DNA of 64,000 bases from Nitrospirota bacterium (GCA_963701855.1 CAVPBK010000001.1:1-64000); one strand, 5' to 3'; shown: positions 1-64,000, counted from the stretch's first letter. Notes: generated by a model from the letters alone, not told the origin. Translations and numbers: made by a program.

Positions 1-1
1 C

Positions 2-820
2 TCCAAGAGAGTGGCGAACCAACACTACGATTTGGACAACGACTTTTACGAAAAGATGCTGGACCCGCACATGCAATATACCTGCGCCTATTGGAAGGGG
101 GCGCATACTCTGGCAGAGGCGCAAGAACAGAAGCTGGACTTGATCTGTCAGAAGCTGCAGCTTCACAAGGGCGACCGTATCCTCGAACTCGGGTGCGGGT
201 GGGGAGGCTTTGCGCAATATGCGGCCAGCAAGTACGGTTGTTCGGTGGTAGCCCATAATATTTCCTCGGAGCAAGTCGCCTACGCGCGTCGATGGTGTGC
301 AGGTCTTCCCGTTGAAGTGATTCAGGGGGATTACCGGGAGGCGACCGGCGAATTCGATAAAGTCGCTGCCATCGGTCTGTGCGAGCATGTGGGATATAAG
401 AATTACCGGACGTTGATGGAAACGGCCCATCGCAGATTGAAACCGCACGGCCTCTTCTTGCTCCACAGCATCGGAAACAATGCCTCAGTCACCACCTCCG
501 ATCCATGGTTTGATAAGTATATTTTCCCGGGCGGCATGCTTCCTTCTGTGGCCCAGCTCAGCGCCGCGATGGATGGACTGCTTGTGATGGAGGATTGGCA
601 TAATTTCGGACCCGACTATGACAAAACGCTCGTGGCCTGGCAGAACAATGTAGATAAGCACCGGGGGGAATTTAAGGCAAAGTTCGACGAGCGCTTCCAT
701 CGAATGTGGCGCTACTATCTGTTATCCCTCGCAGGGTCGTTCCGCGCCAGGAAGATTCACCTCTGGCAAATTGTGATGTCCAAGCAGGGTGTACTGGGCG
801 GATATGAATCGGTGCGATAA
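2..820 (+). CDS. cfa: Cyclopropane-fatty-acyl-phospholipid synthase family SAM methyltransferase (5' truncated by window edge; Cfa/TmsB-like)
   Basis: HYDLDNDFY, MQYTCAYW, ILELGCGWGG SAM motif, KYIFPGGMLPS, RMWRYYL; frame is open back to base 2. Confidence 0.9.
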   Translation, partial: SKRVANQHYDLDNDFYEKMLDPHMQYTCAYWKGAHTLAEAQEQKLDLICQKLQLHKGDRILELGCGWGGFAQYAASKYGCSVVAHNISSEQVAYARRWCAGLPVEVIQGDYREATGEFDKVAAIGLCEHVGYKNYRTLMETAHRRLKPHGLFLLHSIGNNASVTTSDPWFDKYIFPGGMLPSVAQLSAAMDGLLVMEDWHNFGPDYDKTLVAWQNNVDKHRGEFKAKFDERFHRMWRYYLLSLAGSFRARKIHLWQIVMSKQGVLGGYESVR

Positions 821-825
821 CCGGC

Positions 826-2169
826 ATGATCTCACAGCAGGAATACGCCGGCAAACGAGCGCGTGTGGTGACAGCCATTCGTGCGACGAACGCGGCCGAC
901 CCTCTCGCACTTGAAAAATCCACGTCCAATCTATTTCGGCAGCGTGTGCAGGAGCACGTGCACCGACTTGATCTGCGCGATTTCAATCATGTGATCCGGG
1001 TGGATGAACACGAGCAGCTTGCAGAAGTCGAAGGCCTGACGACCTATGAAGAGCTCGTCAGAGAAACACTCCCATTCCAGCTCATGCCCACCGTGGTGCC
1101 CCAGCTCAAATCGATCACCATTGGGGGGGCCATCGCAGGCATCGGTATTGAGTCGTCTTCGTTCAAGTGCGGCTTTGTGCACGAAACGGTGCAGGAACTC
1201 GAAATCCTCCTTCCCGATGGAAGAGTCGTTGTGGCGACGAAAGCGAATGAATACAGCGACCTGTTTTTTGGCTTTCCGAACTCCTATGGCACGCTCGGGT
1301 ATGTGCTGAAGTTGAAAGTGAAGCTCATCCCCATCAAGCCATTTGTCAAACTGACACACCACCGTTATTCAGACTGGGAACAGTACTTTCATGCGATTGC
1401 ACGATTGTGCAAAGAACGGTCTGTGGATTTCGTCGACGGGACGATGTTCAACGACAAGGATCTGTATATCACCACGGGTGAATTCATCGACCACGCCGCA
1501 TGGCTCAGCGACTACACGTATTTACAGATCTACTATCGATCGATCCGGCAAAAAAAGACCGACTATCTCACGGCCCATGACTATATCTGGCGTTGGGATA
1601 CCGATTGGTTCTGGTGTTCCAAACATTTCTTCCTGCAGTATCCCGTGATGCGATGGCTTTGGGGGAAAAAACGTCTTTGTTCCTCGATGTATTGGAAGCT
1701 ATTGAAATGGTCTCGTCGATCACCCGTGGCACAATGGGTTGCCAGGGTGATTGAGGACCGGCAAGAAGCCGTCATTCAGGATGTCGAAATTCCGATCGAG
1801 CATGCGCCTGAATTTGCACAGTTCCTCCATGAGGAGATCGGGATCAAGCCGGTCTGGATTTGTCCTGTGACGGCCTATGATCCGTCGGTCTCGTATTCGT
1901 TGTATTCCATGAAGCCCCACAAGCTGTATGTCAATTTTGGATTCTGGGACGTGGTGAAGACCGATCACGAAGAGGGATACTTCAATAAAGCCATAGAAGC
2001 TAAGGTACGGAAGCTCGATGGCCAAAAATCCCTCTATTCGACCTCGTATTACTCCAGAGAAGAATTTGGAGAATTGTACAATGCGCGAGGCTACCAACAA
2101 CTCAAGACTCGATACGATCCCACGAGCAAGCTCATTAGTCTTTATGAAAAGTGCATATTGAAAAAGTAG
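826..2169 (+). CDS. FAD-binding oxidoreductase, DHCR24/TmsA(BfaA)-like
   Basis: VVPQLKSITIGGAIAGIGIESSSF, FPNSYGTLGY, WRWDTDWFWCS, QDVEIP, LYVNFGFW, KSLYS; starts 5 bp after the cfa stop. Confidence 0.85.
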   Translation: MISQQEYAGKRARVVTAIRATNAADPLALEKSTSNLFRQRVQEHVHRLDLRDFNHVIRVDEHEQLAEVEGLTTYEELVRETLPFQLMPTVVPQLKSITIGGAIAGIGIESSSFKCGFVHETVQELEILLPDGRVVVATKANEYSDLFFGFPNSYGTLGYVLKLKVKLIPIKPFVKLTHHRYSDWEQYFHAIARLCKERSVDFVDGTMFNDKDLYITTGEFIDHAAWLSDYTYLQIYYRSIRQKKTDYLTAHDYIWRWDTDWFWCSKHFFLQYPVMRWLWGKKRLCSSMYWKLLKWSRRSPVAQWVARVIEDRQEAVIQDVEIPIEHAPEFAQFLHEEIGIKPVWICPVTAYDPSVSYSLYSMKPHKLYVNFGFWDVVKTDHEEGYFNKAIEAKVRKLDGQKSLYSTSYYSREEFGELYNARGYQQLKTRYDPTSKLISLYEKCILKK

Positions 2170-2287
2170 TACACTTTAGCAGTGTGTACAGGGTCTGATT
2201 TTATAGATTGACCCGATAAGTTGATTCGAGGCGGGCACTGCAAGAACTGCCGCACCACTCGACAAATCATTAAAATCGACGGCTCCG

Positions 2288-2393
2288 TTTGAACTTTATA
2301 CAGGTCTATCCCCGCTTGAACCCTGGTCGACGAGAATGTATGGCGAAGATCGTGGAGATGGAGATCTTGGATCTTCGTGATGTCGAGTGCGGG
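2288..2393 (-). pseudogene. Tyrosine recombinase/phage integrase C-terminal remnant
   Basis: Manual minus-strand translation ALDITKIQDLHLHDLRHTFSSTRVQAGIDLYKVQ contains the HxLRH box; the following LLGH and catalytic Tyr are absent; not in ORF track. Confidence 0.75.
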
Positions 2394-2516
2394 GGCAAGC
2401 TCATGGATGTTGCTCCCATCAAGAGGCCTGTCGGTTTGGTTGTGAGACAGGCAAATGTATGATCACAAGCGAGAAACCACCGGTCCAGATTTAAGGAATG
2501 GACAGAATAGAGCCCA

Positions 2517-2810
2517 TTACGCTTTCATCCTGCGCTGTAGAAACAGGATGAGTGCCATCAGCGTAGGTAAGGGGGCAAGAAGGAAGGGTAAGAGCCACAC
2601 CCACACGTTCTTTCCCCGCATCCGCGTCTGGTCGATCATCCATACAAAAATCCACAGCACCAGGCCGACATAGTTCAAGCTGATCCAGCCTGTCATAAGC
2701 ATTTTCAACGCACCGTCCTCACCCAGCTGACCTTGGGTCAGAAACACGACAAGCCCCAGCACAAAGGCAGCCAGCAGACCAATGATGAGCCGCTTACTCC
2801 AAACATACAT
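2517..2810 (-). CDS. Small membrane protein, hypothetical
   Basis: 97 aa, three hydrophobic segments, GGAGG RBS upstream. Confidence 0.7.
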   Translation of the reverse strand: MYVWSKRLIIGLLAAFVLGLVVFLTQGQLGEDGALKMLMTGWISLNYVGLVLWIFVWMIDQTRMRGKNVWVWLLPFLLAPLPTLMALILFLQRRMKA

Positions 2811-2883
2811 GTCAACCTCCCTTATTGATTACACTGACTTTGCGGATTGCAAGGAGTCCCATGCGCAAACTGGAACGTGCTGC

Positions 2884-3264
2884 TTAGGAGGGCCCACGCC
2901 AGTGTGTGCCAAACCGCCGACTGATGACGACCATCATCAGTCCTATGATGGCGCCGAAGAGCCAGTTCAGGAGTCTTACGGGGAACCACAAAAACGCAAT
3001 CACCGCTTCGCGTGCCGGGAATTGGAGCGCTATCAATACTTGATGGACGCCGTTCTCCTGCAAAATCGGATGCAGAAGAAATGCGATCGCACCGGCAACA
3101 TACCCTGCCACTCCCCCAAAAATGATCATTGAGATGCCAGGGAGATGCCCAGTCTGATAACGACGTAACCGTAATAGAAACAAGACCAGCAACAGGGTCA
3201 GGAAGATCGCTTGGTAGGAGAGATAGCATGAGCCACGCAACCAGAAATTGATCCACTGGCTCAT
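2884..3264 (-). CDS. Hypothetical membrane protein (true 5' end uncertain)
   Basis: 126 aa hydrophobic ORF; frame stays hydrophobic upstream until an in-frame TGA. Confidence 0.5.
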   Translation of the reverse strand: MSQWINFWLRGSCYLSYQAIFLTLLLVLFLLRLRRYQTGHLPGISMIIFGGVAGYVAGAIAFLLHPILQENGVHQVLIALQFPAREAVIAFLWFPVRLLNWLFGAIIGLMMVVISRRFGTHWRGPS

Positions 3265-3694
3265 GAACGTCAGGAACGCAAGGAGATACGCGAACGAGAG
3301 ACTTATCCCACCGGGATGACCTGTTGCAGCCTCGACTCAATCGAGCATCGAATCTTCGGAGTCACACCGTGAAAGATGAACTCAATTGAGACGAGAGTTG
3401 CACGCTACTTGTTTGTTCGCTGGACAAGCGTACCCGAACATAACGCGGGCATGGATTATCTCCGCCCCTGCAGCTGCTCAGCCGGCCTGCTTCATGGCTC
3501 TCACGACACTCCCCTAATCGGTTCGCCCTTCAAGACCTGGTCATGATATGTCATAACACATCTAGGTATCAGCATATGTCTTTATGCTAATGTACAAGAG
3601 GCCGCATGGCATCGGAGCTTTGGAACCACATCGGGGTATCTCACCAATGTCCACCACTGCGGCCCCACTGTACGAAGTATGACGGAGAGTTTCA

Positions 3695-4429
3695 ATGCTC
3701 CCTGAAGAAAGCGCCATCACGGCAGACACATCGGCAACGTCCTCGATCACAGGAAAGATCGTTGTGGCGCTGCTCTTTCTGTCGGCAATAGGTGCATTCT
3801 TTTTCTTTGATCTCAAAACCTATCTATCGTTGGACACACTCAAAGCGAATCGAGACAGCCTACTGGATTTTACCCAGGACCATTATGTGCCGGCCGTTGC
3901 CTTGTTCATTCTGATATACATCCTTCAAACATCCTTCTCCCTGCCTGGTGCAACGATCATGACCCTTGCCGGCGGCTTCCTCTTCGGAAGTCTGTGGGGC
4001 ACCCTTTACGTCAATATTGGAGCCACGACCGGCGCGACCTTGGCCTTTCTCGCCGCTCGTTATCTGTTTCATCAATGGGTGGAGCGGAAATTTGGTGATC
4101 GGCTCGGCCCGATTCAGGATGGCTTTGCGAAGAATGCCTTCAGTTATCTTCTGACGTTGCGGCTCATCCCATTCTTCCCCTTCTTTCTGGTGAATCTTCT
4201 CTCAGGGCTGACGCGAGTGAAGGTGAGCACGTATGTCTTGGCGACCGCTGTAGGAATTATTCCCGGCAGTGTTGTGTATGCCTTCGCCGGACGTCAACTG
4301 GGCACCATCAATGCCCTTTCAGAACTGGTCTCACCGCGACTCCTTCTGGCTTTCAGCTTACTGGGGTTGCTCATGCTGATCCCCGTTGTCTATCGAAAGT
4401 TTACCGAAACCCCAACGCCTCCGTCATAG
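3695..4429 (+). CDS. TVP38/TMEM64 (DedA/VTT, SNARE-associated) membrane protein
   Basis: SLPGATIMTLAGGFLFG, GATLAFLAARYL, LRLIPFFPFFLVN, GIIPG motifs. Confidence 0.9.
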   Translation: MLPEESAITADTSATSSITGKIVVALLFLSAIGAFFFFDLKTYLSLDTLKANRDSLLDFTQDHYVPAVALFILIYILQTSFSLPGATIMTLAGGFLFGSLWGTLYVNIGATTGATLAFLAARYLFHQWVERKFGDRLGPIQDGFAKNAFSYLLTLRLIPFFPFFLVNLLSGLTRVKVSTYVLATAVGIIPGSVVYAFAGRQLGTINALSELVSPRLLLAFSLLGLLMLIPVVYRKFTETPTPPS

Positions 4430-4502
4430 AAAGAGAACGACATGGGCTCCTACTTTCATCCACACAATCTCGGCAAGTTCATGAGATATTAATCCTTCTG
4501 CC

Positions 4503-5783
4503 ATGCGATTGTTTGCAAAAATCCTGATCGGCCTTCTGATCTTTGCAGGCCTCATCTATGTCTACTACACCGAGGTGAAGCCAACCGTTATCTTCGGTTT
4601 GCGTTCAGACTATGCGCATGCAATTCCATATCAAAAAATCCCGGAAGGCCTCACGAGTTTACGAGCGGAATCCTGTGGGTCTTGTCACAAGGAGATCTAT
4701 GCAGAATGGAAAACCAGCATCCATTCGCAGGCCTATCGCGATCCATTCTTCCAAGCCTATTGGACGAAGGATAAGCACTCGTGGGTTTGCCTAAACTGCC
4801 ACACCCCGTTAGAAAACCAGCAGCCCACATTAATCAAAGAGATCCCGCGCGAGCGCGTAGAAAGAGCCATTCAGGAGCCGAATCCTCAGTACGATCCCGA
4901 CTACCAGAACGAAGGAGTGACCTGCGCGGCCTGCCACGTCCGGGATGGGATAATTCTAGGACCCATTGACGATGCGGTCGCGCCTCATCCCACGAAATTC
5001 GACCCCAGCTTTCGCACCACTCAGCTCTGTTATCGATGCCATAGCGTCGTGGGGGGGCCGGCGCAATTCTATAACGGAGGGCCTTGCGGCACATATCCCG
5101 AATACGAGAGCGGGTACTGGATGAAGGAGCGCGGTTTTATCTGTCAAAGCTGCCACATGCCTGAGATCGAACGCCCGGTAGCCACAGGAGGCCCCATTCG
5201 ACAGGGCCGTCAACATCTCTGGCGCGGCGGACACGATCCAGAAATGATCAAGCGGGCGGTCGGCATCAAGGTTGTCGCCGAACCGGCTGAGCCAAAGCCA
5301 GGAAATAAGGTTCAAGTGACATTAACCCTCATCAATGCGGGAGCAGGGCATAAACTCCCAACGGGAGACCCCGATCGGCACTTTACGGTGGAGTTTATTG
5401 TCGAGGATCAGAAACAACAGGTATTAGAAAGCCAGTCAGACACGATGGGTCGATGGATCATGTGGCAGCCGGCGATTATTGAGCTCCACGACAATCGCTT
5501 AATGCCTCTCGCAAGTCGGGATTACACATTTTCCTATCGGCTACCGAAAGACAGTTCGGGGCTCAAACTGACAGCTAAGGTGCGCTATCACATCCAGTCC
5601 GAACGGCAGCATCAAATGCTGATCAACAAATATGGACTAACGGCTCCAGATCCCTACTTCTTTACGATCTATGAGCAAACAGTGCCCTTGACCGGCAACC
5701 TCGCTGCACACTTCGAACAAACCCCAGCTGATGTACCCATGGCCTGTGCGGCGCCCAATCCACAGCTGAAAAAAACCTCCTGA
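4503..5783 (+). CDS. Membrane-anchored/periplasmic multiheme c-type cytochrome (5 CxxCH, c554-like)
   Basis: CGSCH, CLNCH, CAACH, CYRCH, CQSCH; N-terminal hydrophobic anchor; NAGAGHKLPTGD motif. Confidence 0.85.
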   Translation: MRLFAKILIGLLIFAGLIYVYYTEVKPTVIFGLRSDYAHAIPYQKIPEGLTSLRAESCGSCHKEIYAEWKTSIHSQAYRDPFFQAYWTKDKHSWVCLNCHTPLENQQPTLIKEIPRERVERAIQEPNPQYDPDYQNEGVTCAACHVRDGIILGPIDDAVAPHPTKFDPSFRTTQLCYRCHSVVGGPAQFYNGGPCGTYPEYESGYWMKERGFICQSCHMPEIERPVATGGPIRQGRQHLWRGGHDPEMIKRAVGIKVVAEPAEPKPGNKVQVTLTLINAGAGHKLPTGDPDRHFTVEFIVEDQKQQVLESQSDTMGRWIMWQPAIIELHDNRLMPLASRDYTFSYRLPKDSSGLKLTAKVRYHIQSERQHQMLINKYGLTAPDPYFFTIYEQTVPLTGNLAAHFEQTPADVPMACAAPNPQLKKTS

Positions 5784-6003
5784 GCCTGGGTTGAGTAGCG
5801 CATCGAAGTGATACATAGGCTCGATTCCGACGATGTAGGATTGGGCTTCCCCATAAATATTAATATTATATTGGAGCCTTGTAAGTGGTCATGCTCCCCT
5901 CCCTACGCGTGACGGAGACCTGGGGAAAAACGGAGTTGACGAACCTCCGTCCAAGTTGATACATGGAAAGGACTGTATGTTTTCACTCGACTATGAGGCG
6001 GTT

Positions 6004-7194
6004 ATGCCACTGGATGAGATTACACAAAAGGTCAGTGATCGCTATACTCGGGCTGCGTCAACGGGCGAACAGATGTGTTGCCCGACCAGCTATGACATGG
6101 CCGATCTCCAATCCTTTATCCCGGAAGAAGTCCTCAAGGTTTCGTATGGTTGCGGAACGCCGGCCGGGCTAAAGACTGTCTCCCAGGGGGAAACCGTGCT
6201 GGATATCGGTTCAGGTGGCGGGATCGATTGCTTCGCGGCCGCTCGGCTTGTTGGCCCGACAGGTCACGTCATCGGGATCGACATGACTGACACGATGCTG
6301 GCTATCGCTCAAAAGAATGCTCCCATCGTCGCAGCCAATCTTGGCTATCCGACTTCCAATGTCGAGTTTCGCAAGGGGATGGCAAACGCAATACCTGTTA
6401 TTGACGGCTCCGTCGATTTGATCATCTCCAATTGTGTGATCAACCTGGCGCCGGATAAACGAAAGGTCTTCAGAGAAATGTTTCGCGTCGCCAAACCTGG
6501 TGGACGATTTACGATCTCCGACATCGTGGCCGATCAGCCCGTTCCGCAGTATTTGGTGCACGACGCTGAAAAGTGGGGTGACTGCCTCTCCGGAGCGCTG
6601 ACGCTCGCCGACTATATCGCGGGAATAGCGGGAAGCGGCTTTCTTGGCATTCATCTGATCAACTCCTCACCCTGGCAGGTGATCGACGGCATTCACTTCT
6701 TCTCCGTCACCTTGACAGGATATAAACTTCCCGCGAGCGCGCCTGTGTCGGCTGTTCGTTATGCCACGCTCCGAGGGCCGTTCAGCCGAGTGGTCGATGA
6801 ACTCGGCACGACCTATCTCCGAGGCATTCCCCAGTCTATCACGCCTGACACAGTGTGCCTCTTGAGTCAGGCTCCGTTAGCTTCTCATTTTGTCCTGTCC
6901 GCCAACCCGCTATGGCTGGATCGAGCCGATGACCGATGGACCGCAGTCTACCCGACGGACGCTCCCTGCCACTGGCGAGGACATTTCGCCATGTTCGCTG
7001 GTCCCTTCATCGAAGCCGACGACGACGATCACCACGTCTATCGCCGAGGAGAACCGGTGGAGATCTGTTCCAAGACGCTGACAGTATTACAAGCCGACGG
7101 CTACGGTCCGCATTTCGCGATCATCAGCCGCGCAAGCCAGAACGTCAGCGGTGACGCCGTCACCTGCTCGTCCGACAAGGAACCCTGCTGCTGA
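6004..7194 (+). CDS. arsM: Arsenite S-adenosylmethionine methyltransferase (ArsM-like) with C-terminal extension
   Basis: SYGCGTP, VLDIGSGGGIDCF, GIDMT, ISNCVINL, WGDCLSGA; ATG 6004 follows GAGG. Confidence 0.85.
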   Translation: MPLDEITQKVSDRYTRAASTGEQMCCPTSYDMADLQSFIPEEVLKVSYGCGTPAGLKTVSQGETVLDIGSGGGIDCFAAARLVGPTGHVIGIDMTDTMLAIAQKNAPIVAANLGYPTSNVEFRKGMANAIPVIDGSVDLIISNCVINLAPDKRKVFREMFRVAKPGGRFTISDIVADQPVPQYLVHDAEKWGDCLSGALTLADYIAGIAGSGFLGIHLINSSPWQVIDGIHFFSVTLTGYKLPASAPVSAVRYATLRGPFSRVVDELGTTYLRGIPQSITPDTVCLLSQAPLASHFVLSANPLWLDRADDRWTAVYPTDAPCHWRGHFAMFAGPFIEADDDDHHVYRRGEPVEICSKTLTVLQADGYGPHFAIISRASQNVSGDAVTCSSDKEPCC

Positions 7195-7517
7195 TGAAGT
7201 CCCCTTCGAGCAGCAAGATACTGACTTCGCGCCAATGCGCCACGGTCCTCAAGGCCTTGGGCGACGAAACCCGGCTCCGCATTTTGAAATCCCTTCTCAT
7301 CGGTGAAAAATGTGTGACGGATCTTGTGCAGGAATTGAAGTGCTCTCAACCCCATGCCTCCCACCATCTCCGTATTCTGCGAGACGCAGATCTGGTCGAG
7401 GGACATCGAGACGGTAAACAGGTTTGTTACAGAGTCTCTCCCGCGATCCAACGAGCACTGGCAAACAGGCAGGGACAGGCCCTGGATTTTGGCTACTGTG
7501 AGTTGCGGTTTCCGTAA
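7194..7517 (+). CDS. arsR: ArsR/SmtB family transcriptional regulator
   Basis: LKALGDETRLRIL, EKCVTDL, SQPHASHHLRILRDADLV; start overlaps the arsM stop. Confidence 0.85.
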   Translation: MKSPSSSKILTSRQCATVLKALGDETRLRILKSLLIGEKCVTDLVQELKCSQPHASHHLRILRDADLVEGHRDGKQVCYRVSPAIQRALANRQGQALDFGYCELRFP

Positions 7518-7598
7518 ACGGCTTTGATGACGACCGGTCATGTGCGCTGAGAGTAATCGGTTCCTGAGAATATTTCTTCGTTTCTGACGGGCATAGAT

Positions 7599-8636
7599 AT
7601 GGCGCTGACGCTGCTGGGCCAACATAATCCCCTTGCCTCCTCCACGGAGCAGTTGAAGATGCTCGGGAGGACCTTGAGCTGCCCCCCATTCGAGACGCAG
7701 CTCGATCACATCGGCCTGCTCCCGCTTCGCGCTACCGGAATCACCGTCTTTCAGATCAATGTCGGCAAGCTCTGCAATCAGACCTGTCGGCACTGTCATG
7801 TCGATGCGGGGCCTGACCGGACCGAACAGATGTCCTATGAAACGGCAAAGCAATGCATCCGCGCTCTCGCTCAGACCGATATTCCGACGGTCGATATCAC
7901 GGGTGGCGCACCGGAACTCAACCCCCATTTTCGTTGGCTGGTTGAACAGAGCCGGGCATTGGGTCGCCATGTGATGGATCGATGTAACTTGTCTGTCTTG
8001 CTCCTTCCATCTCAAGCCGACTTGGCAGAGTTCCTCGCCTGGCATCGGGTGGAAATCGTCGCGTCGCTGCCCTATTACCGCGCCAGCCAGACCAATGCGC
8101 AGCGAGGTGAGGGCGTGTTTGAGAAATCGATCCAAGCGCTTCACCTCCTTAATCGACTCGGCTACGGCCAGCCTGGCAGCGGGCTGTCGTTGAATCTCGT
8201 CTGTAATCCCGTAGGAGCCTTTCTCCCTCCCAAGCAAGAGGCGATCGAAGCGCAGTTTCGAAAGGAACTCCGGGCTCGCCATGGCGTCGAGTTCAACCAT
8301 CTCTACACGATCACCAACATGCCGATCAGCCGGTTTCTTGAGTTTCTCTTGGAGAGCGGCAACTACGAGCAGTATATGGAGCGGTTGGCTGGCGCCTTCA
8401 ATCCCGCTGCCGCAGCCGGCGTCATGTGCCGCTACACGATCTCAGTGGGCTGGGATGGCACCCTCTACGACTGTGACTTCAACCAGATGCTCGATCTGCC
8501 TGTGGGTTACGGCGGCCCCGCTCATATCCGCGACTTTGATCCGACGCAACTCAATCAGCGCCAGATCACAATCCGCAACCATTGCTACGGCTGTACCGCC
8601 GGAGCCGGTTCGTCTTGCGGAGGGACAGTCGCCTGA
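7599..8636 (+). CDS. arsS: Arsenosugar biosynthesis radical SAM protein ArsS
   Basis: QINVGKLCNQTCRHCHVDAGP (CxxxCxxC), DITGGAPELNP, YDCDFNQML, HCYGCTAGAGSSCGG C-terminus. Confidence 0.9.
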   Translation: MALTLLGQHNPLASSTEQLKMLGRTLSCPPFETQLDHIGLLPLRATGITVFQINVGKLCNQTCRHCHVDAGPDRTEQMSYETAKQCIRALAQTDIPTVDITGGAPELNPHFRWLVEQSRALGRHVMDRCNLSVLLLPSQADLAEFLAWHRVEIVASLPYYRASQTNAQRGEGVFEKSIQALHLLNRLGYGQPGSGLSLNLVCNPVGAFLPPKQEAIEAQFRKELRARHGVEFNHLYTITNMPISRFLEFLLESGNYEQYMERLAGAFNPAAAAGVMCRYTISVGWDGTLYDCDFNQMLDLPVGYGGPAHIRDFDPTQLNQRQITIRNHCYGCTAGAGSSCGGTVA

Positions 8637-8695
8637 ATCATGATCCACGGCCAAGATATCCAGGTATCTAGATGATTAGATGTTCCACCGTCTTC

Positions 8696-9232
8696 ATGTT
8701 GAAGTAACGCAGCGCTGGTTGCTCTATCGGTAGCGGGTCTCATCTGTGTCCCCGCCAGGGTCTCGCCGTGGGCTCGTTCGAGCACAAAGATCCGTCTGCC
8801 GTCTCTCTCATCAAACAAGGAGTGAAACCTCCCAAAAGCTGTGTGCGTCTTGCGCAACTGTCGGCCAAAGGAGATCCTTATACGACAAGGGAAACGCTCG
8901 AGAATAGTTTGAAGTCCGAAGGGGCTAAAGTCGGAGCTGACTTCGTTCTCGTTACTGGGCACGAGGAGATTGAGGACAACAGCACCCCTCACTTTGTGGA
9001 GTGCGGCGCTGGAATTCCCATCGCAGAAGATGTTAAGAATCCATAGTTGCTTGGCCTGGTCTGTCGCGCAGCCAAAGCGGGGTTGGGAGTCGAGCTTTCG
9101 AAAAATTGGAGTGTGAAGACTGTGCTTCCTGGACCCGCAGCGGAACAAATAGGCCTTCAACCGGGTGACCGGTTTTGGCTCAGTTTCCCCCCACAACGGA
9201 GACTTCCTCTTTTGCGCATCAAGATTCCATGA
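8696..9232 (+). pseudogene. Degraded exported protein gene with PDZ-like C-terminus
   Basis: In-frame TAA 8705-8707 and TAG 9044-9046; signal-like segment in another frame; GLGVEL..VKTVLPGPAAEQIGLQPGDR is PDZ-like. Confidence 0.5.
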
Positions 9233-9331
9233 TGGATCAACTGGAGATTATGGTGATTGCGTCGCTTCTAGGCAGTCTGCTAAGGTGGCGGGATAGAGAT
9301 TCTCGCAATTATCTTCGGTGGAATATTTCGC

Positions 9332-10387
9332 ATGGTCTGGGACCCCAAAGATCCTTGGAGTAAGAAAAGCGACCCGCTTGAGGATGCCCTCAGGCAGGCC
9401 CAATCGCAATTCAAGAATCTGCTGCCCTCATTCAATAATCTGATGCCTTCAAGTGGCTTCAGAAACATCGCCTTGGCAGGGCTCATCGTCTTTCTAGCCT
9501 GGAATAGTGCCTTTATCGTCTCCCCGGATGAGGAGGGCGTCGTCAAGCGATTCGGCGTCCCTGTGCGAACTGTGGGACCTGGCCCCCATGCGAAAATCCC
9601 CTTCGTCGAAACCGTCCTGCAGCCGAAAGTCCAAAAGCTCCATCGTATTGAGGTAGGCTTCCGCACAGACCGGCAGGGTCGCCAGCAGATGCTGGCACAA
9701 GAAGCCTTGATGCTCACCGGCGACATGAACATCCTGGCCATCCAATTCATCGTGCAATACAAGATTAAAGAGTCTGCGAACTATCTCTTTAACGTCGCAG
9801 AAATTCATGAGACGATCGGCAAGGCTGCCGAAGCCTCCATGCGGGAAGTGGTCGGCAAGGGCAAGATCGACGAGGCATTGACGACCGGCAAAGCCCAGAT
9901 CCAGCAGGACACCCAGGTACTCCTGCAATCCCTTCTCGACCAGTATCAGGGCGGCGTCCAGGTTGCAGCCGTCCAACTCCAGGACGTCAGTCCTCCCGAG
10001 GCCGTGGCGGCTGCGTTCAAGGATGTGACGAATGCGAAGGAAGATCGAGAAAAACTGATCAACCAGTCTCAGAGCTATCGCAACGACATTCTCCCCAAAG
10101 CCCAAGGAGAAGCCGCTCAGGTGGTGAACCAGTCCAAGGGCTACGCCCAGGCGCGGCTGAATCGCGCCCAAGGTGAGGCCAACCGTTTTGTGGCGACCCT
10201 GAAAGAATACAATCAGGCTAAAGATATCATCAGCAAGCGGATCTATATCGAAACCATGGAAGAAATCCTGCCGAACGTCGAGAAAATCATCATCGATGGC
10301 AAGGCAGCCGATCGTGTGCTTCCGTACCTTCCGCTCGATCGTCATAAACCCATGACCAGCACCGCCACTGAGGACCGTAAGCCATGA
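9332..10387 (+). CDS. hflK: FtsH protease modulator HflK
   Basis: SPFH domain, MLTGDMNI, VQLQDVSPP, AQGEANRF; paired with hflC. Confidence 0.95.
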   Translation: MVWDPKDPWSKKSDPLEDALRQAQSQFKNLLPSFNNLMPSSGFRNIALAGLIVFLAWNSAFIVSPDEEGVVKRFGVPVRTVGPGPHAKIPFVETVLQPKVQKLHRIEVGFRTDRQGRQQMLAQEALMLTGDMNILAIQFIVQYKIKESANYLFNVAEIHETIGKAAEASMREVVGKGKIDEALTTGKAQIQQDTQVLLQSLLDQYQGGVQVAAVQLQDVSPPEAVAAAFKDVTNAKEDREKLINQSQSYRNDILPKAQGEAAQVVNQSKGYAQARLNRAQGEANRFVATLKEYNQAKDIISKRIYIETMEEILPNVEKIIIDGKAADRVLPYLPLDRHKPMTSTATEDRKP

Positions 10388-11244
10388 CCAAGCAGGGCTT
10401 TATCATTGCACTGCTGGTGGTCGTCATCGGGTTGTTTTTCCTGGGGGCATCACCGCTCTTTGTCGTGGACATCACCCAGAATGCGATCGTGGTCCAGCTC
10501 GGAAAGCCTGTCCGCAATATCACGGAGCCGGGGCTCTATGTGAAAGTCCCGTTCTTTGAAGAAGTCACCTACTTCGATAAGCGCCTGCTGGACTACGACA
10601 CACAGGCGCAAGATGTGATTACACAGGACAAGAAAACCCTCCTTCTCGACAACTACGCCAAATGGCGGATTATCGACCCACTCAAGGTTTATCAGAACTT
10701 TCAAACCCAACGGGGAGCGCTGCAACGGCTCAACGACATTATCTATTCTGAGCTCCGAGTCGAACTCGGGCGCCATGACCTTCTTGAAATCGTCGCGGAT
10801 CACCGCGCCGAACTCATGAAAATCGTGACCCAGCGGTCGCATGAGAAAGCGTCTGCGTATGGGATTGAGATTCAGGACGTGAGAATTAAGCGCGCCGACC
10901 TCCCTGAGCAGAACGAGAAGGCCGTATTCTCCCGGATGCAAGCTGAGCGGGAGCGGCAGGCAAAGCAATACCGCGCGGAAGGTGCTGAGGAAGCACAGAA
11001 AATCCGTTCAGAGGCGGAAAAGGATCGCGAGATTATTCTAGCTCAGGCGTACAAGGAATCTGAGGAACTTCGTGGTGCGGGCGATGCGAAGGCTTTTAAG
11101 GTCTATGCCGACGCTTACCGGCAGGATACACACTTTTTCGAGTTTACTCGCTCGATGGAAGCCTACAAGAAAACCTTCAAAGACAAGTCCACCCTAGTGA
11201 TGAGTCCAGACTCAGAGTTCTTGCATTACCTTAAGCAGCGCTAG
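10384..11244 (+). CDS. hflC: FtsH protease modulator HflC
   Basis: YFDKRLL, DVRIKRADLP, RMQAERER, FFEFTRSMEAY. Confidence 0.95.
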   Translation: MTKQGFIIALLVVVIGLFFLGASPLFVVDITQNAIVVQLGKPVRNITEPGLYVKVPFFEEVTYFDKRLLDYDTQAQDVITQDKKTLLLDNYAKWRIIDPLKVYQNFQTQRGALQRLNDIIYSELRVELGRHDLLEIVADHRAELMKIVTQRSHEKASAYGIEIQDVRIKRADLPEQNEKAVFSRMQAERERQAKQYRAEGAEEAQKIRSEAEKDREIILAQAYKESEELRGAGDAKAFKVYADAYRQDTHFFEFTRSMEAYKKTFKDKSTLVMSPDSEFLHYLKQR

Positions 11245-11247
11245 CCT

Positions 11248-12930
11248 TCAAGACAGTCCCACAATCTCGCCCGTGCCTGGATCAATCCCAATGCGTTCCC
11301 CTGCCGGTTTCTTGGGCAACCCCGGCATGAGTTGAATGCCTGAACAGACCGCCGTGAGAAATCCAGCCCCTGCGAGCATTCGCACCTCCTTGATCGGCAG
11401 CGTAAACCCGGATGGGCGCCCTTTCAACGCCGGATCGTGTGATAGCGATAACGGCGTCTTAGCCATGCAGATAGGCAGCCGATCAAGTCCGAGCTGCTGC
11501 GCTACCTCGATGTCTTGTTCAGCTTGTGCGTCGAACGATACGGCCGAAGCCCCGTACATTTGCGTGGCAATAGTCTGGATTTTCTTTTTGATCGGCCAGA
11601 CAACGTCATATAAATGATTGAACGCGGACGTCTTCTCTGTGGCTCTCACCACGGCCCTCGCCAACTCTTCAGCCCCTGCACCGCCATTGGCCCAATGGGC
11701 TGAGACCGCGGCATCCACCGCACCAACCTCTCGGGACCGTTCTCTCACCCATTCCAGTTCAGCTACTGGATCATCAATGAACGCATTAACCGCCACCACC
11801 ACGGGTACTCCATGAGCTTTCACGTTCGCGATATGCTGCTCCAAGTTCGCAAAGCCTTGTACCAATGCCTCTTGATTGGGCCTGGTAAGCCCTGCCGGAA
11901 GCGGAGTTCCAACTTTGACCGCTCCTCCACCACCATGAAGCTTGAGTGCGCGAAGCGTCACGACAACCACGGCCGCCGCCGGCTTGAATCCTGAGAGACG
12001 GCACTTGATATTGAAAAATTTCTCCGCCCCGAGATCACTCCCAAATCCAGCCTCCGTGACGACATAGTCTGCACAACGCAATGCAATGGCATCGGAGAGG
12101 ATCGAACAATTCCCATGGGCAATATTGCCAAACGGACCCGTATGCACAAACGCCGCAGTGCCTTCCAGCGTCTGAACCAAGTTCGGCAATAGTGCTTCTC
12201 TCAGCAAGACTGCCATGGACCCGGCACACCCAAGCTCTTCTGCCCGTACAGGCTTACCATCCGTTGTAAACCCAACGATGATCTGCCCAAGCCTTTGTCG
12301 CAGGTCGGCTTGACTCGATGCCAATGCAAGCATCGCCATAACTTCGGAAGCTTCGGTAATTACAAACTGACCCCTGTGGCCCGCAGTCCCTTCTCCCAGC
12401 GAGATCTGCCTTAATGCCCGATCGCTGACTCCCAATGTCCGTGGCCAGATGATCCGACTTGGATCTACTTGAAGCGCATTCCCATGAAACATGTGATTAT
12501 CAACAAATGCCGATAAGAGATTGTGACTCGCAGATACAGCATGAGCGTCGCCGGTCAAGTGGAGGTTGATTTCTTCCATCGGAAGGACTTGCGCCCTTCC
12601 TCCTCCTGTTCCTCCCCCTTTGATCCCAAACACCGGCCCCAACGAAGGTTGCCGAAGCGTGACTGCCGTTCGATGGCCAATGCGGGAAAGGCCCATGGCA
12701 AGCCCGATGGATGTTGTCGTCTTGCCTTCTCCGAGTGGGGTCGGATTGATGGCGGTCACGAGTATGTACTTACCGAGCGGTGCGGCCTGAAGCCGCTCAA
12801 GTACGTCAAGCGAAACCTTCGCCTTTAGCTTTCCGTACGGAAGTAGTTCACTGGCCTGGATGCCAAGTTGATCAGCAACATCCTGAATTGGATGCGCCTT
12901 CACTGATCGGTTGATCTCGATATCGGTCAT
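11248..12930 (-). CDS. fhs: Formate--tetrahydrofolate ligase
   Basis: TAINPTPLGEGKTT, GIKGGGTGGGRAQV, HTGPFGNIAHG, TEAGFGSDLGAEKF, MPGLPK. Confidence 0.97.
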   Translation of the reverse strand: MTDIEINRSVKAHPIQDVADQLGIQASELLPYGKLKAKVSLDVLERLQAAPLGKYILVTAINPTPLGEGKTTTSIGLAMGLSRIGHRTAVTLRQPSLGPVFGIKGGGTGGGRAQVLPMEEINLHLTGDAHAVSASHNLLSAFVDNHMFHGNALQVDPSRIIWPRTLGVSDRALRQISLGEGTAGHRGQFVITEASEVMAMLALASSQADLRQRLGQIIVGFTTDGKPVRAEELGCAGSMAVLLREALLPNLVQTLEGTAAFVHTGPFGNIAHGNCSILSDAIALRCADYVVTEAGFGSDLGAEKFFNIKCRLSGFKPAAAVVVVTLRALKLHGGGGAVKVGTPLPAGLTRPNQEALVQGFANLEQHIANVKAHGVPVVVAVNAFIDDPVAELEWVRERSREVGAVDAAVSAHWANGGAGAEELARAVVRATEKTSAFNHLYDVVWPIKKKIQTIATQMYGASAVSFDAQAEQDIEVAQQLGLDRLPICMAKTPLSLSHDPALKGRPSGFTLPIKEVRMLAGAGFLTAVCSGIQLMPGLPKKPAGERIGIDPGTGEIVGLS

Positions 12931-13099
12931 AAGTTGAGAGACGGCATGATCTCTATAACCGTAATGGCACGGCAGTATAGCATAGGAGTTAAGCCGATTC
13001 GGTTGGGATCGTCGGGTGGGAAGATTGAGTACAGTGTGCCCTCGCCATAACCCAAGTCAGTTGATGACGAGCCTGCCGGTGAAACAGGAGGTTAACCAG

Positions 13100-14146
13100 C
13101 TATTCGAGGATGTACTTTACTGGGTCTAGCGCTTGGCCATTAACCTTAACCATGTAGTGCAAATGAGGCCCCGTGGCTAGTCCACTGCTGCCGACTAAAG
13201 CAATGACATCCCCACGCTTCACTCGTTGCCCTTCTTTGACTAGGGACTTGGCTAGGTGGCCATAGAGAGTTTCGATACCGAATCCATGGTCGACCTTCAC
13301 GAGAGTTCCCAGTTTAGGATCGAAGCCGACTGCTGTGACCCGTCCTTGAGCTGGAGCCTGAACTGGCGCATTGGCAGCAGCTCCAATATCCAACCCGTCA
13401 TGCCAAGCGGGCTTTTCTGTAAACGGGGAAACTCTTGGTCCAAACCCGGAGGTCACCCACCCCTTCACCGGCCAAATGGACGGGGTTGCTGCCCATCGAG
13501 AAGATTTCTTTTCGGCAGCCAAGGACAATTCTTGAAGCGATTGTTCCTGGACCGCGGCTTCTTTCGTCAGCCAGTCTATACCATCCTTGATTGAGGCGAT
13601 CCTCTCCTCCTCGGTGAAACTGCTTGAACCGGCAGATAAACTCGGTTGGCCATTCAGACCACTTTGACTGGGCTCCACTGAACCTGAGTGCTGAGTCACA
13701 ATATCATTCTTGAGACTCTTCTCAGAGGCAGGAAGAGTATTACCATCGGGAAGGGGAGAATCCTCCCCACCTCGACCGTTAGCCACATCCCCTGGCTTCG
13801 GGTTCTCGATTCCCAACATAACCCGGAGTCGCAGATTGACCTCCTTCATGCTCGTTAGGCGCTTTTTCAAATCGTCGACAGCAGTAGAAAAGGCCTCCGT
13901 CTGCTCCCGTGCACTCATGACTTCTGTCCGGAATGCTGAGAGCTCCCAGACTTCGCCAGTTCTAATCACATAGTGCGAGATGACGAAAATGTCGACTAAG
14001 GCAAAAATAGCTCCGACAATCAATAACTTGCTGACAAGTTTGCGAGGAAAACTAAATCGCAGTGGCTTGGCTGTTGAGCCACGAAAAATCACGACGGTAT
14101 AGGCATCGCTGTCTTCGGCACCGTTCATTTGTCCCATGATCCTCAC
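13100..14146 (-). CDS. M23 family metallopeptidase (murein hydrolase activator type)
   Basis: TPSIWPVKGWVTSGFG, HDGLD, YGHL, TGPHLHY; coiled-coil N-terminal part. Confidence 0.9.
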   Translation of the reverse strand: MRIMGQMNGAEDSDAYTVVIFRGSTAKPLRFSFPRKLVSKLLIVGAIFALVDIFVISHYVIRTGEVWELSAFRTEVMSAREQTEAFSTAVDDLKKRLTSMKEVNLRLRVMLGIENPKPGDVANGRGGEDSPLPDGNTLPASEKSLKNDIVTQHSGSVEPSQSGLNGQPSLSAGSSSFTEEERIASIKDGIDWLTKEAAVQEQSLQELSLAAEKKSSRWAATPSIWPVKGWVTSGFGPRVSPFTEKPAWHDGLDIGAAANAPVQAPAQGRVTAVGFDPKLGTLVKVDHGFGIETLYGHLAKSLVKEGQRVKRGDVIALVGSSGLATGPHLHYMVKVNGQALDPVKYILE

Positions 14147-14198
14147 CCCTTGCTGGATGGGCTGTTCCGCTTCCTACAATAAATAATTAGCCTTGGCG

Positions 14199-14227
14199 AG
14201 TGTATCGATCTAAATCACTTCAGTCAA
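14199..14227 (-). promoter_or_regulatory. Sigma70-type promoter for M23 gene
   Basis: TTGACT-17bp-TACACT on minus strand. Confidence 0.55.
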
Positions 14228-14266
14228 CCCCTCACTTTGGCGATGAAGAACTCCTTTACTAGCCAA

Positions 14267-14614
14267 TTAGCAGTGGGTCTCACTACGCACCCACCCCATA
14301 TATCGATCAAGGCCTTTCTTCACCGGCAATGCGATAATCTCAGGAGTCTCATACGTGTGCATCGCCTTGATTGCTTTTTCGAGTGCACGATACCGAGGCT
14401 GCGTGGACTTTAATATGAGGAGAGTTTCTTGTGCCTTGACAACTTTTCCCTTCCAACGATAAATCGATTGGACTCCCGGGATAATGTTCGCACAGGCAGC
14501 CAGCTTCGTATTCACCATTTCTATACCAATCCTTACCGCCTCCTCTTGATTTGCCGTCGTGACCAAGATAACAAAGACCTGTTCTGCTGATTTCTTCATA
14601 AGAGGCGCGACCAC
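14267..14614 (-). CDS. cutA: Divalent-cation tolerance protein CutA
   Basis: LAACANIIPGVQSIYRWKG, HTYETPEIIALP. Confidence 0.93.
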   Translation of the reverse strand: MVAPLMKKSAEQVFVILVTTANQEEAVRIGIEMVNTKLAACANIIPGVQSIYRWKGKVVKAQETLLILKSTQPRYRALEKAIKAMHTYETPEIIALPVKKGLDRYMGWVRSETHC

Positions 14615-14988
14615 TGTATGACATCCTTTCTGCCTGCAATGATCCCTGCCATTCTCTCTTAATAGAATGGCAGAGCAATTTCTGGGCCTACTACGTAGAC
14701 AAATGCGTGATTATCACAACTTATCAATATCTTATGATTTTATACTTACCAACCCTGTGCTAGCTCTCTTCCGTAGCTAAAATAAGTTGCAAAAAGGCTT
14801 CACAAAGACAGGAGTTGACATAAATGTACATTTTTTGCCCCCTCTTCTCTCAAGGAATGAGTAGTATGTGATCTTACCATTTGTTACTCTCCATCTCAGA
14901 AAAGGTGCGACAGAGGACCCCATCGGGCTCATTGACAAGCTTTTCGCCCCTCGCATATTATGACAATCTCAATCAAGGAGGATGCTTG

Positions 14989-15315
14989 ATGGGCTTTGTC
15001 ATTTCCCCAAAAGAACTGAAAGCACGTCTTGATAAAGGCGACAAATTAGTACTGGTTGATGTGAGAGAGGAATGGGAATATTCCCTTGCGAAACTGGACG
15101 GCTCAATTCTTATTCCCCTTGGAACGCTCCCTCAATCACTTGCTCGGTTGACCCGCGACTCGGAAATTATTGCCATCTGCCACCATGGCATGAGAAGCGC
15201 CGACGCGACGACCTTCTTGCTTCAACAAGGATTCCCTAATGTGAAGAATTTGGTGGGGGGAATCGACGCCTGGTCAACTCAGGTGGATGGAACCGTTCCT
15301 CGCTATCAAGGATAG
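14989..15315 (+). CDS. Rhodanese-like sulfurtransferase
   Basis: VDVREEWE, ICHHGMRS, NLVGGIDAWS; AGGAGG RBS before ATG 14989. Confidence 0.9.
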   Translation: MGFVISPKELKARLDKGDKLVLVDVREEWEYSLAKLDGSILIPLGTLPQSLARLTRDSEIIAICHHGMRSADATTFLLQQGFPNVKNLVGGIDAWSTQVDGTVPRYQG

Positions 15316-15372
15316 CCCAGCTCCACCAAGGCCCTTGGCACAGAGACACTTCCCCCCCTACTACAGTCGACG

Positions 15373-16296
15373 CTAGCTCAATCGCTCGCGGAAATAGTCG
15401 ACGGTGCGCTTGAGTCCTTCACTCAGTTCGGTTCTTGGCTCCCAGGACAATTCTTGACGGAGCTTGCCCGAATCAATCACACTCCGTACCTGTTCGCCAG
15501 TCTTGGCTGGTCCATGAACTTCCTTGCATGTTGAACTCGTACGGCTGACTAAAATCCTGAACAAATCGTTGATTGAGGTTTCTTCTCCCGTTCCAACATT
15601 ATAGGTTCCTTGTGTTTCCTGACCCATCACCGCAAGGTTAGCCTCAACGACATCTTCGACATAGACGAAGTCTCGTGTTTGCCGTCCATTCCCATAGACT
15701 ATCGCTTGCTCGTTATTCAGGAGCTTCTGAATAAAAATCGCAACCACGCCGGCCTCTCCATCAGGATCCTGACGTGGACCATACACATTGGCATAGCGGA
15801 GGCTCACTATTTGAAGTCCGCTCACTCGTTGATAGTAGGAAAGATACTGCTCCCCGCACAGCTTACTAATACCGTACGGCGACAAAGGCCGCGTGATATG
15901 GGACTCGGGAGCAGGATAGATCTCTTGCTCGCCATAGATGGCGCCACCGGAAGAAGAAAATACCACCTTTCGCACGCCATGCCTGATCGCTTGCTGCAGC
16001 ACGTTCAACGTCCCAAGGACATTCACCTGGGCATCGAAGAGCGGATCTTCCACAGATTTACGGACGTCCATCTGTGCAGCAAGATGCATGACAATATTGG
16101 GTCGCTCGTTGCGAAACACCCGTTCGAGTCGCCAACTTTGAATATCCAGTTTGCAGAAACGAGCGGCGCGATTGAGGTTTCGCCGTTTCCCCGTGGACAA
16201 ATTGTCCACCACAACAACCTCATGCCCTTCTTGGACAAGACGATCGACCAAGTGCGACCCAATAAAACCGGCACCTCCGGTTACGAGTACTTTCAT
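15373..16296 (-). CDS. NAD-dependent epimerase/dehydratase (UDP-glucose 4-epimerase-like)
   Basis: VTGGAGFIGSH, YGISK, LRYANVYGPRQ, TRDFVYV. Confidence 0.92.
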   Translation of the reverse strand: MKVLVTGGAGFIGSHLVDRLVQEGHEVVVVDNLSTGKRRNLNRAARFCKLDIQSWRLERVFRNERPNIVMHLAAQMDVRKSVEDPLFDAQVNVLGTLNVLQQAIRHGVRKVVFSSSGGAIYGEQEIYPAPESHITRPLSPYGISKLCGEQYLSYYQRVSGLQIVSLRYANVYGPRQDPDGEAGVVAIFIQKLLNNEQAIVYGNGRQTRDFVYVEDVVEANLAVMGQETQGTYNVGTGEETSINDLFRILVSRTSSTCKEVHGPAKTGEQVRSVIDSGKLRQELSWEPRTELSEGLKRTVDYFRERLS

Positions 16297-16350
16297 GCGT
16301 GCCCCCATCCCCAATGAATCCGTGACATCATCTATCCACCGCCCATCCAA

Positions 16351-17127
16351 TCAGGCTGTGGGCTCACGTTCAAAACCTACAAGAATTTCCCGATTCCCTT
16401 TCCGTCCTATCACGGGAGAATCGAGCACGCCTTTCAGCTGAAGCCCCAAATGAGCGGCACAGGCAATGACCTTCTCAGTCACCGCCTCACGCTGCGTATC
16501 GTCTCGCACAATCCCCCCTCGCCCCACCTGCCCCTTACCAACTTCAAACTGTGGCTTCACCAACACCACGACCACTGCGGAGCTGTTGAGCAGATGGACG
16601 ACCGAAGGCAACACCAGCGTCAGAGAAATAAAAGATACGTCGATCACCGCCATGTCGATCAGCTCAGGAACCGTTGCACGGTCAACATACCGAATATTGG
16701 TCCGTTCGAGCAAGACAACACGCGGATCTTTGCGGAGCCTCCAATCAAACTGTCCATACCCTACATCGATGGCATAGATGCGGGTAGCTCCTCGCTGCAA
16801 CAAACAGTCGGTGAACCCACCGGTCGAACACCCGACATCCAAACCGATTGTCCCTCTCGGGTCAATATGAAAGACATCAAGAGCTGCAGCCAGCTTGTCA
16901 CCCGATCGGCTGACGAACAACGCAGGCTGCAGGATCTCAATCCGCGCATCCAGAGGCACCAGCTTCGCAGGCTTATCCACCATAATTCCATCCACCGATA
17001 CTCCACCTGCCAGGACAATTCTGGCCGCAGCCTCACGACTAGGCATCAAACCCTGAGCTGCAAGCACACGATCCAACCGTTCTTTGTGAACACGTGGAAG
17101 GGAAGCCATGTCGACTAAGGAAACCAC
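16351..17127 (-). CDS. tlyA: TlyA family rRNA (cytidine-2'-O)-methyltransferase
   Basis: S4 domain, FVSRSGDKL, DVGCSTGGFTD, DVSFISL, LVKPQFE, GNRE. Confidence 0.93.
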   Translation of the reverse strand: MVSLVDMASLPRVHKERLDRVLAAQGLMPSREAAARIVLAGGVSVDGIMVDKPAKLVPLDARIEILQPALFVSRSGDKLAAALDVFHIDPRGTIGLDVGCSTGGFTDCLLQRGATRIYAIDVGYGQFDWRLRKDPRVVLLERTNIRYVDRATVPELIDMAVIDVSFISLTLVLPSVVHLLNSSAVVVVLVKPQFEVGKGQVGRGGIVRDDTQREAVTEKVIACAAHLGLQLKGVLDSPVIGRKGNREILVGFEREPTA

Positions 17128-17169
17128 TCATCGGGGCATGGATGGAAATAGAAGCCTGAACTAGGAACG

Positions 17170-17418
17170 CTAGGAGGACGGTTCATCAGCTGCGTTGTCT
17201 AGAGAGTACGCGTGGATGCGTTTCTTGCCATTCTTATCTTGCACGAGCACTTCTACTTTATGCTCAGCCTCTTCTAAAATCTTGAGACAATTTTTCGAGA
17301 GGCGAATTCCCTCTTCAAAGATCTTGAGAGACTCGTCGAGAGGGAGGTCGCTTTTTTCCAACTCACCAACAATGGCTTCCAACCGCGCCATTGCCTGTTC
17401 AAATTTCACCGCTGCCAC
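17170..17418 (-). CDS. xseB: Exodeoxyribonuclease VII small subunit
   Basis: FEQAMARLEAIV..LDESLKIFEEG; adjacent to xseA. Confidence 0.93.
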   Translation of the reverse strand: MAAVKFEQAMARLEAIVGELEKSDLPLDESLKIFEEGIRLSKNCLKILEEAEHKVEVLVQDKNGKKRIHAYSLDNAADEPSS

Positions 17419-17480
17419 AGTACGCCTCGCTATAAATAATTAATCAGTAGCAGCCCATTATACTCGGCCACACCGCGATT

Positions 17481-18827
17481 TCAAACTGAGGAATCGTTAA
17501 ACACATGCGTGACTGTACAACTCAACCGACCGCTTGCCAATTGAGCCTCCAACTCCTGTCCAACCTCCACATCGCTTGCTCGATGGAGAATCTGACCAGC
17601 TGGAATCGTTTGTAGAATACTGTACCCACGTTCAAGAATCGCCAAAGGACTCAGGGTATTAAGCTGCGCCAACATGGCGTGAATCCGGTGATGATGTTGC
17701 GTCAGTATGACTCCCATCTGCCCCTCAAGGCGCTTCGAGAACTGCGGGACTGTCGCCAGACCTTGTTTGATCGCAAGAATAGGGTTGAGACCGGATAGAT
17801 CACGCTGCGCCTCATGAACCTGTTCACGCCTGGACATAAGCAGTTGTTGGACCATTGTGCGCAATCGATCAACCATATCATCGGTCCGTTGAGCCGCTTC
17901 CTGGAGACGGAAGCGTACATCCGTCAACCCTCGAATGCCGGCATCAAGCCGCTGCCGCTCAAAAGCACAATGCCGGAGCATCACCTGTCCCGTACGAACC
18001 GTTAGCTCCCGCAATCGTTCCACGATCTCGGCCAACACCGGGACCACAGCTTCGGCAGCCACAGATGGCGTCGGCGCTCGGAGATCGGCAGCGAAATCGG
18101 CGAGCGTCACATCGATTTCATGCCCAACCGCCGACACCACTGGTACATGGGATGCGGCAATAGCGCGCACCACGATCTCCTCGTTGAAACTCCAGAGATC
18201 TTCTAATGATCCTCCACCTCGCCCGACAATGATGACATCCACGAAGCTCAGCTCATTCAAGGCATTTAGTGCCTCGGCAATTTGTCTCCCGGCACTCTCC
18301 CCCTGGACTTGAACCGGAGCGATAACAATACGGAGTGTCGGCCAGCGTCGTCGAAGAACGACAAGGATATCTCGAATGGCTGCACCAGTCAGTGACGTGA
18401 CCACACCCACAGTTCGAGGATAGGCCGGGATCGATTTCTTTCTGTCCTGATCGAACAGTCCCTCCTCCGTCAATCGTTCCTTTAACTGCTCAAATGCGAT
18501 CTGTAATGCACCGATTCCTTTCGGCTCCACCGTATCGAGCACAATCTGATATTCTCCGCGCGGTTCGTAGACCGTGAGCCGTCCCCGCACGATCACCTGC
18601 ATCCCTTCTTGCAAGGCAAAGCGAAGCCGGATGGCGCTGGACCGGAACAGCACCGCACGGATTTGGCTCGTCTTGTCCTTGAGGGTACAATAGACGTGTC
18701 CCGATCCTGGGGTGCGGAGATTGGAGAGTTCACCCTCCAAGTAAACGTCGGAGAATTGTTCTTCGATTGAGGTGCGAAGCAGCCCCGTCAACTCCGAAAC
18801 CGTTAACATCCGTTTCGGAAGAACCAC
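17481..18827 (-). CDS. xseA: Exodeoxyribonuclease VII large subunit
   Basis: GELSN, SGHVY, RGGGSLEDLWSFN, VGHEID, APTPS. Confidence 0.96.
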   Translation of the reverse strand: MVLPKRMLTVSELTGLLRTSIEEQFSDVYLEGELSNLRTPGSGHVYCTLKDKTSQIRAVLFRSSAIRLRFALQEGMQVIVRGRLTVYEPRGEYQIVLDTVEPKGIGALQIAFEQLKERLTEEGLFDQDRKKSIPAYPRTVGVVTSLTGAAIRDILVVLRRRWPTLRIVIAPVQVQGESAGRQIAEALNALNELSFVDVIIVGRGGGSLEDLWSFNEEIVVRAIAASHVPVVSAVGHEIDVTLADFAADLRAPTPSVAAEAVVPVLAEIVERLRELTVRTGQVMLRHCAFERQRLDAGIRGLTDVRFRLQEAAQRTDDMVDRLRTMVQQLLMSRREQVHEAQRDLSGLNPILAIKQGLATVPQFSKRLEGQMGVILTQHHHRIHAMLAQLNTLSPLAILERGYSILQTIPAGQILHRASDVEVGQELEAQLASGRLSCTVTHVFNDSSV

Positions 18828-18875
18828 GGGAGAGAAGAGATCGGGACAATCGGAAGGGCTCGTGGTGAGTCTCCT

Positions 18876-19655
18876 TTAATCGATGATGCGAATTCGTTCG
18901 ATCGACAGCGCCTTCCCAAGGCGCGCATCAAGTTCGAGCAGGACCGCACAAAAGACAGCAGGCCCAGAAGCCACTTCAAAACGCCGCGGCATCCCAGTCA
19001 GAAACTTTTCGATCGCCAACTCTTTCTTCACTCCGATGACGGAATGGAGCGGACCGGTCATCCCAATATCCGTCAGATACGCGGTCCCTTTCGGAAGAAT
19101 TTGCTCATCGGCCGTTTGCACATGTGTATGGGTTCCGACTACGGCAACAACCTCTCCGTCCAAATAATGTCCCATCGCCATTTTCTCCGATGTGGCCTCC
19201 GCATGCATATCGACAATCACGGCAACCGTTCGCTTTTTCAGGGCAGCTAATTCTTTTTTGGCCACCTGGAACGGACAGTCCAACGTCGGCATGTACGCCC
19301 GCCCCATCAGCTGGAGAACACCGAGCTGCTCCCCCCCAGCCGACTCAACCACCACACTTCCGTAACCTGGCACACCATTCGGATAATTAGCCGGACGAAG
19401 GAGTCGTGGCTCTCGGGGAAAGTAGTCGAGAATCTCCTTCTTATCCCAGGCATGATTCCCAGTCGTAATCACCGCGAGGCCAAGATCGAATAACTCCTCT
19501 GCCAACTCTGGCGTAATGCCAAACCCGCCGGCCGCATTCTCTCCATTCCCGATAACGATATCGATCTGTCGCTGAGCCACCAATTTAGGAACAGCCCTGG
19601 CCAACGCACGGCGCCCAGGCTCTCCAAAGATATCGCCGATGAAGAGAACTTTCAC
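18876..19655 (-). CDS. ymdB: YmdB-like metallophosphoesterase (TIGR00282 type)
   Basis: GDIFG, NGENAAGG, GNHAWD, DMHAEATSEK, GTHTHVQTAD; follows rny. Confidence 0.92.
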   Translation of the reverse strand: MKVLFIGDIFGEPGRRALARAVPKLVAQRQIDIVIGNGENAAGGFGITPELAEELFDLGLAVITTGNHAWDKKEILDYFPREPRLLRPANYPNGVPGYGSVVVESAGGEQLGVLQLMGRAYMPTLDCPFQVAKKELAALKKRTVAVIVDMHAEATSEKMAMGHYLDGEVVAVVGTHTHVQTADEQILPKGTAYLTDIGMTGPLHSVIGVKKELAIEKFLTGMPRRFEVASGPAVFCAVLLELDARLGKALSIERIRIID

Positions 19656-21220
19656 TTGGCGTACTCCACATACCGACTCTCGCGAATCACGGTCACTCTA
19701 ATCGTGCCGGGATAGGTCAGTTCTTGCTCAATTTTCTTCGCCAAATCCCGAGACAGTTGGAACGACTCGGCATCGGTAATGTCTTCCTGTCGGACGATGA
19801 CGCGGATTTCTCGGCCTGCTTGAATGGCATAGGCCTTCTGCACCCCCTTGATCGTCGTAGCAAGCGACTCCAGTTTCTCCAGCCGTTTTACATAGGTCTC
19901 CAAGGCCTCCCGTCTAGCCCCAGGCCTGGCTGCAGATAACGCTTCAGCTGCAGCAACCAACACTGATTCCGGACAGATCGGCTCCACTTGTTCGTGGTGC
20001 CCTGCAATGGCATTTACAATTTTCTCGCTCTCGCCGTACTTCTTAGCAATCTCAGCGCCCAGCATGGCATGCGGGCCTTCTTCTTCGTGGCTAACGGCTT
20101 TCCCGATATCGTGCAGGAGTGCGCCCCGCCTTGCTAACTTCACGTCGAGACCAAGCTCCGAAGCCATGATGCCGCAGATGTACGCGGCTTCACGCGAATG
20201 ATAGAGATTGTTTTGCCCATAGCTGGTCCGATACTTGAGCCGACCGAGCACCTTGATCAACTCCGGGTGAAAATCCGAAAGCCCCAGCTCGAAGATGATT
20301 TTTTCGGCTTCGTCATACATAAGTTTATCGATATCAACTTTGACTTTCTCAACAATTTCCTCGATCCGCGTCGGATGGATACGGCCGTCATGCATCAACC
20401 GTTCAAGCGAAACCTTGGCGATCTCGCGACGCAGCGGATCGAAACCCGACACAATGACAGCTTCAGGCGTCTCATCGATAATCAGATCGATCCCGGTTGC
20501 GGCTTCGATCGCACGAATATTGCGCCCTTCCCGTCCAATGATCCGTCCCTTCATCGCATCGTTCGGAATCGGCACGACAGAAATCGTGGATTCAGAAACA
20601 TAATCACGCACCACCCGTTGAATTGAGTTGGTAATGATCTCGCGTGCTTCCCTCTCTGCATTCTCACGCGCCTCTTCTAACGTCCGCTTAGCATGTCCCA
20701 CAGCCTCAAGCCGTGCCTGACTTTCCATCTCTTGAATAAGCTGCTTCTTTGCCTCCTCAGCCGTGATCCCCGCGATACGCTCTAATGCCTCACGATGCTC
20801 CTTCTCCACTCGAGCACACGCTGCTTCTTTAGCCAACAACTTCTCTTCTCGCTTCATGATGTCTTGATCTCGCTTCTGCGCCTCGCTATCCCGCTTATCT
20901 ATCACACTGATTCGTTTCTCGATGGTTTCATCTCGCTGAATCAAACGTTTTTCGACAGTTGCGAACTCAGCCATCTTGACCTTCTGGTCCTTCTCCAGCT
21001 CCTCTTTCGATCGAAGCAGAAGATCTTTTGCCTCCAACTTCGCTTCCTTGACAATGTTTTCTGCCTCCCGCTGAGCGTTCTGAACAGCCTGTCGAGCTTG
21101 CTCTTCTTCCTGTGCCTTCTTTGTGGCGCTCGATGAGCGGCGGATCAGCTCAAAGAGACCGATTCCGAGCAGGCCTCCTATGAGTCCTGTCAACAGATAG
21201 GCAATAATTGAGGTTGACAT
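19652..21220 (-). CDS. rny: Ribonuclease Y
   Basis: N-terminal TM, coiled coil, KH (MKGRIIGREGRNIR), HD (LLHDIGK), RPGARRE. Confidence 0.96.
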   Translation of the reverse strand: MSTSIIAYLLTGLIGGLLGIGLFELIRRSSSATKKAQEEEQARQAVQNAQREAENIVKEAKLEAKDLLLRSKEELEKDQKVKMAEFATVEKRLIQRDETIEKRISVIDKRDSEAQKRDQDIMKREEKLLAKEAACARVEKEHREALERIAGITAEEAKKQLIQEMESQARLEAVGHAKRTLEEARENAEREAREIITNSIQRVVRDYVSESTISVVPIPNDAMKGRIIGREGRNIRAIEAATGIDLIIDETPEAVIVSGFDPLRREIAKVSLERLMHDGRIHPTRIEEIVEKVKVDIDKLMYDEAEKIIFELGLSDFHPELIKVLGRLKYRTSYGQNNLYHSREAAYICGIMASELGLDVKLARRGALLHDIGKAVSHEEEGPHAMLGAEIAKKYGESEKIVNAIAGHHEQVEPICPESVLVAAAEALSAARPGARREALETYVKRLEKLESLATTIKGVQKAYAIQAGREIRVIVRQEDITDAESFQLSRDLAKKIEQELTYPGTIRVTVIRESRYVEYAK

Positions 21221-21605
21221 GCAGACTCCCCCCTTACAGTCGCGAGACGAGAAGAATTCTGCTTCCCAGTCTCATTTGATACGAGATTATCCGACGGTCT
21301 TGAGCACGAAGGGGGCGCAGTAGAAAGATGAGAGACTAGAAGAGAACAGCCTGAAACGCGGTCTAGGAGTTACTCCGAGTACGAACTCGACAGGAATGGA
21401 TGCCTTGCTGGATTGAGATGACGGGTCTGTCCTGTGTGGGATAGATCCCACGAAGTCCATCGACGTCGGTACGGCCTCATTTGAATGAGAGAATTCAGTG
21501 TGCGAACCGGAAGCAGCTCCTGGCTATTTCCGTAGACCGCACTCCCCGACAGCAGGATAAACTTCATGACCTTGTCCAACGTCTCTAATATGAGGTGGAC
21601 GAACC

Positions 21606-21757
21606 CTTGTGCACATTCTAACTGTCTCAATTTCACCAGCATCAAGAACCTACATCCATTCCCCTGTGACTGCATCGTATCTCCGGATCACTAAATCGGT
21701 TCAAGCATGACCTATTCATATCCCTGTAGTATTATCCACTACGTCCCAGCACACAAG
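21606..21757 (-). ncRNA. ssrS: 6S RNA (SsrS)
   Basis: Typical zapA-ssrS position; own promoter; ends pair (CUUGUGUGC/GUGCACAAG); inner CUUGAACCG with GGUUC; boundaries approximate. Confidence 0.7.
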
Positions 21758-21760
21758 ACT

Positions 21761-21789
21761 ACGATAACAAAGGGGGCCACCCTTTGCAA
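21761..21789 (-). promoter_or_regulatory. Sigma70 promoter of 6S RNA
   Basis: TTGCAA-17bp-TATCGT. Confidence 0.6.
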
Positions 21790-21796
21790 GTTGTAT

Positions 21797-22093
21797 CTAG
21801 CGAAAGAGCGAGGTCGGAACCTGCTCCTCGATCGATTCCATGAGTGAGTTCATCCGCCGCTCGACATCCGCCTCACCTTGCGCACGCTTCCGTTCAAGTT
21901 CAAACAACTGATGGGCCAAATTGAGGGCAGTCAGCACGGCGAGCTTGGACTGGGTCGTCGTATTCATCCCTTCCGCGAGACGACGCATTTGACTATCTAC
22001 AAAACTCGCAAGGCGCCGAACATCGCCCTCATCCGCCTCGCCACGAATCGAGTATCGTTGGCCATAGATTTCCACGTCAATGGTCTTAGTCAA
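21797..22093 (-). CDS. zapA: Cell division protein ZapA
   Basis: IDVEIYGQRYSI, LASFVDSQMR, LAVLTALNLA; TTG start after AAGGAGG. Confidence 0.9.
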   Translation of the reverse strand: MTKTIDVEIYGQRYSIRGEADEGDVRRLASFVDSQMRRLAEGMNTTTQSKLAVLTALNLAHQLFELERKRAQGEADVERRMNSLMESIEEQVPTSLFR

Positions 22094-22340
22094 GTGCCAC
22101 CTCCTTGCGTTCTTCAAGACACTCCAATAACTCAATGTCACCGAGAACTCTTTCTATGCGAGACTTGATATCGACACGCTCTTGCTCCCACCGTCGATTC
22201 GCATCATCTTTCTCCGCAAGTCGTTGCCGAACGACCTTTAATTCCTCTTCAGTCGATGCATTCTTTTTTTTTAGCTCTTGAACGAGCTTCACCAAATCCC
22301 TAATACGACTTTCGAGTGCATCCAAACGGTCGAGTGCCAT
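22086..22340 (-). CDS. zapB: ZapB-like coiled-coil cell division protein
   Basis: 84-aa coiled coil overlapping the zapA start. Confidence 0.7.
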   Translation of the reverse strand: MALDRLDALESRIRDLVKLVQELKKKNASTEEELKVVRQRLAEKDDANRRWEQERVDIKSRIERVLGDIELLECLEERKEVALD

Positions 22341-22383
22341 TCTCTCACTCTCTTCCTTAAGAAGCCCCTACAGGTTGTGGCGC

Positions 22384-22412
22384 ACTATAGAAACTTGTCT
22401 AGATCTTGTCAA
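22384..22412 (-). promoter_or_regulatory. Sigma70 promoter of zapB-zapA
   Basis: TTGACA-17bp-TATAGT. Confidence 0.65.
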
Positions 22413-22422
22413 GAAATAGCCA

Positions 22423-24699
22423 TCAAGAAGCCTTGTCTAGCCGTATGTATTCCCGGTAGCTTCGCAGTACGCGCTTCACATACTGCCGCGTCTCCGAATA
22501 TGGGATTAATTCGATGAACTCATCTTGGCTTCGTCCAAGGTGCAGCGCAACCCAACTTCCAACAACCACTGGCCCTGCATTGTATGAAGCAATGGTGAGC
22601 GCAACATTTCCGGAAAATTGTTCGAGTAACTGCTCGACGTAGTGGACGCCGATTTGAATATTGGTCTCTTGATCGAAGAGGTCATCCCGTCCGACCGCAG
22701 GAAGCCCGAGTCGCTGAGCCACATTCTTTGCGGTTCCCGGCATCACCTGCATCAAGCCAATCGCACCGACCCGAGACACAGCCTGCCGATCGTACTGACT
22801 CTCCTCTCGAATGATCGCCGCCACCAAATAAGGATCGACACCGGTTACACCTTGGCCCTTGATCGTGGAAAGAAGACCTGTCGGATAGGCCACCTTCCAC
22901 AGCGAAGGGTCGACGATGCCGCCGGTTCGCTCCAACTTATCGCGGAACCTGGCCCTCGCGAGTCGGAGTGCATGATGGTAGGCGCCCACCTCGTTCAACA
23001 TCGTCGCAAGGGCCATGAGGACGTCGGGATCTCGGCTATAGCGATCGGTCAACCCCGCCAACTCTCGCGCAGCATCCGAGTCCAACCCCAGCGTTTTGAG
23101 CTCAATGGCTCGACGGTATGCCGACTGCTGCCCGATTTCATCCCTGGCAATCGACAAGCGATTAGCCTCACCATTCGCAGGCGAGCCACCGTTCAGCGGG
23201 GCGGTCGCCGAAATCGATTCTGATGCAGGGGGCTCCGACAACGTGATATCAATTCGTTCCCGAGCCAGCTGGCAGTAATAGGTATAGACGTATCGTTGGC
23301 AAAGTTGCACATACACATCACGAGCATTCGGCTGCTGGCTCAATTCAGCCGCGCGCCCCATCCAATAGAGAGCCTGTGGCTCAAAATCGTAGTCGTGCTG
23401 ATCGGCGAGCAGACGAAGCTCGTCTACCACCTCATGATAGCGCGCCATACGGTAGTACACCCAACCCACACGCCAGCGTGCCTCGGCGCGCTGGGACACC
23501 GGCTCTCCAACCTTTGCCACCTGCCGATACCGCGCAATCGCGTCGTCAAAGCGTCCCTGATCTTCCAACCACATCCCAGCAAACAAGGTAATCTGACCCT
23601 TCTGCTCCGCAGAGAGCGGAGATGTCGGCACCGTGCGGGCGAGATCTAGCAACTTGTCCCCCTGCCCTTGTCGAAGATAGACGCGAGCCAGCCAGACCGA
23701 TGCTTCGTGGGATTCCGTCCCCCCATCTTTTACCAATGTACGGAACGTCTCTCGGGCTTCGTCATACTGTTTCAGTCGTACCTGCGCAATCCCGAGCTTC
23801 AACTTTGCCTCAGCACGCCGTGGCGACTTCTGGTCAGCCGCAAGGAATTTTCGAAGTTCCTCGATCGCCTCGGCATGGAAAGATTGTCCAAGAAACGCCT
23901 GAGCCCTGGCAAGCCGCTCATTCGGCTGAACCACCCAAGGCTCGCCGCCAAGATTCGAGGCCAGTAGCACTTCCGCTTCTTTCGCTTCTGCACTGTATGC
24001 AAACCGAACCCAGAGCTGCATCAATGTCTCGCGGCCTTCCCGTATATTGTTGTCTCGCAGCTGGCAGGCACTTTTTCGAAGAAATGCCAAGGGAGTCTCA
24101 GGCTCCTTATCATTCAGTTCCAACGCTTTTGCAAACCATGCCGTTGCTTCCGGACAACTCGACGCTTGATACCACGCTTCCCCTGCTCGATAGGCAACCT
24201 TGGTCAATAGAAAGGAGTCAGGCACCGCCTGCCGAATGCTCTCGAACATGTCTGCCGCTTGCTTGGCATCTCCAAAATTCAACAGCGCTTCCCCCATCCA
24301 TAGCCGGATATAGTCATCCAAGACCGGAAAGTCTCGCTGTGCTGCGCGAAGAAATTGAATCGCCGCGGCAGGATTCCGGTCGAGGGACAACACTCCGGAC
24401 AGCAATCCTGCGCGTTTGGCCCAGGCTGTTGCGGGGAATCGTTCTATCACACGTTGCAGCCGATCGAGCTTGAGCAACAAGACTTGCTCTTTATTGAGAG
24501 CCTTGCCGAGCCGTTCCTTCGGCAGTGCTGCGGCCTGAAAGCAATCTTCCTCCCTCTCACATACATCGCTTCCGTTCAACATCGACGGAGAGGAAGAATC
24601 TGCGGACGCCTGGCTGGATGGCAGAGCAATCCAACAGAGGCCAATAGCCGTGGCAAGAAGCAGGTTTCGTATGGCCCATTGATCTAGAGAGTTGCGCAC
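22423..24699 (-). CDS. slt: Soluble lytic murein transglycosylase with TPR repeats
   Basis: Signal peptide, TPRs, IIREES, GAIGLMQVM, ASYNAG, ETRQYVKRV. Confidence 0.9.
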   Translation of the reverse strand: MRNSLDQWAIRNLLLATAIGLCWIALPSSQASADSSSPSMLNGSDVCEREEDCFQAAALPKERLGKALNKEQVLLLKLDRLQRVIERFPATAWAKRAGLLSGVLSLDRNPAAAIQFLRAAQRDFPVLDDYIRLWMGEALLNFGDAKQAADMFESIRQAVPDSFLLTKVAYRAGEAWYQASSCPEATAWFAKALELNDKEPETPLAFLRKSACQLRDNNIREGRETLMQLWVRFAYSAEAKEAEVLLASNLGGEPWVVQPNERLARAQAFLGQSFHAEAIEELRKFLAADQKSPRRAEAKLKLGIAQVRLKQYDEARETFRTLVKDGGTESHEASVWLARVYLRQGQGDKLLDLARTVPTSPLSAEQKGQITLFAGMWLEDQGRFDDAIARYRQVAKVGEPVSQRAEARWRVGWVYYRMARYHEVVDELRLLADQHDYDFEPQALYWMGRAAELSQQPNARDVYVQLCQRYVYTYYCQLARERIDITLSEPPASESISATAPLNGGSPANGEANRLSIARDEIGQQSAYRRAIELKTLGLDSDAARELAGLTDRYSRDPDVLMALATMLNEVGAYHHALRLARARFRDKLERTGGIVDPSLWKVAYPTGLLSTIKGQGVTGVDPYLVAAIIREESQYDRQAVSRVGAIGLMQVMPGTAKNVAQRLGLPAVGRDDLFDQETNIQIGVHYVEQLLEQFSGNVALTIASYNAGPVVVGSWVALHLGRSQDEFIELIPYSETRQYVKRVLRSYREYIRLDKAS

Positions 24700-24815
24700 C
24701 CGTCGTCTCCTTCTCGATCTGTAACATATATAGCAGTGTACCTCCTCTGTTGCCAGCAGAGCCGCGTGACTCCTGCACCTTGTTCCACTTTTTGAGGCTA
24801 TGCTAGGCTATCCGC

Positions 24816-25922
24816 ATGCGGCACGAAAAAGACGCCCTCCCATCACGCACAACTCCCACGAACCTCCTGGCCCTTGATGAAGAAGAACTGGGCCAACTCG
24901 TGCAGCAGTTCGGATGGCCCCGATACCGGACCGGTCAGATTTTGCGCTGGCTCTATCAACGTCGAGTCAAAGACATCAACCAGATGACGGACCTAGGCCA
25001 ATCGGAGCGAATAGCGCTGGCTTCACAAGCCACGATTCAGCGCACCGCGGGCTGCACGGCATTCCGTTCGGTCGATCACACGAGAAAACTCATACTCACG
25101 CTCAGCGATGGACTCACCGTTGAAACGGTATTGATTCCCGATGAAGACCGCTTAACCCTCTGTGTGTCAACACAGGTCGGCTGTACCTTGGATTGCAGAT
25201 TCTGCCTGACCGGCACGATGGGATTGAAACGCAACTTGAAGCCACATGAAATCATAGAGCAGGTGCTGACTGCCCAGGATCGTCTCGACCCTAGTGAGCG
25301 AATTACCAACCTCGTCTTTATGGGGATGGGCGAACCCTTGGCCAACATGGAGGCCTTGTCAGAGGCCATCCATCGACTCACCAACAAGCCATGGGGGCTC
25401 GGATGGTCGCCGAGACGCATTACAGTCTCGACCGCCGGCCTGGCAACACGACTGAAAGATATTGCGCCACTCGGCGTCAACCTGGCCATCTCGCTGAATG
25501 CCACAACAGACGACCAGCGCGCCAACCTGATGCCGGCTGTCAATGGAATCGCCTCGCTCAAAACGTTGTTTGCCGCCTGCCGCCGCTACCCCTTGCCACC
25601 GACTCAACGTCTCACATTCGAGTACGTGCTGCTAGCCGGGGTAAACGATCACGCCGACGATGCACGCCGCCTCGCCAAGCTCGTCCACGGAATCGCATGC
25701 AAAATCAATTTGATTCCGTTCAATGAATTTCCCGGGAACCCCTTCCGCCGCCCTACGGAACGCAACGTTTCCGCCTTTCAAGCCATCGTGCGACAGGCGG
25801 GTCTCGATGTGTTCGTCCGTAAGAGCCGTGGGCGCGATGTCCTCGGTGCCTGCGGCCAATTAGGCAACCTCTCACCTGAATACGCAGAACGAGCCTTGAC
25901 ACAAATCGAATCCCGTTGCTAG
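24816..25922 (+). CDS. rlmN: 23S rRNA (A2503-C2)-methyltransferase RlmN
   Basis: CVSTQVGCTLDCRFCLTG, FMGMGEP, GACGQL. Confidence 0.96.
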   Translation: MRHEKDALPSRTTPTNLLALDEEELGQLVQQFGWPRYRTGQILRWLYQRRVKDINQMTDLGQSERIALASQATIQRTAGCTAFRSVDHTRKLILTLSDGLTVETVLIPDEDRLTLCVSTQVGCTLDCRFCLTGTMGLKRNLKPHEIIEQVLTAQDRLDPSERITNLVFMGMGEPLANMEALSEAIHRLTNKPWGLGWSPRRITVSTAGLATRLKDIAPLGVNLAISLNATTDDQRANLMPAVNGIASLKTLFAACRRYPLPPTQRLTFEYVLLAGVNDHADDARRLAKLVHGIACKINLIPFNEFPGNPFRRPTERNVSAFQAIVRQAGLDVFVRKSRGRDVLGACGQLGNLSPEYAERALTQIESRC

Positions 25923-25974
25923 CATGCATTGTGCGCACCGCCCAAATATGACCTGGCTGTACTCTCAATACATC

Positions 25975-27333
25975 ATGCGAATATCATGGTTGGTTGTGGC
26001 GAGCAGCCTCGTCTTCACTTTCGCATCGCCCGCCTGCGCAACGGAACTTCGTGAGTTCATCCTCTCCAATGGGATGAAAGTCCTGTTAGTAGAAGTTCCC
26101 AAAGCTCCGGTTGCGACCGTCCAAGTCTGGTATAAAGTAGGCTCACGCAACGAAGTCATGGGCCGCGCGGGCCTCTCCCATATGCTAGAGCATATGATGT
26201 TCAAGGGTACAGCCAAATACCCTAAGGGCACTTTTTCCCGTCTCATTCGCAAGAACGGCGGAATGGACAATGCCTTCACAAGCCAAGACTTTACCGCCTA
26301 CTTCGAAAATCTTGCAGCCGACCGCGTCGAGCTGGCGCTGGAGCTCGAAGCCGATCGCATGCAAGGGCTCTTGCTCGATCGGCAGGAATTGACGACGGAG
26401 CGAGAGGTTGTGAAAGAAGAACGCCGCCTGCGCACGGAAGACGATCCACAAGGCGCGCTCGTGGAGGCGCTCTTCGCGCAGGCCTATTTGAGCCACCCGT
26501 ACCATTGGCCGGTGATCGGCTGGTTCGGCGACTTGGATGCCATGACTCTCGATGACTTGCAGCGGCATTACGATACCTATTACTCGCCCAACAACGCCAC
26601 TCTCGTCGTGGTGGGCGACATCAAAGCCGACAGCCTACTCCCCACGATCACACAACTCTTCGAACCGATCCCGCGAGGACCGGAGCCCAAGTCGATCGTC
26701 ACCATGGAACCGGAGCAAAAAGGTGAACGCCGCTTCCTCCTCAAGCGGGATGCGCAAGTCCCGTTCGTCATGATGGGCTATCGCGTGCCGAATTTTACGA
26801 GCGAAGATTCGTATGCGCTTGACATTCTGAATTCGATTCTGTCGCATGGGAAAAGTTCGCGCCTGTACCAAAGTCTCGTATACGAACAAAAGTCGGCACT
26901 GGCAGTCGGAGCAGAATATAGCTTGCTACAGGCCGACCCGGGTCTTTTCTACTTCTATGCCCTCGTGAGCCCAGGCCAAAAACCGGAATCGGTTGAGGAC
27001 GCCCTCCATCAAGAGATCAAACGCCTCCAGGCCGATCCGCCGACTGAGCAAGAACTCCAACGGGCAAAGAATCAGGTCGAAGCCACCCATATCTTCGAAC
27101 AGGACTCCAACTTCAGACATGCCATGTTGTTCGGGCAGGCTGAATCCGTCGGGGCCGGATGGCGGAAAATCGACCAGTTTGTCGAACGGATCCGGGCGGT
27201 GACAACCAAAGATATTCAGCGTGTCGCCCGTCTATATTTAACGGAAGACAGTCGAACCGTCGGCACACTGATTCCCGTACCCCCCAAACAGCCAGAGGCA
27301 CCCTCCACAGCCACACAACAGGGAAAGCCTTAA
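25975..27333 (+). CDS. M16 family zinc protease, catalytic subunit (start uncertain)
   Basis: HMLEHMMFKG (HxxEH), NAFT, signal peptide. Confidence 0.92.
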   Translation: MRISWLVVASSLVFTFASPACATELREFILSNGMKVLLVEVPKAPVATVQVWYKVGSRNEVMGRAGLSHMLEHMMFKGTAKYPKGTFSRLIRKNGGMDNAFTSQDFTAYFENLAADRVELALELEADRMQGLLLDRQELTTEREVVKEERRLRTEDDPQGALVEALFAQAYLSHPYHWPVIGWFGDLDAMTLDDLQRHYDTYYSPNNATLVVVGDIKADSLLPTITQLFEPIPRGPEPKSIVTMEPEQKGERRFLLKRDAQVPFVMMGYRVPNFTSEDSYALDILNSILSHGKSSRLYQSLVYEQKSALAVGAEYSLLQADPGLFYFYALVSPGQKPESVEDALHQEIKRLQADPPTEQELQRAKNQVEATHIFEQDSNFRHAMLFGQAESVGAGWRKIDQFVERIRAVTTKDIQRVARLYLTEDSRTVGTLIPVPPKQPEAPSTATQQGKP

Positions 27334-27335
27334 TC

Positions 27336-28700
27336 ATGCCAACGACGAGACAGCCGGTCGCGCCTCGACGACAGACAACTCTGACCCTCGTGATGGTACT
27401 CTGCGCCTTGCTCTTGGCAAGCGGTTCGGGTACGGCGGCAGAGATCTCGCCGACGAAATTCGTGACCGCAAACGGCATCACAGTGCTCGTCCTTGAACAA
27501 CATTTCCTTCCCATCGTTGAAATCCACGCGCTGATCAAAACAGGCTCGGCGCAAGACCCTCCCGATAAAGCCGGACTTACGAACCTTGTCGCCAGTCTCC
27601 TCGATGAGGGAACGACCACACGCACATCAAAGCAGCAGGCAGAGCAAATCGATTTCGTCGGCGGAGCCTTGGAAGCTAAAGCCTCAGAGGATTTCACCAC
27701 AGCCTCCGCCCGTGTACTCAAAAAAGATGTCGACCTCGGCTTTACTCTGCTCGCGGACATGCTGCAACGTCCCGCGTTTCACAAGCAGGAATTCGAACGG
27801 ATTCGCACCCAACTCCTGGGCGAAATGGCGAGCGACAACGACGACCCAGGCCATATCGCCATGAAGGCATTCAATCAGCTCGTCTTTCACGGACACCCCT
27901 ACCGTTGGCCCGTCAATGGAACGGAGGAGACACTTAACAAAATCACCCTGGCTGACATACAGGCCTTCTACGGACGTGAATATTCCCCCTCCCAAACCAT
28001 CCTAGCCATCGTCGGCGATATCACCCTTGAGCAAGCCACTGCACTCATACAGACCCATTTTGGAGCCTGGAAAAAAGGAGCCGTGACAGCGCGGAATACA
28101 AAAAAGCCCTCGCCTGTGGAACGGAAAACGGTCCAACTCATCGAGAAAGATCTCACCCAATCCACCATTGTGCTTGGGCATGGAGGCCTTCCGCGCACTC
28201 ACCCGGATTACTATTCCGTTACAGTGATGAATTACATACTAGGAGCCGGTGGGTTTTCCTCCCGCTTGATGGATTCAATCCGAGACAAGCAGGGGTTGGC
28301 CTATGGGATCATGAGCCACTTCGACGCCCGACTGATGCCCGGTTCGTTCTGGGTCAACCTCCAAACCAAGACAGAGACCACGAATCAAGCCATCACCGGC
28401 GTTCTGTCAGAAATCAAATCCATTCGTGACACCCCGGTGTCCGACCAGGAACTGGCTGAGGCCAAATCATTCTTGATAGGCAGCTTCCCACTACGATTCG
28501 ATTCCACCGCGAAACTCGCGCATGTACTTGCCCAAGTGGAATTCTATGGCCTGGGATTCGAATACTTTTCCGACTACCCCAAATGGATAGACCGGGTCAC
28601 AAAGGAAGACGTCCAGCGCGTGGCTAAACAACACCTGGACCCTAAACGATACGCCTTAGTGGTGGTAGGCAACCTCGCCAAAGCGAAAGTCAAGCACTAG
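27336..28700 (+). CDS. M16 family protease, non-catalytic partner subunit
   Basis: No HxxEH; LGAGGFSSRLMDSIRDKQGLAY; ATG 2 bp after partner stop. Confidence 0.9.
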   Translation: MPTTRQPVAPRRQTTLTLVMVLCALLLASGSGTAAEISPTKFVTANGITVLVLEQHFLPIVEIHALIKTGSAQDPPDKAGLTNLVASLLDEGTTTRTSKQQAEQIDFVGGALEAKASEDFTTASARVLKKDVDLGFTLLADMLQRPAFHKQEFERIRTQLLGEMASDNDDPGHIAMKAFNQLVFHGHPYRWPVNGTEETLNKITLADIQAFYGREYSPSQTILAIVGDITLEQATALIQTHFGAWKKGAVTARNTKKPSPVERKTVQLIEKDLTQSTIVLGHGGLPRTHPDYYSVTVMNYILGAGGFSSRLMDSIRDKQGLAYGIMSHFDARLMPGSFWVNLQTKTETTNQAITGVLSEIKSIRDTPVSDQELAEAKSFLIGSFPLRFDSTAKLAHVLAQVEFYGLGFEYFSDYPKWIDRVTKEDVQRVAKQHLDPKRYALVVVGNLAKAKVKH

Positions 28701-28732
28701 CAGCTATGTAGCTACTCTAAAGGCAGGAATCC

Positions 28733-29542
28733 ATGATGACTGAATCCCTCCACAGCAAGCTCAATATACTCCGCCGAGTAATCTCGGACATGCAATCGGT
28801 CTTGGTCGCCTTCTCCGGCGGAATTGACAGCTCCGTCGTTCTGAAAATCGCCCATGAACAACTCGGTGAACGGGCACTTGCCGTCACCGCTGTCTCACCA
28901 ACGTTTCCCACGGTCGAACTCGATGGCGCAATACAGGTAGCATCAGAAATCAGCGCGCGGCATGAACTGGTCCACACCGATCAACTCGAGATTCCGGCCT
29001 TCGTACAAAACGATGCTGCCCGCTGCTTTCATTGCAAGACCGACCTCTATCAATTGCTGGACGGGTTGCGTGAACCGCGCGCAAGCCGGTGGATTGCGGA
29101 CGGGACAAACCTCGACGATCTCGGAGACGATCGGCCAGGAATCAAAGCTGCACGCGAGTGGGGCATTCGAAGCCCGCTGGTCGAAGCCTCCCTCTCGAAG
29201 TCCGATGTGCGGGCACTTGCCCAAGCTTTAGGGCTCTCAAATTGGGATAAACCGGCAGCCGCATGCCTCTCTTCAAGAATTCCTCGCGGCATTCCAATCA
29301 CAATCGAGAGTCTCCGTCGCGTAGAGCAGGCTGAAGAAATTCTACAGGCTGAGGGATTTCGCCATGTACGTGTGCGGGAGCACGGAGAGGTGGCGAGAAT
29401 CGAGGTCGGGGCAGAGGAGTTCTGTCGGCTAAACCAACCGGATCTACGTGTGCGCATCAGCGCCCGCCTCCGCAAGGCTGGGTTCCGCTTCGTCTGTGTG
29501 GACTTAGAAGGATACAGACCGGGCGGGGTCAGCCTAGGCTGA
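28733..29542 (+). CDS. larE: ATP-dependent sulfur transferase LarE family
   Basis: VAFSGGIDS PP-loop, RCFHCK, DDRPG, WDKPAAACLSSRIP. Confidence 0.9.
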   Translation: MMTESLHSKLNILRRVISDMQSVLVAFSGGIDSSVVLKIAHEQLGERALAVTAVSPTFPTVELDGAIQVASEISARHELVHTDQLEIPAFVQNDAARCFHCKTDLYQLLDGLREPRASRWIADGTNLDDLGDDRPGIKAAREWGIRSPLVEASLSKSDVRALAQALGLSNWDKPAAACLSSRIPRGIPITIESLRRVEQAEEILQAEGFRHVRVREHGEVARIEVGAEEFCRLNQPDLRVRISARLRKAGFRFVCVDLEGYRPGGVSLG

Positions 29543-29560
29543 CCCCGCCCGAACCAAGAA

Positions 29561-30068
29561 TTACCGCTGATAGGATTTTGACAGAGCCTCGAGCGCCTCG
29601 TCTGCAAATTTTCGGTGGTCCGCCTCGTTCAGACTTCGCTGTACGACTTTCTCCGCAACCATCAGGGCTAAATCGGTAGTTTGCGCACGAATATCCTGAA
29701 TCGCCTTGCGACGCGCATGATCAATTTCACGCGTCGCATCGCCTTTGACCCGTTCGGCCTCGGCCTGCATCCGTTGTTCATTTTCCTCCATGAGCCGCTG
29801 CGCCCGTTCCTTTGCGGCAGCCAAAATTCCTTCCGCCTCTTTCGCTGCCATGTTCAGCTTGGCCTCGTACTCCTTGAGTTTCCGTTCAGCCTCAGACCGG
29901 TGACGCTCAGCTTGATCGAGACTATCCTTAATTTTCTTTTCCCGTTCTTCCAACATGCCCAAGATACCTGGAAAGGCAAACTTGTAGAGCACAAAGAAGA
30001 GAATCGCAAACGACAGGACTTCCCAGAAAATCAGGGAAGAAAAAAAAGTCAGATTCAAACTGCGGCAT
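29561..30068 (-). CDS. atpF: F0F1 ATP synthase subunit b (apparent +1 frameshift in T8 run at 30040-30047)
   Basis: TM plus coiled coil; ATG 30068 (MPQFESDFF) is out of frame with SSLIFWEV by one T. Confidence 0.9.
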
Positions 30069-30145
30069 AGTTCACACCAGAAAGGTCGAGATTACACCGA
30101 GGATGCTATGCCTCCCTCGGCCATAATCCAGACCTAAGCCTGCTC

Positions 30146-30376
30146 CTATTTGCGGAGACCCATAATGATGAAGGCAATGACCAGGCCATACAGCGCGATG
30201 GCTTCCACCAACGCAAACCCGATCCACATATACTTTCCGACGCGAGCTTCCGCTTCCGGCTGACGCGCCACAGCTTCAATCATCTTCCCGAAAATGTAGC
30301 CGATCCCTACACCGGCTCCGGCAAATCCTGCTGCTGCTAACCCCATGCCTAACAATGCTGCTGCGGCTGAATCCAT
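30146..30376 (-). CDS. atpE: F0F1 ATP synthase subunit c
   Basis: ARQPE loop, FALVEAIALY. Confidence 0.97.
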   Translation of the reverse strand: MDSAAAALLGMGLAAAGFAGAGVGIGYIFGKMIEAVARQPEAEARVGKYMWIGFALVEAIALYGLVIAFIIMGLRK

Positions 30377-30412
30377 TATGTCCTACTCCTCCCTTGTCTG
30401 AACTTGCACGCG

Positions 30413-31162
30413 CTAGTGCGCGTGCTCATCATGGCCGTGTAAATGGAATGCGTCTCCCAAATAGACGCAGGTCAACACCGTAAAAATATAGGCTTGAATA
30501 AATGCGATGCCGACTTCCAATCCGTTCATCGCGATCGTGAACGCAAAGGGCAACCACCCGATCAACAAACCACCGCTAATGGATAAGCCGAACAGAACCC
30601 CGAGAATCACGTGGCCGGCCGTCATATTCGCAAACAACCGAACAGCCAGCGAAATAGGCCTCGCCAATTGGCTGATCAATTCGATCGGCACCATCAAGGG
30701 CAGCAGCCACCCGGGCGTACCGGGAGGAATGAGAATGCCCAGAAACTTGATTCCATGCAGAAAAAATCCCATGACCAGGCTCAGTCCATACACTAGACAG
30801 GCGAACACAGCCGTCACGACAATCTGGCTCGTCACGGTGTAGCTACCGGGGATCAGCCCAATAAGATTACAGAAGAGAATAAAGAGAAACAGGGTGGCGA
30901 TGAGAGGGAAAAATCGCATCCCATCTTTACCCATCGTATCCATGATGATGCCGCGAATGAAATCCACCATGATCTCCGCCAGGCTCTGCAACTTGCCTGG
31001 CACGAGCTTGCGTGCCGATCCAGCCATTACCATGAGCACCGCTACCAGGGAAACGACAACCCACATGATCACAACGGCTTTATTGATCGAAATATCCAAT
31101 CCGCCTAGCGAAATTGGTATCCAGTTATGAAGCTCGAACGGATGAAGCGGACTTTCTTCCAT
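30413..31162 (-). CDS. atpB: F0F1 ATP synthase subunit a
   Basis: RPISLAVRLFANMTAGH, IQAYIFTVL. Confidence 0.97.
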   Translation of the reverse strand: MEESPLHPFELHNWIPISLGGLDISINKAVVIMWVVVSLVAVLMVMAGSARKLVPGKLQSLAEIMVDFIRGIIMDTMGKDGMRFFPLIATLFLFILFCNLIGLIPGSYTVTSQIVVTAVFACLVYGLSLVMGFFLHGIKFLGILIPPGTPGWLLPLMVPIELISQLARPISLAVRLFANMTAGHVILGVLFGLSISGGLLIGWLPFAFTIAMNGLEVGIAFIQAYIFTVLTCVYLGDAFHLHGHDEHAH

Positions 31163-31191
31163 GACGTTGTTTTACTTCCTGTTGAATCGCG

Positions 31192-31413
31192 TTATGTCTT
31201 CGGCCACCGCTGCGCCGACCGGTATGCATTCCTGACTCCGGTCACGACGCCCAACATCAACCCCACAGCCATCCCCCAGGGAGTGGAGTCGAAGAGGTAT
31301 GTGTCACATGCCCAGCCCAACCCACCTCCGACAATCAGCGCAGCGAGCAGATCAGTTGCGATCCGGACCGCTTGGCCAAGCCCGGCGTACAATGGATCTT
31401 GTGGAGGGGGCAT
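31192..31413 (-). CDS. atpZ: AtpZ/AtpI family ATP synthase accessory protein
   Basis: IVGGGLGWACD..TPWG, two TM helices, first gene of the F0 operon. Confidence 0.85.
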   Translation of the reverse strand: MPPPQDPLYAGLGQAVRIATDLLAALIVGGGLGWACDTYLFDSTPWGMAVGLMLGVVTGVRNAYRSAQRWPKT

Positions 31414-31593
31414 GTCATACCCACGGAGGAGAGTGCGATGCAGCCCATAACGCAAAGACTCTGCCGATGGCGGGCGCGCAATTCAAGCAGAATCATCCTA
31501 AATTTGTCAAGCCGGCGATACGCTGTGACGCAGCCAATGCAGTAGGGTATAGTGAGTGGCTCGTATGTATGGAGTGATCCACATTCACCTGTT

Positions 31594-33078
31594 ATGACTC
31601 ATTTTTCCCAACCATCGTTCCTCGGTGGGCCACCACAGCCCCTGATCCTCACAGTGGAGGGCCAAGGGAAGACGCCCTTTGAGCTGTATCGCCTGATTGC
31701 CTCCCCCTCTCAGCCATCGTTCCTTCTTGATAGCGGGAAGCGGACAGACCGCGGAAGCCGGTATTCTTTTCTGGGGAGTAACCCCTTCTCGGTGCTGACG
31801 GGGCGACAAGGACAGGCCTCCCTGCGCGCCCATGATGGGCGCGAATACTCCTCGAAAGATCCCTTTGAAAGCCTCTGCCGCCTATTCGCCTGCCCCCAGA
31901 TCGAGCCTTCTCCAGACCTACCCCCTTTTTGGGGCGGAGCCATCGGCTACCTCAGCTATGACCTCGCACGCGAGTTCGAATCGCTCCCATCCATAGCCCA
32001 AGACGATCTGCAGCTGCCTGATCTGCAATTCGGTCTGTACGACATCGTCACCGCCGTCGATCATCAAACTGGTCGTCTACAGATAATCTTTTGTCCAACG
32101 ATGGAACGGTTTTTAGGAGAGCCCCGGGAGAAGCTCTATCGTGAAGGCTTAGATCGAGTGGCTGAGTGCGAAGCCAGATTAAACGGAAGGCCCACTCCCC
32201 TCAAGAATCTCCTCCCTCTCGATCAGATGGCCTTTCACCCCAATCAAACACGGGATGCTTACCTCAAACAAGTCCGGCGCTGCCAGGAGTATATTGAGGC
32301 AGGAGACATCTACCAAGCCAACCTGTCGCATCGATTCACCCTGCAACCTCCCAGCGCATACAGCGATGGCCTAGACCGACAGCCCTATGAGCAAGAACTC
32401 TATCGACGTCTCCAAGCCGTGAACCCCTCGCCTTTCTCAGGGCTCATCCGCTTCGACGACGTCACATTGATCAGCTCATCACCCGAACGGCTTGTCCGTT
32501 CGCACAACAGGCAGGTGGATACACGCCCTATTGCCGGAACCAGACCGCGTGGGCTCGACGCTCGTGATGACCAACGCCTCATCGGGGAATTGCTCTCGAA
32601 TGAAAAGGAGCAGGCGGAGCACCTCATGCTCGTTGATCTCGAACGAAACGACCTAGGCCGCGTCTGCCGATTCGGCAGCATACAGGTCGATGAATTCATG
32701 GCAATTGAACAATACTCCCACGTCAGCCACATCGTATCCAATATACGCGGCACCTTGAAACCTGACGCCACGCCCTTTGATCTAATTCGAGCACTGTTCC
32801 CAGGGGGTACCATCACGGGTGTGCCAAAGATCCGCTGTATGGAGATTATCGAAGAGCTGGAGCCGGTACGTCGTGGCCCCTACACAGGATCATTTGGATA
32901 CATCGGCTGGAATGGCGACCTCGATCTCAATATCGTGATTCGAACTTTGGTATGGTGTGGGGGGAATGGCTACTTACAAGTCGGTGCCGGGATTGTCGCC
33001 GACTCCGATCCGGCCAAGGAATACGAAGAAACGATCCAGAAGGCCCAGGCATTTTTTAGCGCATTGCAACAGACGTAA
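31594..33078 (+). CDS. pabB: Aminodeoxychorismate synthase component I (chorismate-binding MST family)
   Basis: SSSPERL, TRPIAGTRPRG, EHLMLVDLERNDLGR, FPGGTITGVPKIR, NIVIRT. Confidence 0.85.
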   Translation: MTHFSQPSFLGGPPQPLILTVEGQGKTPFELYRLIASPSQPSFLLDSGKRTDRGSRYSFLGSNPFSVLTGRQGQASLRAHDGREYSSKDPFESLCRLFACPQIEPSPDLPPFWGGAIGYLSYDLAREFESLPSIAQDDLQLPDLQFGLYDIVTAVDHQTGRLQIIFCPTMERFLGEPREKLYREGLDRVAECEARLNGRPTPLKNLLPLDQMAFHPNQTRDAYLKQVRRCQEYIEAGDIYQANLSHRFTLQPPSAYSDGLDRQPYEQELYRRLQAVNPSPFSGLIRFDDVTLISSSPERLVRSHNRQVDTRPIAGTRPRGLDARDDQRLIGELLSNEKEQAEHLMLVDLERNDLGRVCRFGSIQVDEFMAIEQYSHVSHIVSNIRGTLKPDATPFDLIRALFPGGTITGVPKIRCMEIIEELEPVRRGPYTGSFGYIGWNGDLDLNIVIRTLVWCGGNGYLQVGAGIVADSDPAKEYEETIQKAQAFFSALQQT

Positions 33079-33080
33079 CC

Positions 33081-33956
33081 ATGTGGGTTTACCTCAATGA
33101 TAGGTTTGTGAAAGAAGAGGAGGCCGTCGTCTCCGTCTTCGATCATGGGTTTCTCTATGGCGATGGCGTCTATGAAACCATTCGCTCCTACGGGAGCCGA
33201 ATCTTCATGCGAAACCAACATCTTGCCCGGCTTCGCCGGTCTGCAGACGCGATCGGCCTGACTATCCCCATCCCCGAACACAGATGGCCGGCACTCCTCC
33301 ACGAAGCAATGGTACGAAATGACGTCGGACACGAACGCACCGATGCGTACCTTCGCATCACCATCTCCCGAGGGGCTGGTGACATCGGTCTTGATCCAGC
33401 CCTGTGCCCAACCCCCACCGTGGTGATCATGACTAAACCGCTTCACCCTCCCTTACCTGAACAATATCGCATAGGCGTGAACGTGATCGTCGCCCAAACG
33501 AGAAGGAACCTACCTAGCGCCCTCTCACCCCAAATCAAAGCCACAAATTTTTTGAACAATATCCTGGCCAAACGTGAAGCGATCGTGGCCGGTGCCTTCG
33601 ACAGCATCCTGCTCAATTGGGAATCGCATCTGACGGAATGCACTGTCAGTAATCTCTTTTTCTTCCGAGCTGGCCGGCTCTGCACCCCGGCACTTGCATG
33701 CGGCCTGCTGGACGGAATCACACGTGACATCGTGCTTAGCCTCGCGCAAGAAGCACAGATCCCGGTTGATGAAGGACATTTCGGAATCGAGGCGATTCAT
33801 AAGGCAGACGAGTGTTTTCTCACCAACACAAGTATGGAAGTGATGCCGGTCACCATGATAGACGGACTTCCGGTGGGGAATGGGACACCGGGGCTTCTCA
33901 CCCGGAAACTACACGGACTATTTATTGCCAACCGAACGCGTTTTCTCGAACCCTAG
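33081..33956 (+). CDS. Class IV aminotransferase (aminodeoxychorismate lyase/IlvE-like)
   Basis: DHGFLYGDGVYET, IKATN, ECTVSNLF, LDGITR; coupled to pabB. Confidence 0.88.
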   Translation: MWVYLNDRFVKEEEAVVSVFDHGFLYGDGVYETIRSYGSRIFMRNQHLARLRRSADAIGLTIPIPEHRWPALLHEAMVRNDVGHERTDAYLRITISRGAGDIGLDPALCPTPTVVIMTKPLHPPLPEQYRIGVNVIVAQTRRNLPSALSPQIKATNFLNNILAKREAIVAGAFDSILLNWESHLTECTVSNLFFFRAGRLCTPALACGLLDGITRDIVLSLAQEAQIPVDEGHFGIEAIHKADECFLTNTSMEVMPVTMIDGLPVGNGTPGLLTRKLHGLFIANRTRFLEP

Positions 33957-34034
33957 CCGGCTCACATCCCCACAGACTCCATTGTTTTTCCGCACTAATT
34001 TCAGCTGACATCCAGGCACAAGATCTGCATTTTG

Positions 34035-34062
34035 TTGACACCCAGTGGCAGACTGGTATCGT
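34035..34062 (+). promoter_or_regulatory. Sigma70 promoter just upstream of the SLT-domain gene
   Basis: TTGACA-16bp-TATCGT ending 8 nt before ATG 34070. Confidence 0.5.
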
Positions 34063-34069
34063 TGCAACC

Positions 34070-34780
34070 ATGCACAACACCTTTTCTCTAATAATGACAT
34101 CTCTCCGGCGGCACGCGGCCATTGGGCTCACCTTAACGGTAATAGCGGGAATCGGCTCACTGGCCTTCTCCGTGCCAACAACCACGGCGGAAATTTATCA
34201 GTTTGTCGGGCGCGACGGCTCAATTTCCCTCACCAACGTCCCATCAGATTCTCGCTATCGAAAAATCGAGGTTGAATCCAGCCGATTCCACACCACCTTG
34301 TCCGAGCGGGAACTCGAACCAGTCATTCGTCGGCACTCTTCACAACACCGGCTCCATCCTGCGTTGATCCGAGCCGTCATCAAGGCTGAATCGGACTTCG
34401 ACCCACGGGCAGTTTCTCGCGCCGGTGCTATTGGCCTGATGCAACTGATGCCGCAGACCGCCGTGCGCCTGGATGTGCGGGATATGTATGACCCGGATGA
34501 TAATGTGGGAGGTGGGACCAAATACTTACGCCAACTGCTCGACCGCTTCCATGGGAACTTACCACTAGCCCTGGCAGCCTATAATGCCGGAGAGAATGTG
34601 GTCGACCGCTATCAGGCACTTCCCCCATACGATGAAACCAGGCAATATGTCCGGAAGGTTCTCCGATACTACCGCACATTCCTGGTCCGGGACGGCGTCA
34701 TCATAGAACGTCCGGTCAGCCAATACGGCCCGGCAGAGTCAACAGCAACCCCCGTGATTTCTGAGATGTCTTCCCGCTAA
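34070..34780 (+). CDS. Lytic transglycosylase (SLT domain)
   Basis: AVIKAESDF, GAIGLMQLMP, LAAYNAG, ETRQYVRKV; signal peptide. Confidence 0.9.
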   Translation: MHNTFSLIMTSLRRHAAIGLTLTVIAGIGSLAFSVPTTTAEIYQFVGRDGSISLTNVPSDSRYRKIEVESSRFHTTLSERELEPVIRRHSSQHRLHPALIRAVIKAESDFDPRAVSRAGAIGLMQLMPQTAVRLDVRDMYDPDDNVGGGTKYLRQLLDRFHGNLPLALAAYNAGENVVDRYQALPPYDETRQYVRKVLRYYRTFLVRDGVIIERPVSQYGPAESTATPVISEMSSR

Positions 34781-36359
34781 CAACTTCCCCGCTCGCTAGG
34801 CGACTGTGTTGTTGCCACCCAGCCCGCTTGGCCTCAGGAAAATCAGACCGGTAATGGGCCCCGACGCTGTTCTCTCGCCACAGCGCCGCTTCCGCCACGC
34901 ATTGGGCTACCTGCACCATGTTTTTCACTTCCAGCGCTGCTCGGCTTGCAAACGGCTGGGTCACGAGTTGGGCCCACCGTGACAATTGCGCACAGGCCCG
35001 GATAAGCGACTCCCCCGAACGTATGACACCGACCTGTCCCCACATCGTTCGTCTGATTGAGCTTCGCAACTTTTCCGCATCTTCCAGTGTGCCGAATTGG
35101 CCCGCTCGGAGCGTGGCCTCCTGAGACGAGGGTGTCGGAGGCTCCTGTCTGTCGGCAAACGCCACGGCTGCCGATGCCGCGCGCGCACCAAACACCAATC
35201 CTTCGAGCAATGAATTGCTCGCCAAACGATTCGCTCCGTGCACACCACTACAGGCCACCTCCCCAGCGGCAAAAAGCCCTGGAACCGTTGTCGCACCGTT
35301 CAGATCAGTCCAGACCCCGCCCATCATATAATGCGCGCTGGGAGACACAGGGATCCATTCTTCCGTGATATCGATGTCATAGCGAAGGCACGTCGCATAA
35401 ATGGTTGGGAAACGCTGCTTAACAAACTCTGCCCCCAAGTGGGTGACATCAAGATAGACATGACGCGCTTTCGTCGCCGCCATCTCCGCCAAAATTGCCC
35501 GCGACACGATATCTCTCGGCGCTAACGCGCCCATGGGGTGGTATTGCTGCATGAACGGCACCCCTTTATTATTGCGTAGCTGCGCACCCTCGCCTCGCAT
35601 CGCTTCCGACAACAAGAACGGCGGGCTCGACGGCAAATACAATGCTGTGGGATGGAATTGAACGAACTCCATATCTTGAAGCACCGCGCCAGCGCGCAGT
35701 GCCATGGCCATTCCATCACCGGTGGCATTCGGGGGATTGGTCGTCCGTGCATAGATCTGCCCGGCCCCGCCTGTAGTCAGCACAACCGCGCGAGTCGGCA
35801 GCACGAACTGGCGACCGGATCCTTCATCTAAAACAACGGCCCCGCAGCAACGTCCATCATCAACGACGAGATCCACGGTAAAGTGATGATCCATTCGCTG
35901 AATGCGCTCCTGCCGATTCACTTCGGCAATCAATACTCGCACCATTTCGTTCCCCGTCGCATCTCCCCGCGCACGCAGGATACGGCTTCGGCTGTGGGCA
36001 GCCTCCCGAGCAAACGCGAACTTGCCGCCGACTTTGTCGAACTTGGCCCCCCATTCGATCAATTCTTGAATCCGATCAGGCCCTTCTTCCACGAGAACAC
36101 GCACGGCTTCTTTTCGACAGAGCCCATGTCCCGCTTTGAGTGTATCGGTCAAATGGATAGCCACATCGTCTTCTTCACTCATTGCCACCGCCACCCCGCC
36201 CTGTGCATGGATCGAACTACTCTGAAGTGGGTGCCCTTTTGTCAGCACTATGACACGGCCGGCACGGCTCAACTCCAACGCCGCGCGAAGACCGGCTACA
36301 CCGCTTCCGATGACCAGGAAATCGGCCTGTGCCTGAGTACGAGATTGCCGAGATGTCAT
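34716..36359 (-). CDS. nadB: L-aspartate oxidase
   Basis: IGSGVAGL, AQGGVA, EFVQFHPT, HYMMGG, HGANRLASNSLLEGLVFG; 65-bp tail overlap with SLT gene. Confidence 0.95.
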   Translation of the reverse strand: MTSRQSRTQAQADFLVIGSGVAGLRAALELSRAGRVIVLTKGHPLQSSSIHAQGGVAVAMSEEDDVAIHLTDTLKAGHGLCRKEAVRVLVEEGPDRIQELIEWGAKFDKVGGKFAFAREAAHSRSRILRARGDATGNEMVRVLIAEVNRQERIQRMDHHFTVDLVVDDGRCCGAVVLDEGSGRQFVLPTRAVVLTTGGAGQIYARTTNPPNATGDGMAMALRAGAVLQDMEFVQFHPTALYLPSSPPFLLSEAMRGEGAQLRNNKGVPFMQQYHPMGALAPRDIVSRAILAEMAATKARHVYLDVTHLGAEFVKQRFPTIYATCLRYDIDITEEWIPVSPSAHYMMGGVWTDLNGATTVPGLFAAGEVACSGVHGANRLASNSLLEGLVFGARAASAAVAFADRQEPPTPSSQEATLRAGQFGTLEDAEKLRSSIRRTMWGQVGVIRSGESLIRACAQLSRWAQLVTQPFASRAALEVKNMVQVAQCVAEAALWRENSVGAHYRSDFPEAKRAGWQQHSRLASGEVVSGKTSQKSRGLLLTLPGRIG

Positions 36360-36362
36360 GGA

Positions 36363-36869
36363 CTACTTCTTTATAGGGGAACGTATGGGGTCAATGGTGG
36401 CCTGCCGAGCTTTCATACCGAAGGGGGCATCGCCCTGAACCCCGCGTAACAGAATCGATTGTGTGCCGACCCATTGCAATCGCGTATGGCCTCGCTGACG
36501 GAGACCCGGATCGTCCGTATTTTTTCTCCATAGTCCCTGCCAATGTACGAACACATCGACGTCGTCTCCTTCGATCATAATGCGCTCAACCGTAAAGTCC
36601 AACGTGATGGCACTAAAAGTCTGGAAATCGCCCTGAGCCTCTTCCCGCAATCTGTCAAGCTGTTCAGACGGCATCATAAGCGCGGCCAGATCCGACAAAT
36701 CTTTCCTCACATACGCTTGGCGAAGTGATTCCACCGCCCGATCGATACGAAGATACCGTTCGTGATCTTCTGGATATTGAATCGTCTTGCCCCCACAGCC
36801 GACACCGATCAAAGATATCGAGCCGAGCAAGAGTAAGACGGGAATAAGTGAAAATTTGTATGGAAGCAT
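36363..36869 (-). CDS. Hypothetical lipoprotein
   Basis: Signal with GVGC lipobox-like Cys; stop 3 bp before nadB start. Confidence 0.7.
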   Translation of the reverse strand: MLPYKFSLIPVLLLLGSISLIGVGCGGKTIQYPEDHERYLRIDRAVESLRQAYVRKDLSDLAALMMPSEQLDRLREEAQGDFQTFSAITLDFTVERIMIEGDDVDVFVHWQGLWRKNTDDPGLRQRGHTRLQWVGTQSILLRGVQGDAPFGMKARQATIDPIRSPIKK

Positions 36870-36997
36870 GCTGACGGCAGTATATAGGAGCGAGTATCAG
36901 ACAGGTCAAGCAGCGTGTGAGCTGGCCCTCATCACTCGCAGGCCCGCAAGGCATTCAGTCGCGCCTAAATCATGACCAACTTAATACACCGATGAGC

Positions 36998-37026
36998 TTG
37001 CAATTTACAGCGAAAACTTCTACACT
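36998..37026 (+). promoter_or_regulatory. Sigma70 promoter for bS22-like gene
   Basis: TTGCAA-17bp-TACACT. Confidence 0.55.
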
Positions 37027-37051
37027 CCCGCACTTGCAGGAGAGATAACGC

Positions 37052-37147
37052 ATGTCTAGTGTGCTAAAAAAACGCCGGAAAAAGATGCGCAAGCACAAGT
37101 ACAAGAAGCTGCGCCGGCGTCAAAAGTTCGAACGTCGCAAAAGCTAG
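37052..37147 (+). CDS. Small basic ribosomal protein bS22/mS38-like (AURKAIP1/COX24 domain), 31 aa
   Basis: Manual translation MSSVLKKRRKKMRKHKYKKLRRRQKFERRKS; AGGAG RBS; below ORF-track cutoff. Confidence 0.85.
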   Translation: MSSVLKKRRKKMRKHKYKKLRRRQKFERRKS

Positions 37148-37177
37148 GCTTCGCCCAAGAAGGGGGAGGAGGGGGAC

Positions 37178-37396
37178 GTGCCCGAAGGCAAGAAGGTTCG
37201 CATCCGCGTTCGGACTGTGAACTGTGTCTACGTTGGCGACTTTCTCATTCCTCCCATGAGAAATCGTGTGTCCGATGCGATCAACGAAGAACAACGTCTC
37301 TTTATTAGCCTTACCGACGTGGTGATCGGTGAGAAGGATCGCTCGGATTTCGTGGCCATCAACAAGAATCTGATCGAGTCGATCGCACAGCTATAA
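37178..37396 (+). CDS. Small conserved hypothetical protein
   Basis: GTG after strong GGAGG; 72 aa; RVSDAIN..FISLTDV..FVAINKNLI. Confidence 0.75.
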   Translation: MPEGKKVRIRVRTVNCVYVGDFLIPPMRNRVSDAINEEQRLFISLTDVVIGEKDRSDFVAINKNLIESIAQL

Positions 37397-37484
37397 CTGT
37401 CGACAACACCTCCGGTGTGCCTTCCCCCTTCGCTGTTCTCCCTTGGTTTTCCTTAGCCACCTCCTCTAAGATCACCGCTTCATC

Positions 37485-39215
37485 ATGTCCACTTTCTCAC
37501 GATTTCTCCCATTCCTGAAACCCTATCTGTCCCGCATGGTGCTGGCAGGCTTGTTGGTCATGGGTGTCGCCGCCATCAATCTGGCCCTACTGCGGTTGGC
37601 CGGTACCCTGTGGGACATCATTACCGTGCAGCACGACCAATCCAGAATGACGGACATGATTACCATCTTTCTTGGACTCGTCATCCTGCAGGGGCTCTGT
37701 TCGATGGGCCATAGCTATCTGACCGCGTGGATTTCGCAGCGCATCATCGCCGACTTTCGCCGGCATCTCTTTGCGCATCTACATACCCTATCGGTGAGCT
37801 TCTTTGCCCGCAGGCGTACCGGCGAACTCCTCTCACGGCTCATGAACGATGTAACCGTCATCCAATCGGTCGTCACCGAAACACCGATTGACGGTGCGAA
37901 ACAACTCGTGACCTTTGTCGGGGGAATCACGTTCTTGCTGATGATGAATTGGCGGCTCTGCCTCTTGATCCTGGTTCTGCTTCCATTGCTCGTCCTCGTG
38001 GCCAAATTTTTTGGACGAAGGCTGAAATCCCTCTCGACCTCGATTCAAGATCACACCGCTGCAATGAGTACGCTGATCGAGGAAGTAATCTCCGGCATCC
38101 GGATCGTGAAATCCTTCGTCCAAACACAGCGGGAAGAGGCCAGATTTTCCGCACAAGTCGAACAGACCTTGGCGTTGACAATGCGAAAGGCCGGTGTCAT
38201 GGCGGTGTTTATTCCCGTCATCAGCCTCCTCACCTTCTCTGCGGCGGCGGCGGTGTTGTGGTATGGAGGACGCCAGGTTATCGACGGAAGTGTGTCGCCG
38301 GGCGATCTCTTTGCCTTTGTCCTTTTTGCCGGAATATTGATCGGTCCCTTCAGTTCCGCTGCCCGCGTGTTCGCGCAGATCAGGGAAGCGCAGGGCGCTA
38401 CCCAACGTGTGTTCGAAATTCTCGACACTGGCTCCGAAGTAAGCGACTCCCCCACGGCCACGGCATTATCCCCCGTCTCAGGACACATCCGAGCGGAACG
38501 TGTCGGCTTTGCCTATGATCCACGCCAGCCGGTTTTGATGGATATATCGTTCGAAGCGAGGCCTGGCGAACTGGTTGCCATCGTCGGTCCCACGGGGGCT
38601 GGAAAAACAACCGTGATGAACTTGCTCCACCGTTTCTACGATCCAACCGAGGGGCGCATCACCATCGACGGGCACGATCTCCGCCAAGTCACCATGGACA
38701 GTTGGTATCGGCAGATCGCGCTGGTTCCGCAAGAGACAATCTTGTTCGGCGGAACGATTCTCGACAATATCCGCTACGGAGACGAGAAGGCCACTCAGGA
38801 AGAGGTGGTGGCAGCGAGCCGTGCGGCCCATGCCCACGACTTCATCATGAGCTTTCCGGACCAGTATCAGACCATTGTGGGGGAAAAGGGAATTAACGTG
38901 TCCGGTGGACAGCGACAGCGCATCGCCATAGCCAGAGCCATCGTGAAAAATCCACGGATCTTATTGTTGGATGAAGCCACCTCTGCCCTCGACAGTGAGT
39001 CGGAACGACTCGTCCAAGAGGCACTGGAACAACTCATGAAAGGCCGAACGACCTTTGTCATCGCCCATCGTTTGACGACCATCCAGCGAGCTGACCGCAT
39101 CCTCGTCCTCAACAAAGGGCGCCTCGTCGAAACCGGCACACATGTTGAGCTGATGGATCATAAAGGGCTCTACCAGTACCTCTACACCCTTCGGCTCATC
39201 GAACTCCCCTCCTAG
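37485..39215 (+). CDS. ABC exporter, fused permease/ATPase (MsbA-like)
   Basis: TM domain, GPTGAGKT, VSGGQRQRIAIARA, LLLDEATSALD, IAHRL. Confidence 0.93.
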   Translation: MSTFSRFLPFLKPYLSRMVLAGLLVMGVAAINLALLRLAGTLWDIITVQHDQSRMTDMITIFLGLVILQGLCSMGHSYLTAWISQRIIADFRRHLFAHLHTLSVSFFARRRTGELLSRLMNDVTVIQSVVTETPIDGAKQLVTFVGGITFLLMMNWRLCLLILVLLPLLVLVAKFFGRRLKSLSTSIQDHTAAMSTLIEEVISGIRIVKSFVQTQREEARFSAQVEQTLALTMRKAGVMAVFIPVISLLTFSAAAAVLWYGGRQVIDGSVSPGDLFAFVLFAGILIGPFSSAARVFAQIREAQGATQRVFEILDTGSEVSDSPTATALSPVSGHIRAERVGFAYDPRQPVLMDISFEARPGELVAIVGPTGAGKTTVMNLLHRFYDPTEGRITIDGHDLRQVTMDSWYRQIALVPQETILFGGTILDNIRYGDEKATQEEVVAASRAAHAHDFIMSFPDQYQTIVGEKGINVSGGQRQRIAIARAIVKNPRILLLDEATSALDSESERLVQEALEQLMKGRTTFVIAHRLTTIQRADRILVLNKGRLVETGTHVELMDHKGLYQYLYTLRLIELPS

Positions 39216-39283
39216 CAGAATGCTGAAAAAGTCCGTCAGCTTCGTTCTCGCATCGTTCAGGCCCTCAACGTACCCCAGAGGGT
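39212..39283 (+). repeat. Truncated MITE/REP-like element with IS-like end
   Basis: CTAG-CAGAATGCTGAAAAAGTCCGTCAGC; related ends at about 53776-53796 (reverse), 62422-62449 and 63757-63782 (reverse). Confidence 0.55.
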
Positions 39284-39298
39284 CGGCTATGAGGGTGC

Positions 39299-40138
39299 TT
39301 ACATCCCGATCGTTTCGATTGCCTGCATGTCTTCAGCGGTGAGAGTGAGCTGTTCAGCCTGAAGATCGTCCTTCATATGCTGTGGGTTCGTGGTGCCGGT
39401 CAAGGGCAGCATCCCGACCTGCATCGCAAACCGAAACACGACTTGCGCGAGACCTGTCCCTAAACGCTGAGCAATGACCCTCATGCCTGGATCGGCAAAG
39501 ATCTCTCGATTGGCAGTCAACAGCGAAAAGCCTTGATAGATAATGCCATGGGTTCGGCAAATTTCCCGCACCTCTTTGTCCCATCCGAACGCAGCATAAC
39601 AGCGGTTTTGCACCATCATGGGTTTCACCGCCGCCCGGGTACACAGTTGGGTGAGCTGCTCAGCCGTCACATTGCTGATGCCGATCATTTTCGTTTTCCC
39701 CGACCGATAGAGCCCTTCGATGGCGGCCCACACTTCCCAGTCCGCAGTGCCCAATCCCTGTCGCTGATAGGGCCCGTGCAAGACATAGGAGTCAAGATAG
39801 TCGGTGTGCAGGTGGGCCAACGAGCTGTCAAAGGACTGAGTCACTTGGGTGGTGAGATTGGCTGAAACATCGTAGGGGGTGCGATGGTCCTGGCCATTCG
39901 TCGGCGTAAACTTGGTCTGGAGAAACAGACGATCTCGCGTGACCCCTTGCTGCACGAGAGTCAGTAAGGCCTCCCCCACCAACGCTTCCTGATAATGGAT
40001 CAGTTGGTTGGCCGTATCGATAGCTGTAAAACCCGCCGCCACGGCTAGCTGCACCAGTTGCGTCGTGGCTTCCTTTTTCCAAGCTGTGCCATACATGAAC
40101 GAAGGAACCGGCACATTGTTATAGGCGGTCAAGGCCAT
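39299..40138 (-). CDS. Aldo/keto reductase
   Basis: YGTAW, IDTA, LFLQTKF, DSYVLHGP, IGISN. Confidence 0.9.
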   Translation of the reverse strand: MALTAYNNVPVPSFMYGTAWKKEATTQLVQLAVAAGFTAIDTANQLIHYQEALVGEALLTLVQQGVTRDRLFLQTKFTPTNGQDHRTPYDVSANLTTQVTQSFDSSLAHLHTDYLDSYVLHGPYQRQGLGTADWEVWAAIEGLYRSGKTKMIGISNVTAEQLTQLCTRAAVKPMMVQNRCYAAFGWDKEVREICRTHGIIYQGFSLLTANREIFADPGMRVIAQRLGTGLAQVVFRFAMQVGMLPLTGTTNPQHMKDDLQAEQLTLTAEDMQAIETIGM

Positions 40139-40198
40139 GATGTATTCTCCAAGGCGAACAGACTGCTGATACTTGAGGGAGGTCTACGCTGTGATCCT

Positions 40199-40794
40199 TT
40201 ACGAAGAGGCGGAACGCTGGGCTCGAATGAGGTCCGACACCGGATAACCCAACTGCTGAGCTCGCTCGACCAGACGCCCGTACGTAGGCTCGCCAGCTGA
40301 GGGGTCCGAGACAGGATTCAGAGGAATCGACGATCCGGAGTCTCCACCTTCGCGATCCGATACTCTGGATCGAGATCGAGATTCCAATAATTCCCGTCGC
40401 GAGATGAGCCAAACAGCCTCGCGAACCAGTTGCCGAAGACCACCGTGAGTCGCGCGTTCGTCTTGGCATTGACCACCGTCGCCACTCCTTCTGCCTGCTC
40501 AACCCCGCCGGATTTAGTCACACTCTCATTGTGCACACCAACCGCACCGCCAGGACGGCTGAATTATATCGCCTTGGAGTCCACGCAGTGACGCTGAAAC
40601 CACATCGGGAGCCGTGCAATTTCATGCCAGGTACCGGCATAGTGGGAGAGATCCATCGATGTGACCGTCAGCAGATCACCTCTCGAATCTACTCCTGCAC
40701 AGACCCCCAACATGAGGCACAAGAACGCCGGCACAAAACCGGCGCTCACAGAACCTGAACGGTTAGCTCCGCGTCGTATCGGCGACGTCCCCAT
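40199..40794 (-). pseudogene. blc: Bacterial lipocalin (Blc-like) pseudogene
   Basis: DLSHYAGTWHEIARLPMWFQRHC, GNYW..LDPEY, ILSRTP; in-frame TAA 40564-40566, TGA 40318-40320 and a frameshift near 40290. Confidence 0.85.
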
Positions 40795-40841
40795 CAAAAA
40801 CAGCATCTCATCCGGCCTCGCGCTGTTTCCCAAGAGCGATG

Positions 40842-42110
40842 TTATTTCCGGACGGCAATCCCGTGGGGATCCGCCGTTTCGTTTCCGTCTTTCATATTCA
40901 TAACGGTCGCCTGCCCCTTATAGTGACCGACTTTCCCTCCGCCATCCACATGAATGACACCGACGCCTGGAATAGTTCCTTTGGCATTGTGCGCCATCTT
41001 GTCATTCCCTGTAAGCGGGGTAGGACCGCGCAGGCTGACGAACACATACTGATTATCCGGTGCGTTGTCCAAGAGATCAGGAGCTGGATCCTTGTTCCCA
41101 TCTGTCACTAAATCGATCGAGCCCACGCTCAAGTTTGAGACTGTATCGATGACTTCGATATTGTTTCCTGCTCGGTCAGCACTCCAGACATAACGTCCGA
41201 CCGCGGCCATCCCATGGGAGTCGGCAAATTGATCATCCCGTTGAGACACCAACTTGGCGGAAACAGATTTTGGAAGGGTGGATAGGTTGAGGGCATATAC
41301 ATCATAAGAAAGAGGCGCCACCGGCCAGCCGCCACCGGAATTAATATACATCGTCTCGCCGACCTGAATGCCGCCACAGCCGGCAGGATGGATCTCATTA
41401 TTATTGAGTGTGGCCACAAGGCTCATCGGCGTGGTGGTGACATCAAATACGAATAGCCCACCTCCCCGCAGCGTGACAAAAGCATAGCGACTGGATGACT
41501 CCGTGATGGGGCATATCGGGGAGGTATCCGGGCGTTCCCCACCCTCCAACAAGGCAAGATTCACCACATCTTTCTCGGGATCAAAGCTGAATGTATGAGC
41601 CGCATAGTCGGTCCAAATACGGACAAATTTCTTTTCGATGATATTCGCCGCAATCGCCATCTTCTGGTTAGGCGTCGGCCAGGCCGCATGGGCATTCTTC
41701 CCCATCGATAAACAGGCCTCCGGCTTACGCGTCTTGGCATCCATGAAAAGCACGTGGCCGCTCAGGAATGAGAGGATCACATGACTCTGGTCCTTATTGA
41801 AGAACAACATATGCGGACGCCGGACTGGTTTCTTAGTCGCCGCTTCGCAAAAGGTGTTGACCTCGCCCGAAAGATCGATGGTAATGGCCGGTTTTGCAGC
41901 GGCAGGATTCGCCGCGAGCGCCGCACCATCATAGATATAGAGAAAGCCGCCGCTTTCTTTCGCCGTATCAGATTGATCCGTCAGCCACACTTCATAAGCG
42001 GAAGCCTGAGCCATACCTCCGATTCCTGCCCCTGCCCCAACTAGGGTGGTCGCCACGAGAGCGAGAGTAAGACGAGACAGACCGCTGCTCGACAAACCGT
42101 GAATTGTCAT
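40842..42110 (-). CDS. Secreted beta-propeller protein (YncE/YVTN-like), His-rich
   Basis: Signal peptide; blade-like repeats RPHM, NAHA, DSHG, DPHG; NNIEVIDT. Confidence 0.75.
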   Translation of the reverse strand: MTIHGLSSSGLSRLTLALVATTLVGAGAGIGGMAQASAYEVWLTDQSDTAKESGGFLYIYDGAALAANPAAAKPAITIDLSGEVNTFCEAATKKPVRRPHMLFFNKDQSHVILSFLSGHVLFMDAKTRKPEACLSMGKNAHAAWPTPNQKMAIAANIIEKKFVRIWTDYAAHTFSFDPEKDVVNLALLEGGERPDTSPICPITESSSRYAFVTLRGGGLFVFDVTTTPMSLVATLNNNEIHPAGCGGIQVGETMYINSGGGWPVAPLSYDVYALNLSTLPKSVSAKLVSQRDDQFADSHGMAAVGRYVWSADRAGNNIEVIDTVSNLSVGSIDLVTDGNKDPAPDLLDNAPDNQYVFVSLRGPTPLTGNDKMAHNAKGTIPGVGVIHVDGGGKVGHYKGQATVMNMKDGNETADPHGIAVRK

Positions 42111-42249
42111 AATCGGTCTCCTTCAATCAGACGTGATAGGCGTGAATTCAGTCGCTTGCTAACAGACAATGACCATCGCACAAGTAGAATCGACTATAGG
42201 GTAAGAGAATTCTCGTGGGAGATCAATGGTCTATCTGACTCGCAGGATG

Positions 42250-42915
42250 CTAAAATATCTGTCCAGCGACCCATGAGACATGATCGGCGCTCTGTAAATC
42301 TATTTCGAGCAGAACCACACTGCCGGGCTCCTTGGAATCGAGTCGGATCGGCATCCGATCGACAGCCAGTTTGGCCAAGGGCACCGCAACGATATGTGGG
42401 ACCTTGATCGAGGGGTTGGAATAGAGCCTGATCCGGACATTCTTTTGGCGCTCACTCGCCGTCAACTGAGACTTGAGGGTTGCCTCCACGAATCCCACCA
42501 GCATCCCACTACCGTCGGCAAATTTATGAATCTCAAAGGCATTGGAGACGGGCGGCATCTGTTCCAACGAGAGATCCGGACTCCGTGTAATCAAGGCCAT
42601 TCCCAGGACCTTCGGAGCAATAAACCCAAAGCTCCCCATTGGCGCAACCGAGAAACGGATCACCGAGGTGTCGGAACTGAATTCAGATACCCTGTTTTTA
42701 GCACGTAATTGACGCCGCAACTCCACTTCACTTCGAGTCGTCTTGATAAAAACTGCCTGGGGTGCATTTTTTCCTACAGGAAACACCTCCATTTTGCCTG
42801 CTGGTGCCCCAAGCGACGCAGGGACGAGGCTCATGAAGGTTAAACCCAGCAGCGTGCCGATGATGGGGTAATGAACAGACGTGGGTCGAGTTCTTCGTGG
42901 ATCTGTCTCAGACAT
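42250..42915 (-). CDS. Hypothetical exported protein
   Basis: ORF with signal-like hydrophobic segment; no recognised motif. Confidence 0.55.
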   Translation of the reverse strand: MSETDPRRTRPTSVHYPIIGTLLGLTFMSLVPASLGAPAGKMEVFPVGKNAPQAVFIKTTRSEVELRRQLRAKNRVSEFSSDTSVIRFSVAPMGSFGFIAPKVLGMALITRSPDLSLEQMPPVSNAFEIHKFADGSGMLVGFVEATLKSQLTASERQKNVRIRLYSNPSIKVPHIVAVPLAKLAVDRMPIRLDSKEPGSVVLLEIDLQSADHVSWVAGQIF

Positions 42916-43087
42916 GGGAATGATTCTCTTTGTGAGACGGTCACATTGATGCAAGATTGCAAGAAGGCGGTTGGCTAAAATCAAACCGATTTGTGAAGGG
43001 TGTCGCGCTGCGAAACGAGGTCGGATATATTACTTCACTGCATGATGTCGGGGTGCAGGGTCTGTCTCTCAGTCTTTCCGGACCGAC

Positions 43088-44389
43088 TCATTCCTTCGAA
43101 TCAGATCCCGCAGAGCGTGACAGCGACGTTCTCTCTGCTTTGCCGGATTGACGCTGTCCCGTAAAGATGATTCTCGCGCTCGGCTTGAATGTGAGGTAGT
43201 ACCAGATCCATTCCGACATCACCCGCACGCGATTGCGGAACCAGATCAGTGAGTAGATATGCACCAGGCACCAGAGTAGCCAGGCAACCAACCCAGATAA
43301 GTGCAATTGGCCTATCTGAGCCACGGCTTGTGCGCGCCCAATCGTAGCCAGCATGCCTCGATCCGCGTAGACAAACGGCCGACGCTGGCCCGGAGCGGTC
43401 TCCTCACGAATGAGCATCGCGACATAGCGGCCTTGCTGCATAGCGACGGGAGCCAGTCCCGGCAGGGGATCCCCGCCCGCATCGTCACAATGCGCGGCAT
43501 CGCCGATGACAAAGATCCAGGAATCGCCTGGAATCGTCAGATCCGGTTGAACTTTGATCCGGCCGGACCCGTCTTGAGGAACTGCGAGCGAACTCAAAAG
43601 CGGCGACGCCATATTGCCGGCCGCCCAGACGACATTCGTGGATCGAACGAGTTTACCTCCAATCACAACGCCATCGGCGCGAATCTCACTCACCGGACTA
43701 TTGAGCTTGATCGTGACGCCCTTGTGTTCGAGCGCAGCCGTCGCTTTCGCTGACAAGTCGGGGTTGAACCCTGGCAGAATGCGAGAGCCGCCTTCCACGA
43801 GCAGAATAGCGAGATCATCGAGACGCAAGTTCGGAAAGTCCGGCCCCATGGCCTTCCGCCCGAGTTCCGCCAATGCACCGGCCAACTCCACGCCGGTGGG
43901 ACCTCCCCCCACGATCACGAAGTTGAGCTGATCCCCCGTTCCGGCGACGACTCGTCGTCGTTCGGCCTCCTCAAATGCCAGCAGCATCCTCTCGCGAAGG
44001 TAGACCGCGTCGGCGAGGGTCTTGATCCCTGGCGCGTACTGTTCCCACGCGTCGTGCCCGAAATAGGAGTGCCGTGATCCGGGCGCGACAATGAGGGCAT
44101 CGAACGCAATCGGCGTACTTTCCCGCAATCGTACGAGACGCGCTGCTCGATCGATGGACAGGACTTCGTCCATAACCACGCGAACATGCGGGTGCCGTCG
44201 AAAGATCGTCCGTAACGGCCAGGCGATATCGCCCGGAGACAGCGCGGCAGTGGCCACTTGATAGAGCAACGGTTGAAAGAGGTGATGATTGGTACGGTCG
44301 ATAAGCCACACGTCGGCATCACGCAACGATTGCGCGGCCGTCAGGCCTCCGAAACCACCTCCGATGATGACGACCTGCTTGTAAGGCAT
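43088..44389 (-). CDS. ndh: Type II NADH:quinone oxidoreductase
   Basis: IIGGGFGG, HLFQPLLYQVATA, VGGGPTGVELAG, APVAMQQG. Confidence 0.93.
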   Translation of the reverse strand: MPYKQVVIIGGGFGGLTAAQSLRDADVWLIDRTNHHLFQPLLYQVATAALSPGDIAWPLRTIFRRHPHVRVVMDEVLSIDRAARLVRLRESTPIAFDALIVAPGSRHSYFGHDAWEQYAPGIKTLADAVYLRERMLLAFEEAERRRVVAGTGDQLNFVIVGGGPTGVELAGALAELGRKAMGPDFPNLRLDDLAILLVEGGSRILPGFNPDLSAKATAALEHKGVTIKLNSPVSEIRADGVVIGGKLVRSTNVVWAAGNMASPLLSSLAVPQDGSGRIKVQPDLTIPGDSWIFVIGDAAHCDDAGGDPLPGLAPVAMQQGRYVAMLIREETAPGQRRPFVYADRGMLATIGRAQAVAQIGQLHLSGLVAWLLWCLVHIYSLIWFRNRVRVMSEWIWYYLTFKPSARIIFTGQRQSGKAERTSLSRSAGSDSKE

Positions 44390-44493
44390 GAAAGGGAATC
44401 AGATCCAGGCTACGTTCCGGGGACGCAGGTGTCAACTTTTGAAGGGATCGATGCCGCGCCCCGCGAAACGGGGAACACACTGTTTGAGCTAGT

Positions 44494-45540
44494 TTAGGTT
44501 CGCTCCAGAGCAAGCAGTTGCTTTTTACGCTCAAGCCCCCAGCGATAGCCCGCAAGGCGCCCATTGCCACGAACGACTCGATGACAAGGGATGGCGATCG
44601 CGACGAGATTGCCGGCACAGGCTCTAGCCACGGCACGAGCTGCCGCCGGTTGCCTGATCACTCGCGCAATCTCTTGATAGGACCTGGTCTGTCCGCGAGG
44701 AATCTGTTGCAGCGCCTGCCACACCTTTCGTTGAAAGGCCGTCGTCTTCACGTCTAGCGGGAGGCGATCCCTATCCACGCTCCCGTTGAGGCACTGGAGA
44801 AGATGATACACATGCTTCTCCAATTCCTTCCTGTCTCGACGAAGCACCGCCTTCGGATAGTCGCTGCGAAGCGACGCGACCAGCGCCGCTTCGGTATCTC
44901 CAAGACTCACAGCCGCAATACCCCGCTCCGTGACTGCCATAAGCATGCGACCGACAGCCGTTGATACGGTGGTATAACGAAGCGTGACTCCTCTCCCACC
45001 GGAGCGAAACGCGGAGGGCGTCATGCCAAAGTCTTCATGCATTCGTGCGTACAAACGGCTGCTGGAACCGAACCCGGCTTCGTAGGTCGCGTTCGTCACG
45101 GTCTCACCTCGTTTCAAAGATGCAGTAAACCGCTCCATTCTCTTGGCATCTTGGTATGCCTTCGGAGAGATCCCGACCGATTTCGCGAAGGTCCGTTGCA
45201 GATGAAACGGACTGAGTCCGACGTGAGCGGCCAGCCGTCGAAGTGTGATTGGCTCGTCCGCATGCCCATCCAGATAGCACCGCGCTCGTTCAATCCGCTC
45301 TTCTACCTCTGCGCCGGCAACCGACCGAGGCCGGCAGCGCAAGCAGGCGCGAAATCCTGCCGACTCTGCCAGTTGCGGCGAATCGAAAAACGTCACATGG
45401 TTGCGACTCGCGCGGCGAGAGGGACAAGAAGGATGGCAATACACTCCCGTTGAAGACACCGCGTAGACGAAGCGGCCATTAGCACGACGATCACGATTCA
45501 GCACGGCCTCCCACGCATAGTCTGCACTGACTGACGGCAT
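44494..45540 (-). CDS. ada: Bifunctional regulator/O6-methylguanine-DNA methyltransferase Ada
   Basis: Zn site CHPSC and RACLRC, AraC HTH, IPCHRVV. Confidence 0.95.
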   Translation of the reverse strand: MPSVSADYAWEAVLNRDRRANGRFVYAVSSTGVYCHPSCPSRRASRNHVTFFDSPQLAESAGFRACLRCRPRSVAGAEVEERIERARCYLDGHADEPITLRRLAAHVGLSPFHLQRTFAKSVGISPKAYQDAKRMERFTASLKRGETVTNATYEAGFGSSSRLYARMHEDFGMTPSAFRSGGRGVTLRYTTVSTAVGRMLMAVTERGIAAVSLGDTEAALVASLRSDYPKAVLRRDRKELEKHVYHLLQCLNGSVDRDRLPLDVKTTAFQRKVWQALQQIPRGQTRSYQEIARVIRQPAAARAVARACAGNLVAIAIPCHRVVRGNGRLAGYRWGLERKKQLLALERT

Positions 45541-45665
45541 GAACCCTCTCCCCTCGTTGGGCCATAATACCGCCGGAACGGGTCGAGGCACTATCCGATT
45601 GTTGCGCTCAAAATCCGACAGTAGAGCTCTGCGGTGTGGCGAAGACGCCTGACAACACTTCGCAG

Positions 45666-46217
45666 TTAGTCGTACAGAGGAGCCGCGCGAAGAAGCTTCC
45701 GCATCTCCCAGAACGATGGATGAGGCTCGTTCAATTGAGGATCCTTCAAGTCGATTTGAACATTGTAGAGAGGAGTTTCCACGGTTCCCACTTGGGTAAC
45801 CTGATACCAGCAATCGTACTTTTGCCCCCAGCGATCCAGATACCGTAGCCGGATATAGCCATTGTTAATAGGCTTTGCGCGAACCGGTGCCTCCGGACCC
45901 AAGACGATAGAGGCCACGTGCTTCTGATACCGTGGACCGCGAGGATAGACTTTCTTCACGGCAAAATTACCTTCCCACCCACCCATGTGCAGAAGACAAT
46001 CATACGCCATACCCCCACCCACATTCTCGATTTCCGGGTAAACGGTGAGGACGTTCCCTGAACTCATCACAGACAGGTTTGTAATCCGAAGATCAGGTTG
46101 CTCCGCGCGGAACTCCTCCTTTGTTCGGGTCACAAACGCATACAAATAGAACGCGGCAATAGCCCCGACAACGAGGAGAGCAACCAAGCCAAGCAGCCAC
46201 AACCAATCCATGACCAC
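45666..46217 (-). CDS. Hypothetical single-pass membrane protein
   Basis: N-terminal TM, 183 aa ORF. Confidence 0.7.
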   Translation of the reverse strand: MVMDWLWLLGLVALLVVGAIAAFYLYAFVTRTKEEFRAEQPDLRITNLSVMSSGNVLTVYPEIENVGGGMAYDCLLHMGGWEGNFAVKKVYPRGPRYQKHVASIVLGPEAPVRAKPINNGYIRLRYLDRWGQKYDCWYQVTQVGTVETPLYNVQIDLKDPQLNEPHPSFWEMRKLLRAAPLYD

Positions 46218-46334
46218 TGAAAACTTCCAGTGAGTTTTTTTCGCAGAAGCTGAAATGGAGAGAGGCTACGTTCTAACACGACAAGTGTCAACCAGAAGAA
46301 GCAGGAAATGTCGGCACATCAAGAGGAAGAATGT

Positions 46335-46436
46335 CGCGCGTTGCGCGAGTACAGAAGATCATCAGGCTCCATCCCCTCCTCTGTCTTTCTGATCGTGCGG
46401 CCTCGGCGAGCAAGAAGGATGGTCTGGCAACTCCCT
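46335..46436 (+). repeat. Hairpin repeat family H, partial copies
   Basis: CGCGCGTTGCGCGAGTACAGAAGATCATCAGGCTCCATCCC and GCGAGCAAGAAGG match other copies. Confidence 0.75.
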
Positions 46437-46481
46437 CCCCCTATTTGCAAAAGCTTGGAATCGGCGTGTGAAATCCGGCGT

Positions 46482-46511
46482 ACCAGGGCCTCTTTTACTA
46501 GAGGCCCTGGT
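46482..46511 (-). terminator. Stem-loop behind duplicated gene, copy 1
   Basis: ACCAGGGCCTCT-6nt-AGAGGCCCTGGT perfect 12-bp stem; weak U-tail. Confidence 0.55.
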
Positions 46512-46537
46512 GGCCGTGAAGATGGCTGATAGCAGCG

Positions 46538-46903
46538 CTATTCCACTTCGACGATAATGGTGTGGGTAGCCGTGACAAGATCGTGGTCCTTCGTGGCGCC
46601 AGTCACGGTGATCTTGTGATCTCCCTTGCTCAGGCCCTTGAACGTCCCGGAAAAGCCTTTCTGATACTGACCGTCCAGGTACACATGGACATGCGTCGCT
46701 TGAGAGCCCTTGGTCAACTCATATTTCAACTCAAAGCTGTCGTCGACCTCATCCCCGTCCTTGGGAGATGTAATGACAACCTTCGATCCGTCTTCGACTG
46801 GTGGCTTAACTGGTTTATCCGCTGCAAAGACTGGTGCCCCGCTGAAGCAGCTCGCTAACACGATCCCTAGTCCCATGAGCCCGATACGTCCCATCATCTG
46901 CAT
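46538..46903 (-). CDS. Small secreted Ig-like protein, paralog 1
   Basis: Signal peptide, VVITSPKDGD, HVHVYLDG, GDHKITV..DH; GGAGG RBS. Confidence 0.8.
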   Translation of the reverse strand: MQMMGRIGLMGLGIVLASCFSGAPVFAADKPVKPPVEDGSKVVITSPKDGDEVDDSFELKYELTKGSQATHVHVYLDGQYQKGFSGTFKGLSKGDHKITVTGATKDHDLVTATHTIIVEVE

Positions 46904-47010
46904 CGCGACCTCCTTAGTTGAATCAACTGAATGGACATTGCAACTTACCATCGCCTGTGGGCTATCTGCTTGTCTGATTTCCCATCGCTCTCCGGTGGAG
47001 AATATCCGGC

Positions 47011-47039
47011 AATCTACTTCTCAGAATTGCCCCCGTCAA
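47011..47039 (-). promoter_or_regulatory. Sigma70 promoter, paralog 1
   Basis: TTGACG-17bp-TAGATT; conserved in the duplicate. Confidence 0.6.
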
Positions 47040-47083
47040 CCCGAACATGCGCGCATCGAAGTGCTTTTCTATCTTCTCCCTTC

Positions 47084-47177
47084 AGGGCAGGCTAGAAGGT
47101 CTCCCTCTGCGCGTGTTCAACGAGGGTCTTCCGAGACCGCGCGTTGCACGAGCACAGGAGATCCTCTAGCCTGCCCT
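47084..47177 (+). repeat. Hairpin repeat family H, full copy
   Basis: AGGGCAGGCTAGA...TCTAGCCTGCCCT 13-bp stem around the conserved core; TCCAAGCT follows. Confidence 0.85.
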
Positions 47178-47337
47178 CACATGCTCATTCCAAGCTCGCT
47201 TACCTATCTCACCCTTATTGAACAGACTGCCAAGAAATTAAAAAAGGGGGGAGGTACAGTCTCCAGTTGATATCGTTGAGCAATTTGTTAGATGATAATG
47301 GGTTAGACAGCGATATCAGACAATGGGGGTGGATATC

Positions 47338-47520
47338 ATGACAAAAGCGCAAGCTGCTGCGTTACGCGAGAAGTGGGAAGAGGGAGAAAATCTTCCATGT
47401 AAGCATCTGCACCTGGAATTGGAACACAACAACAACGATTATTTGACGGACAACTATCACTGTACTGCCTGCGGTGAATTGGTTGCCGCCAACACCCGTG
47501 ATCCCTTTCAAGTCATCTGA
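47338..47520 (+). CDS. Small putative Zn-ribbon protein
   Basis: 60 aa with CKH and CTAC motifs. Confidence 0.6.
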   Translation: MTKAQAAALREKWEEGENLPCKHLHLELEHNNNDYLTDNYHCTACGELVAANTRDPFQVI

Positions 47521-47686
47521 CCCCGACCAAGCCATCATCCCCACGTCTTCAGGATCCGAAATCGGGGTTCACTGAGCGAAAACGTCACCTGCGCGCGAAG
47601 CATCTCTGAAAGTGTCTGAAAATGTCGGACAGGCTCCTGGCCATGCACAGAACCATTCTGTGAACATCTCGTGGCAGTGGATACTC

Positions 47687-48370
47687 CTATCTCCGCAAGA
47701 AGCCGATCCACCGCCACAGGTTCAACAGACTCGCCAGGGAGGCCGCCACATAGGTCAGCGCGGCCGCGGTGAGGATGCGGCGGGCCCCCTGCTCGTCTTC
47801 AGGCGATAGATAGTTTCTTTGCTGGAGTATCGGCAGTGCACGCCTGAAACTGGCGTCCCACTCGACTGGAAGCGTGACAAGGTGCACAAGCGTGGAGATC
47901 CCCATCGTGGCCATCCCGGCAACCAGAACAAATACACCCGCCACAGGGGTCTGAGCTAACGCCACCGCAATCGGAATGCCCATCATCACTACCCCTCCGA
48001 GCTTTTCAGCCCCGTGCGCGACCCGCACAAGTCGCGTACGCTCCGTGAACGGCCGATAGCCTGCATGGTCTTGGATGGCATGCCCGACCTCGTGAGCGGC
48101 AACGGTGATAGCGGTGAGGGATTTCCCATTGAATTTATCGGGTGTCAGGCGGACGGCTTTAGTCTCAGGGTCGTAATGGTCACCCAGTTCGGTCGTTTCC
48201 ACCTTGATGTGCGTCATGTCTAACCGATCGAGCAGGTGCCGCGCTAACTCCGCTCCAGTTCCCGGATAGTCGGGACGGGGCATACTATGCTGGGCAAACA
48301 CCCGCCTGGTCCATAGTTGTGGACCGAATATGACGATACCGACAATGATCAACAGCAGGGCTATACGCAC
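47687..48370 (-). CDS. Neutral zinc metallopeptidase (YugP-like)
   Basis: DHYDP, VAAHEVGHAIQ, TLPVEWDASFRRA, AAALTYVA. Confidence 0.92.
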   Translation of the reverse strand: MRIALLLIIVGIVIFGPQLWTRRVFAQHSMPRPDYPGTGAELARHLLDRLDMTHIKVETTELGDHYDPETKAVRLTPDKFNGKSLTAITVAAHEVGHAIQDHAGYRPFTERTRLVRVAHGAEKLGGVVMMGIPIAVALAQTPVAGVFVLVAGMATMGISTLVHLVTLPVEWDASFRRALPILQQRNYLSPEDEQGARRILTAAALTYVAASLASLLNLWRWIGFLRR

Positions 48371-48524
48371 CCTATACCCCCTACCCTCCTATCGGGCGAG
48401 GCACTCGGCCAAGGCCATCGGCAAACACATGTGTGGGAGTGCCCCCTTTTTCACTCACGTTAACACAATGGACGGATGAAAAAGACGGGTAACAAACTTC
48501 CAGGAAATTAAGTGGGACAGTACA

Positions 48525-48717
48525 CTGCGCGTGTCCGACGAGGGTCTTCCGAGACCGAGCGTTGCACGAGCACAGGAGATCATCAGGCTCCATCCCTTCC
48601 TCTGCTCCAAACATCTACAAAGGGGAGTGGCCAAGGTTGCCCTTGACTGCGCGCATCGAGCGACCGCTGCTTTATCGCGGGGCTCTGCGAGCGAGAAGGG
48701 CACCTTGCCGCTCCCCT
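48525..48717 (+). repeat. Hairpin repeat family H, tandem partial plus full copies
   Basis: 48525-48597 near-identical to the 47107-47163 core; 48621-48717 stem AGGGGAGTGGCCAAGG/CCTTGCCGCTCCCCT. Confidence 0.85.
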
Positions 48718-48932
48718 CCCCCCTTCCAAACTCCCTCGCACTTTTCCCTCAAAGGATAGCCCGGATCTATCCTTGCTGCGCCTATCAACTGAACACCGCC
48801 TATCCTCTCCCTGCCTCTCTATTTGACCAGCTAACAGCCCTTTCTCTCATCTTGTGACTAGCCTGATCTGTTCGTCTGTGCTATAGACCGCGCATCGGGT
48901 CGCACCGAACAACCTCGAAAGACACAAGCACG

Positions 48933-50183
48933 ATGCCGACTTCCATTGCTGTAATCTTCATCGTGTTCTCCACCCTCGTCATTCTGAGCATTTACACGAT
49001 CAAACTTTCGAATCGGTTCGGCATCCCCTCACTGGTCTTGTTCCTCGCCATCGGCATGTTGGCGGGATCCGACGGTCTCGGCGGCATCACGTTCGACAAT
49101 CCGGCTCTGGTGCGATCGCTGGGTATTACTGCGCTCGTCTTGATTCTATTTTCTGGTGGATTAGACACAGAGTGGTCGGCAATACGCCCCATCGTGTGGC
49201 AGGGAGTCTCGCTCTCGACGATCGGGGTTCTGATCACTGCGCTGCTCATCGGGATGTTTGTCGCCTGGGTCCAAGGGTTCTCATTTCTGGAGGGCCTCTT
49301 GCTCGGCGCCATTGTATCGTCCACCGACGCTGCGGCCGTCTTCATGGTGCTACGAGCCCGGAGAACCAAAATCCCCCGGCGATTGATCCAATTGCTCGAA
49401 TTTGAATCCGGCAGCAACGATCCAATGGCCGTCGTGCTGACGATCGCGCTGATTCGACTGTTGACGGAACCCTCGACCTCTTTTGGGGAGCTGGTCCTAT
49501 TCTTTGTGATGCAAATGGGCGTGGGAACAGTGATTGGCATTGCGATGGGCGAAATCATGCGGCGATCGTTCAATGCGCTCGACTTGGAATTGGAAGGCAT
49601 TTATCCGGTGCTGTCGGTGGCGCTGGCGCTGCTGACCTACGGCATGACCGATTACCTGGACGGGAGTGGCTTTCTTGCCGTGTACCTGGCAGGGCTCGTC
49701 ATGCAGCGAAAACCGTTTACTCACCAGCAAAGTGTCTTGCGTTTTCACGACGGGCTGGCCTGGCTGATGCAGGTCACCATGTTCTTGGCACTGGGGCTAC
49801 AAGTATTTCCGGCAAGGCTCGTGCCAATCGCTGGGGTGGGCCTCCTGGTTTCTCTTTTCCTGATCTTCATCGCCCGCCCTGCGAGCGTCCACGTGGCGTT
49901 GGCTTTTTCGCCAATGTCCCTTCGAGAACAGACGCTTGTGGCCTGGGCGGGGCTCCGTGGGGCCGTGCCGATCATCTTGGCCACATTTCCCTTAGTGGCC
50001 GGGATCGAAAAGGCAGACATGATCTTCCATATGGTGTTTTTTATTGCACTCACGTCCGTCGTCATACAGGGGACGGCGATTCCGTTCCTCACGCGAATGT
50101 TGAAAATCGGAAGTCCACCATCGAATGAAACTCGATCCGGCCCACAGCTCAATCCGCAGCCACCCTCAAAACCGATGCCGTAA
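48933..50183 (+). CDS. nhaP2: K+/H+ antiporter NhaP2/CvrA family (membrane domain only)
   Basis: SSTDAAAVF, LEFESGSNDPMA, GLRGAVPIILA. Confidence 0.88.
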   Translation: MPTSIAVIFIVFSTLVILSIYTIKLSNRFGIPSLVLFLAIGMLAGSDGLGGITFDNPALVRSLGITALVLILFSGGLDTEWSAIRPIVWQGVSLSTIGVLITALLIGMFVAWVQGFSFLEGLLLGAIVSSTDAAAVFMVLRARRTKIPRRLIQLLEFESGSNDPMAVVLTIALIRLLTEPSTSFGELVLFFVMQMGVGTVIGIAMGEIMRRSFNALDLELEGIYPVLSVALALLTYGMTDYLDGSGFLAVYLAGLVMQRKPFTHQQSVLRFHDGLAWLMQVTMFLALGLQVFPARLVPIAGVGLLVSLFLIFIARPASVHVALAFSPMSLREQTLVAWAGLRGAVPIILATFPLVAGIEKADMIFHMVFFIALTSVVIQGTAIPFLTRMLKIGSPPSNETRSGPQLNPQPPSKPMP

Positions 50184-50475
50184 CTCTCTCCTAATCTGCC
50201 CACTCATTTTACTTGGTGCAGGGGCCAGATGCCCATTTCCCAGGACGAGCATCGCCATTGTCGAAGCTTCGTTTCTCTCTTCCATCTTTCATGTGTTGTC
50301 CTCCGCTTAAAACTCTGACAGGGGAAATTAGCCATGGGAAATGCGGAAAGCTGGGGAATTTGTTCGTAACGATCGTGATGGGAGACAACCGACCTCCGAA
50401 CATAGGAACAGGCTGTCCAGAAATTACGGAAGGCCGTATATGTGAAGGGGCGGAAACGGTTTATGAAACCCGACA

Positions 50476-50506
50476 CACCAGAGCCTCTTTCACAGAGGCC
50501 CTGGTG
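50476..50506 (-). terminator. Stem-loop behind duplicated gene, copy 2
   Basis: 13-bp stem with one G-U pair when read on the minus strand. Confidence 0.55.
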
Positions 50507-50531
50507 GCCCTGAGGGTGGTTAGTTGTAGCC

Positions 50532-50897
50532 CTACTGTACCTCGACGGTGATGCTATGACTGGCTGTGACAGGATCGTGGTCCTTTGTCGCGCCGGTCAC
50601 AGTGATCTTGTGCGTCCCCTTGCTCAGACCCTTAATCTCCCCCTTAAAACCCTTCTGATACTGATCGTCTACATATGCATGGACATGCGTACCTGCGGAG
50701 CCCTTGGCCAACTCATACTTCACCTCAAAAGTGTCACTGACCTTGTCCCCGTCCTTGGGAGACGTAATCGTCACCTTTGACCCGTCCTCTACTGGCGCAG
50801 CCGCTGGTTTATCCCCTGCGAAGACTGGCGCCCCACTAAGACATCCCGCCAACGCGATCCCTAATCCCATGAATCCTATACGTCCCATCATCTGCAT
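50532..50897 (-). CDS. Small secreted Ig-like protein, paralog 2
   Basis: Colinear with 46538-46903 (MQMMGRIG, TSPKDGD, HVH, HKITVTGATKDHD). Confidence 0.8.
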   Translation of the reverse strand: MQMMGRIGFMGLGIALAGCLSGAPVFAGDKPAAAPVEDGSKVTITSPKDGDKVSDTFEVKYELAKGSAGTHVHAYVDDQYQKGFKGEIKGLSKGTHKITVTGATKDHDPVTASHSITVEVQ

Positions 50898-51005
50898 CGT
50901 GACCTCCTTGTTTGAACCAACTGAATGAACACTACCACCTACCATCCTCTCCAGGATATCCTCTTCTCTGACTACCAGTCGTTCCCTGGCAGAGATCATC
51001 CGAAC

Positions 51006-51034
51006 ATTCTACTTTTCAAGATTGCCTCAGTCAA
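51006..51034 (-). promoter_or_regulatory. Sigma70 promoter, paralog 2
   Basis: TTGACT-17bp-TAGAAT. Confidence 0.6.
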
Positions 51035-51041
51035 TCCGCAC

Positions 51042-51333
51042 CTGCGCGCATCGAGCAACCGCGAACACAAATAATCCCTCCAAGCTTGCTCGCTATCTCT
51101 TCAGGGACGGGGACTGATTGATCTTCTCCTGCGCGCAGCTTTCTCACCCGCCTACCCACTGGCAAATATTTCTCACCCATCCTACCCTCCGATTGCTTCG
51201 CAATCGATTTCCCTGGACGTGCCACTAGCCCAGGCGAAGGCCTCCCGATTCTCCATACCTTTCTCAGGGGAGTGGCCAAGGCTGCCCTTTATTGCGCGCT
51301 CTGCGAGCAAGAAGGGCACATGGACATTCCTCT
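51042..51333 (+). repeat. Hairpin repeat family H, cluster of partial copies
   Basis: CTGCGCGCATCGAGC, CCCTCCAAGCT, AGGGGAGTGGCCAAGGCTGCCCTT...GCGAGCAAGAAGGGCAC. Confidence 0.75.
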
Positions 51334-51394
51334 CCCCCTCCCTCCTCACTCCACAATATAATATGGTACGGTAGAGCAACGACGGAGCCCGGCG

Positions 51395-52339
51395 ATGACC
51401 ATTCAGGCACAGTTTCCAGACGAGCAGAACATCGAGGGCGCCTTTATCAGGCAGCCGGATGCCTTTCAGGGCTGGGTGACCGCGAATGGCAACTCCGGCT
51501 ACCAGGCAGCGAGCGGCCGCTACCATCTCTATGTCTCATGGGCCTGCCCCTGGGCGCATCGGACGATTATTGTGCGGAAACTCAAGAAACTCGAACATGT
51601 GATCGGCATGACGATTGTGGACCCGATCCGCGACGAGCGGGGCTGGACCTTCCGAGAAGGACCAGGGCATTCACTCGATCCCATCAACGGATTCCAGTTC
51701 CTCAGTCAGGCCTACAAGGCCACCGATCCGAACTATCGAGGACGGTTCACCGTACCTGTGTTATGGGATACGATGACGAAACGCATCGTCACCAATTCCG
51801 ACGATGATCTCATGCGCATGTTCAACGGCGAATTCGATCGCTTCACCGAGAGCATGATCGACCTCTATCAAGAAGGAATCAGGAATGAGATCGAGAGCCT
51901 CAATACCTTCATCTACGAGAACGTGAACGACGGGGTCTATCGCGCGGGATTCGCCACATCACAGCAGGCCTATGAACGAGCCGTGTTGCGCCTCTTCGAC
52001 GCCCTCGATCAACTTGAGGCCAGGCTGGCGCGCCAACGCTACCTCTTCGGCTCACAATTCGTCGAAACCGATTGGCGCTTGTTCGTCACCCTCGTGCGCT
52101 TCGACGCCGTCTACCATGGCCATTTCAAATGCAACATCCGGCGGATCATCGACTACCCGAACCTCTTCAACTACCTCAAAGACCTCTATCAGACCGACGG
52201 CATCGCCGACACGGTGAACTTCGACCACATCAAGCGGCATTACTACATCACCCACGACGACATCAATCCAACCCGCATCGTCCCCCTCGGTCCCGATCAA
52301 GATCTCACCACCCCCCACGGCCGCGAACATCTGAGATAA
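51395..52339 (+). CDS. yqjG: Glutathionyl-hydroquinone reductase (GST Xi class)
   Basis: RYHLYVSWACPWAHR, TVPVLWD, VNDGVYRAGFA, RFDAVYHGHFKCN, HIKRHYY. Confidence 0.93.
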   Translation: MTIQAQFPDEQNIEGAFIRQPDAFQGWVTANGNSGYQAASGRYHLYVSWACPWAHRTIIVRKLKKLEHVIGMTIVDPIRDERGWTFREGPGHSLDPINGFQFLSQAYKATDPNYRGRFTVPVLWDTMTKRIVTNSDDDLMRMFNGEFDRFTESMIDLYQEGIRNEIESLNTFIYENVNDGVYRAGFATSQQAYERAVLRLFDALDQLEARLARQRYLFGSQFVETDWRLFVTLVRFDAVYHGHFKCNIRRIIDYPNLFNYLKDLYQTDGIADTVNFDHIKRHYYITHDDINPTRIVPLGPDQDLTTPHGREHLR

Positions 52340-52349
52340 CGAGCAGGCC

Positions 52350-52440
52350 GGTCTTTCTGGTTTTTTTGGTTCATCTGGTTTATCTGGTTAGTTTGGTTCA
52401 ACCAAATAAACGAGACAAACCAAACAAACCAGAACAACCG
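52350..52440. repeat. 9-bp-period palindromic element P1
   Basis: About 5x NNTCTGGTT then about 4x AACCAGANN. Confidence 0.85.
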
Positions 52441-52455
52441 CTTTCGCGGCAACCC

Positions 52456-52484
52456 TTGCGCGACTGATACGTCCGTGGTAAGGT
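52456..52484 (+). promoter_or_regulatory. Sigma70 promoter with extended -10
   Basis: TTGCGC-17bp-TAAGGT preceded by TGn. Confidence 0.5.
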
Positions 52485-52489
52485 GCAAC

Positions 52490-52564
52490 GTGATCGCGTA
52501 AGACCTTCCGTGCTCGGAGGCTGCAGTCCTCCAGCAGACACGAAGTCTGACGCGATATTTTTTT
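52490..52564 (+). ncRNA. Candidate small RNA or attenuator leader
   Basis: Long hairpin ATCGCGT..AGAC..CGTG..GGAGG/CCTCC..CACG..GTCT..ACGCGAT followed by T7, directly after the promoter. Confidence 0.45.
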
Positions 52565-52685
52565 GCCCGCACGCAGCCGTCCTGCATCTGCTGAGCATTC
52601 CGCCGAAGGCATAACCATCCCTCGCGCTCATTGCTAGCCCGACATCGCCGTGGGGTCATCCGTTACAATTCAAAGAGGTGAATCG

Positions 52686-53633
52686 TTGTTTCAAGAATTA
52701 TGGTCAACAGTCCGGGCCTTCCTCCGCAATACCGCGGGGAGTCTCTATCACATTGTCGTCGTCGCCCTAAGTGCTGGCATTGCGCTCTCGCTCCCGGCAG
52801 GCGCCAAACAGTTTTTATCGTTCTGGTCTCAAGTCGAGCATGACCTGATCTCGCTCATTGCCGTGGAAATGACGGTGGCGATCCTCCTGATCGTCTGCCT
52901 CAACTACTTCCATCGCAGCATACGGGACCGGGCCCTTGCCACCGTGGCGACCGGCGCCGGCCTCGTCTCGTTCTTCCCGCGCCGCACGCGGGGAGCACAA
53001 CGGCACATCAAGCGACTCAAGGAAGAGCAGGGCACAGGCCGAACTATCTCGGTCATCGGGTCAAGCGGCCACAGTACCTTTGTGGATCAAGTGGGAGGTC
53101 TGTCCTCGGTCCTCGACAAATGCCTGGGAGCCAGGATTATGCTGGTGAATCCCTACAGCCAGGAAGCGAGCGCGCGCATACAGGCGATCAACCATCCCGA
53201 GTTCACGCTGGAAACATTCCGGGAAGAAGTTCGACAAAGTATCCGGCTCCTCAAGCGGCTGAAGGCCATGGGGAAAGCCGTCAAACTCAAGCTCTACTCA
53301 GATTCCCCGTTGATGAAATTGGTGATCCTCGGAGATTATCTTTGGCTCCAGCATTACCATGCCGATCTGGACGTCCAGACCATGCCGGAGTATGTCCTGC
53401 GGCACAATCGCAAGGACCACGGCCTTTATACCCTCTATGCCCACTACTTCGTGCAGCGATGGGAGAGCGCCGAAATTCCGGAGTACGATCTCGACACGGA
53501 CGAGCTGGTGTACCGAAGCAAAGCCGGCAACGAAATCCGGAGAGAGCGGTTTGAGATTGGGGCGGCGTCCGAAGAAATCGGAGCCCAGCTGGAGACGCTC
53601 GAACTCACCGCCGAACCGGCCCAAGTCGGCTGA
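52686..53633 (+). CDS. Two-TM membrane protein with DUF5919-like C-terminal domain
   Basis: TTG after AGAGGTG; 2 TM helices; ISVIGSSG, RIMLVNPYS, LKLYSDSP..LVILGDYLWLQHY. Confidence 0.7.
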   Translation: MFQELWSTVRAFLRNTAGSLYHIVVVALSAGIALSLPAGAKQFLSFWSQVEHDLISLIAVEMTVAILLIVCLNYFHRSIRDRALATVATGAGLVSFFPRRTRGAQRHIKRLKEEQGTGRTISVIGSSGHSTFVDQVGGLSSVLDKCLGARIMLVNPYSQEASARIQAINHPEFTLETFREEVRQSIRLLKRLKAMGKAVKLKLYSDSPLMKLVILGDYLWLQHYHADLDVQTMPEYVLRHNRKDHGLYTLYAHYFVQRWESAEIPEYDLDTDELVYRSKAGNEIRRERFEIGAASEEIGAQLETLELTAEPAQVG

Positions 53634-53676
53634 GCCAATCGGGCCAACACAAGATCAGCACGTCTGGAGCAAGCCA

Positions 53677-53796
53677 GGTCTGTCTGGTCTGTTCGGTCTG
53701 TCTGGTTTGTTTGGTTGAACGAAACTAACCAGATGGACCAGAAAGACTGGACAGACCAAATGAACAAGACAGTCTGGCAGCCTTTTCAGCATCTTG
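53677..53796. repeat. 9-bp-period palindromic element P2 with IS-like right end
   Basis: TGTCTGGTC-like x4, then AACCAGA-like x5-6, then GGCAGCCTTTTCAGCATCTTG. Confidence 0.85.
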
Positions 53797-53835
53797 GTAG
53801 AGTACAATTCATTTTTTCAGAAAGTCTGTCCCCTC

Positions 53836-54675
53836 ATGTCCATCCAGTGGTTTCCCGGTCACATGAATACGGCGCGCAAAGAAGCGGCCAAGACGATGGA
53901 GGTGATCGATGTCATCGTCGAAGTACTAGATGCGCGAATACCAAACGCTAGCTGCAATCCACTGATCGAAGAACTGCGCCTCACCCGCCAGCGCCCTAGC
54001 CTGAAAGTTCTCAACAAAGCCGATCTCGCCGACCCCGCCGTCACTCAGGCTTGGCTCGATCTCTATAATCGGCAATCGGGCGTCAGCGCTGTAGCTCTTT
54101 CTTGTAGTCATGCGGGCGATGCCGCGAAGCTGCCCCAGTTTTGTCAGCCGCTCGCGCCCCATCGCAACAGCAGCGCGAAGCCGCTGCGCATGCTTATTAT
54201 GGGGGTTCCCAACGTCGGAAAATCGACCCTGATGAACATGCTCCTCAAACGCCGCGTCGCTCGCGTGGGCGACGAACCAGCCGTGACCAAAGTTCAACAA
54301 CGTCACAAACTCAACGACCGCATGGCCATCATCGACTCACCCGGACTGTTGTGGGGAACCATCAAAGACCCTCATGTGGGCCTCCTGCTCGCCACGGTCA
54401 ACGCCATAAGCCACAAGGTCGTGGATGACGAAGAGGTCGCAGAGTTTCTCGCTGGAATCTTGCTCGCGCGCTATCCTGCCCGGCTCACGACCCGCTACGG
54501 CTTTGCTGTGGACGGGCTGACTAGTGCTGGCGTGATCGACGCCGTAGGCAAAAAGCGTGGCTGCCTATTGACCAGAAGCGGCGGCGGAATAGATCGAAAC
54601 AAAGCGGCAAGGATACTCTTGTTGGACTACCGCAACGGCGCGCTCGGCCGCACCAGCTTGGAGACACCGGAGTAG
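53836..54675 (+). CDS. rbgA: Ribosome biogenesis GTPase RbgA/YlqF
   Basis: IQWFPGHM, EVLDARIP, NKADL, GVPNVGKSTLMN, DSPG. Confidence 0.93.
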   Translation: MSIQWFPGHMNTARKEAAKTMEVIDVIVEVLDARIPNASCNPLIEELRLTRQRPSLKVLNKADLADPAVTQAWLDLYNRQSGVSAVALSCSHAGDAAKLPQFCQPLAPHRNSSAKPLRMLIMGVPNVGKSTLMNMLLKRRVARVGDEPAVTKVQQRHKLNDRMAIIDSPGLLWGTIKDPHVGLLLATVNAISHKVVDDEEVAEFLAGILLARYPARLTTRYGFAVDGLTSAGVIDAVGKKRGCLLTRSGGGIDRNKAARILLLDYRNGALGRTSLETPE

Positions 54676-54704
54676 GTGGGCAGAAGAACAGCCCGGTATG
54701 GGCA

Positions 54705-54795
54705 GTTTATCTGGTGGATAGGTTTGTCTGGTCTATATCATCCCCCGAACAAGACAAACCAAATAAACCTCTGTAACCAGACAAACTAGAGAACC
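54705..54795. repeat. 9-bp-period palindromic element P3
   Basis: TTTATCTGG/TTTGTCTGG arm then AACAAGAC/AACCAAAT/AACCAGAC arm, between convergent genes. Confidence 0.75.
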
Positions 54796-54804
54796 GCAAC
54801 TCGC

Positions 54805-56268
54805 TCACAATCCAACTCTGACGAAGTCGATATACCCTCGTTCGACATCCGTACTTATAAGCTCTACTTGCACCTTGTCTCCGACATCAAGGCCACGTTC
54901 GCCCGTCACCAGTCTCCCTTCGACCGGCGGCTCAAGGAGCCGGACCCACGTACCTCTGTCCGATGCGCCCGTCACGATGGCGTCGAAGCGTTGCCCAATC
55001 CTCGATTCGAGCAATAAGGCGGCGGCGGACTTGCGGAGCCGCCGCTCGACTTTCTCCGCATCGTCTTCTTTCTCGGTGCAGTGACCGGCCAGATACTTCA
55101 GCTCTTCCGGATGGTAGGGAGTTGGTGCGCCGGCCAGCGCCGCTTTGATCAGCCTCTGGGTGATGAGATCGGGAAAGCGCCGGTTGGGAGCCGTAGAATG
55201 GGTGTACCCCTTCACCGCAAGTCCGAAATGTTCGGGAGCGCCATCCTTCGACTGGTCCAGCACATATTCTCCTCTGCCGATGAGCTTCACAATGGCCAGG
55301 GACAGATCCGGAAATCTGAGGGGGTCGGCTTTCCGACGTGCGACGAGGAACGATTCGAGCGCCATCGCGTCCGGCTCCGGAGGTAAGGACTCACCCCAGC
55401 GTGCGGCCACCTCAACAATTCGCTGCCAACGTTCGGGAGAACGCAGGATACGGCGGAAGGAAGGCATGCCCTTTCCATTCAAATAGGACGCGGTCGCCTG
55501 ATTGGCCGCGACCATAAAATCTTCGATCAGTTCCTTCGCGCGATTCTTCTGCTCGACCTTGAGATCGGTCAGCACCTCACCCTCAAACACGGCTCTTGGC
55601 TCAATCGTTTCGAGACTCAACGCTCCCTGCTGGTGTCGTCGTGCCTTGAGCCGCTGCGCGACCTGGTCTTGGAGGCGAAGTTGCGCATCGAGGCCGGAGA
55701 CGGCCTTGACCCCCTCAGGCGCTGGCGCCACCCCTGCAAGCCAGGCTGCGACGCTGTTATAGGCCAGCTTCGCGTGGTTGCGGACAAGGGCCCGAAAGAG
55801 GGTCGAACTGAGAACCACCCCGTCCTCCGCAATCACCATCTCTACGATAATCGCGAGGCGGTCTTGCCCTTCGCCGAGCGACGTCAGATCGGTCGACAGC
55901 TTTTCCGGCAACATAGGAAATATGCCGCCGGACGTATAGACCGACGTTGTATTGTGCTTGGCATGAGCATCCAGGGCAGATTCCTTTGCGACCAGCGCGT
56001 CCACGTCGGCAATCGCGACCAGGATTGTGACAGACCGATCAGGATGTGGTTCAGCCACGGTGAGTTGGTCAAGATCTCGTGAGTCGTCGTTGTCGATCGA
56101 CGCCCAGAGTAACCCCGTTAAGTCACGCATGCCTGCCTGCTGGGCAGTGGCAGCAACCTCTATGCGGGCAAGCTCGGCCATCGCCGCGGAAGAAAAGTCC
56201 GGCAAGAGGCCTCGTTCGATCATGGCGCGACGAGCGATATTCTTGAGATCTGTGCGATGACTTTTCAT
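54805..56268 (-). CDS. RNB-domain exoribonuclease (RNase II/R family, short form)
   Basis: SIDNDDSRDLDQ, LIEDFMVAAN, YTHSTAPNRRFPDL, C-terminal S1. Confidence 0.92.
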   Translation of the reverse strand: MKSHRTDLKNIARRAMIERGLLPDFSSAAMAELARIEVAATAQQAGMRDLTGLLWASIDNDDSRDLDQLTVAEPHPDRSVTILVAIADVDALVAKESALDAHAKHNTTSVYTSGGIFPMLPEKLSTDLTSLGEGQDRLAIIVEMVIAEDGVVLSSTLFRALVRNHAKLAYNSVAAWLAGVAPAPEGVKAVSGLDAQLRLQDQVAQRLKARRHQQGALSLETIEPRAVFEGEVLTDLKVEQKNRAKELIEDFMVAANQATASYLNGKGMPSFRRILRSPERWQRIVEVAARWGESLPPEPDAMALESFLVARRKADPLRFPDLSLAIVKLIGRGEYVLDQSKDGAPEHFGLAVKGYTHSTAPNRRFPDLITQRLIKAALAGAPTPYHPEELKYLAGHCTEKEDDAEKVERRLRKSAAALLLESRIGQRFDAIVTGASDRGTWVRLLEPPVEGRLVTGERGLDVGDKVQVELISTDVERGYIDFVRVGL

Positions 56269-56367
56269 GTGTTCCCTTCAATCTGGGATGAGACCCGGTT
56301 AGTTCTTGGTAGGGAAGGAGCAGGGGACACTCCGGCGAGAAAAGGCTCCCGACCAACTTTGTGGACC

Positions 56368-59052
56368 CTATGCAGAAGCTACCGCTTTATCAATAACAGA
56401 AAAGTCCCCGTCGGTTGGCATCCCAAATAGGCACCGTCCGCCGCTTCGGGACGCCCAGACTTGACCAACTGCCCGCTTTTCTTCAGCGTCCACAGCGTCG
56501 TACAGATGTTTCCCTTTGTATTCGACCGCAAGCACTCGCCCATCAGCAAGTTGGCAAAGGAAGTCTGGATAAAACCAGTCTGTTGAGGTTTGCAGCCGGA
56601 ATGATGTGGGCTTGCGAGGGAGGTTCCGAACCCAGAACTGCACTTGCGGCAAACCATCGAGGAACTGCGCGCACCGAAACTCCTCCGTGGTCTGACCATC
56701 GGCCGTCTTTTCGGACAGTTCTCCAGGCTTTGGCCCGAAATAGTGCTTTTGAAACTGAAAGCCCCCTTCATAGACACGGCTCGGCTCATAGCCCATCGTC
56801 TTGAAGTTGATCGTGCGCCCTTCGTCTACGGTCAGCGGCGAATCCGGGAGAAGCAACAACTGAAACGACGCCTTCCGCTCGCTCTCTCGATGACCCTGGA
56901 TACGTGCCGCAATCTCATCGCGGAGCCGAAAACGATCGAGCGCCAGAGTACTGACATCCGTCATACCCAACTTCGCCATGAGTCCTCTGATAACTTTTCT
57001 CAGAAACTCCGCCGACTCACCGGCTGGAATGTCCGGATGGTCAATTTCCCGGTCCAACCACGCGACCAGGCTTTCGAGCGACCATTCGTTCGCACCACCG
57101 AGTTGGAGCACTTGCTGATGCAACGTGCCGACAAAGTCCGCCTCCGGAGTTTCTCGGATCACGCTGATCTGCACCTCGCCTTTGACTCCGATGTCCACCA
57201 GCCCGGCTTTGCCGTAGGGACGCACAAGAGGACTATAGCCTGCTGGCAGCGAGGCATCTTTTTCGCTAAGCCTCCACGGGTGTTCGATCAGAAACGTACT
57301 CTCGAACTCGTAGGGAGTCCCGTTTTCGAGGACACAGAGCAGCGGCACGAGAAAGTCCAGTTGCCGCTCGTAAGGCGAGGGAACGCGTGTGGCCCCGGTG
57401 CCGCCGAACGCCTTCTCTGCCTCTCGCACAAGCGCGACCGCTTCCTCCACCTGAGTCTTGGCTTCGGGAGTCTTGACGCAGCTCTTCAGCCTTTCAATGT
57501 CGTCTCGATCGAGCGGGACCACGATGGTGATCTCGCCTGTGGCGGCATCGATTCGCACTTTCCCGGCAAGGGCCAATACCTGGATGGGTGCCGCCTTCGC
57601 ATCAATGGCACTCGGCGCCACCCGCACGGTTTGTGGCTGCACACCGAGCGGGAGAGTGCCTTGCGGAACCGGAATGATGATACGCTCGGTCTCTGCTGCC
57701 GTGAAACCGTTGTGCTCCAGCGCCTCGCGCAATTCCGCGAGCACATCCGTAATCGAATCCGATACTGAGAAGGCGTAGGCGCAATTGAGATCGGGATGCC
57801 GCTTCATCTGCGCGAGTGGCAGCCGGAGAATGCGTCCGACGATCTGCTCAATGGCGGTGGGCGACCGCGTCTCCTTGAGGCTGCACAACACATAGGCAAA
57901 GGGGCAATCCCATCCCTCTCGCAGCTTTTCGACCGTGATAATCACGCGTACCGGGCACTTCGGCGACGAAATATCCTTCACATCTTTCAACTCATCGAGC
58001 CTGCCGACTGAGATTTTCACCTCGTCCTTCGATAGGTTGAACTCGCGCACCAGCCGGTCGCGTAGCGGCTCACAGGCATCGACACGTTCAGCCTGGATCA
58101 AGAGAATAGGCCGGATATACTCGCTCGTCTGTTGTCCTTCGGCCACAGCCAGCCTTTCGAGATCGGCACGGAGCGTGACCGCCTCCGCCAGCAGTTGATC
58201 GCGCTGGCTCGGATGCCGCGTGATAACCCGTAGCGGCAGCTTCACCATCTGCGCGGTTTTTAATTCAGCCGCCGAGATGCGATGCAGCACGTTCGATGGA
58301 GTCTTTTCCCGTGCCGGCGTCGCCGTAAATTCAACGATGCACGATGGCAACACATCGCCGAGTGTAGAAAAGGATAAGTCGGTACGAGCGTTGTGCGCTT
58401 CGTCCACAATGACGATGGGCCGGCGCAGCCGCAGCATGTTCACGAGCGACGGCTTGGGTTTGCCGTCTGCTCCAGGCAACAGATCGGCCAGGCGTTCCAA
58501 TGATATGTTGAGCAAATGTTCTGCAAATGCGCCGTTCTGGTCATAGACCTTGCGCCCTGTCGTATCCTCGACACGGAACGATTGAATCGTCGCCACGATC
58601 ACAACCGTCTGCCCCTCCACGGTTGCGCGCGACAGACGCAACGCCTCCGCAATAGTCACCACTTCCACCGCGCCACATGCCAGTTCCAACGCGCGGCGAT
58701 AGGGATGGCGCGGATCGCGCAACGCATCGGCAGTCTGATCGAGAATGGTGTTACTAGGCACGAGCCACAATACGACGGCATGGTCGGCCCGCATGAAGTC
58801 GTGCAGGGCAAGACCTGCTGCATAACAGGCCAGCAGCGTCTTGCCGCCGCCTGTGGGCACTCGCAGACACACATACGGCATGCGCGACTCCAGTCCTGCA
58901 ACTGACACAGGAAAATAGGGCATCGCTTCCCCATACACTCGCCTCGTCACGTCCCGAAACGCCGAATCTGGATCGTAGGTGCGGGCAGCCACGCGAAAGA
59001 ACTCACGCAACGATTCGAGCACGCGCTCTTGATAGTCTTTCAGCGCAATCAC
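56368..59052 (-). CDS. res: Type III restriction enzyme Res subunit
   Basis: PTGGGKT, IVDEAH, EGWDCP, QIVGRILR, C-terminal PDF..VEYKG nuclease motif. Confidence 0.9.
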   Translation of the reverse strand: MIALKDYQERVLESLREFFRVAARTYDPDSAFRDVTRRVYGEAMPYFPVSVAGLESRMPYVCLRVPTGGGKTLLACYAAGLALHDFMRADHAVVLWLVPSNTILDQTADALRDPRHPYRRALELACGAVEVVTIAEALRLSRATVEGQTVVIVATIQSFRVEDTTGRKVYDQNGAFAEHLLNISLERLADLLPGADGKPKPSLVNMLRLRRPIVIVDEAHNARTDLSFSTLGDVLPSCIVEFTATPAREKTPSNVLHRISAAELKTAQMVKLPLRVITRHPSQRDQLLAEAVTLRADLERLAVAEGQQTSEYIRPILLIQAERVDACEPLRDRLVREFNLSKDEVKISVGRLDELKDVKDISSPKCPVRVIITVEKLREGWDCPFAYVLCSLKETRSPTAIEQIVGRILRLPLAQMKRHPDLNCAYAFSVSDSITDVLAELREALEHNGFTAAETERIIIPVPQGTLPLGVQPQTVRVAPSAIDAKAAPIQVLALAGKVRIDAATGEITIVVPLDRDDIERLKSCVKTPEAKTQVEEAVALVREAEKAFGGTGATRVPSPYERQLDFLVPLLCVLENGTPYEFESTFLIEHPWRLSEKDASLPAGYSPLVRPYGKAGLVDIGVKGEVQISVIRETPEADFVGTLHQQVLQLGGANEWSLESLVAWLDREIDHPDIPAGESAEFLRKVIRGLMAKLGMTDVSTLALDRFRLRDEIAARIQGHRESERKASFQLLLLPDSPLTVDEGRTINFKTMGYEPSRVYEGGFQFQKHYFGPKPGELSEKTADGQTTEEFRCAQFLDGLPQVQFWVRNLPRKPTSFRLQTSTDWFYPDFLCQLADGRVLAVEYKGKHLYDAVDAEEKRAVGQVWASRSGGRCLFGMPTDGDFSVIDKAVASA

Positions 59053-59648
59053 GGCTTGCCTTTCGACTGGAAGCCGATACGCCGCTTGGGATGATCCGGG
59101 AGAGGCTGAAGAAGCGGGAGCAACTTCTCATACAGATCCAACAGGGCCGAATCATGCTGAAGCAATGTACGGTCGATTTCGGCTAGACGCTTGAGAATAG
59201 CCTGGTTGGCGACAATGTGCTCGCGCAGGCGCACGAACGCGCGGATGACAAACACACTCATGTGTACCGCTCGGTCGCTGCGCAGAATGTTCGCTGCCAT
59301 GAGCGCGCCATGCTCAGTGAAGGCCCAGGGGCGAAATCGAGGGTCACGGTGCTTCTGGGAACCGGTCACAATTTGTGACCGGTTATCCGTATCCTCGTAA
59401 TCTACAAGGGTTTCCCGGTTTGAGGTCACAGTTTGTGACCTCAAGTTTGTGACCTCTGCAGTCGTCAATTGAAATGCAAAATCCTTGGGGAAGCGGCTGA
59501 CATTTCGTTTAACGGCTTGGTTGAAGACTTTCGTCGTCACCCCGTACAGCCGGGCCAAATCCGCGTCGAGAATGACGCGCTGATTCCTGACGACAAAAAT
59601 CAGCGGCTCCAGTGATTCATGGACAAGGGCGGGCTTGCGTGACGACAT
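59049..59648 (-). CDS. ORF6N-domain DNA-binding protein
   Basis: VILDADLARLYGV, NQAVKRN..RFPKDFAFQL, PWAFTEHGALM, RRIGF. Confidence 0.9.
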   Translation of the reverse strand: MSSRKPALVHESLEPLIFVVRNQRVILDADLARLYGVTTKVFNQAVKRNVSRFPKDFAFQLTTAEVTNLRSQTVTSNRETLVDYEDTDNRSQIVTGSQKHRDPRFRPWAFTEHGALMAANILRSDRAVHMSVFVIRAFVRLREHIVANQAILKRLAEIDRTLLQHDSALLDLYEKLLPLLQPLPDHPKRRIGFQSKGKP

Positions 59649-59651
59649 AGA

Positions 59652-61368
59652 TCAGCTCACCTTAATCTCGTAGGGTGTCTGCCGAACAAGAGTACGCTCC
59701 GCCTGGAGTCGATCCTTCCCCAGCAAGCACCCGGCACAATAGATCACTTTCTGACCATCGAACTTTGGCAGTTTCGCCAGCACCGAACGCGTCAGCACGT
59801 TGCCCCCGCCCGAGCTTTTGTCGCCGAGAATGCCATTGAACAACAAATAGATTCCCACGCCCCGGCACTCGCCGATGAACGGCGACTTCGTCACGCGCTC
59901 GCGCGGGAGCGGCTCGCCCGTTTCAGTGAAATAGACGTGGCGCGCAAGGTCGGCAAAACTCACAGTCTCGCGAATCTTCCCGCTCTCGCCGAACAAAGGC
60001 TCTCCCAACTCACAATAGCGGAAGCTGCCCCCAAGCCCTTCAACCTTCTCACCCTTCGCATTCTTGTAGCCTTCGGCGACACGACGCACACGTTCGGCCG
60101 TAATCTTACGAGCGATCGACTCCTTCATTTCAACGAGAATGAACCGGCGATCTTGCCGATCAACATGATTCAACTTCAGTACAGCATGACCCGTTGTTCC
60201 CGATCCAGCGAAGGAGTCCAAAATCAAGTCATCATCGGACGTTGTAAAGCTGAGGAGTTCCTCTATCAACTCCGTAGGCTTTGGGAAATCAAACGGTCGC
60301 TTATCATCAGGGAATATGTCTTTTATCTCATATGTTCCAATTCGCCCATCCAACTCGAAAAGACTTGCCAGCTTTGCACGGTAATCTTTCACGTATACTT
60401 TCAGTTCGATGATTTTGGATTCGTCATCACCGAACAGAACACGGTTTTGAGCGAGCAATCCATCGAGCGTTTCTTTTGGAAAACGGTAGCCCATAAGAGG
60501 CTGCACGCACGGACTACCTGTAACGGGGTGAAGCACATCGTAACGGTAACCTTCTTTACCGGGGTTATGAACACTCTGGCTCCCGGTATAAATACCGCCA
60601 TCATCAATGTATTTGTAGCGGTCGAACGGCCAAAGGTAATCTTTATTCTCCCTGAACCATTTGGTGTACTCCTTCTGCCGCTTGTCGGGGTCCGAATATT
60701 TCCTCACGAACTCGTCCCCGACTAGTCAGTAGCTTATCCTTCACAGCCAAATTGACTGACTTCCACTCGCGAGGGAGCTTTTCCTTGTTCCTTGCATAGC
60801 AGAGAACATACTCATGCTCGGTGGCAATGTTCGTTGGATTGTTATCGGTTGCGTTCTTCCAAACCAATGTTCCAATTCGATTCGTGGCGCCAAAGATTTC
60901 GTCGAACAAAAGGCGCAGGGTTGGCACCTCTATCTCGTCAATACTTGCAAAGATCACCCCATCTTGTCGCAAGAACTTCTGCAGTAAGGCGATACGTGGA
61001 TACATCATGCAGAGCCATTTATCGTGTCGTGACAGGTCTTCCGCTTCTTCTCCGACGACTTTGCCTAACCACTCACGAATTTCCGGGCTATTAACATTGT
61101 CGTTGTAAATCCACCCTGAGCGTTTTCCTTCGTCGTTCCTTTCGTCCACACCAGTGTTGTATGGAGGATCGATATAGATGCACTTCACCTGCCCGGCGTA
61201 ATACGGAAGCAGCGCCTTGAGCGCAACGAGGTTATCCCCCTGTACGATGAGATTCCCGTCGCCCGGCTCACCGCAGGCGAGATCCGGCACGTCTTTGAGC
61301 AGGTGAAACGGCACCTGGTGGTGATGATTCACCACCGCCTCTTTCCCGATCCAATTCAGTGTAGGCAT
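59652..61368 (-). pseudogene. mod: Type III R-M Mod subunit (beta-class amino-methyltransferase), frameshifted near 60720
   Basis: MPTLNWIGK start and IYIDPPY in the 5' part; FPKP and DSFAGSGTT in the 3' part, in another frame. Confidence 0.88.
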
Positions 61369-61582
61369 AGAGAGAAGCCCGCCAAAATTAACCGCCGAAG
61401 AATACCCCTTTACCCGCAAGAAATCACGCGGCCATTTGTGAGGGAGAGAGAAAAGACCCTGTACTGGGAAGACATGAGATGTGAAAAATAACACGCGAGA
61501 AGCGAGGCGGCTGATATCGTCTCCACTGGTGTGCATCAAGCAAGGCTACAGACGATCCCTCCAAGCTGCTTACCTCCTTCAC

Positions 61583-61790
61583 AGGGCAGCCTGGTTGATC
61601 CTCGATTGCGCGCGTCGAACGAGCACCTTCTGAGCGTGCGCGTTCCGCGAGCAGGAGGATGACCAGGCTGCCCATCCCATCCTTCCGAGGCCGCGCGTTG
61701 CGCGAGCACAGGAGATCAACAGGCCGCCCTCCCGCTCTCTATTCTGCGAACAAGAAGAGCAGCGGGGCCATTCCACACCCCTTCCAAGCT
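61583..61790 (+). repeat. Hairpin repeat family H, full plus partial copies
   Basis: GGGCAGCCTGGT...ACCAGGCTGCCC 12-bp stem (61584-61673), then CGCGCGTTGCGCGAGCACAGGAGATC, then TCCAAGCT. Confidence 0.85.
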
Positions 61791-61934
61791 TGGTTGGCTC
61801 TCTTTCAAAGAGTTCATCACGAGATGTATGGTTCTGATTGCGTTCTCGGTTTGTACCAGCTATATGATAGGAGCTTAACTAGAATCGCCTCCGTGCGGAG
61901 AACCAATAAATAATTCCGATGTCCGCTTCAACGT

Positions 61935-62405
61935 ATGCGCAACAATCCGGCAATTAATATACTTCGATGGGCCATCGCGGTTCCAGCAGGTATCATGCTG
62001 TGGTTCGCCGCGAACCATTCTATTGGAATGGCATTCGGCATTATCCATGGAGTTGAACGTGTCGAGGCCTTTTGGGAAGCGCCGGATATGGATGGGGTGC
62101 CGATTATCGGCACATACATTATATTTATCACAAGGACTATTGCCGCTGCTTCTCTTGTGAGTGCGATTATCTACATCGTACCGCGCTATCACAAGCAGGT
62201 CGCAATCATTGCCGCCTCTCTTGTATCCGCCGCCGCCGCAGGTTTCTTGGTTTTCGTATCGGTTCAAGTTGCGAATGAGGATCTCAGCATCGGTCCGGAT
62301 GGCTGGTACAAACAGATTCTGGACACGCTGAGCATTATTTTTGGCGCAATAGCCGGTGCATGGCTGGCAAATCAGAATCAGAGAAAAGAACGCAGGCGTA
62401 GTTAG
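61935..62405 (+). CDS. Hypothetical 4-TM membrane protein
   Basis: 156 aa, four hydrophobic segments, basic C-terminus. Confidence 0.65.
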   Translation: MRNNPAINILRWAIAVPAGIMLWFAANHSIGMAFGIIHGVERVEAFWEAPDMDGVPIIGTYIIFITRTIAAASLVSAIIYIVPRYHKQVAIIAASLVSAAAAGFLVFVSVQVANEDLSIGPDGWYKQILDTLSIIFGAIAGAWLANQNQRKERRRS

Positions 62406-62421
62406 CCCCCACAACAGCATC

Positions 62422-62556
62422 CAGCAAGATACTGGAAACGTCCGCCAGCCTGAGAAGACGGTTGTTTGGTTTCTTCTGGTTTGTCTGGTTATTTTGTTGA
62501 ACGAAAACTAACAGATGAACTAGATAAACGAGAAAGACCAGATGAATCAGAGCAAC
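62422..62556. repeat. 9-bp-period palindromic element P4 with IS-like left end
   Basis: CAGCAAGATACTGGAAACGTCCGCCAGC, then TCTGGTT-type and AACCAGA-type arms. Confidence 0.8.
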
Positions 62557-62603
62557 CTGTCCCGTCAGTTTCGGTCACCCCGTTATCGTGCCGGCCCCCA
62601 CAC

Positions 62604-63134
62604 TTACTTGTTCCTCATCCGCCCAGTTCCCGTTGTCCCCACCATGACGACCACCTTTGTCTGGGGAGAAAAAGCTTGCTCGACGCGTTGCTTTCCGTTG
62701 GTCGTGAGGATAACAATTCCGCTGTGACTCTCAATGCGCTGAAGAAAATGGGCCGTCTCCGCACTTGCGAATCGGTCATGGGCATCGGTGACTGTACCGC
62801 GCGCCCTAAACAGCGCGTCTACTTCATCGAAGAAGAGGATCGCGCCACTGGTTTCTGCTTTATCAAATACGTCGTTCAGATTCTTCTCCGTCTCGCCGAT
62901 GTATTGACTTACCACCGCCGACAAATCCACTCTGAACAAATCTGTTTGTAGGGATTCGGCCAACGTCTCGGCGGACTTCCTTCGGCGGAGCGCCGTGGAG
63001 CCTGACAGAACCAGGACCGCGACAGATGTCGCCTTGGACTTCTTTGCCCGGCGTACCGACCTTGCCTTCTTCTTCGCTGCTGCCTTCTTCACCGCGGTCT
63101 TCGGTCTCTTCCCTTTGATTACCTTAGCTGCCAT
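62604..63134 (-). CDS. Degenerate AAA+ ATPase domain fused to Lys/Ala-rich N-terminus
   Basis: VDLSAVVSQYIGETEKNL, ILFFDEVDALF, LQRIE..IVILTTN; Walker A absent. Confidence 0.75.
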   Translation of the reverse strand: MAAKVIKGKRPKTAVKKAAAKKKARSVRRAKKSKATSVAVLVLSGSTALRRRKSAETLAESLQTDLFRVDLSAVVSQYIGETEKNLNDVFDKAETSGAILFFDEVDALFRARGTVTDAHDRFASAETAHFLQRIESHSGIVILTTNGKQRVEQAFSPQTKVVVMVGTTGTGRMRNK

Positions 63135-63292
63135 TCTTTTCCACGCTTCTCTTAATACGTTGAACTCCCGCCCCCTCCAATGTCCTGCCGCCGCATTCAC
63201 TCCCGAATATGCAGGCGACGGCTTGCGGATCTTATCTGCAATTGATCACAATGACCAGCGACTTACCCTGCACATAGGAAAGACTTCTCCTG

Positions 63293-63631
63293 ATGATGCC
63301 AACGGCGCTGATCGAACAGGAGCTCGCGGCAGCCGAGGCCGCACGGCATGACAACAACGACGGAAAGGCGCGAGTCTGTGCCAGACGCGCCGTGGCCCTC
63401 GCTACCGAAGCGTGGTTGGCACAGTTCTCTATTCCACGATGGCGGGGGGATGCAATGGCCCATCTCAGGCAAATTCAGCAGGACGAGTCGTTCCCTCTTC
63501 TCATCCGCCAGGCGGCCGAGCGATTGAGCACCCCGGTAACCCGTCAGCACGCAGCCCCCTTCACGATAAACCCCATCGCCGACGCAAGACTCATCATTGC
63601 CTATCTCAGCAGCACCAAGGGTGGCGCGTGA
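63293..63631 (+). CDS. Hypothetical protein
   Basis: 112 aa helical ORF, GKARVCARRA; no function assigned. Confidence 0.6.
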   Translation: MMPTALIEQELAAAEAARHDNNDGKARVCARRAVALATEAWLAQFSIPRWRGDAMAHLRQIQQDESFPLLIRQAAERLSTPVTRQHAAPFTINPIADARLIIAYLSSTKGGA

Positions 63632-63649
63632 AACGCGAGGATCGACTGA

Positions 63650-63782
63650 TCTCTCTTGTTTATTTGGTCTGTGTTGTTTGTTTGGTTGCACGAGACTAAC
63701 CAGATGAACAAAACAAACCAGATGAACCAGATCAACCCGCCCCGCCCGCCTTGCGTGCTACAACAGCTTTTTTGCAGCCTGC
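63650..63782. repeat. 9-bp-period palindromic element P5 with IS-like right end
   Basis: TTTATTTGG-type arm, AACCAGATG-type arm, then CAGCTTTTTTGCAGCCTGC. Confidence 0.8.
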
Positions 63783-63794
63783 ACCCCTCTCTAA

Positions 63795-63820
63795 AGGGGA
63801 GTGGCTGAGGCTGCCCTTCA
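63795..63820 (+). repeat. Hairpin repeat family H, left-arm fragment
   Basis: AGGGGAGTGGCTGAGGCTGCCCTT matches left arms at 48621 and 51266. Confidence 0.7.
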
Positions 63821-64000
63821 CCATTTTTCTCGACCGGTGGAGACTTCTAAGATCCCTTCTGTAGGAACGTCCACCTTATCTGCTTCAAAAACCTCTCCCT
63901 GAAATCGTAAGGAATGAGGTCGATTTCCCGAATGATTTGAACTATCCTTGGGCCGGTTCAAAAAGGAATCATTCTGGCCCTCGGACTGTTGGCCGGACGT

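Follow-up and report, generated by a model that had tools for sequence, protein, structure and literature searches.

The 64-kb window examined here (the whole stretch of 64,000 nucleotides from a Nitrospirota genome) raises the question of what an intergenic hairpin of roughly 95 nt represents when it recurs with a conserved core and with outer stems that differ in sequence and still pair. A sequence-only reading of this DNA had proposed a structure selected in single-stranded form, either a multicopy noncoding RNA or a mobile ssDNA repeat with replication-strand bias. The repeat, designated family H, is a real hairpin-forming element with a hairpin span of ~95–100 nt and ~200 copies per genome in Nitrospira nitrifiers, and it behaves as unstable repeat DNA rather than as a conserved RNA gene. 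Our leading reading, to which we assign a probability of about 0.5, is that of a REP/BIME-like mosaic palindromic repeat specific to Nitrospiraceae. Judging by its placement relative to genes, it is probably co-transcribed with the upstream gene as a 3′-UTR hairpin.

Abundance and phylogenetic distribution

An nhmmer profile seeded with the three full copies of the window retrieves 211 copies from the 4.3-Mb genome (121 on the + strand and 90 on the − strand), in keeping with the earlier description of the family as multicopy. Nearly all (203) lie outside called genes, the gene calls being those of a simple ORF and codon-usage caller made for this analysis. Partial copies account for 83 of the 211, and 20 of these 83 begin at the apical loop. 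The family is spread over 13 of the 15 contigs and both strands, at densities that range from 13–23 copies per 100 kb on contigs C1, C2, and C15 to 0–1 per 100 kb on C7, C9, C11, and C12.

The strict core motif occurs in all 24 congeners and in all 10 genomes of one sister genus (g8), and sister genera of Nitrospiraceae carry it at lower copy number. It is present in a single genome out of 24 in another family of the order and is almost absent elsewhere in the phylum. Because the range was drawn with a strict 16-nt motif, diverged relatives of family H may be missed.

No Rfam family matches family H at the gathering threshold in a search of the 64-kb window, which agrees with the earlier statement that no named family could be assigned. 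The sole Rfam match at E ≤ 1 is mir-3150, a generic miRNA hairpin that reaches 25 bits where the gathering score is 100 and hits both strands of one hairpin. Searched with a full copy at E ≤ 1e-3, plasmid and phage collections gave no hit. The suggestion that the system is undescribed likewise stands, insofar as the accessible portions of the literature searched on Nitrospira extragenic palindromes, intergenic hairpin repeats, and miniature inverted repeats hold no account of it. Three metatranscriptome runs contain ~6–10% (0.06–0.10) of the sequence words of the stretch, a word share that is silent on expression of family H.

Architecture and covariation

The unit consists of a ~50-nt conserved asymmetric core helix, a variable apical stem-loop, and two arms of 20–25 nt, with flanks that are pyrimidine-rich on the window-sense strand, i.e., the strand on which the window copies were originally presented. 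The core helix is marked by a fixed 2-nt bulge, a fixed G·A mismatch, and two co-varying pairs. The arms are nearly unrelated between copies, yet complementary: the 128 full copies sort into 71 clusters by arm sequence, and their mean pairwise identity is 0.49 in the arms versus 0.74 in the core plus apex. No pair among these full copies is at least 98% identical. The core is nearly invariant across species while the arms vary freely, such that the initial description of a conserved core within differing but paired outer stems holds for the window and extends to the 211 genomic copies.

Maintenance of the hairpin by compensatory change, as had been proposed, is borne out by 117 copies (3 from the window and 114 from other Nitrospira genomes). 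Paired cells make up 95.6% of this set versus 84.6% in shuffles, and the covariation score is 0.366 versus 0.177 in shuffles and 0.06–0.11 with slid partners; none of 500 shuffles reaches either observed value. Two column pairs that were unconstrained by the search pattern, and hence free to vary, illustrate the exchange: pair 41–74 appears as G-C 81 times and as A-U 31 times, and pair 44–73 as C-G 61 times and as G-C 54 times.

The two strands fold almost equally well. The mean fold energy is −60.0 kcal/mol for the window-sense strand versus −57.1 kcal/mol for its complement, and the window-sense strand folds better than the mRNA-sense strand (see below) in 91 of 128 copies. The G-T pairs that were said to favor the + strand do show a small excess (329 wobble pairs on the window-sense strand versus 290 on the other in per-copy minimum free energy folds), but the effect is weak. 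A larger column-wise excess (265 versus 76) is not taken at face value because it is confounded by subfamily inheritance.

The flanks are polar. Tails are pyrimidine-rich in 123 of 124 cases, counted on profile columns since refolding with 40-nt flanks paired neighboring tandem copies together. The mRNA strand has purine-rich flanks, and those of the other strand mix C and T with no T-run. In neither orientation does a U-tract follow the hairpin. The trailing TCCAAGCT regarded as shared by the copies does occur as an occasional linker but is not general, TCCAAGC lying within 45 nt on the 3′ side of 21 and on the 5′ side of 33 of the 211 copies.

Window copies and their counterparts in close relatives

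Family members are found at every position at which the sequence-only reading had placed its three full and several partial copies, all on the + strand. Two 3′ half copies stand in tandem at 46331..46385 (apical loop to pyrimidine-rich tail, nhmmer profile positions 62–115, 31 bits) and 46385..46449 (positions 55–118, 30 bits); both are conserved in the relative G015, the former in the same orientation. The full copy at 47076..47192 (hairpin 47084–47177, 60 bits) occupies a divergent intergenic region and folds at −61.8 kcal/mol (z −6.1). A 5′-truncated copy that is missing its left arm (48523..48604, positions 33–113, 54.5 bits) precedes the full copy at 48614..48729 (hairpin 48621–48717, 68 bits, −62.5 kcal/mol, z −5.7). 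An isolated left-core fragment at 51042..51062 belongs to direct-repeat family D9, with 95% identity to core 48647–48667, and 51261..51338 is an internally deleted copy that covers profile positions 4–111 in only 78 nt (28.5 bits), its arms retained and its core and apex gone. The full copy at 61576..61682 (hairpin 61584–61673, 87 bits, −62.1 kcal/mol, z −5.3) has a 3′ half copy appended to its tail at 61681..61740 (positions 55–112, 36 bits, confirmed by reading the sequence). The left-arm fragment at 63779..63821 was likewise read directly and belongs to direct-repeat family D7 (77% identity to 48605–48647). None of 200 shuffles folds as well as the three full window copies. Most window copies lie in divergent regions.

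Comparison of the window's own genome (G000) with the relatives G015 and G018 reveals that copies at the same site may be inverted, swapped in core type, internally deleted, or absent. Among 27 copies on contig C17 of G015 that have a counterpart in G000, two are inverted, namely window 47076–47192 and G000:C1:153490; their interiors are exact reverse complements, with outer arms and flanks unchanged. In the window case, the flipped segment is the inner ~50 nt and the preserved arms are 12 bp long. A different core type occupies the same site in more than one comparison, and at G000:C1:142 kb both genomes have an element, of different types. The orthologues of the deleted copy 51261..51338 are full copies in both G015 and G018 (87 and 84 bits). 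The full copy 61576..61682 sits in the right end of a 5.5-kb stretch (window 56329–61832) that has no counterpart in either relative. Orthologous flanks are 93–98% identical at sites with inversion, core replacement, and loss.

The G015 region orthologous to the one with copies 48523..48604 and 48614..48729 measures 326 nt versus 556 nt and has no family hit. The G000-specific block at window 48.4–48.9 kb, the one presence/absence site aligned, does not amount to a clean insertion, and no target-site duplication is seen there. At the level of these alignments, the copies are unstable as DNA, with interiors that flip via exchange between the arms, cores that are swapped, and copies that are halved at the apex, gained, or lost. 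Inversion, core swapping, and presence/absence at orthologous sites conflict with the option of an independent conserved noncoding RNA.

Orientation and placement at stop codons

The impression that all copies face one way whatever the direction of the flanking genes is true only of the eight window hits; genome-wide, both orientations are well represented and track gene direction. Intergenic regions with family H are bordered by 136 gene 3′ ends. At 70 of these, the closest copy is no more than 20 nt from the stop codon, where uniform placement would give 25.6. Only 11 of 128 gene starts have one that near. In 69 of the 70 stop-adjacent copies, the mRNA sense is the reverse complement of the window-sense strand, a polarity that holds when only high-confidence genes are counted (50:1 and 31:1) and that recurs in two genomes of a sister genus (9:0). 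Of the 83 co-directional intergenic regions in which every copy has the same orientation, 71 correspondingly have the window-sense strand antisense to their genes. The pyrimidine-rich tail of the unit typically adjoins the stop codon of an opposite-strand gene, and the mRNA would thus run from the stop codon through ~5–15 purine-rich bases into the hairpin's reverse complement. The native stop codon at one orthologous locus is in the same place whether the element is present or not.

GC skew is a second correlate of orientation (151 of 211 copies, Fisher p 2e-9; 63 of 93 at the cluster level, p 0.002), but gene direction is the better predictor: where the two conflict, 14 regions follow the gene and 6 the skew. 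The premise of strand fixity is not supported, and neither is the replication-strand argument that depends on it.

The strict polarity next to stop codons would be best explained by co-transcription with the upstream gene. Observations that run against this are that the mRNA-sense strand folds slightly worse than its complement, that the hairpin has no U-tract in either orientation, and that copies are not enriched in convergent over divergent regions (26 versus 22 of 132 regions, close to background proportions). These proportions do not fit a pure terminator, for which enrichment in convergent regions would be expected.

Alternative readings

If family H were an ssDNA-mobilized element of the REP/REPIN type, a Y1 HUH transposase (RAYT or IS200-like) would act on the folded single strand as the DNA replicates, cleaving and religating it, which would produce a replication-strand bias. 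The skew correlation is in line with this, as are the four PF01797 (Y1_Tnp) proteins encoded in the genome, and the conserved bulged hairpin together with a CTTCTGAG-like motif common to the apical loop and the tail that joins half copies could be likened to a guide and cleavage site. However, no HUH or RAYT gene flanked by family H exists in the genome. No family H copy lies closer than 3 kb to any of the four Y1 genes. Around three of them there is none within 15 kb, and the fourth has a pair on one side, 3.2 and 4.7 kb away. Perfect 25-nt inverted repeats of its own, unrelated to family H, border the RAYT-like gene at C11:87349. At E ≤ 1e-20 with this query, the RAYT-like protein is found in 23 of 45 genomes of the bacterial family (a tally that includes the unpublished genome G341) and is not found in the 99%-complete congener G001, which has 68 strict core motifs nonetheless. 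The preferred strand is C-rich and is not the lagging-strand template that IS200/IS605 elements use, gene direction outpredicts skew, and the scarcity of near-identical copies gives no sign of a recent burst. Neither a parent transposon nor a dedicated enzyme was found among the Y1 genes of the genome and their flanks or at the one presence/absence site, and we regard mobilization of this kind as unlikely. Slightly less improbable is a function in DNA and not in RNA, in which a DNA-binding protein particular to the lineage would recognize the element as a double-stranded or cruciform site. Examples would be a protein of the nucleoid or of DNA topology, a polar block to transcription or replication, and a site-flipping recombinase. 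A core that stays nearly invariant while the arms vary, near-equal folding of both strands with no clear strand preference of wobble pairs, inversion of interiors between relatives, and concentration of copies in some chromosomal stretches all fit such a site. Against it, no candidate protein was found, and the 69:1 polarity accords more naturally with an effect at the transcript level, although a polar DNA site could also produce it. With only 2 of 27 copies inverted and core and tail so tightly coupled, frequent switching is unlikely as well.

Independently transcribed structured small RNAs from the window-sense strand would explain the strong covariation, the conserved core with its fixed noncanonical features, and the slightly higher RNA stability of that strand, which, being antisense to the neighboring gene, could give antisense RNAs. 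The copies, however, have neither a conserved promoter nor a U-tract terminator, many of them (83 of 211) are halved or otherwise partial, their arms are almost wholly different, and no Rfam family matches them. Inversion, replacement, and loss between flanks of 93–98% identity add to these objections and make small RNAs a very improbable reading. An attC-like recombination site between integron cassettes is hardly credible. Imperfect palindromes of attC-like length that are locally co-oriented and have AAC…GTT inside the core do recall attC, but the conserved part lies mid-hairpin and not at the base, where R and L boxes are expected. The copies are moreover dispersed over contigs and strands, the flanking genes are ordinary chromosomal ones of mixed direction (Na/H exchanger, Zn peptidase, GST, RNase II), and syntenic core genes have copies after their stop codons.

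Proposed mechanism and implications

For the preferred reading of a mosaic palindromic repeat, templated repair or exchange from one arm to the other, which also generates the inversions, would keep the arms complementary while they drift. Covariation in the arms would then not in itself call for an RNA. That the core is nearly invariant across the genus suggests that some putative trans-acting factor reads it. As a 3′-UTR hairpin, the element could serve as a 3′-end protector, as a U-tract-free terminator, or as a brake on the terminating ribosome, in line with what is reported of E. coli REPs near stop codons. A more speculative proposal, which we consider unlikely, is that the bulged core is the recognition site of a putative Nitrospiraceae-specific factor and that the element is a mobile, self-renewing 3′-end signal set in one polarity at ~70–100 stops per genome, acting as a U-tract-free factor-dependent terminator or a translation-termination modulator that is switched off and on by arm-exchange flips. 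If true, family H would constitute a genome-wide set of miniature invertible 3′-end switches.

Nitrospira are the main nitrite oxidizers and the complete ammonia oxidizers in soils, waters, and wastewater plants, and, to our knowledge, almost nothing is known about their transcript ends or genome rearrangement. With ~200 landmarks per genome in a very strict relation to stop codons, gene 3′-end biology becomes directly testable in this hard-to-grow group. The family is also a clean natural case of compensatory hairpin “covariation” alongside DNA-level inversion and module swapping, and it warns against taking covariation alone as proof of a structured RNA. In practical terms, assemblies break at family H, which may also point to the flexible parts of Nitrospira genomes.

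Relation to known systems

Family H resembles intrinsic terminators in having a stable G+C-rich hairpin a few to ~15 nt past the stop codon that is orientation-locked to the upstream gene. It differs from them in lacking a U-tract, in its far longer stem, and in its presence in divergent promoter regions (22 of 132). The number of canonical terminator-like sites in the 20-kb region scanned is no higher than that in shuffles (20 versus 17.9 ± 4.3).

Small hairpin-associated inversions are known from chloroplast noncoding DNA, and quasi-palindrome template switching is known from bacteria. As in these, the interior between short inverted repeats flips between relatives while stems and flanks stay. 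Unlike in these, what flips in family H is an asymmetric core that is conserved and multicopy, with one orientation strongly preferred relative to the neighboring gene.

Bacterial MITEs such as the Correia elements of Neisseria, ERIC/IRU, and RUP/BOX are ~100–150 nt long, can fold into long hairpins, are often co-transcribed with neighbors, and vary in presence between strains. Family H shares their size class, long hairpin, and variable presence. It appears to depart from them in that terminal inverted repeats are not shared between copies, the ends (the arms) being its least conserved part, in the lack of a target-site duplication at the one presence/absence site, in the lack of near-identical copies, and in that no parent IS emerged from the Y1 genes and their surroundings.

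The closest likeness is to the REP/BIME of Enterobacteria and the REPINs of Pseudomonas, which are high-copy intergenic imperfect palindromes of 20–40 nt with several subfamilies per genome, mostly located just downstream of genes. Family H is likewise a high-copy, intergenic, lineage-confined imperfect palindrome that mostly lies just downstream of genes, and it shares with them mosaic or tandem arrays, linker motifs, a second repeat family, and several subfamilies per genome. In contrast to RAYT-mobilized REP/REPINs, family H does not have inverted copies on either side of a RAYT gene, and no conserved tetranucleotide stood out beside the hairpin foot. Family H is further set apart from REP/REPINs by a hairpin of ~95–100 nt, by a conserved asymmetric part that is interior while the foot formed by the arms is hypervariable (identity 0.49), and by its very strict stop-adjacent polarity of 69:1.

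Family H copies in the window and their anatomy

Family H, a ~95-100-nt intergenic hairpin repeat, is real and far larger than is visible from the window. Every element that the sequence-only reading had listed is present on reading the sequence, and profile hits cover three full copies (47076-47192, 48614-48729, and 61576-61682), four truncated or half copies (46331-46385, 46385-46449, 48523-48604, and 61681-61740), and one internally deleted copy (51261-51338). All eight profile hits lie on the + strand, with further family H fragments at 51042-51062 and 63779-63821. Positions 1-46330 of the window gave no nhmmer profile hit. Each of the three full copies forms one long hairpin of -62 kcal/mol (z -5.3 to -6.1), an energy matched by none of 200 shuffles, and their reverse complements fold about equally well.

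The 120-position profile consists of a pyrimidine-rich 5′ flank, a left arm of 20-25 nt, a core helix, an apex, and a right arm with a pyrimidine-rich tail. Two fixed features interrupt the core helix, a G.A mismatch and, on its 5′ side, a TC bulge of 2 nt; the apical stem-loop is variable and comes in two or three types. Across the 128 full copies of the window's own genome, mean pairwise identity is 0.74 in core plus apex versus 0.49 in the arms; constraint falls on the core and spares the arms. These copies form 71 arm clusters at 85% identity, their median nearest-neighbor identity is 0.87, and no pair among them reaches 98%. By profile columns in the same genome, pyrimidines make up at least 70% of the sequence in 123 of 124 tails and in 92 of 102 5′ flanks; within this genome, flank polarity and core orientation go closely together.

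Two neighborhoods of window copies have features of their own. The - strand genes at 46538-46951 and 50532-50999 are small paralogues with weak matches to Big_7 (bacterial Ig); the stretches 46500-46799 and 50494-50793 share 77% identity over 300 nt, and upstream of both genes lies similar sequence with a half core of family H (47010-47059 and 51005-51054). This arrangement suggests a local segmental duplication that may have carried repeat fragments along. The 5.5-kb stretch at 56329-61832 encodes a helicase (ResIII/DEAD), an ORF6N protein, and, divided over two ORFs (59652-60707 and 60643-61539), an N6_N4 DNA methylase, and its right end contains family H copies. It has no counterpart in the relatives G015, where the gap measures 175 nt, and G018, and it looks like an inserted restriction-modification-like island.

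Genome-wide census and taxonomic range

Contig C1, whose first 64 kb make up the window, belongs to an assembly of 4.30 Mb, 15 contigs, and 55.6% G+C. An nhmmer profile seeded with the three full window copies and iterated four times to convergence yields 211 non-overlapping hits in this genome (121 + and 90 -), comprising 128 near-full-length and 83 partial copies, 20 of which begin exactly at the apical loop. Copies are unevenly spread: contigs C1, C2, and C15 carry 13-23 per 100 kb, and C7, C9, C11, and C12 carry 0-1. The copies crowd into one syntenic chromosomal stretch of ~300 kb (C1, C2, and C15 here; contig C17 in G015), where nearly all face one way: 25 + and 3 - on C1, 0 + and 15 - on C15, and 41 - and 5 + among the 46 hits on the 310-kb G015 contig.

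The range of the family was searched with a strict 16-nt motif from the right core, which may miss diverged relatives. The motif occurs in 24/24 other species of the genus, with 15-148 hits each, and in 0/16 genomes from three other families of the order; the reversed pattern, run as a control, has 0-1 hits. Among 300 genomes drawn from the phylum, the motif is present in 6/6 of the window's genus (58-120 hits each), 10/10 of one sister genus (5-22 hits), 15/26 of another genus of Nitrospiraceae (1-6 hits), and 1/24 of another family of the order (one hit). Beyond the order, ~225 genomes from the remaining orders of the class and from elsewhere in the phylum give two single hits only. A full-core pattern matches at least 128 loci in named genome records. 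Among the 80 matches listed, 79 are titled Nitrospira, Nitrospiraceae, Nitrospirales, or Nitrospirota and one "bacterium" only; the complete Ca. Nitrospira defluvii chromosome is among those listed. Plasmid and phage collections gave no family H match.

Covariation and folding strand

The proposal that compensatory change holds the hairpin together was borne out in an alignment of 117 copies (window, 3; other Nitrospira genomes, 114). The search pattern behind the 114 prescribes most of the core, and core invariance among them is therefore by construction. Standard pairs fill 95.6% of cells versus 84.6% in column shuffles, and the covariation score is 0.366 versus 0.177, with 0/500 shuffles reaching either value. 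Sliding the partners by 1-3 columns lowers the score to 0.06-0.11, and 11 of 20 pairs have changes on both sides. The two degenerate core positions, free to vary under the pattern, co-vary almost perfectly: the first is G-C in 81 copies, A-U in 31, G-U in 3, and unpaired in 1, while the second is C-G in 61, G-C in 54, and unpaired in 1. Copies from the window's genome, collected without the pattern, behave likewise.

Below, the reference strand is the + strand of the window copies and R is its reverse complement. Folded as RNA, the reference strand has a slight edge in stability, averaging -60.0 versus -57.1 kcal/mol for R, and is the better folder in 91 of 128 copies. In column-wise counts G-T over A-C stands at 265 versus 76, an excess dominated by positions inherited within subfamilies; the G-T excess is weak in per-copy folds, which contain 329 wobble pairs on the reference strand versus 290 on the other.

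Polarity relative to genes and stop codons

Genes were called by a simple ORF and codon-usage method (3551 genes, 76% coding), and 203 of the 211 copies lie outside them. The 132 intergenic regions with copies comprise 84 co-directional, 26 convergent, and 22 divergent ones, near background proportions; the type of intergenic region is not selected. The reference strand is the C-rich strand in 151/211 copies (p 2e-9) and in 63/93 clusters (p 0.002), a skew correlation that would fit a replication bias. Gene direction has the stronger hold: copies face both ways in only one of the 84 co-directional regions, the reference strand is antisense to the genes in 71 of the 83 one-way regions, and where gene direction and skew conflict, 14 regions follow the gene and 6 the skew. 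R is therefore the strand predicted to be carried by neighboring mRNAs. The same counts, together with the 121 + and 90 - hits, overturn at genome scale the earlier view that copies face the same way regardless of gene direction.

In place of strand fixity comes a much sharper rule, polarity relative to the upstream stop codon. For the 136 gene 3′ ends bordering a region with copies, the nearest copy edge lies within 5 nt of the stop in 48 and within 20 nt in 70, versus 25.6 expected within 20 nt under uniform placement. Copies within 20 nt of a stop have R polarity in 69/70 cases, and restriction to high-scoring genes gives ratios of 50:1 and 31:1. Gene starts lack such contact: their median distance to a copy is 165 nt, and it is 20 nt or less at only 11/128. 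The order at the junction is the stop codon, ~5-15 purine-rich bases, and the hairpin. At one locus compared in six genomes, the native stop codon keeps its position with or without the element; the element thus follows the stop codon and is not its source. In two genomes of a sister genus, 20 extracted regions contain 40 hits, 3 of them inside called genes; all nine copies within 20 nt of a stop are R, and beyond that distance the copy-to-stop relations are 16 R versus 11 reference strand.

Comparison with close relatives

Flanks in G015 are 93-99% identical to those of the window's genome, and the elements between them behave as recombining repeat DNA, not as a conserved RNA gene. Of the 46 G015 contig C17 hits, 29 map by both flanks to a single place, and 27 of these places hold a copy, 25 in the same orientation and 2 inverted. 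At one mapped site, elements that differ in core type and arms stand between flanks with 100% identity for more than 100 nt. The site after the gene at 153 kb on C1 holds a copy in R orientation; G015 has a copy there with equal outer arm ends and with core and apex inverted, G018 has similar arms with another core type, and G004, G013, and G014 have no family H copy. The core has been lost from the window copy at 51261-51338, and full copies stand there in G015 and G018. G015 has nothing that corresponds to the copies at 48523-48729.

At window 47076-47192, the G015 copy carries an exact reverse complement over its inner ~50 nt, with no change in the outer 12-bp arms or in either flank, and an arm mismatch switches side; this indicates exchange between the two arms. 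Arm-to-arm templated correction would offer a non-RNA route to compensated arms, and the inversions would then be its crossover products. The interpretation favored here, at roughly even odds, is a REP/BIME-like mosaic repeat, specific to the lineage, which undergoes recombination as DNA and resides in the putative 3′ UTR of the upstream gene.

Other repeats

Extracted locus L140 contains two stretches, 1-158 (C1:152300-152457) and 2203-2480, with many matches at 75-92% identity in every genome of the genus; they appear to be further repeat families or conserved small genes. The window also holds a second intergenic long-palindrome family (52346-52445, 53679-53772, 54739-54790, 62454-62557, and 63650-63741) built of 9-nt periodic units, AACCAGA-like on one arm and TCTGGTT-like on the other. 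Its arms are 41-88 nt long and mutually 71-87% complementary, and its 7-mer is enriched in the genome (885 versus ~525 expected).

Repeat family "T" (~150 nt) has terminal inverted repeats of type CAGGATGCTGAAAAAG, occurs genome-wide, is intact at extracted locus L153 of the relative G014, and adjoins some H copies of the window's genome. The TAG stop codon of upstream genes overlaps its terminal CTAG. Its motif has 102 occurrences in the genome and, for 11/211 H copies, separates the copy from the stop codon.

Comparison with known families

No Rfam family matches at gathering score within the 64-kb window; relaxing the threshold to E ≤ 1 brings up only a generic miRNA hairpin, hit on both strands. 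Terminator-like sites in a 20-kb region are not commoner than in shuffles (20 versus 17.9 ± 4.3). No description of family H was found in those parts of the literature that were searched.

The suggested copy-flanked HUH or RAYT gene did not materialize. The genome has three IS200-like genes and one RAYT-like gene, and all four are more than 3 kb from the nearest family H copy. The RAYT-like gene encodes a 229-aa Y1 transposase (C11:85849-89193, gene at 1189-1878 of this locus, - strand) and has repeats of its own, perfect 25-nt inverted repeats unrelated to family H; a 204-nt tandem duplication spans its 3′ end and one repeat. Its distribution is patchy, with 23/45 genomes of the family in a tally that includes the unpublished G341, and it was not found in the congener G001.

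REP and REPIN elements are defined by a flanking RAYT gene and a short palindrome with a conserved foot, and family H has neither. As to the conserved terminal repeats and target duplications that define MITEs, the arms of family H differ between copies, and the one presence/absence site aligned shows no duplication. Family H nevertheless stands nearest to REP/BIME and REPIN elements and bacterial MITEs, with which it has its lifestyle in common.
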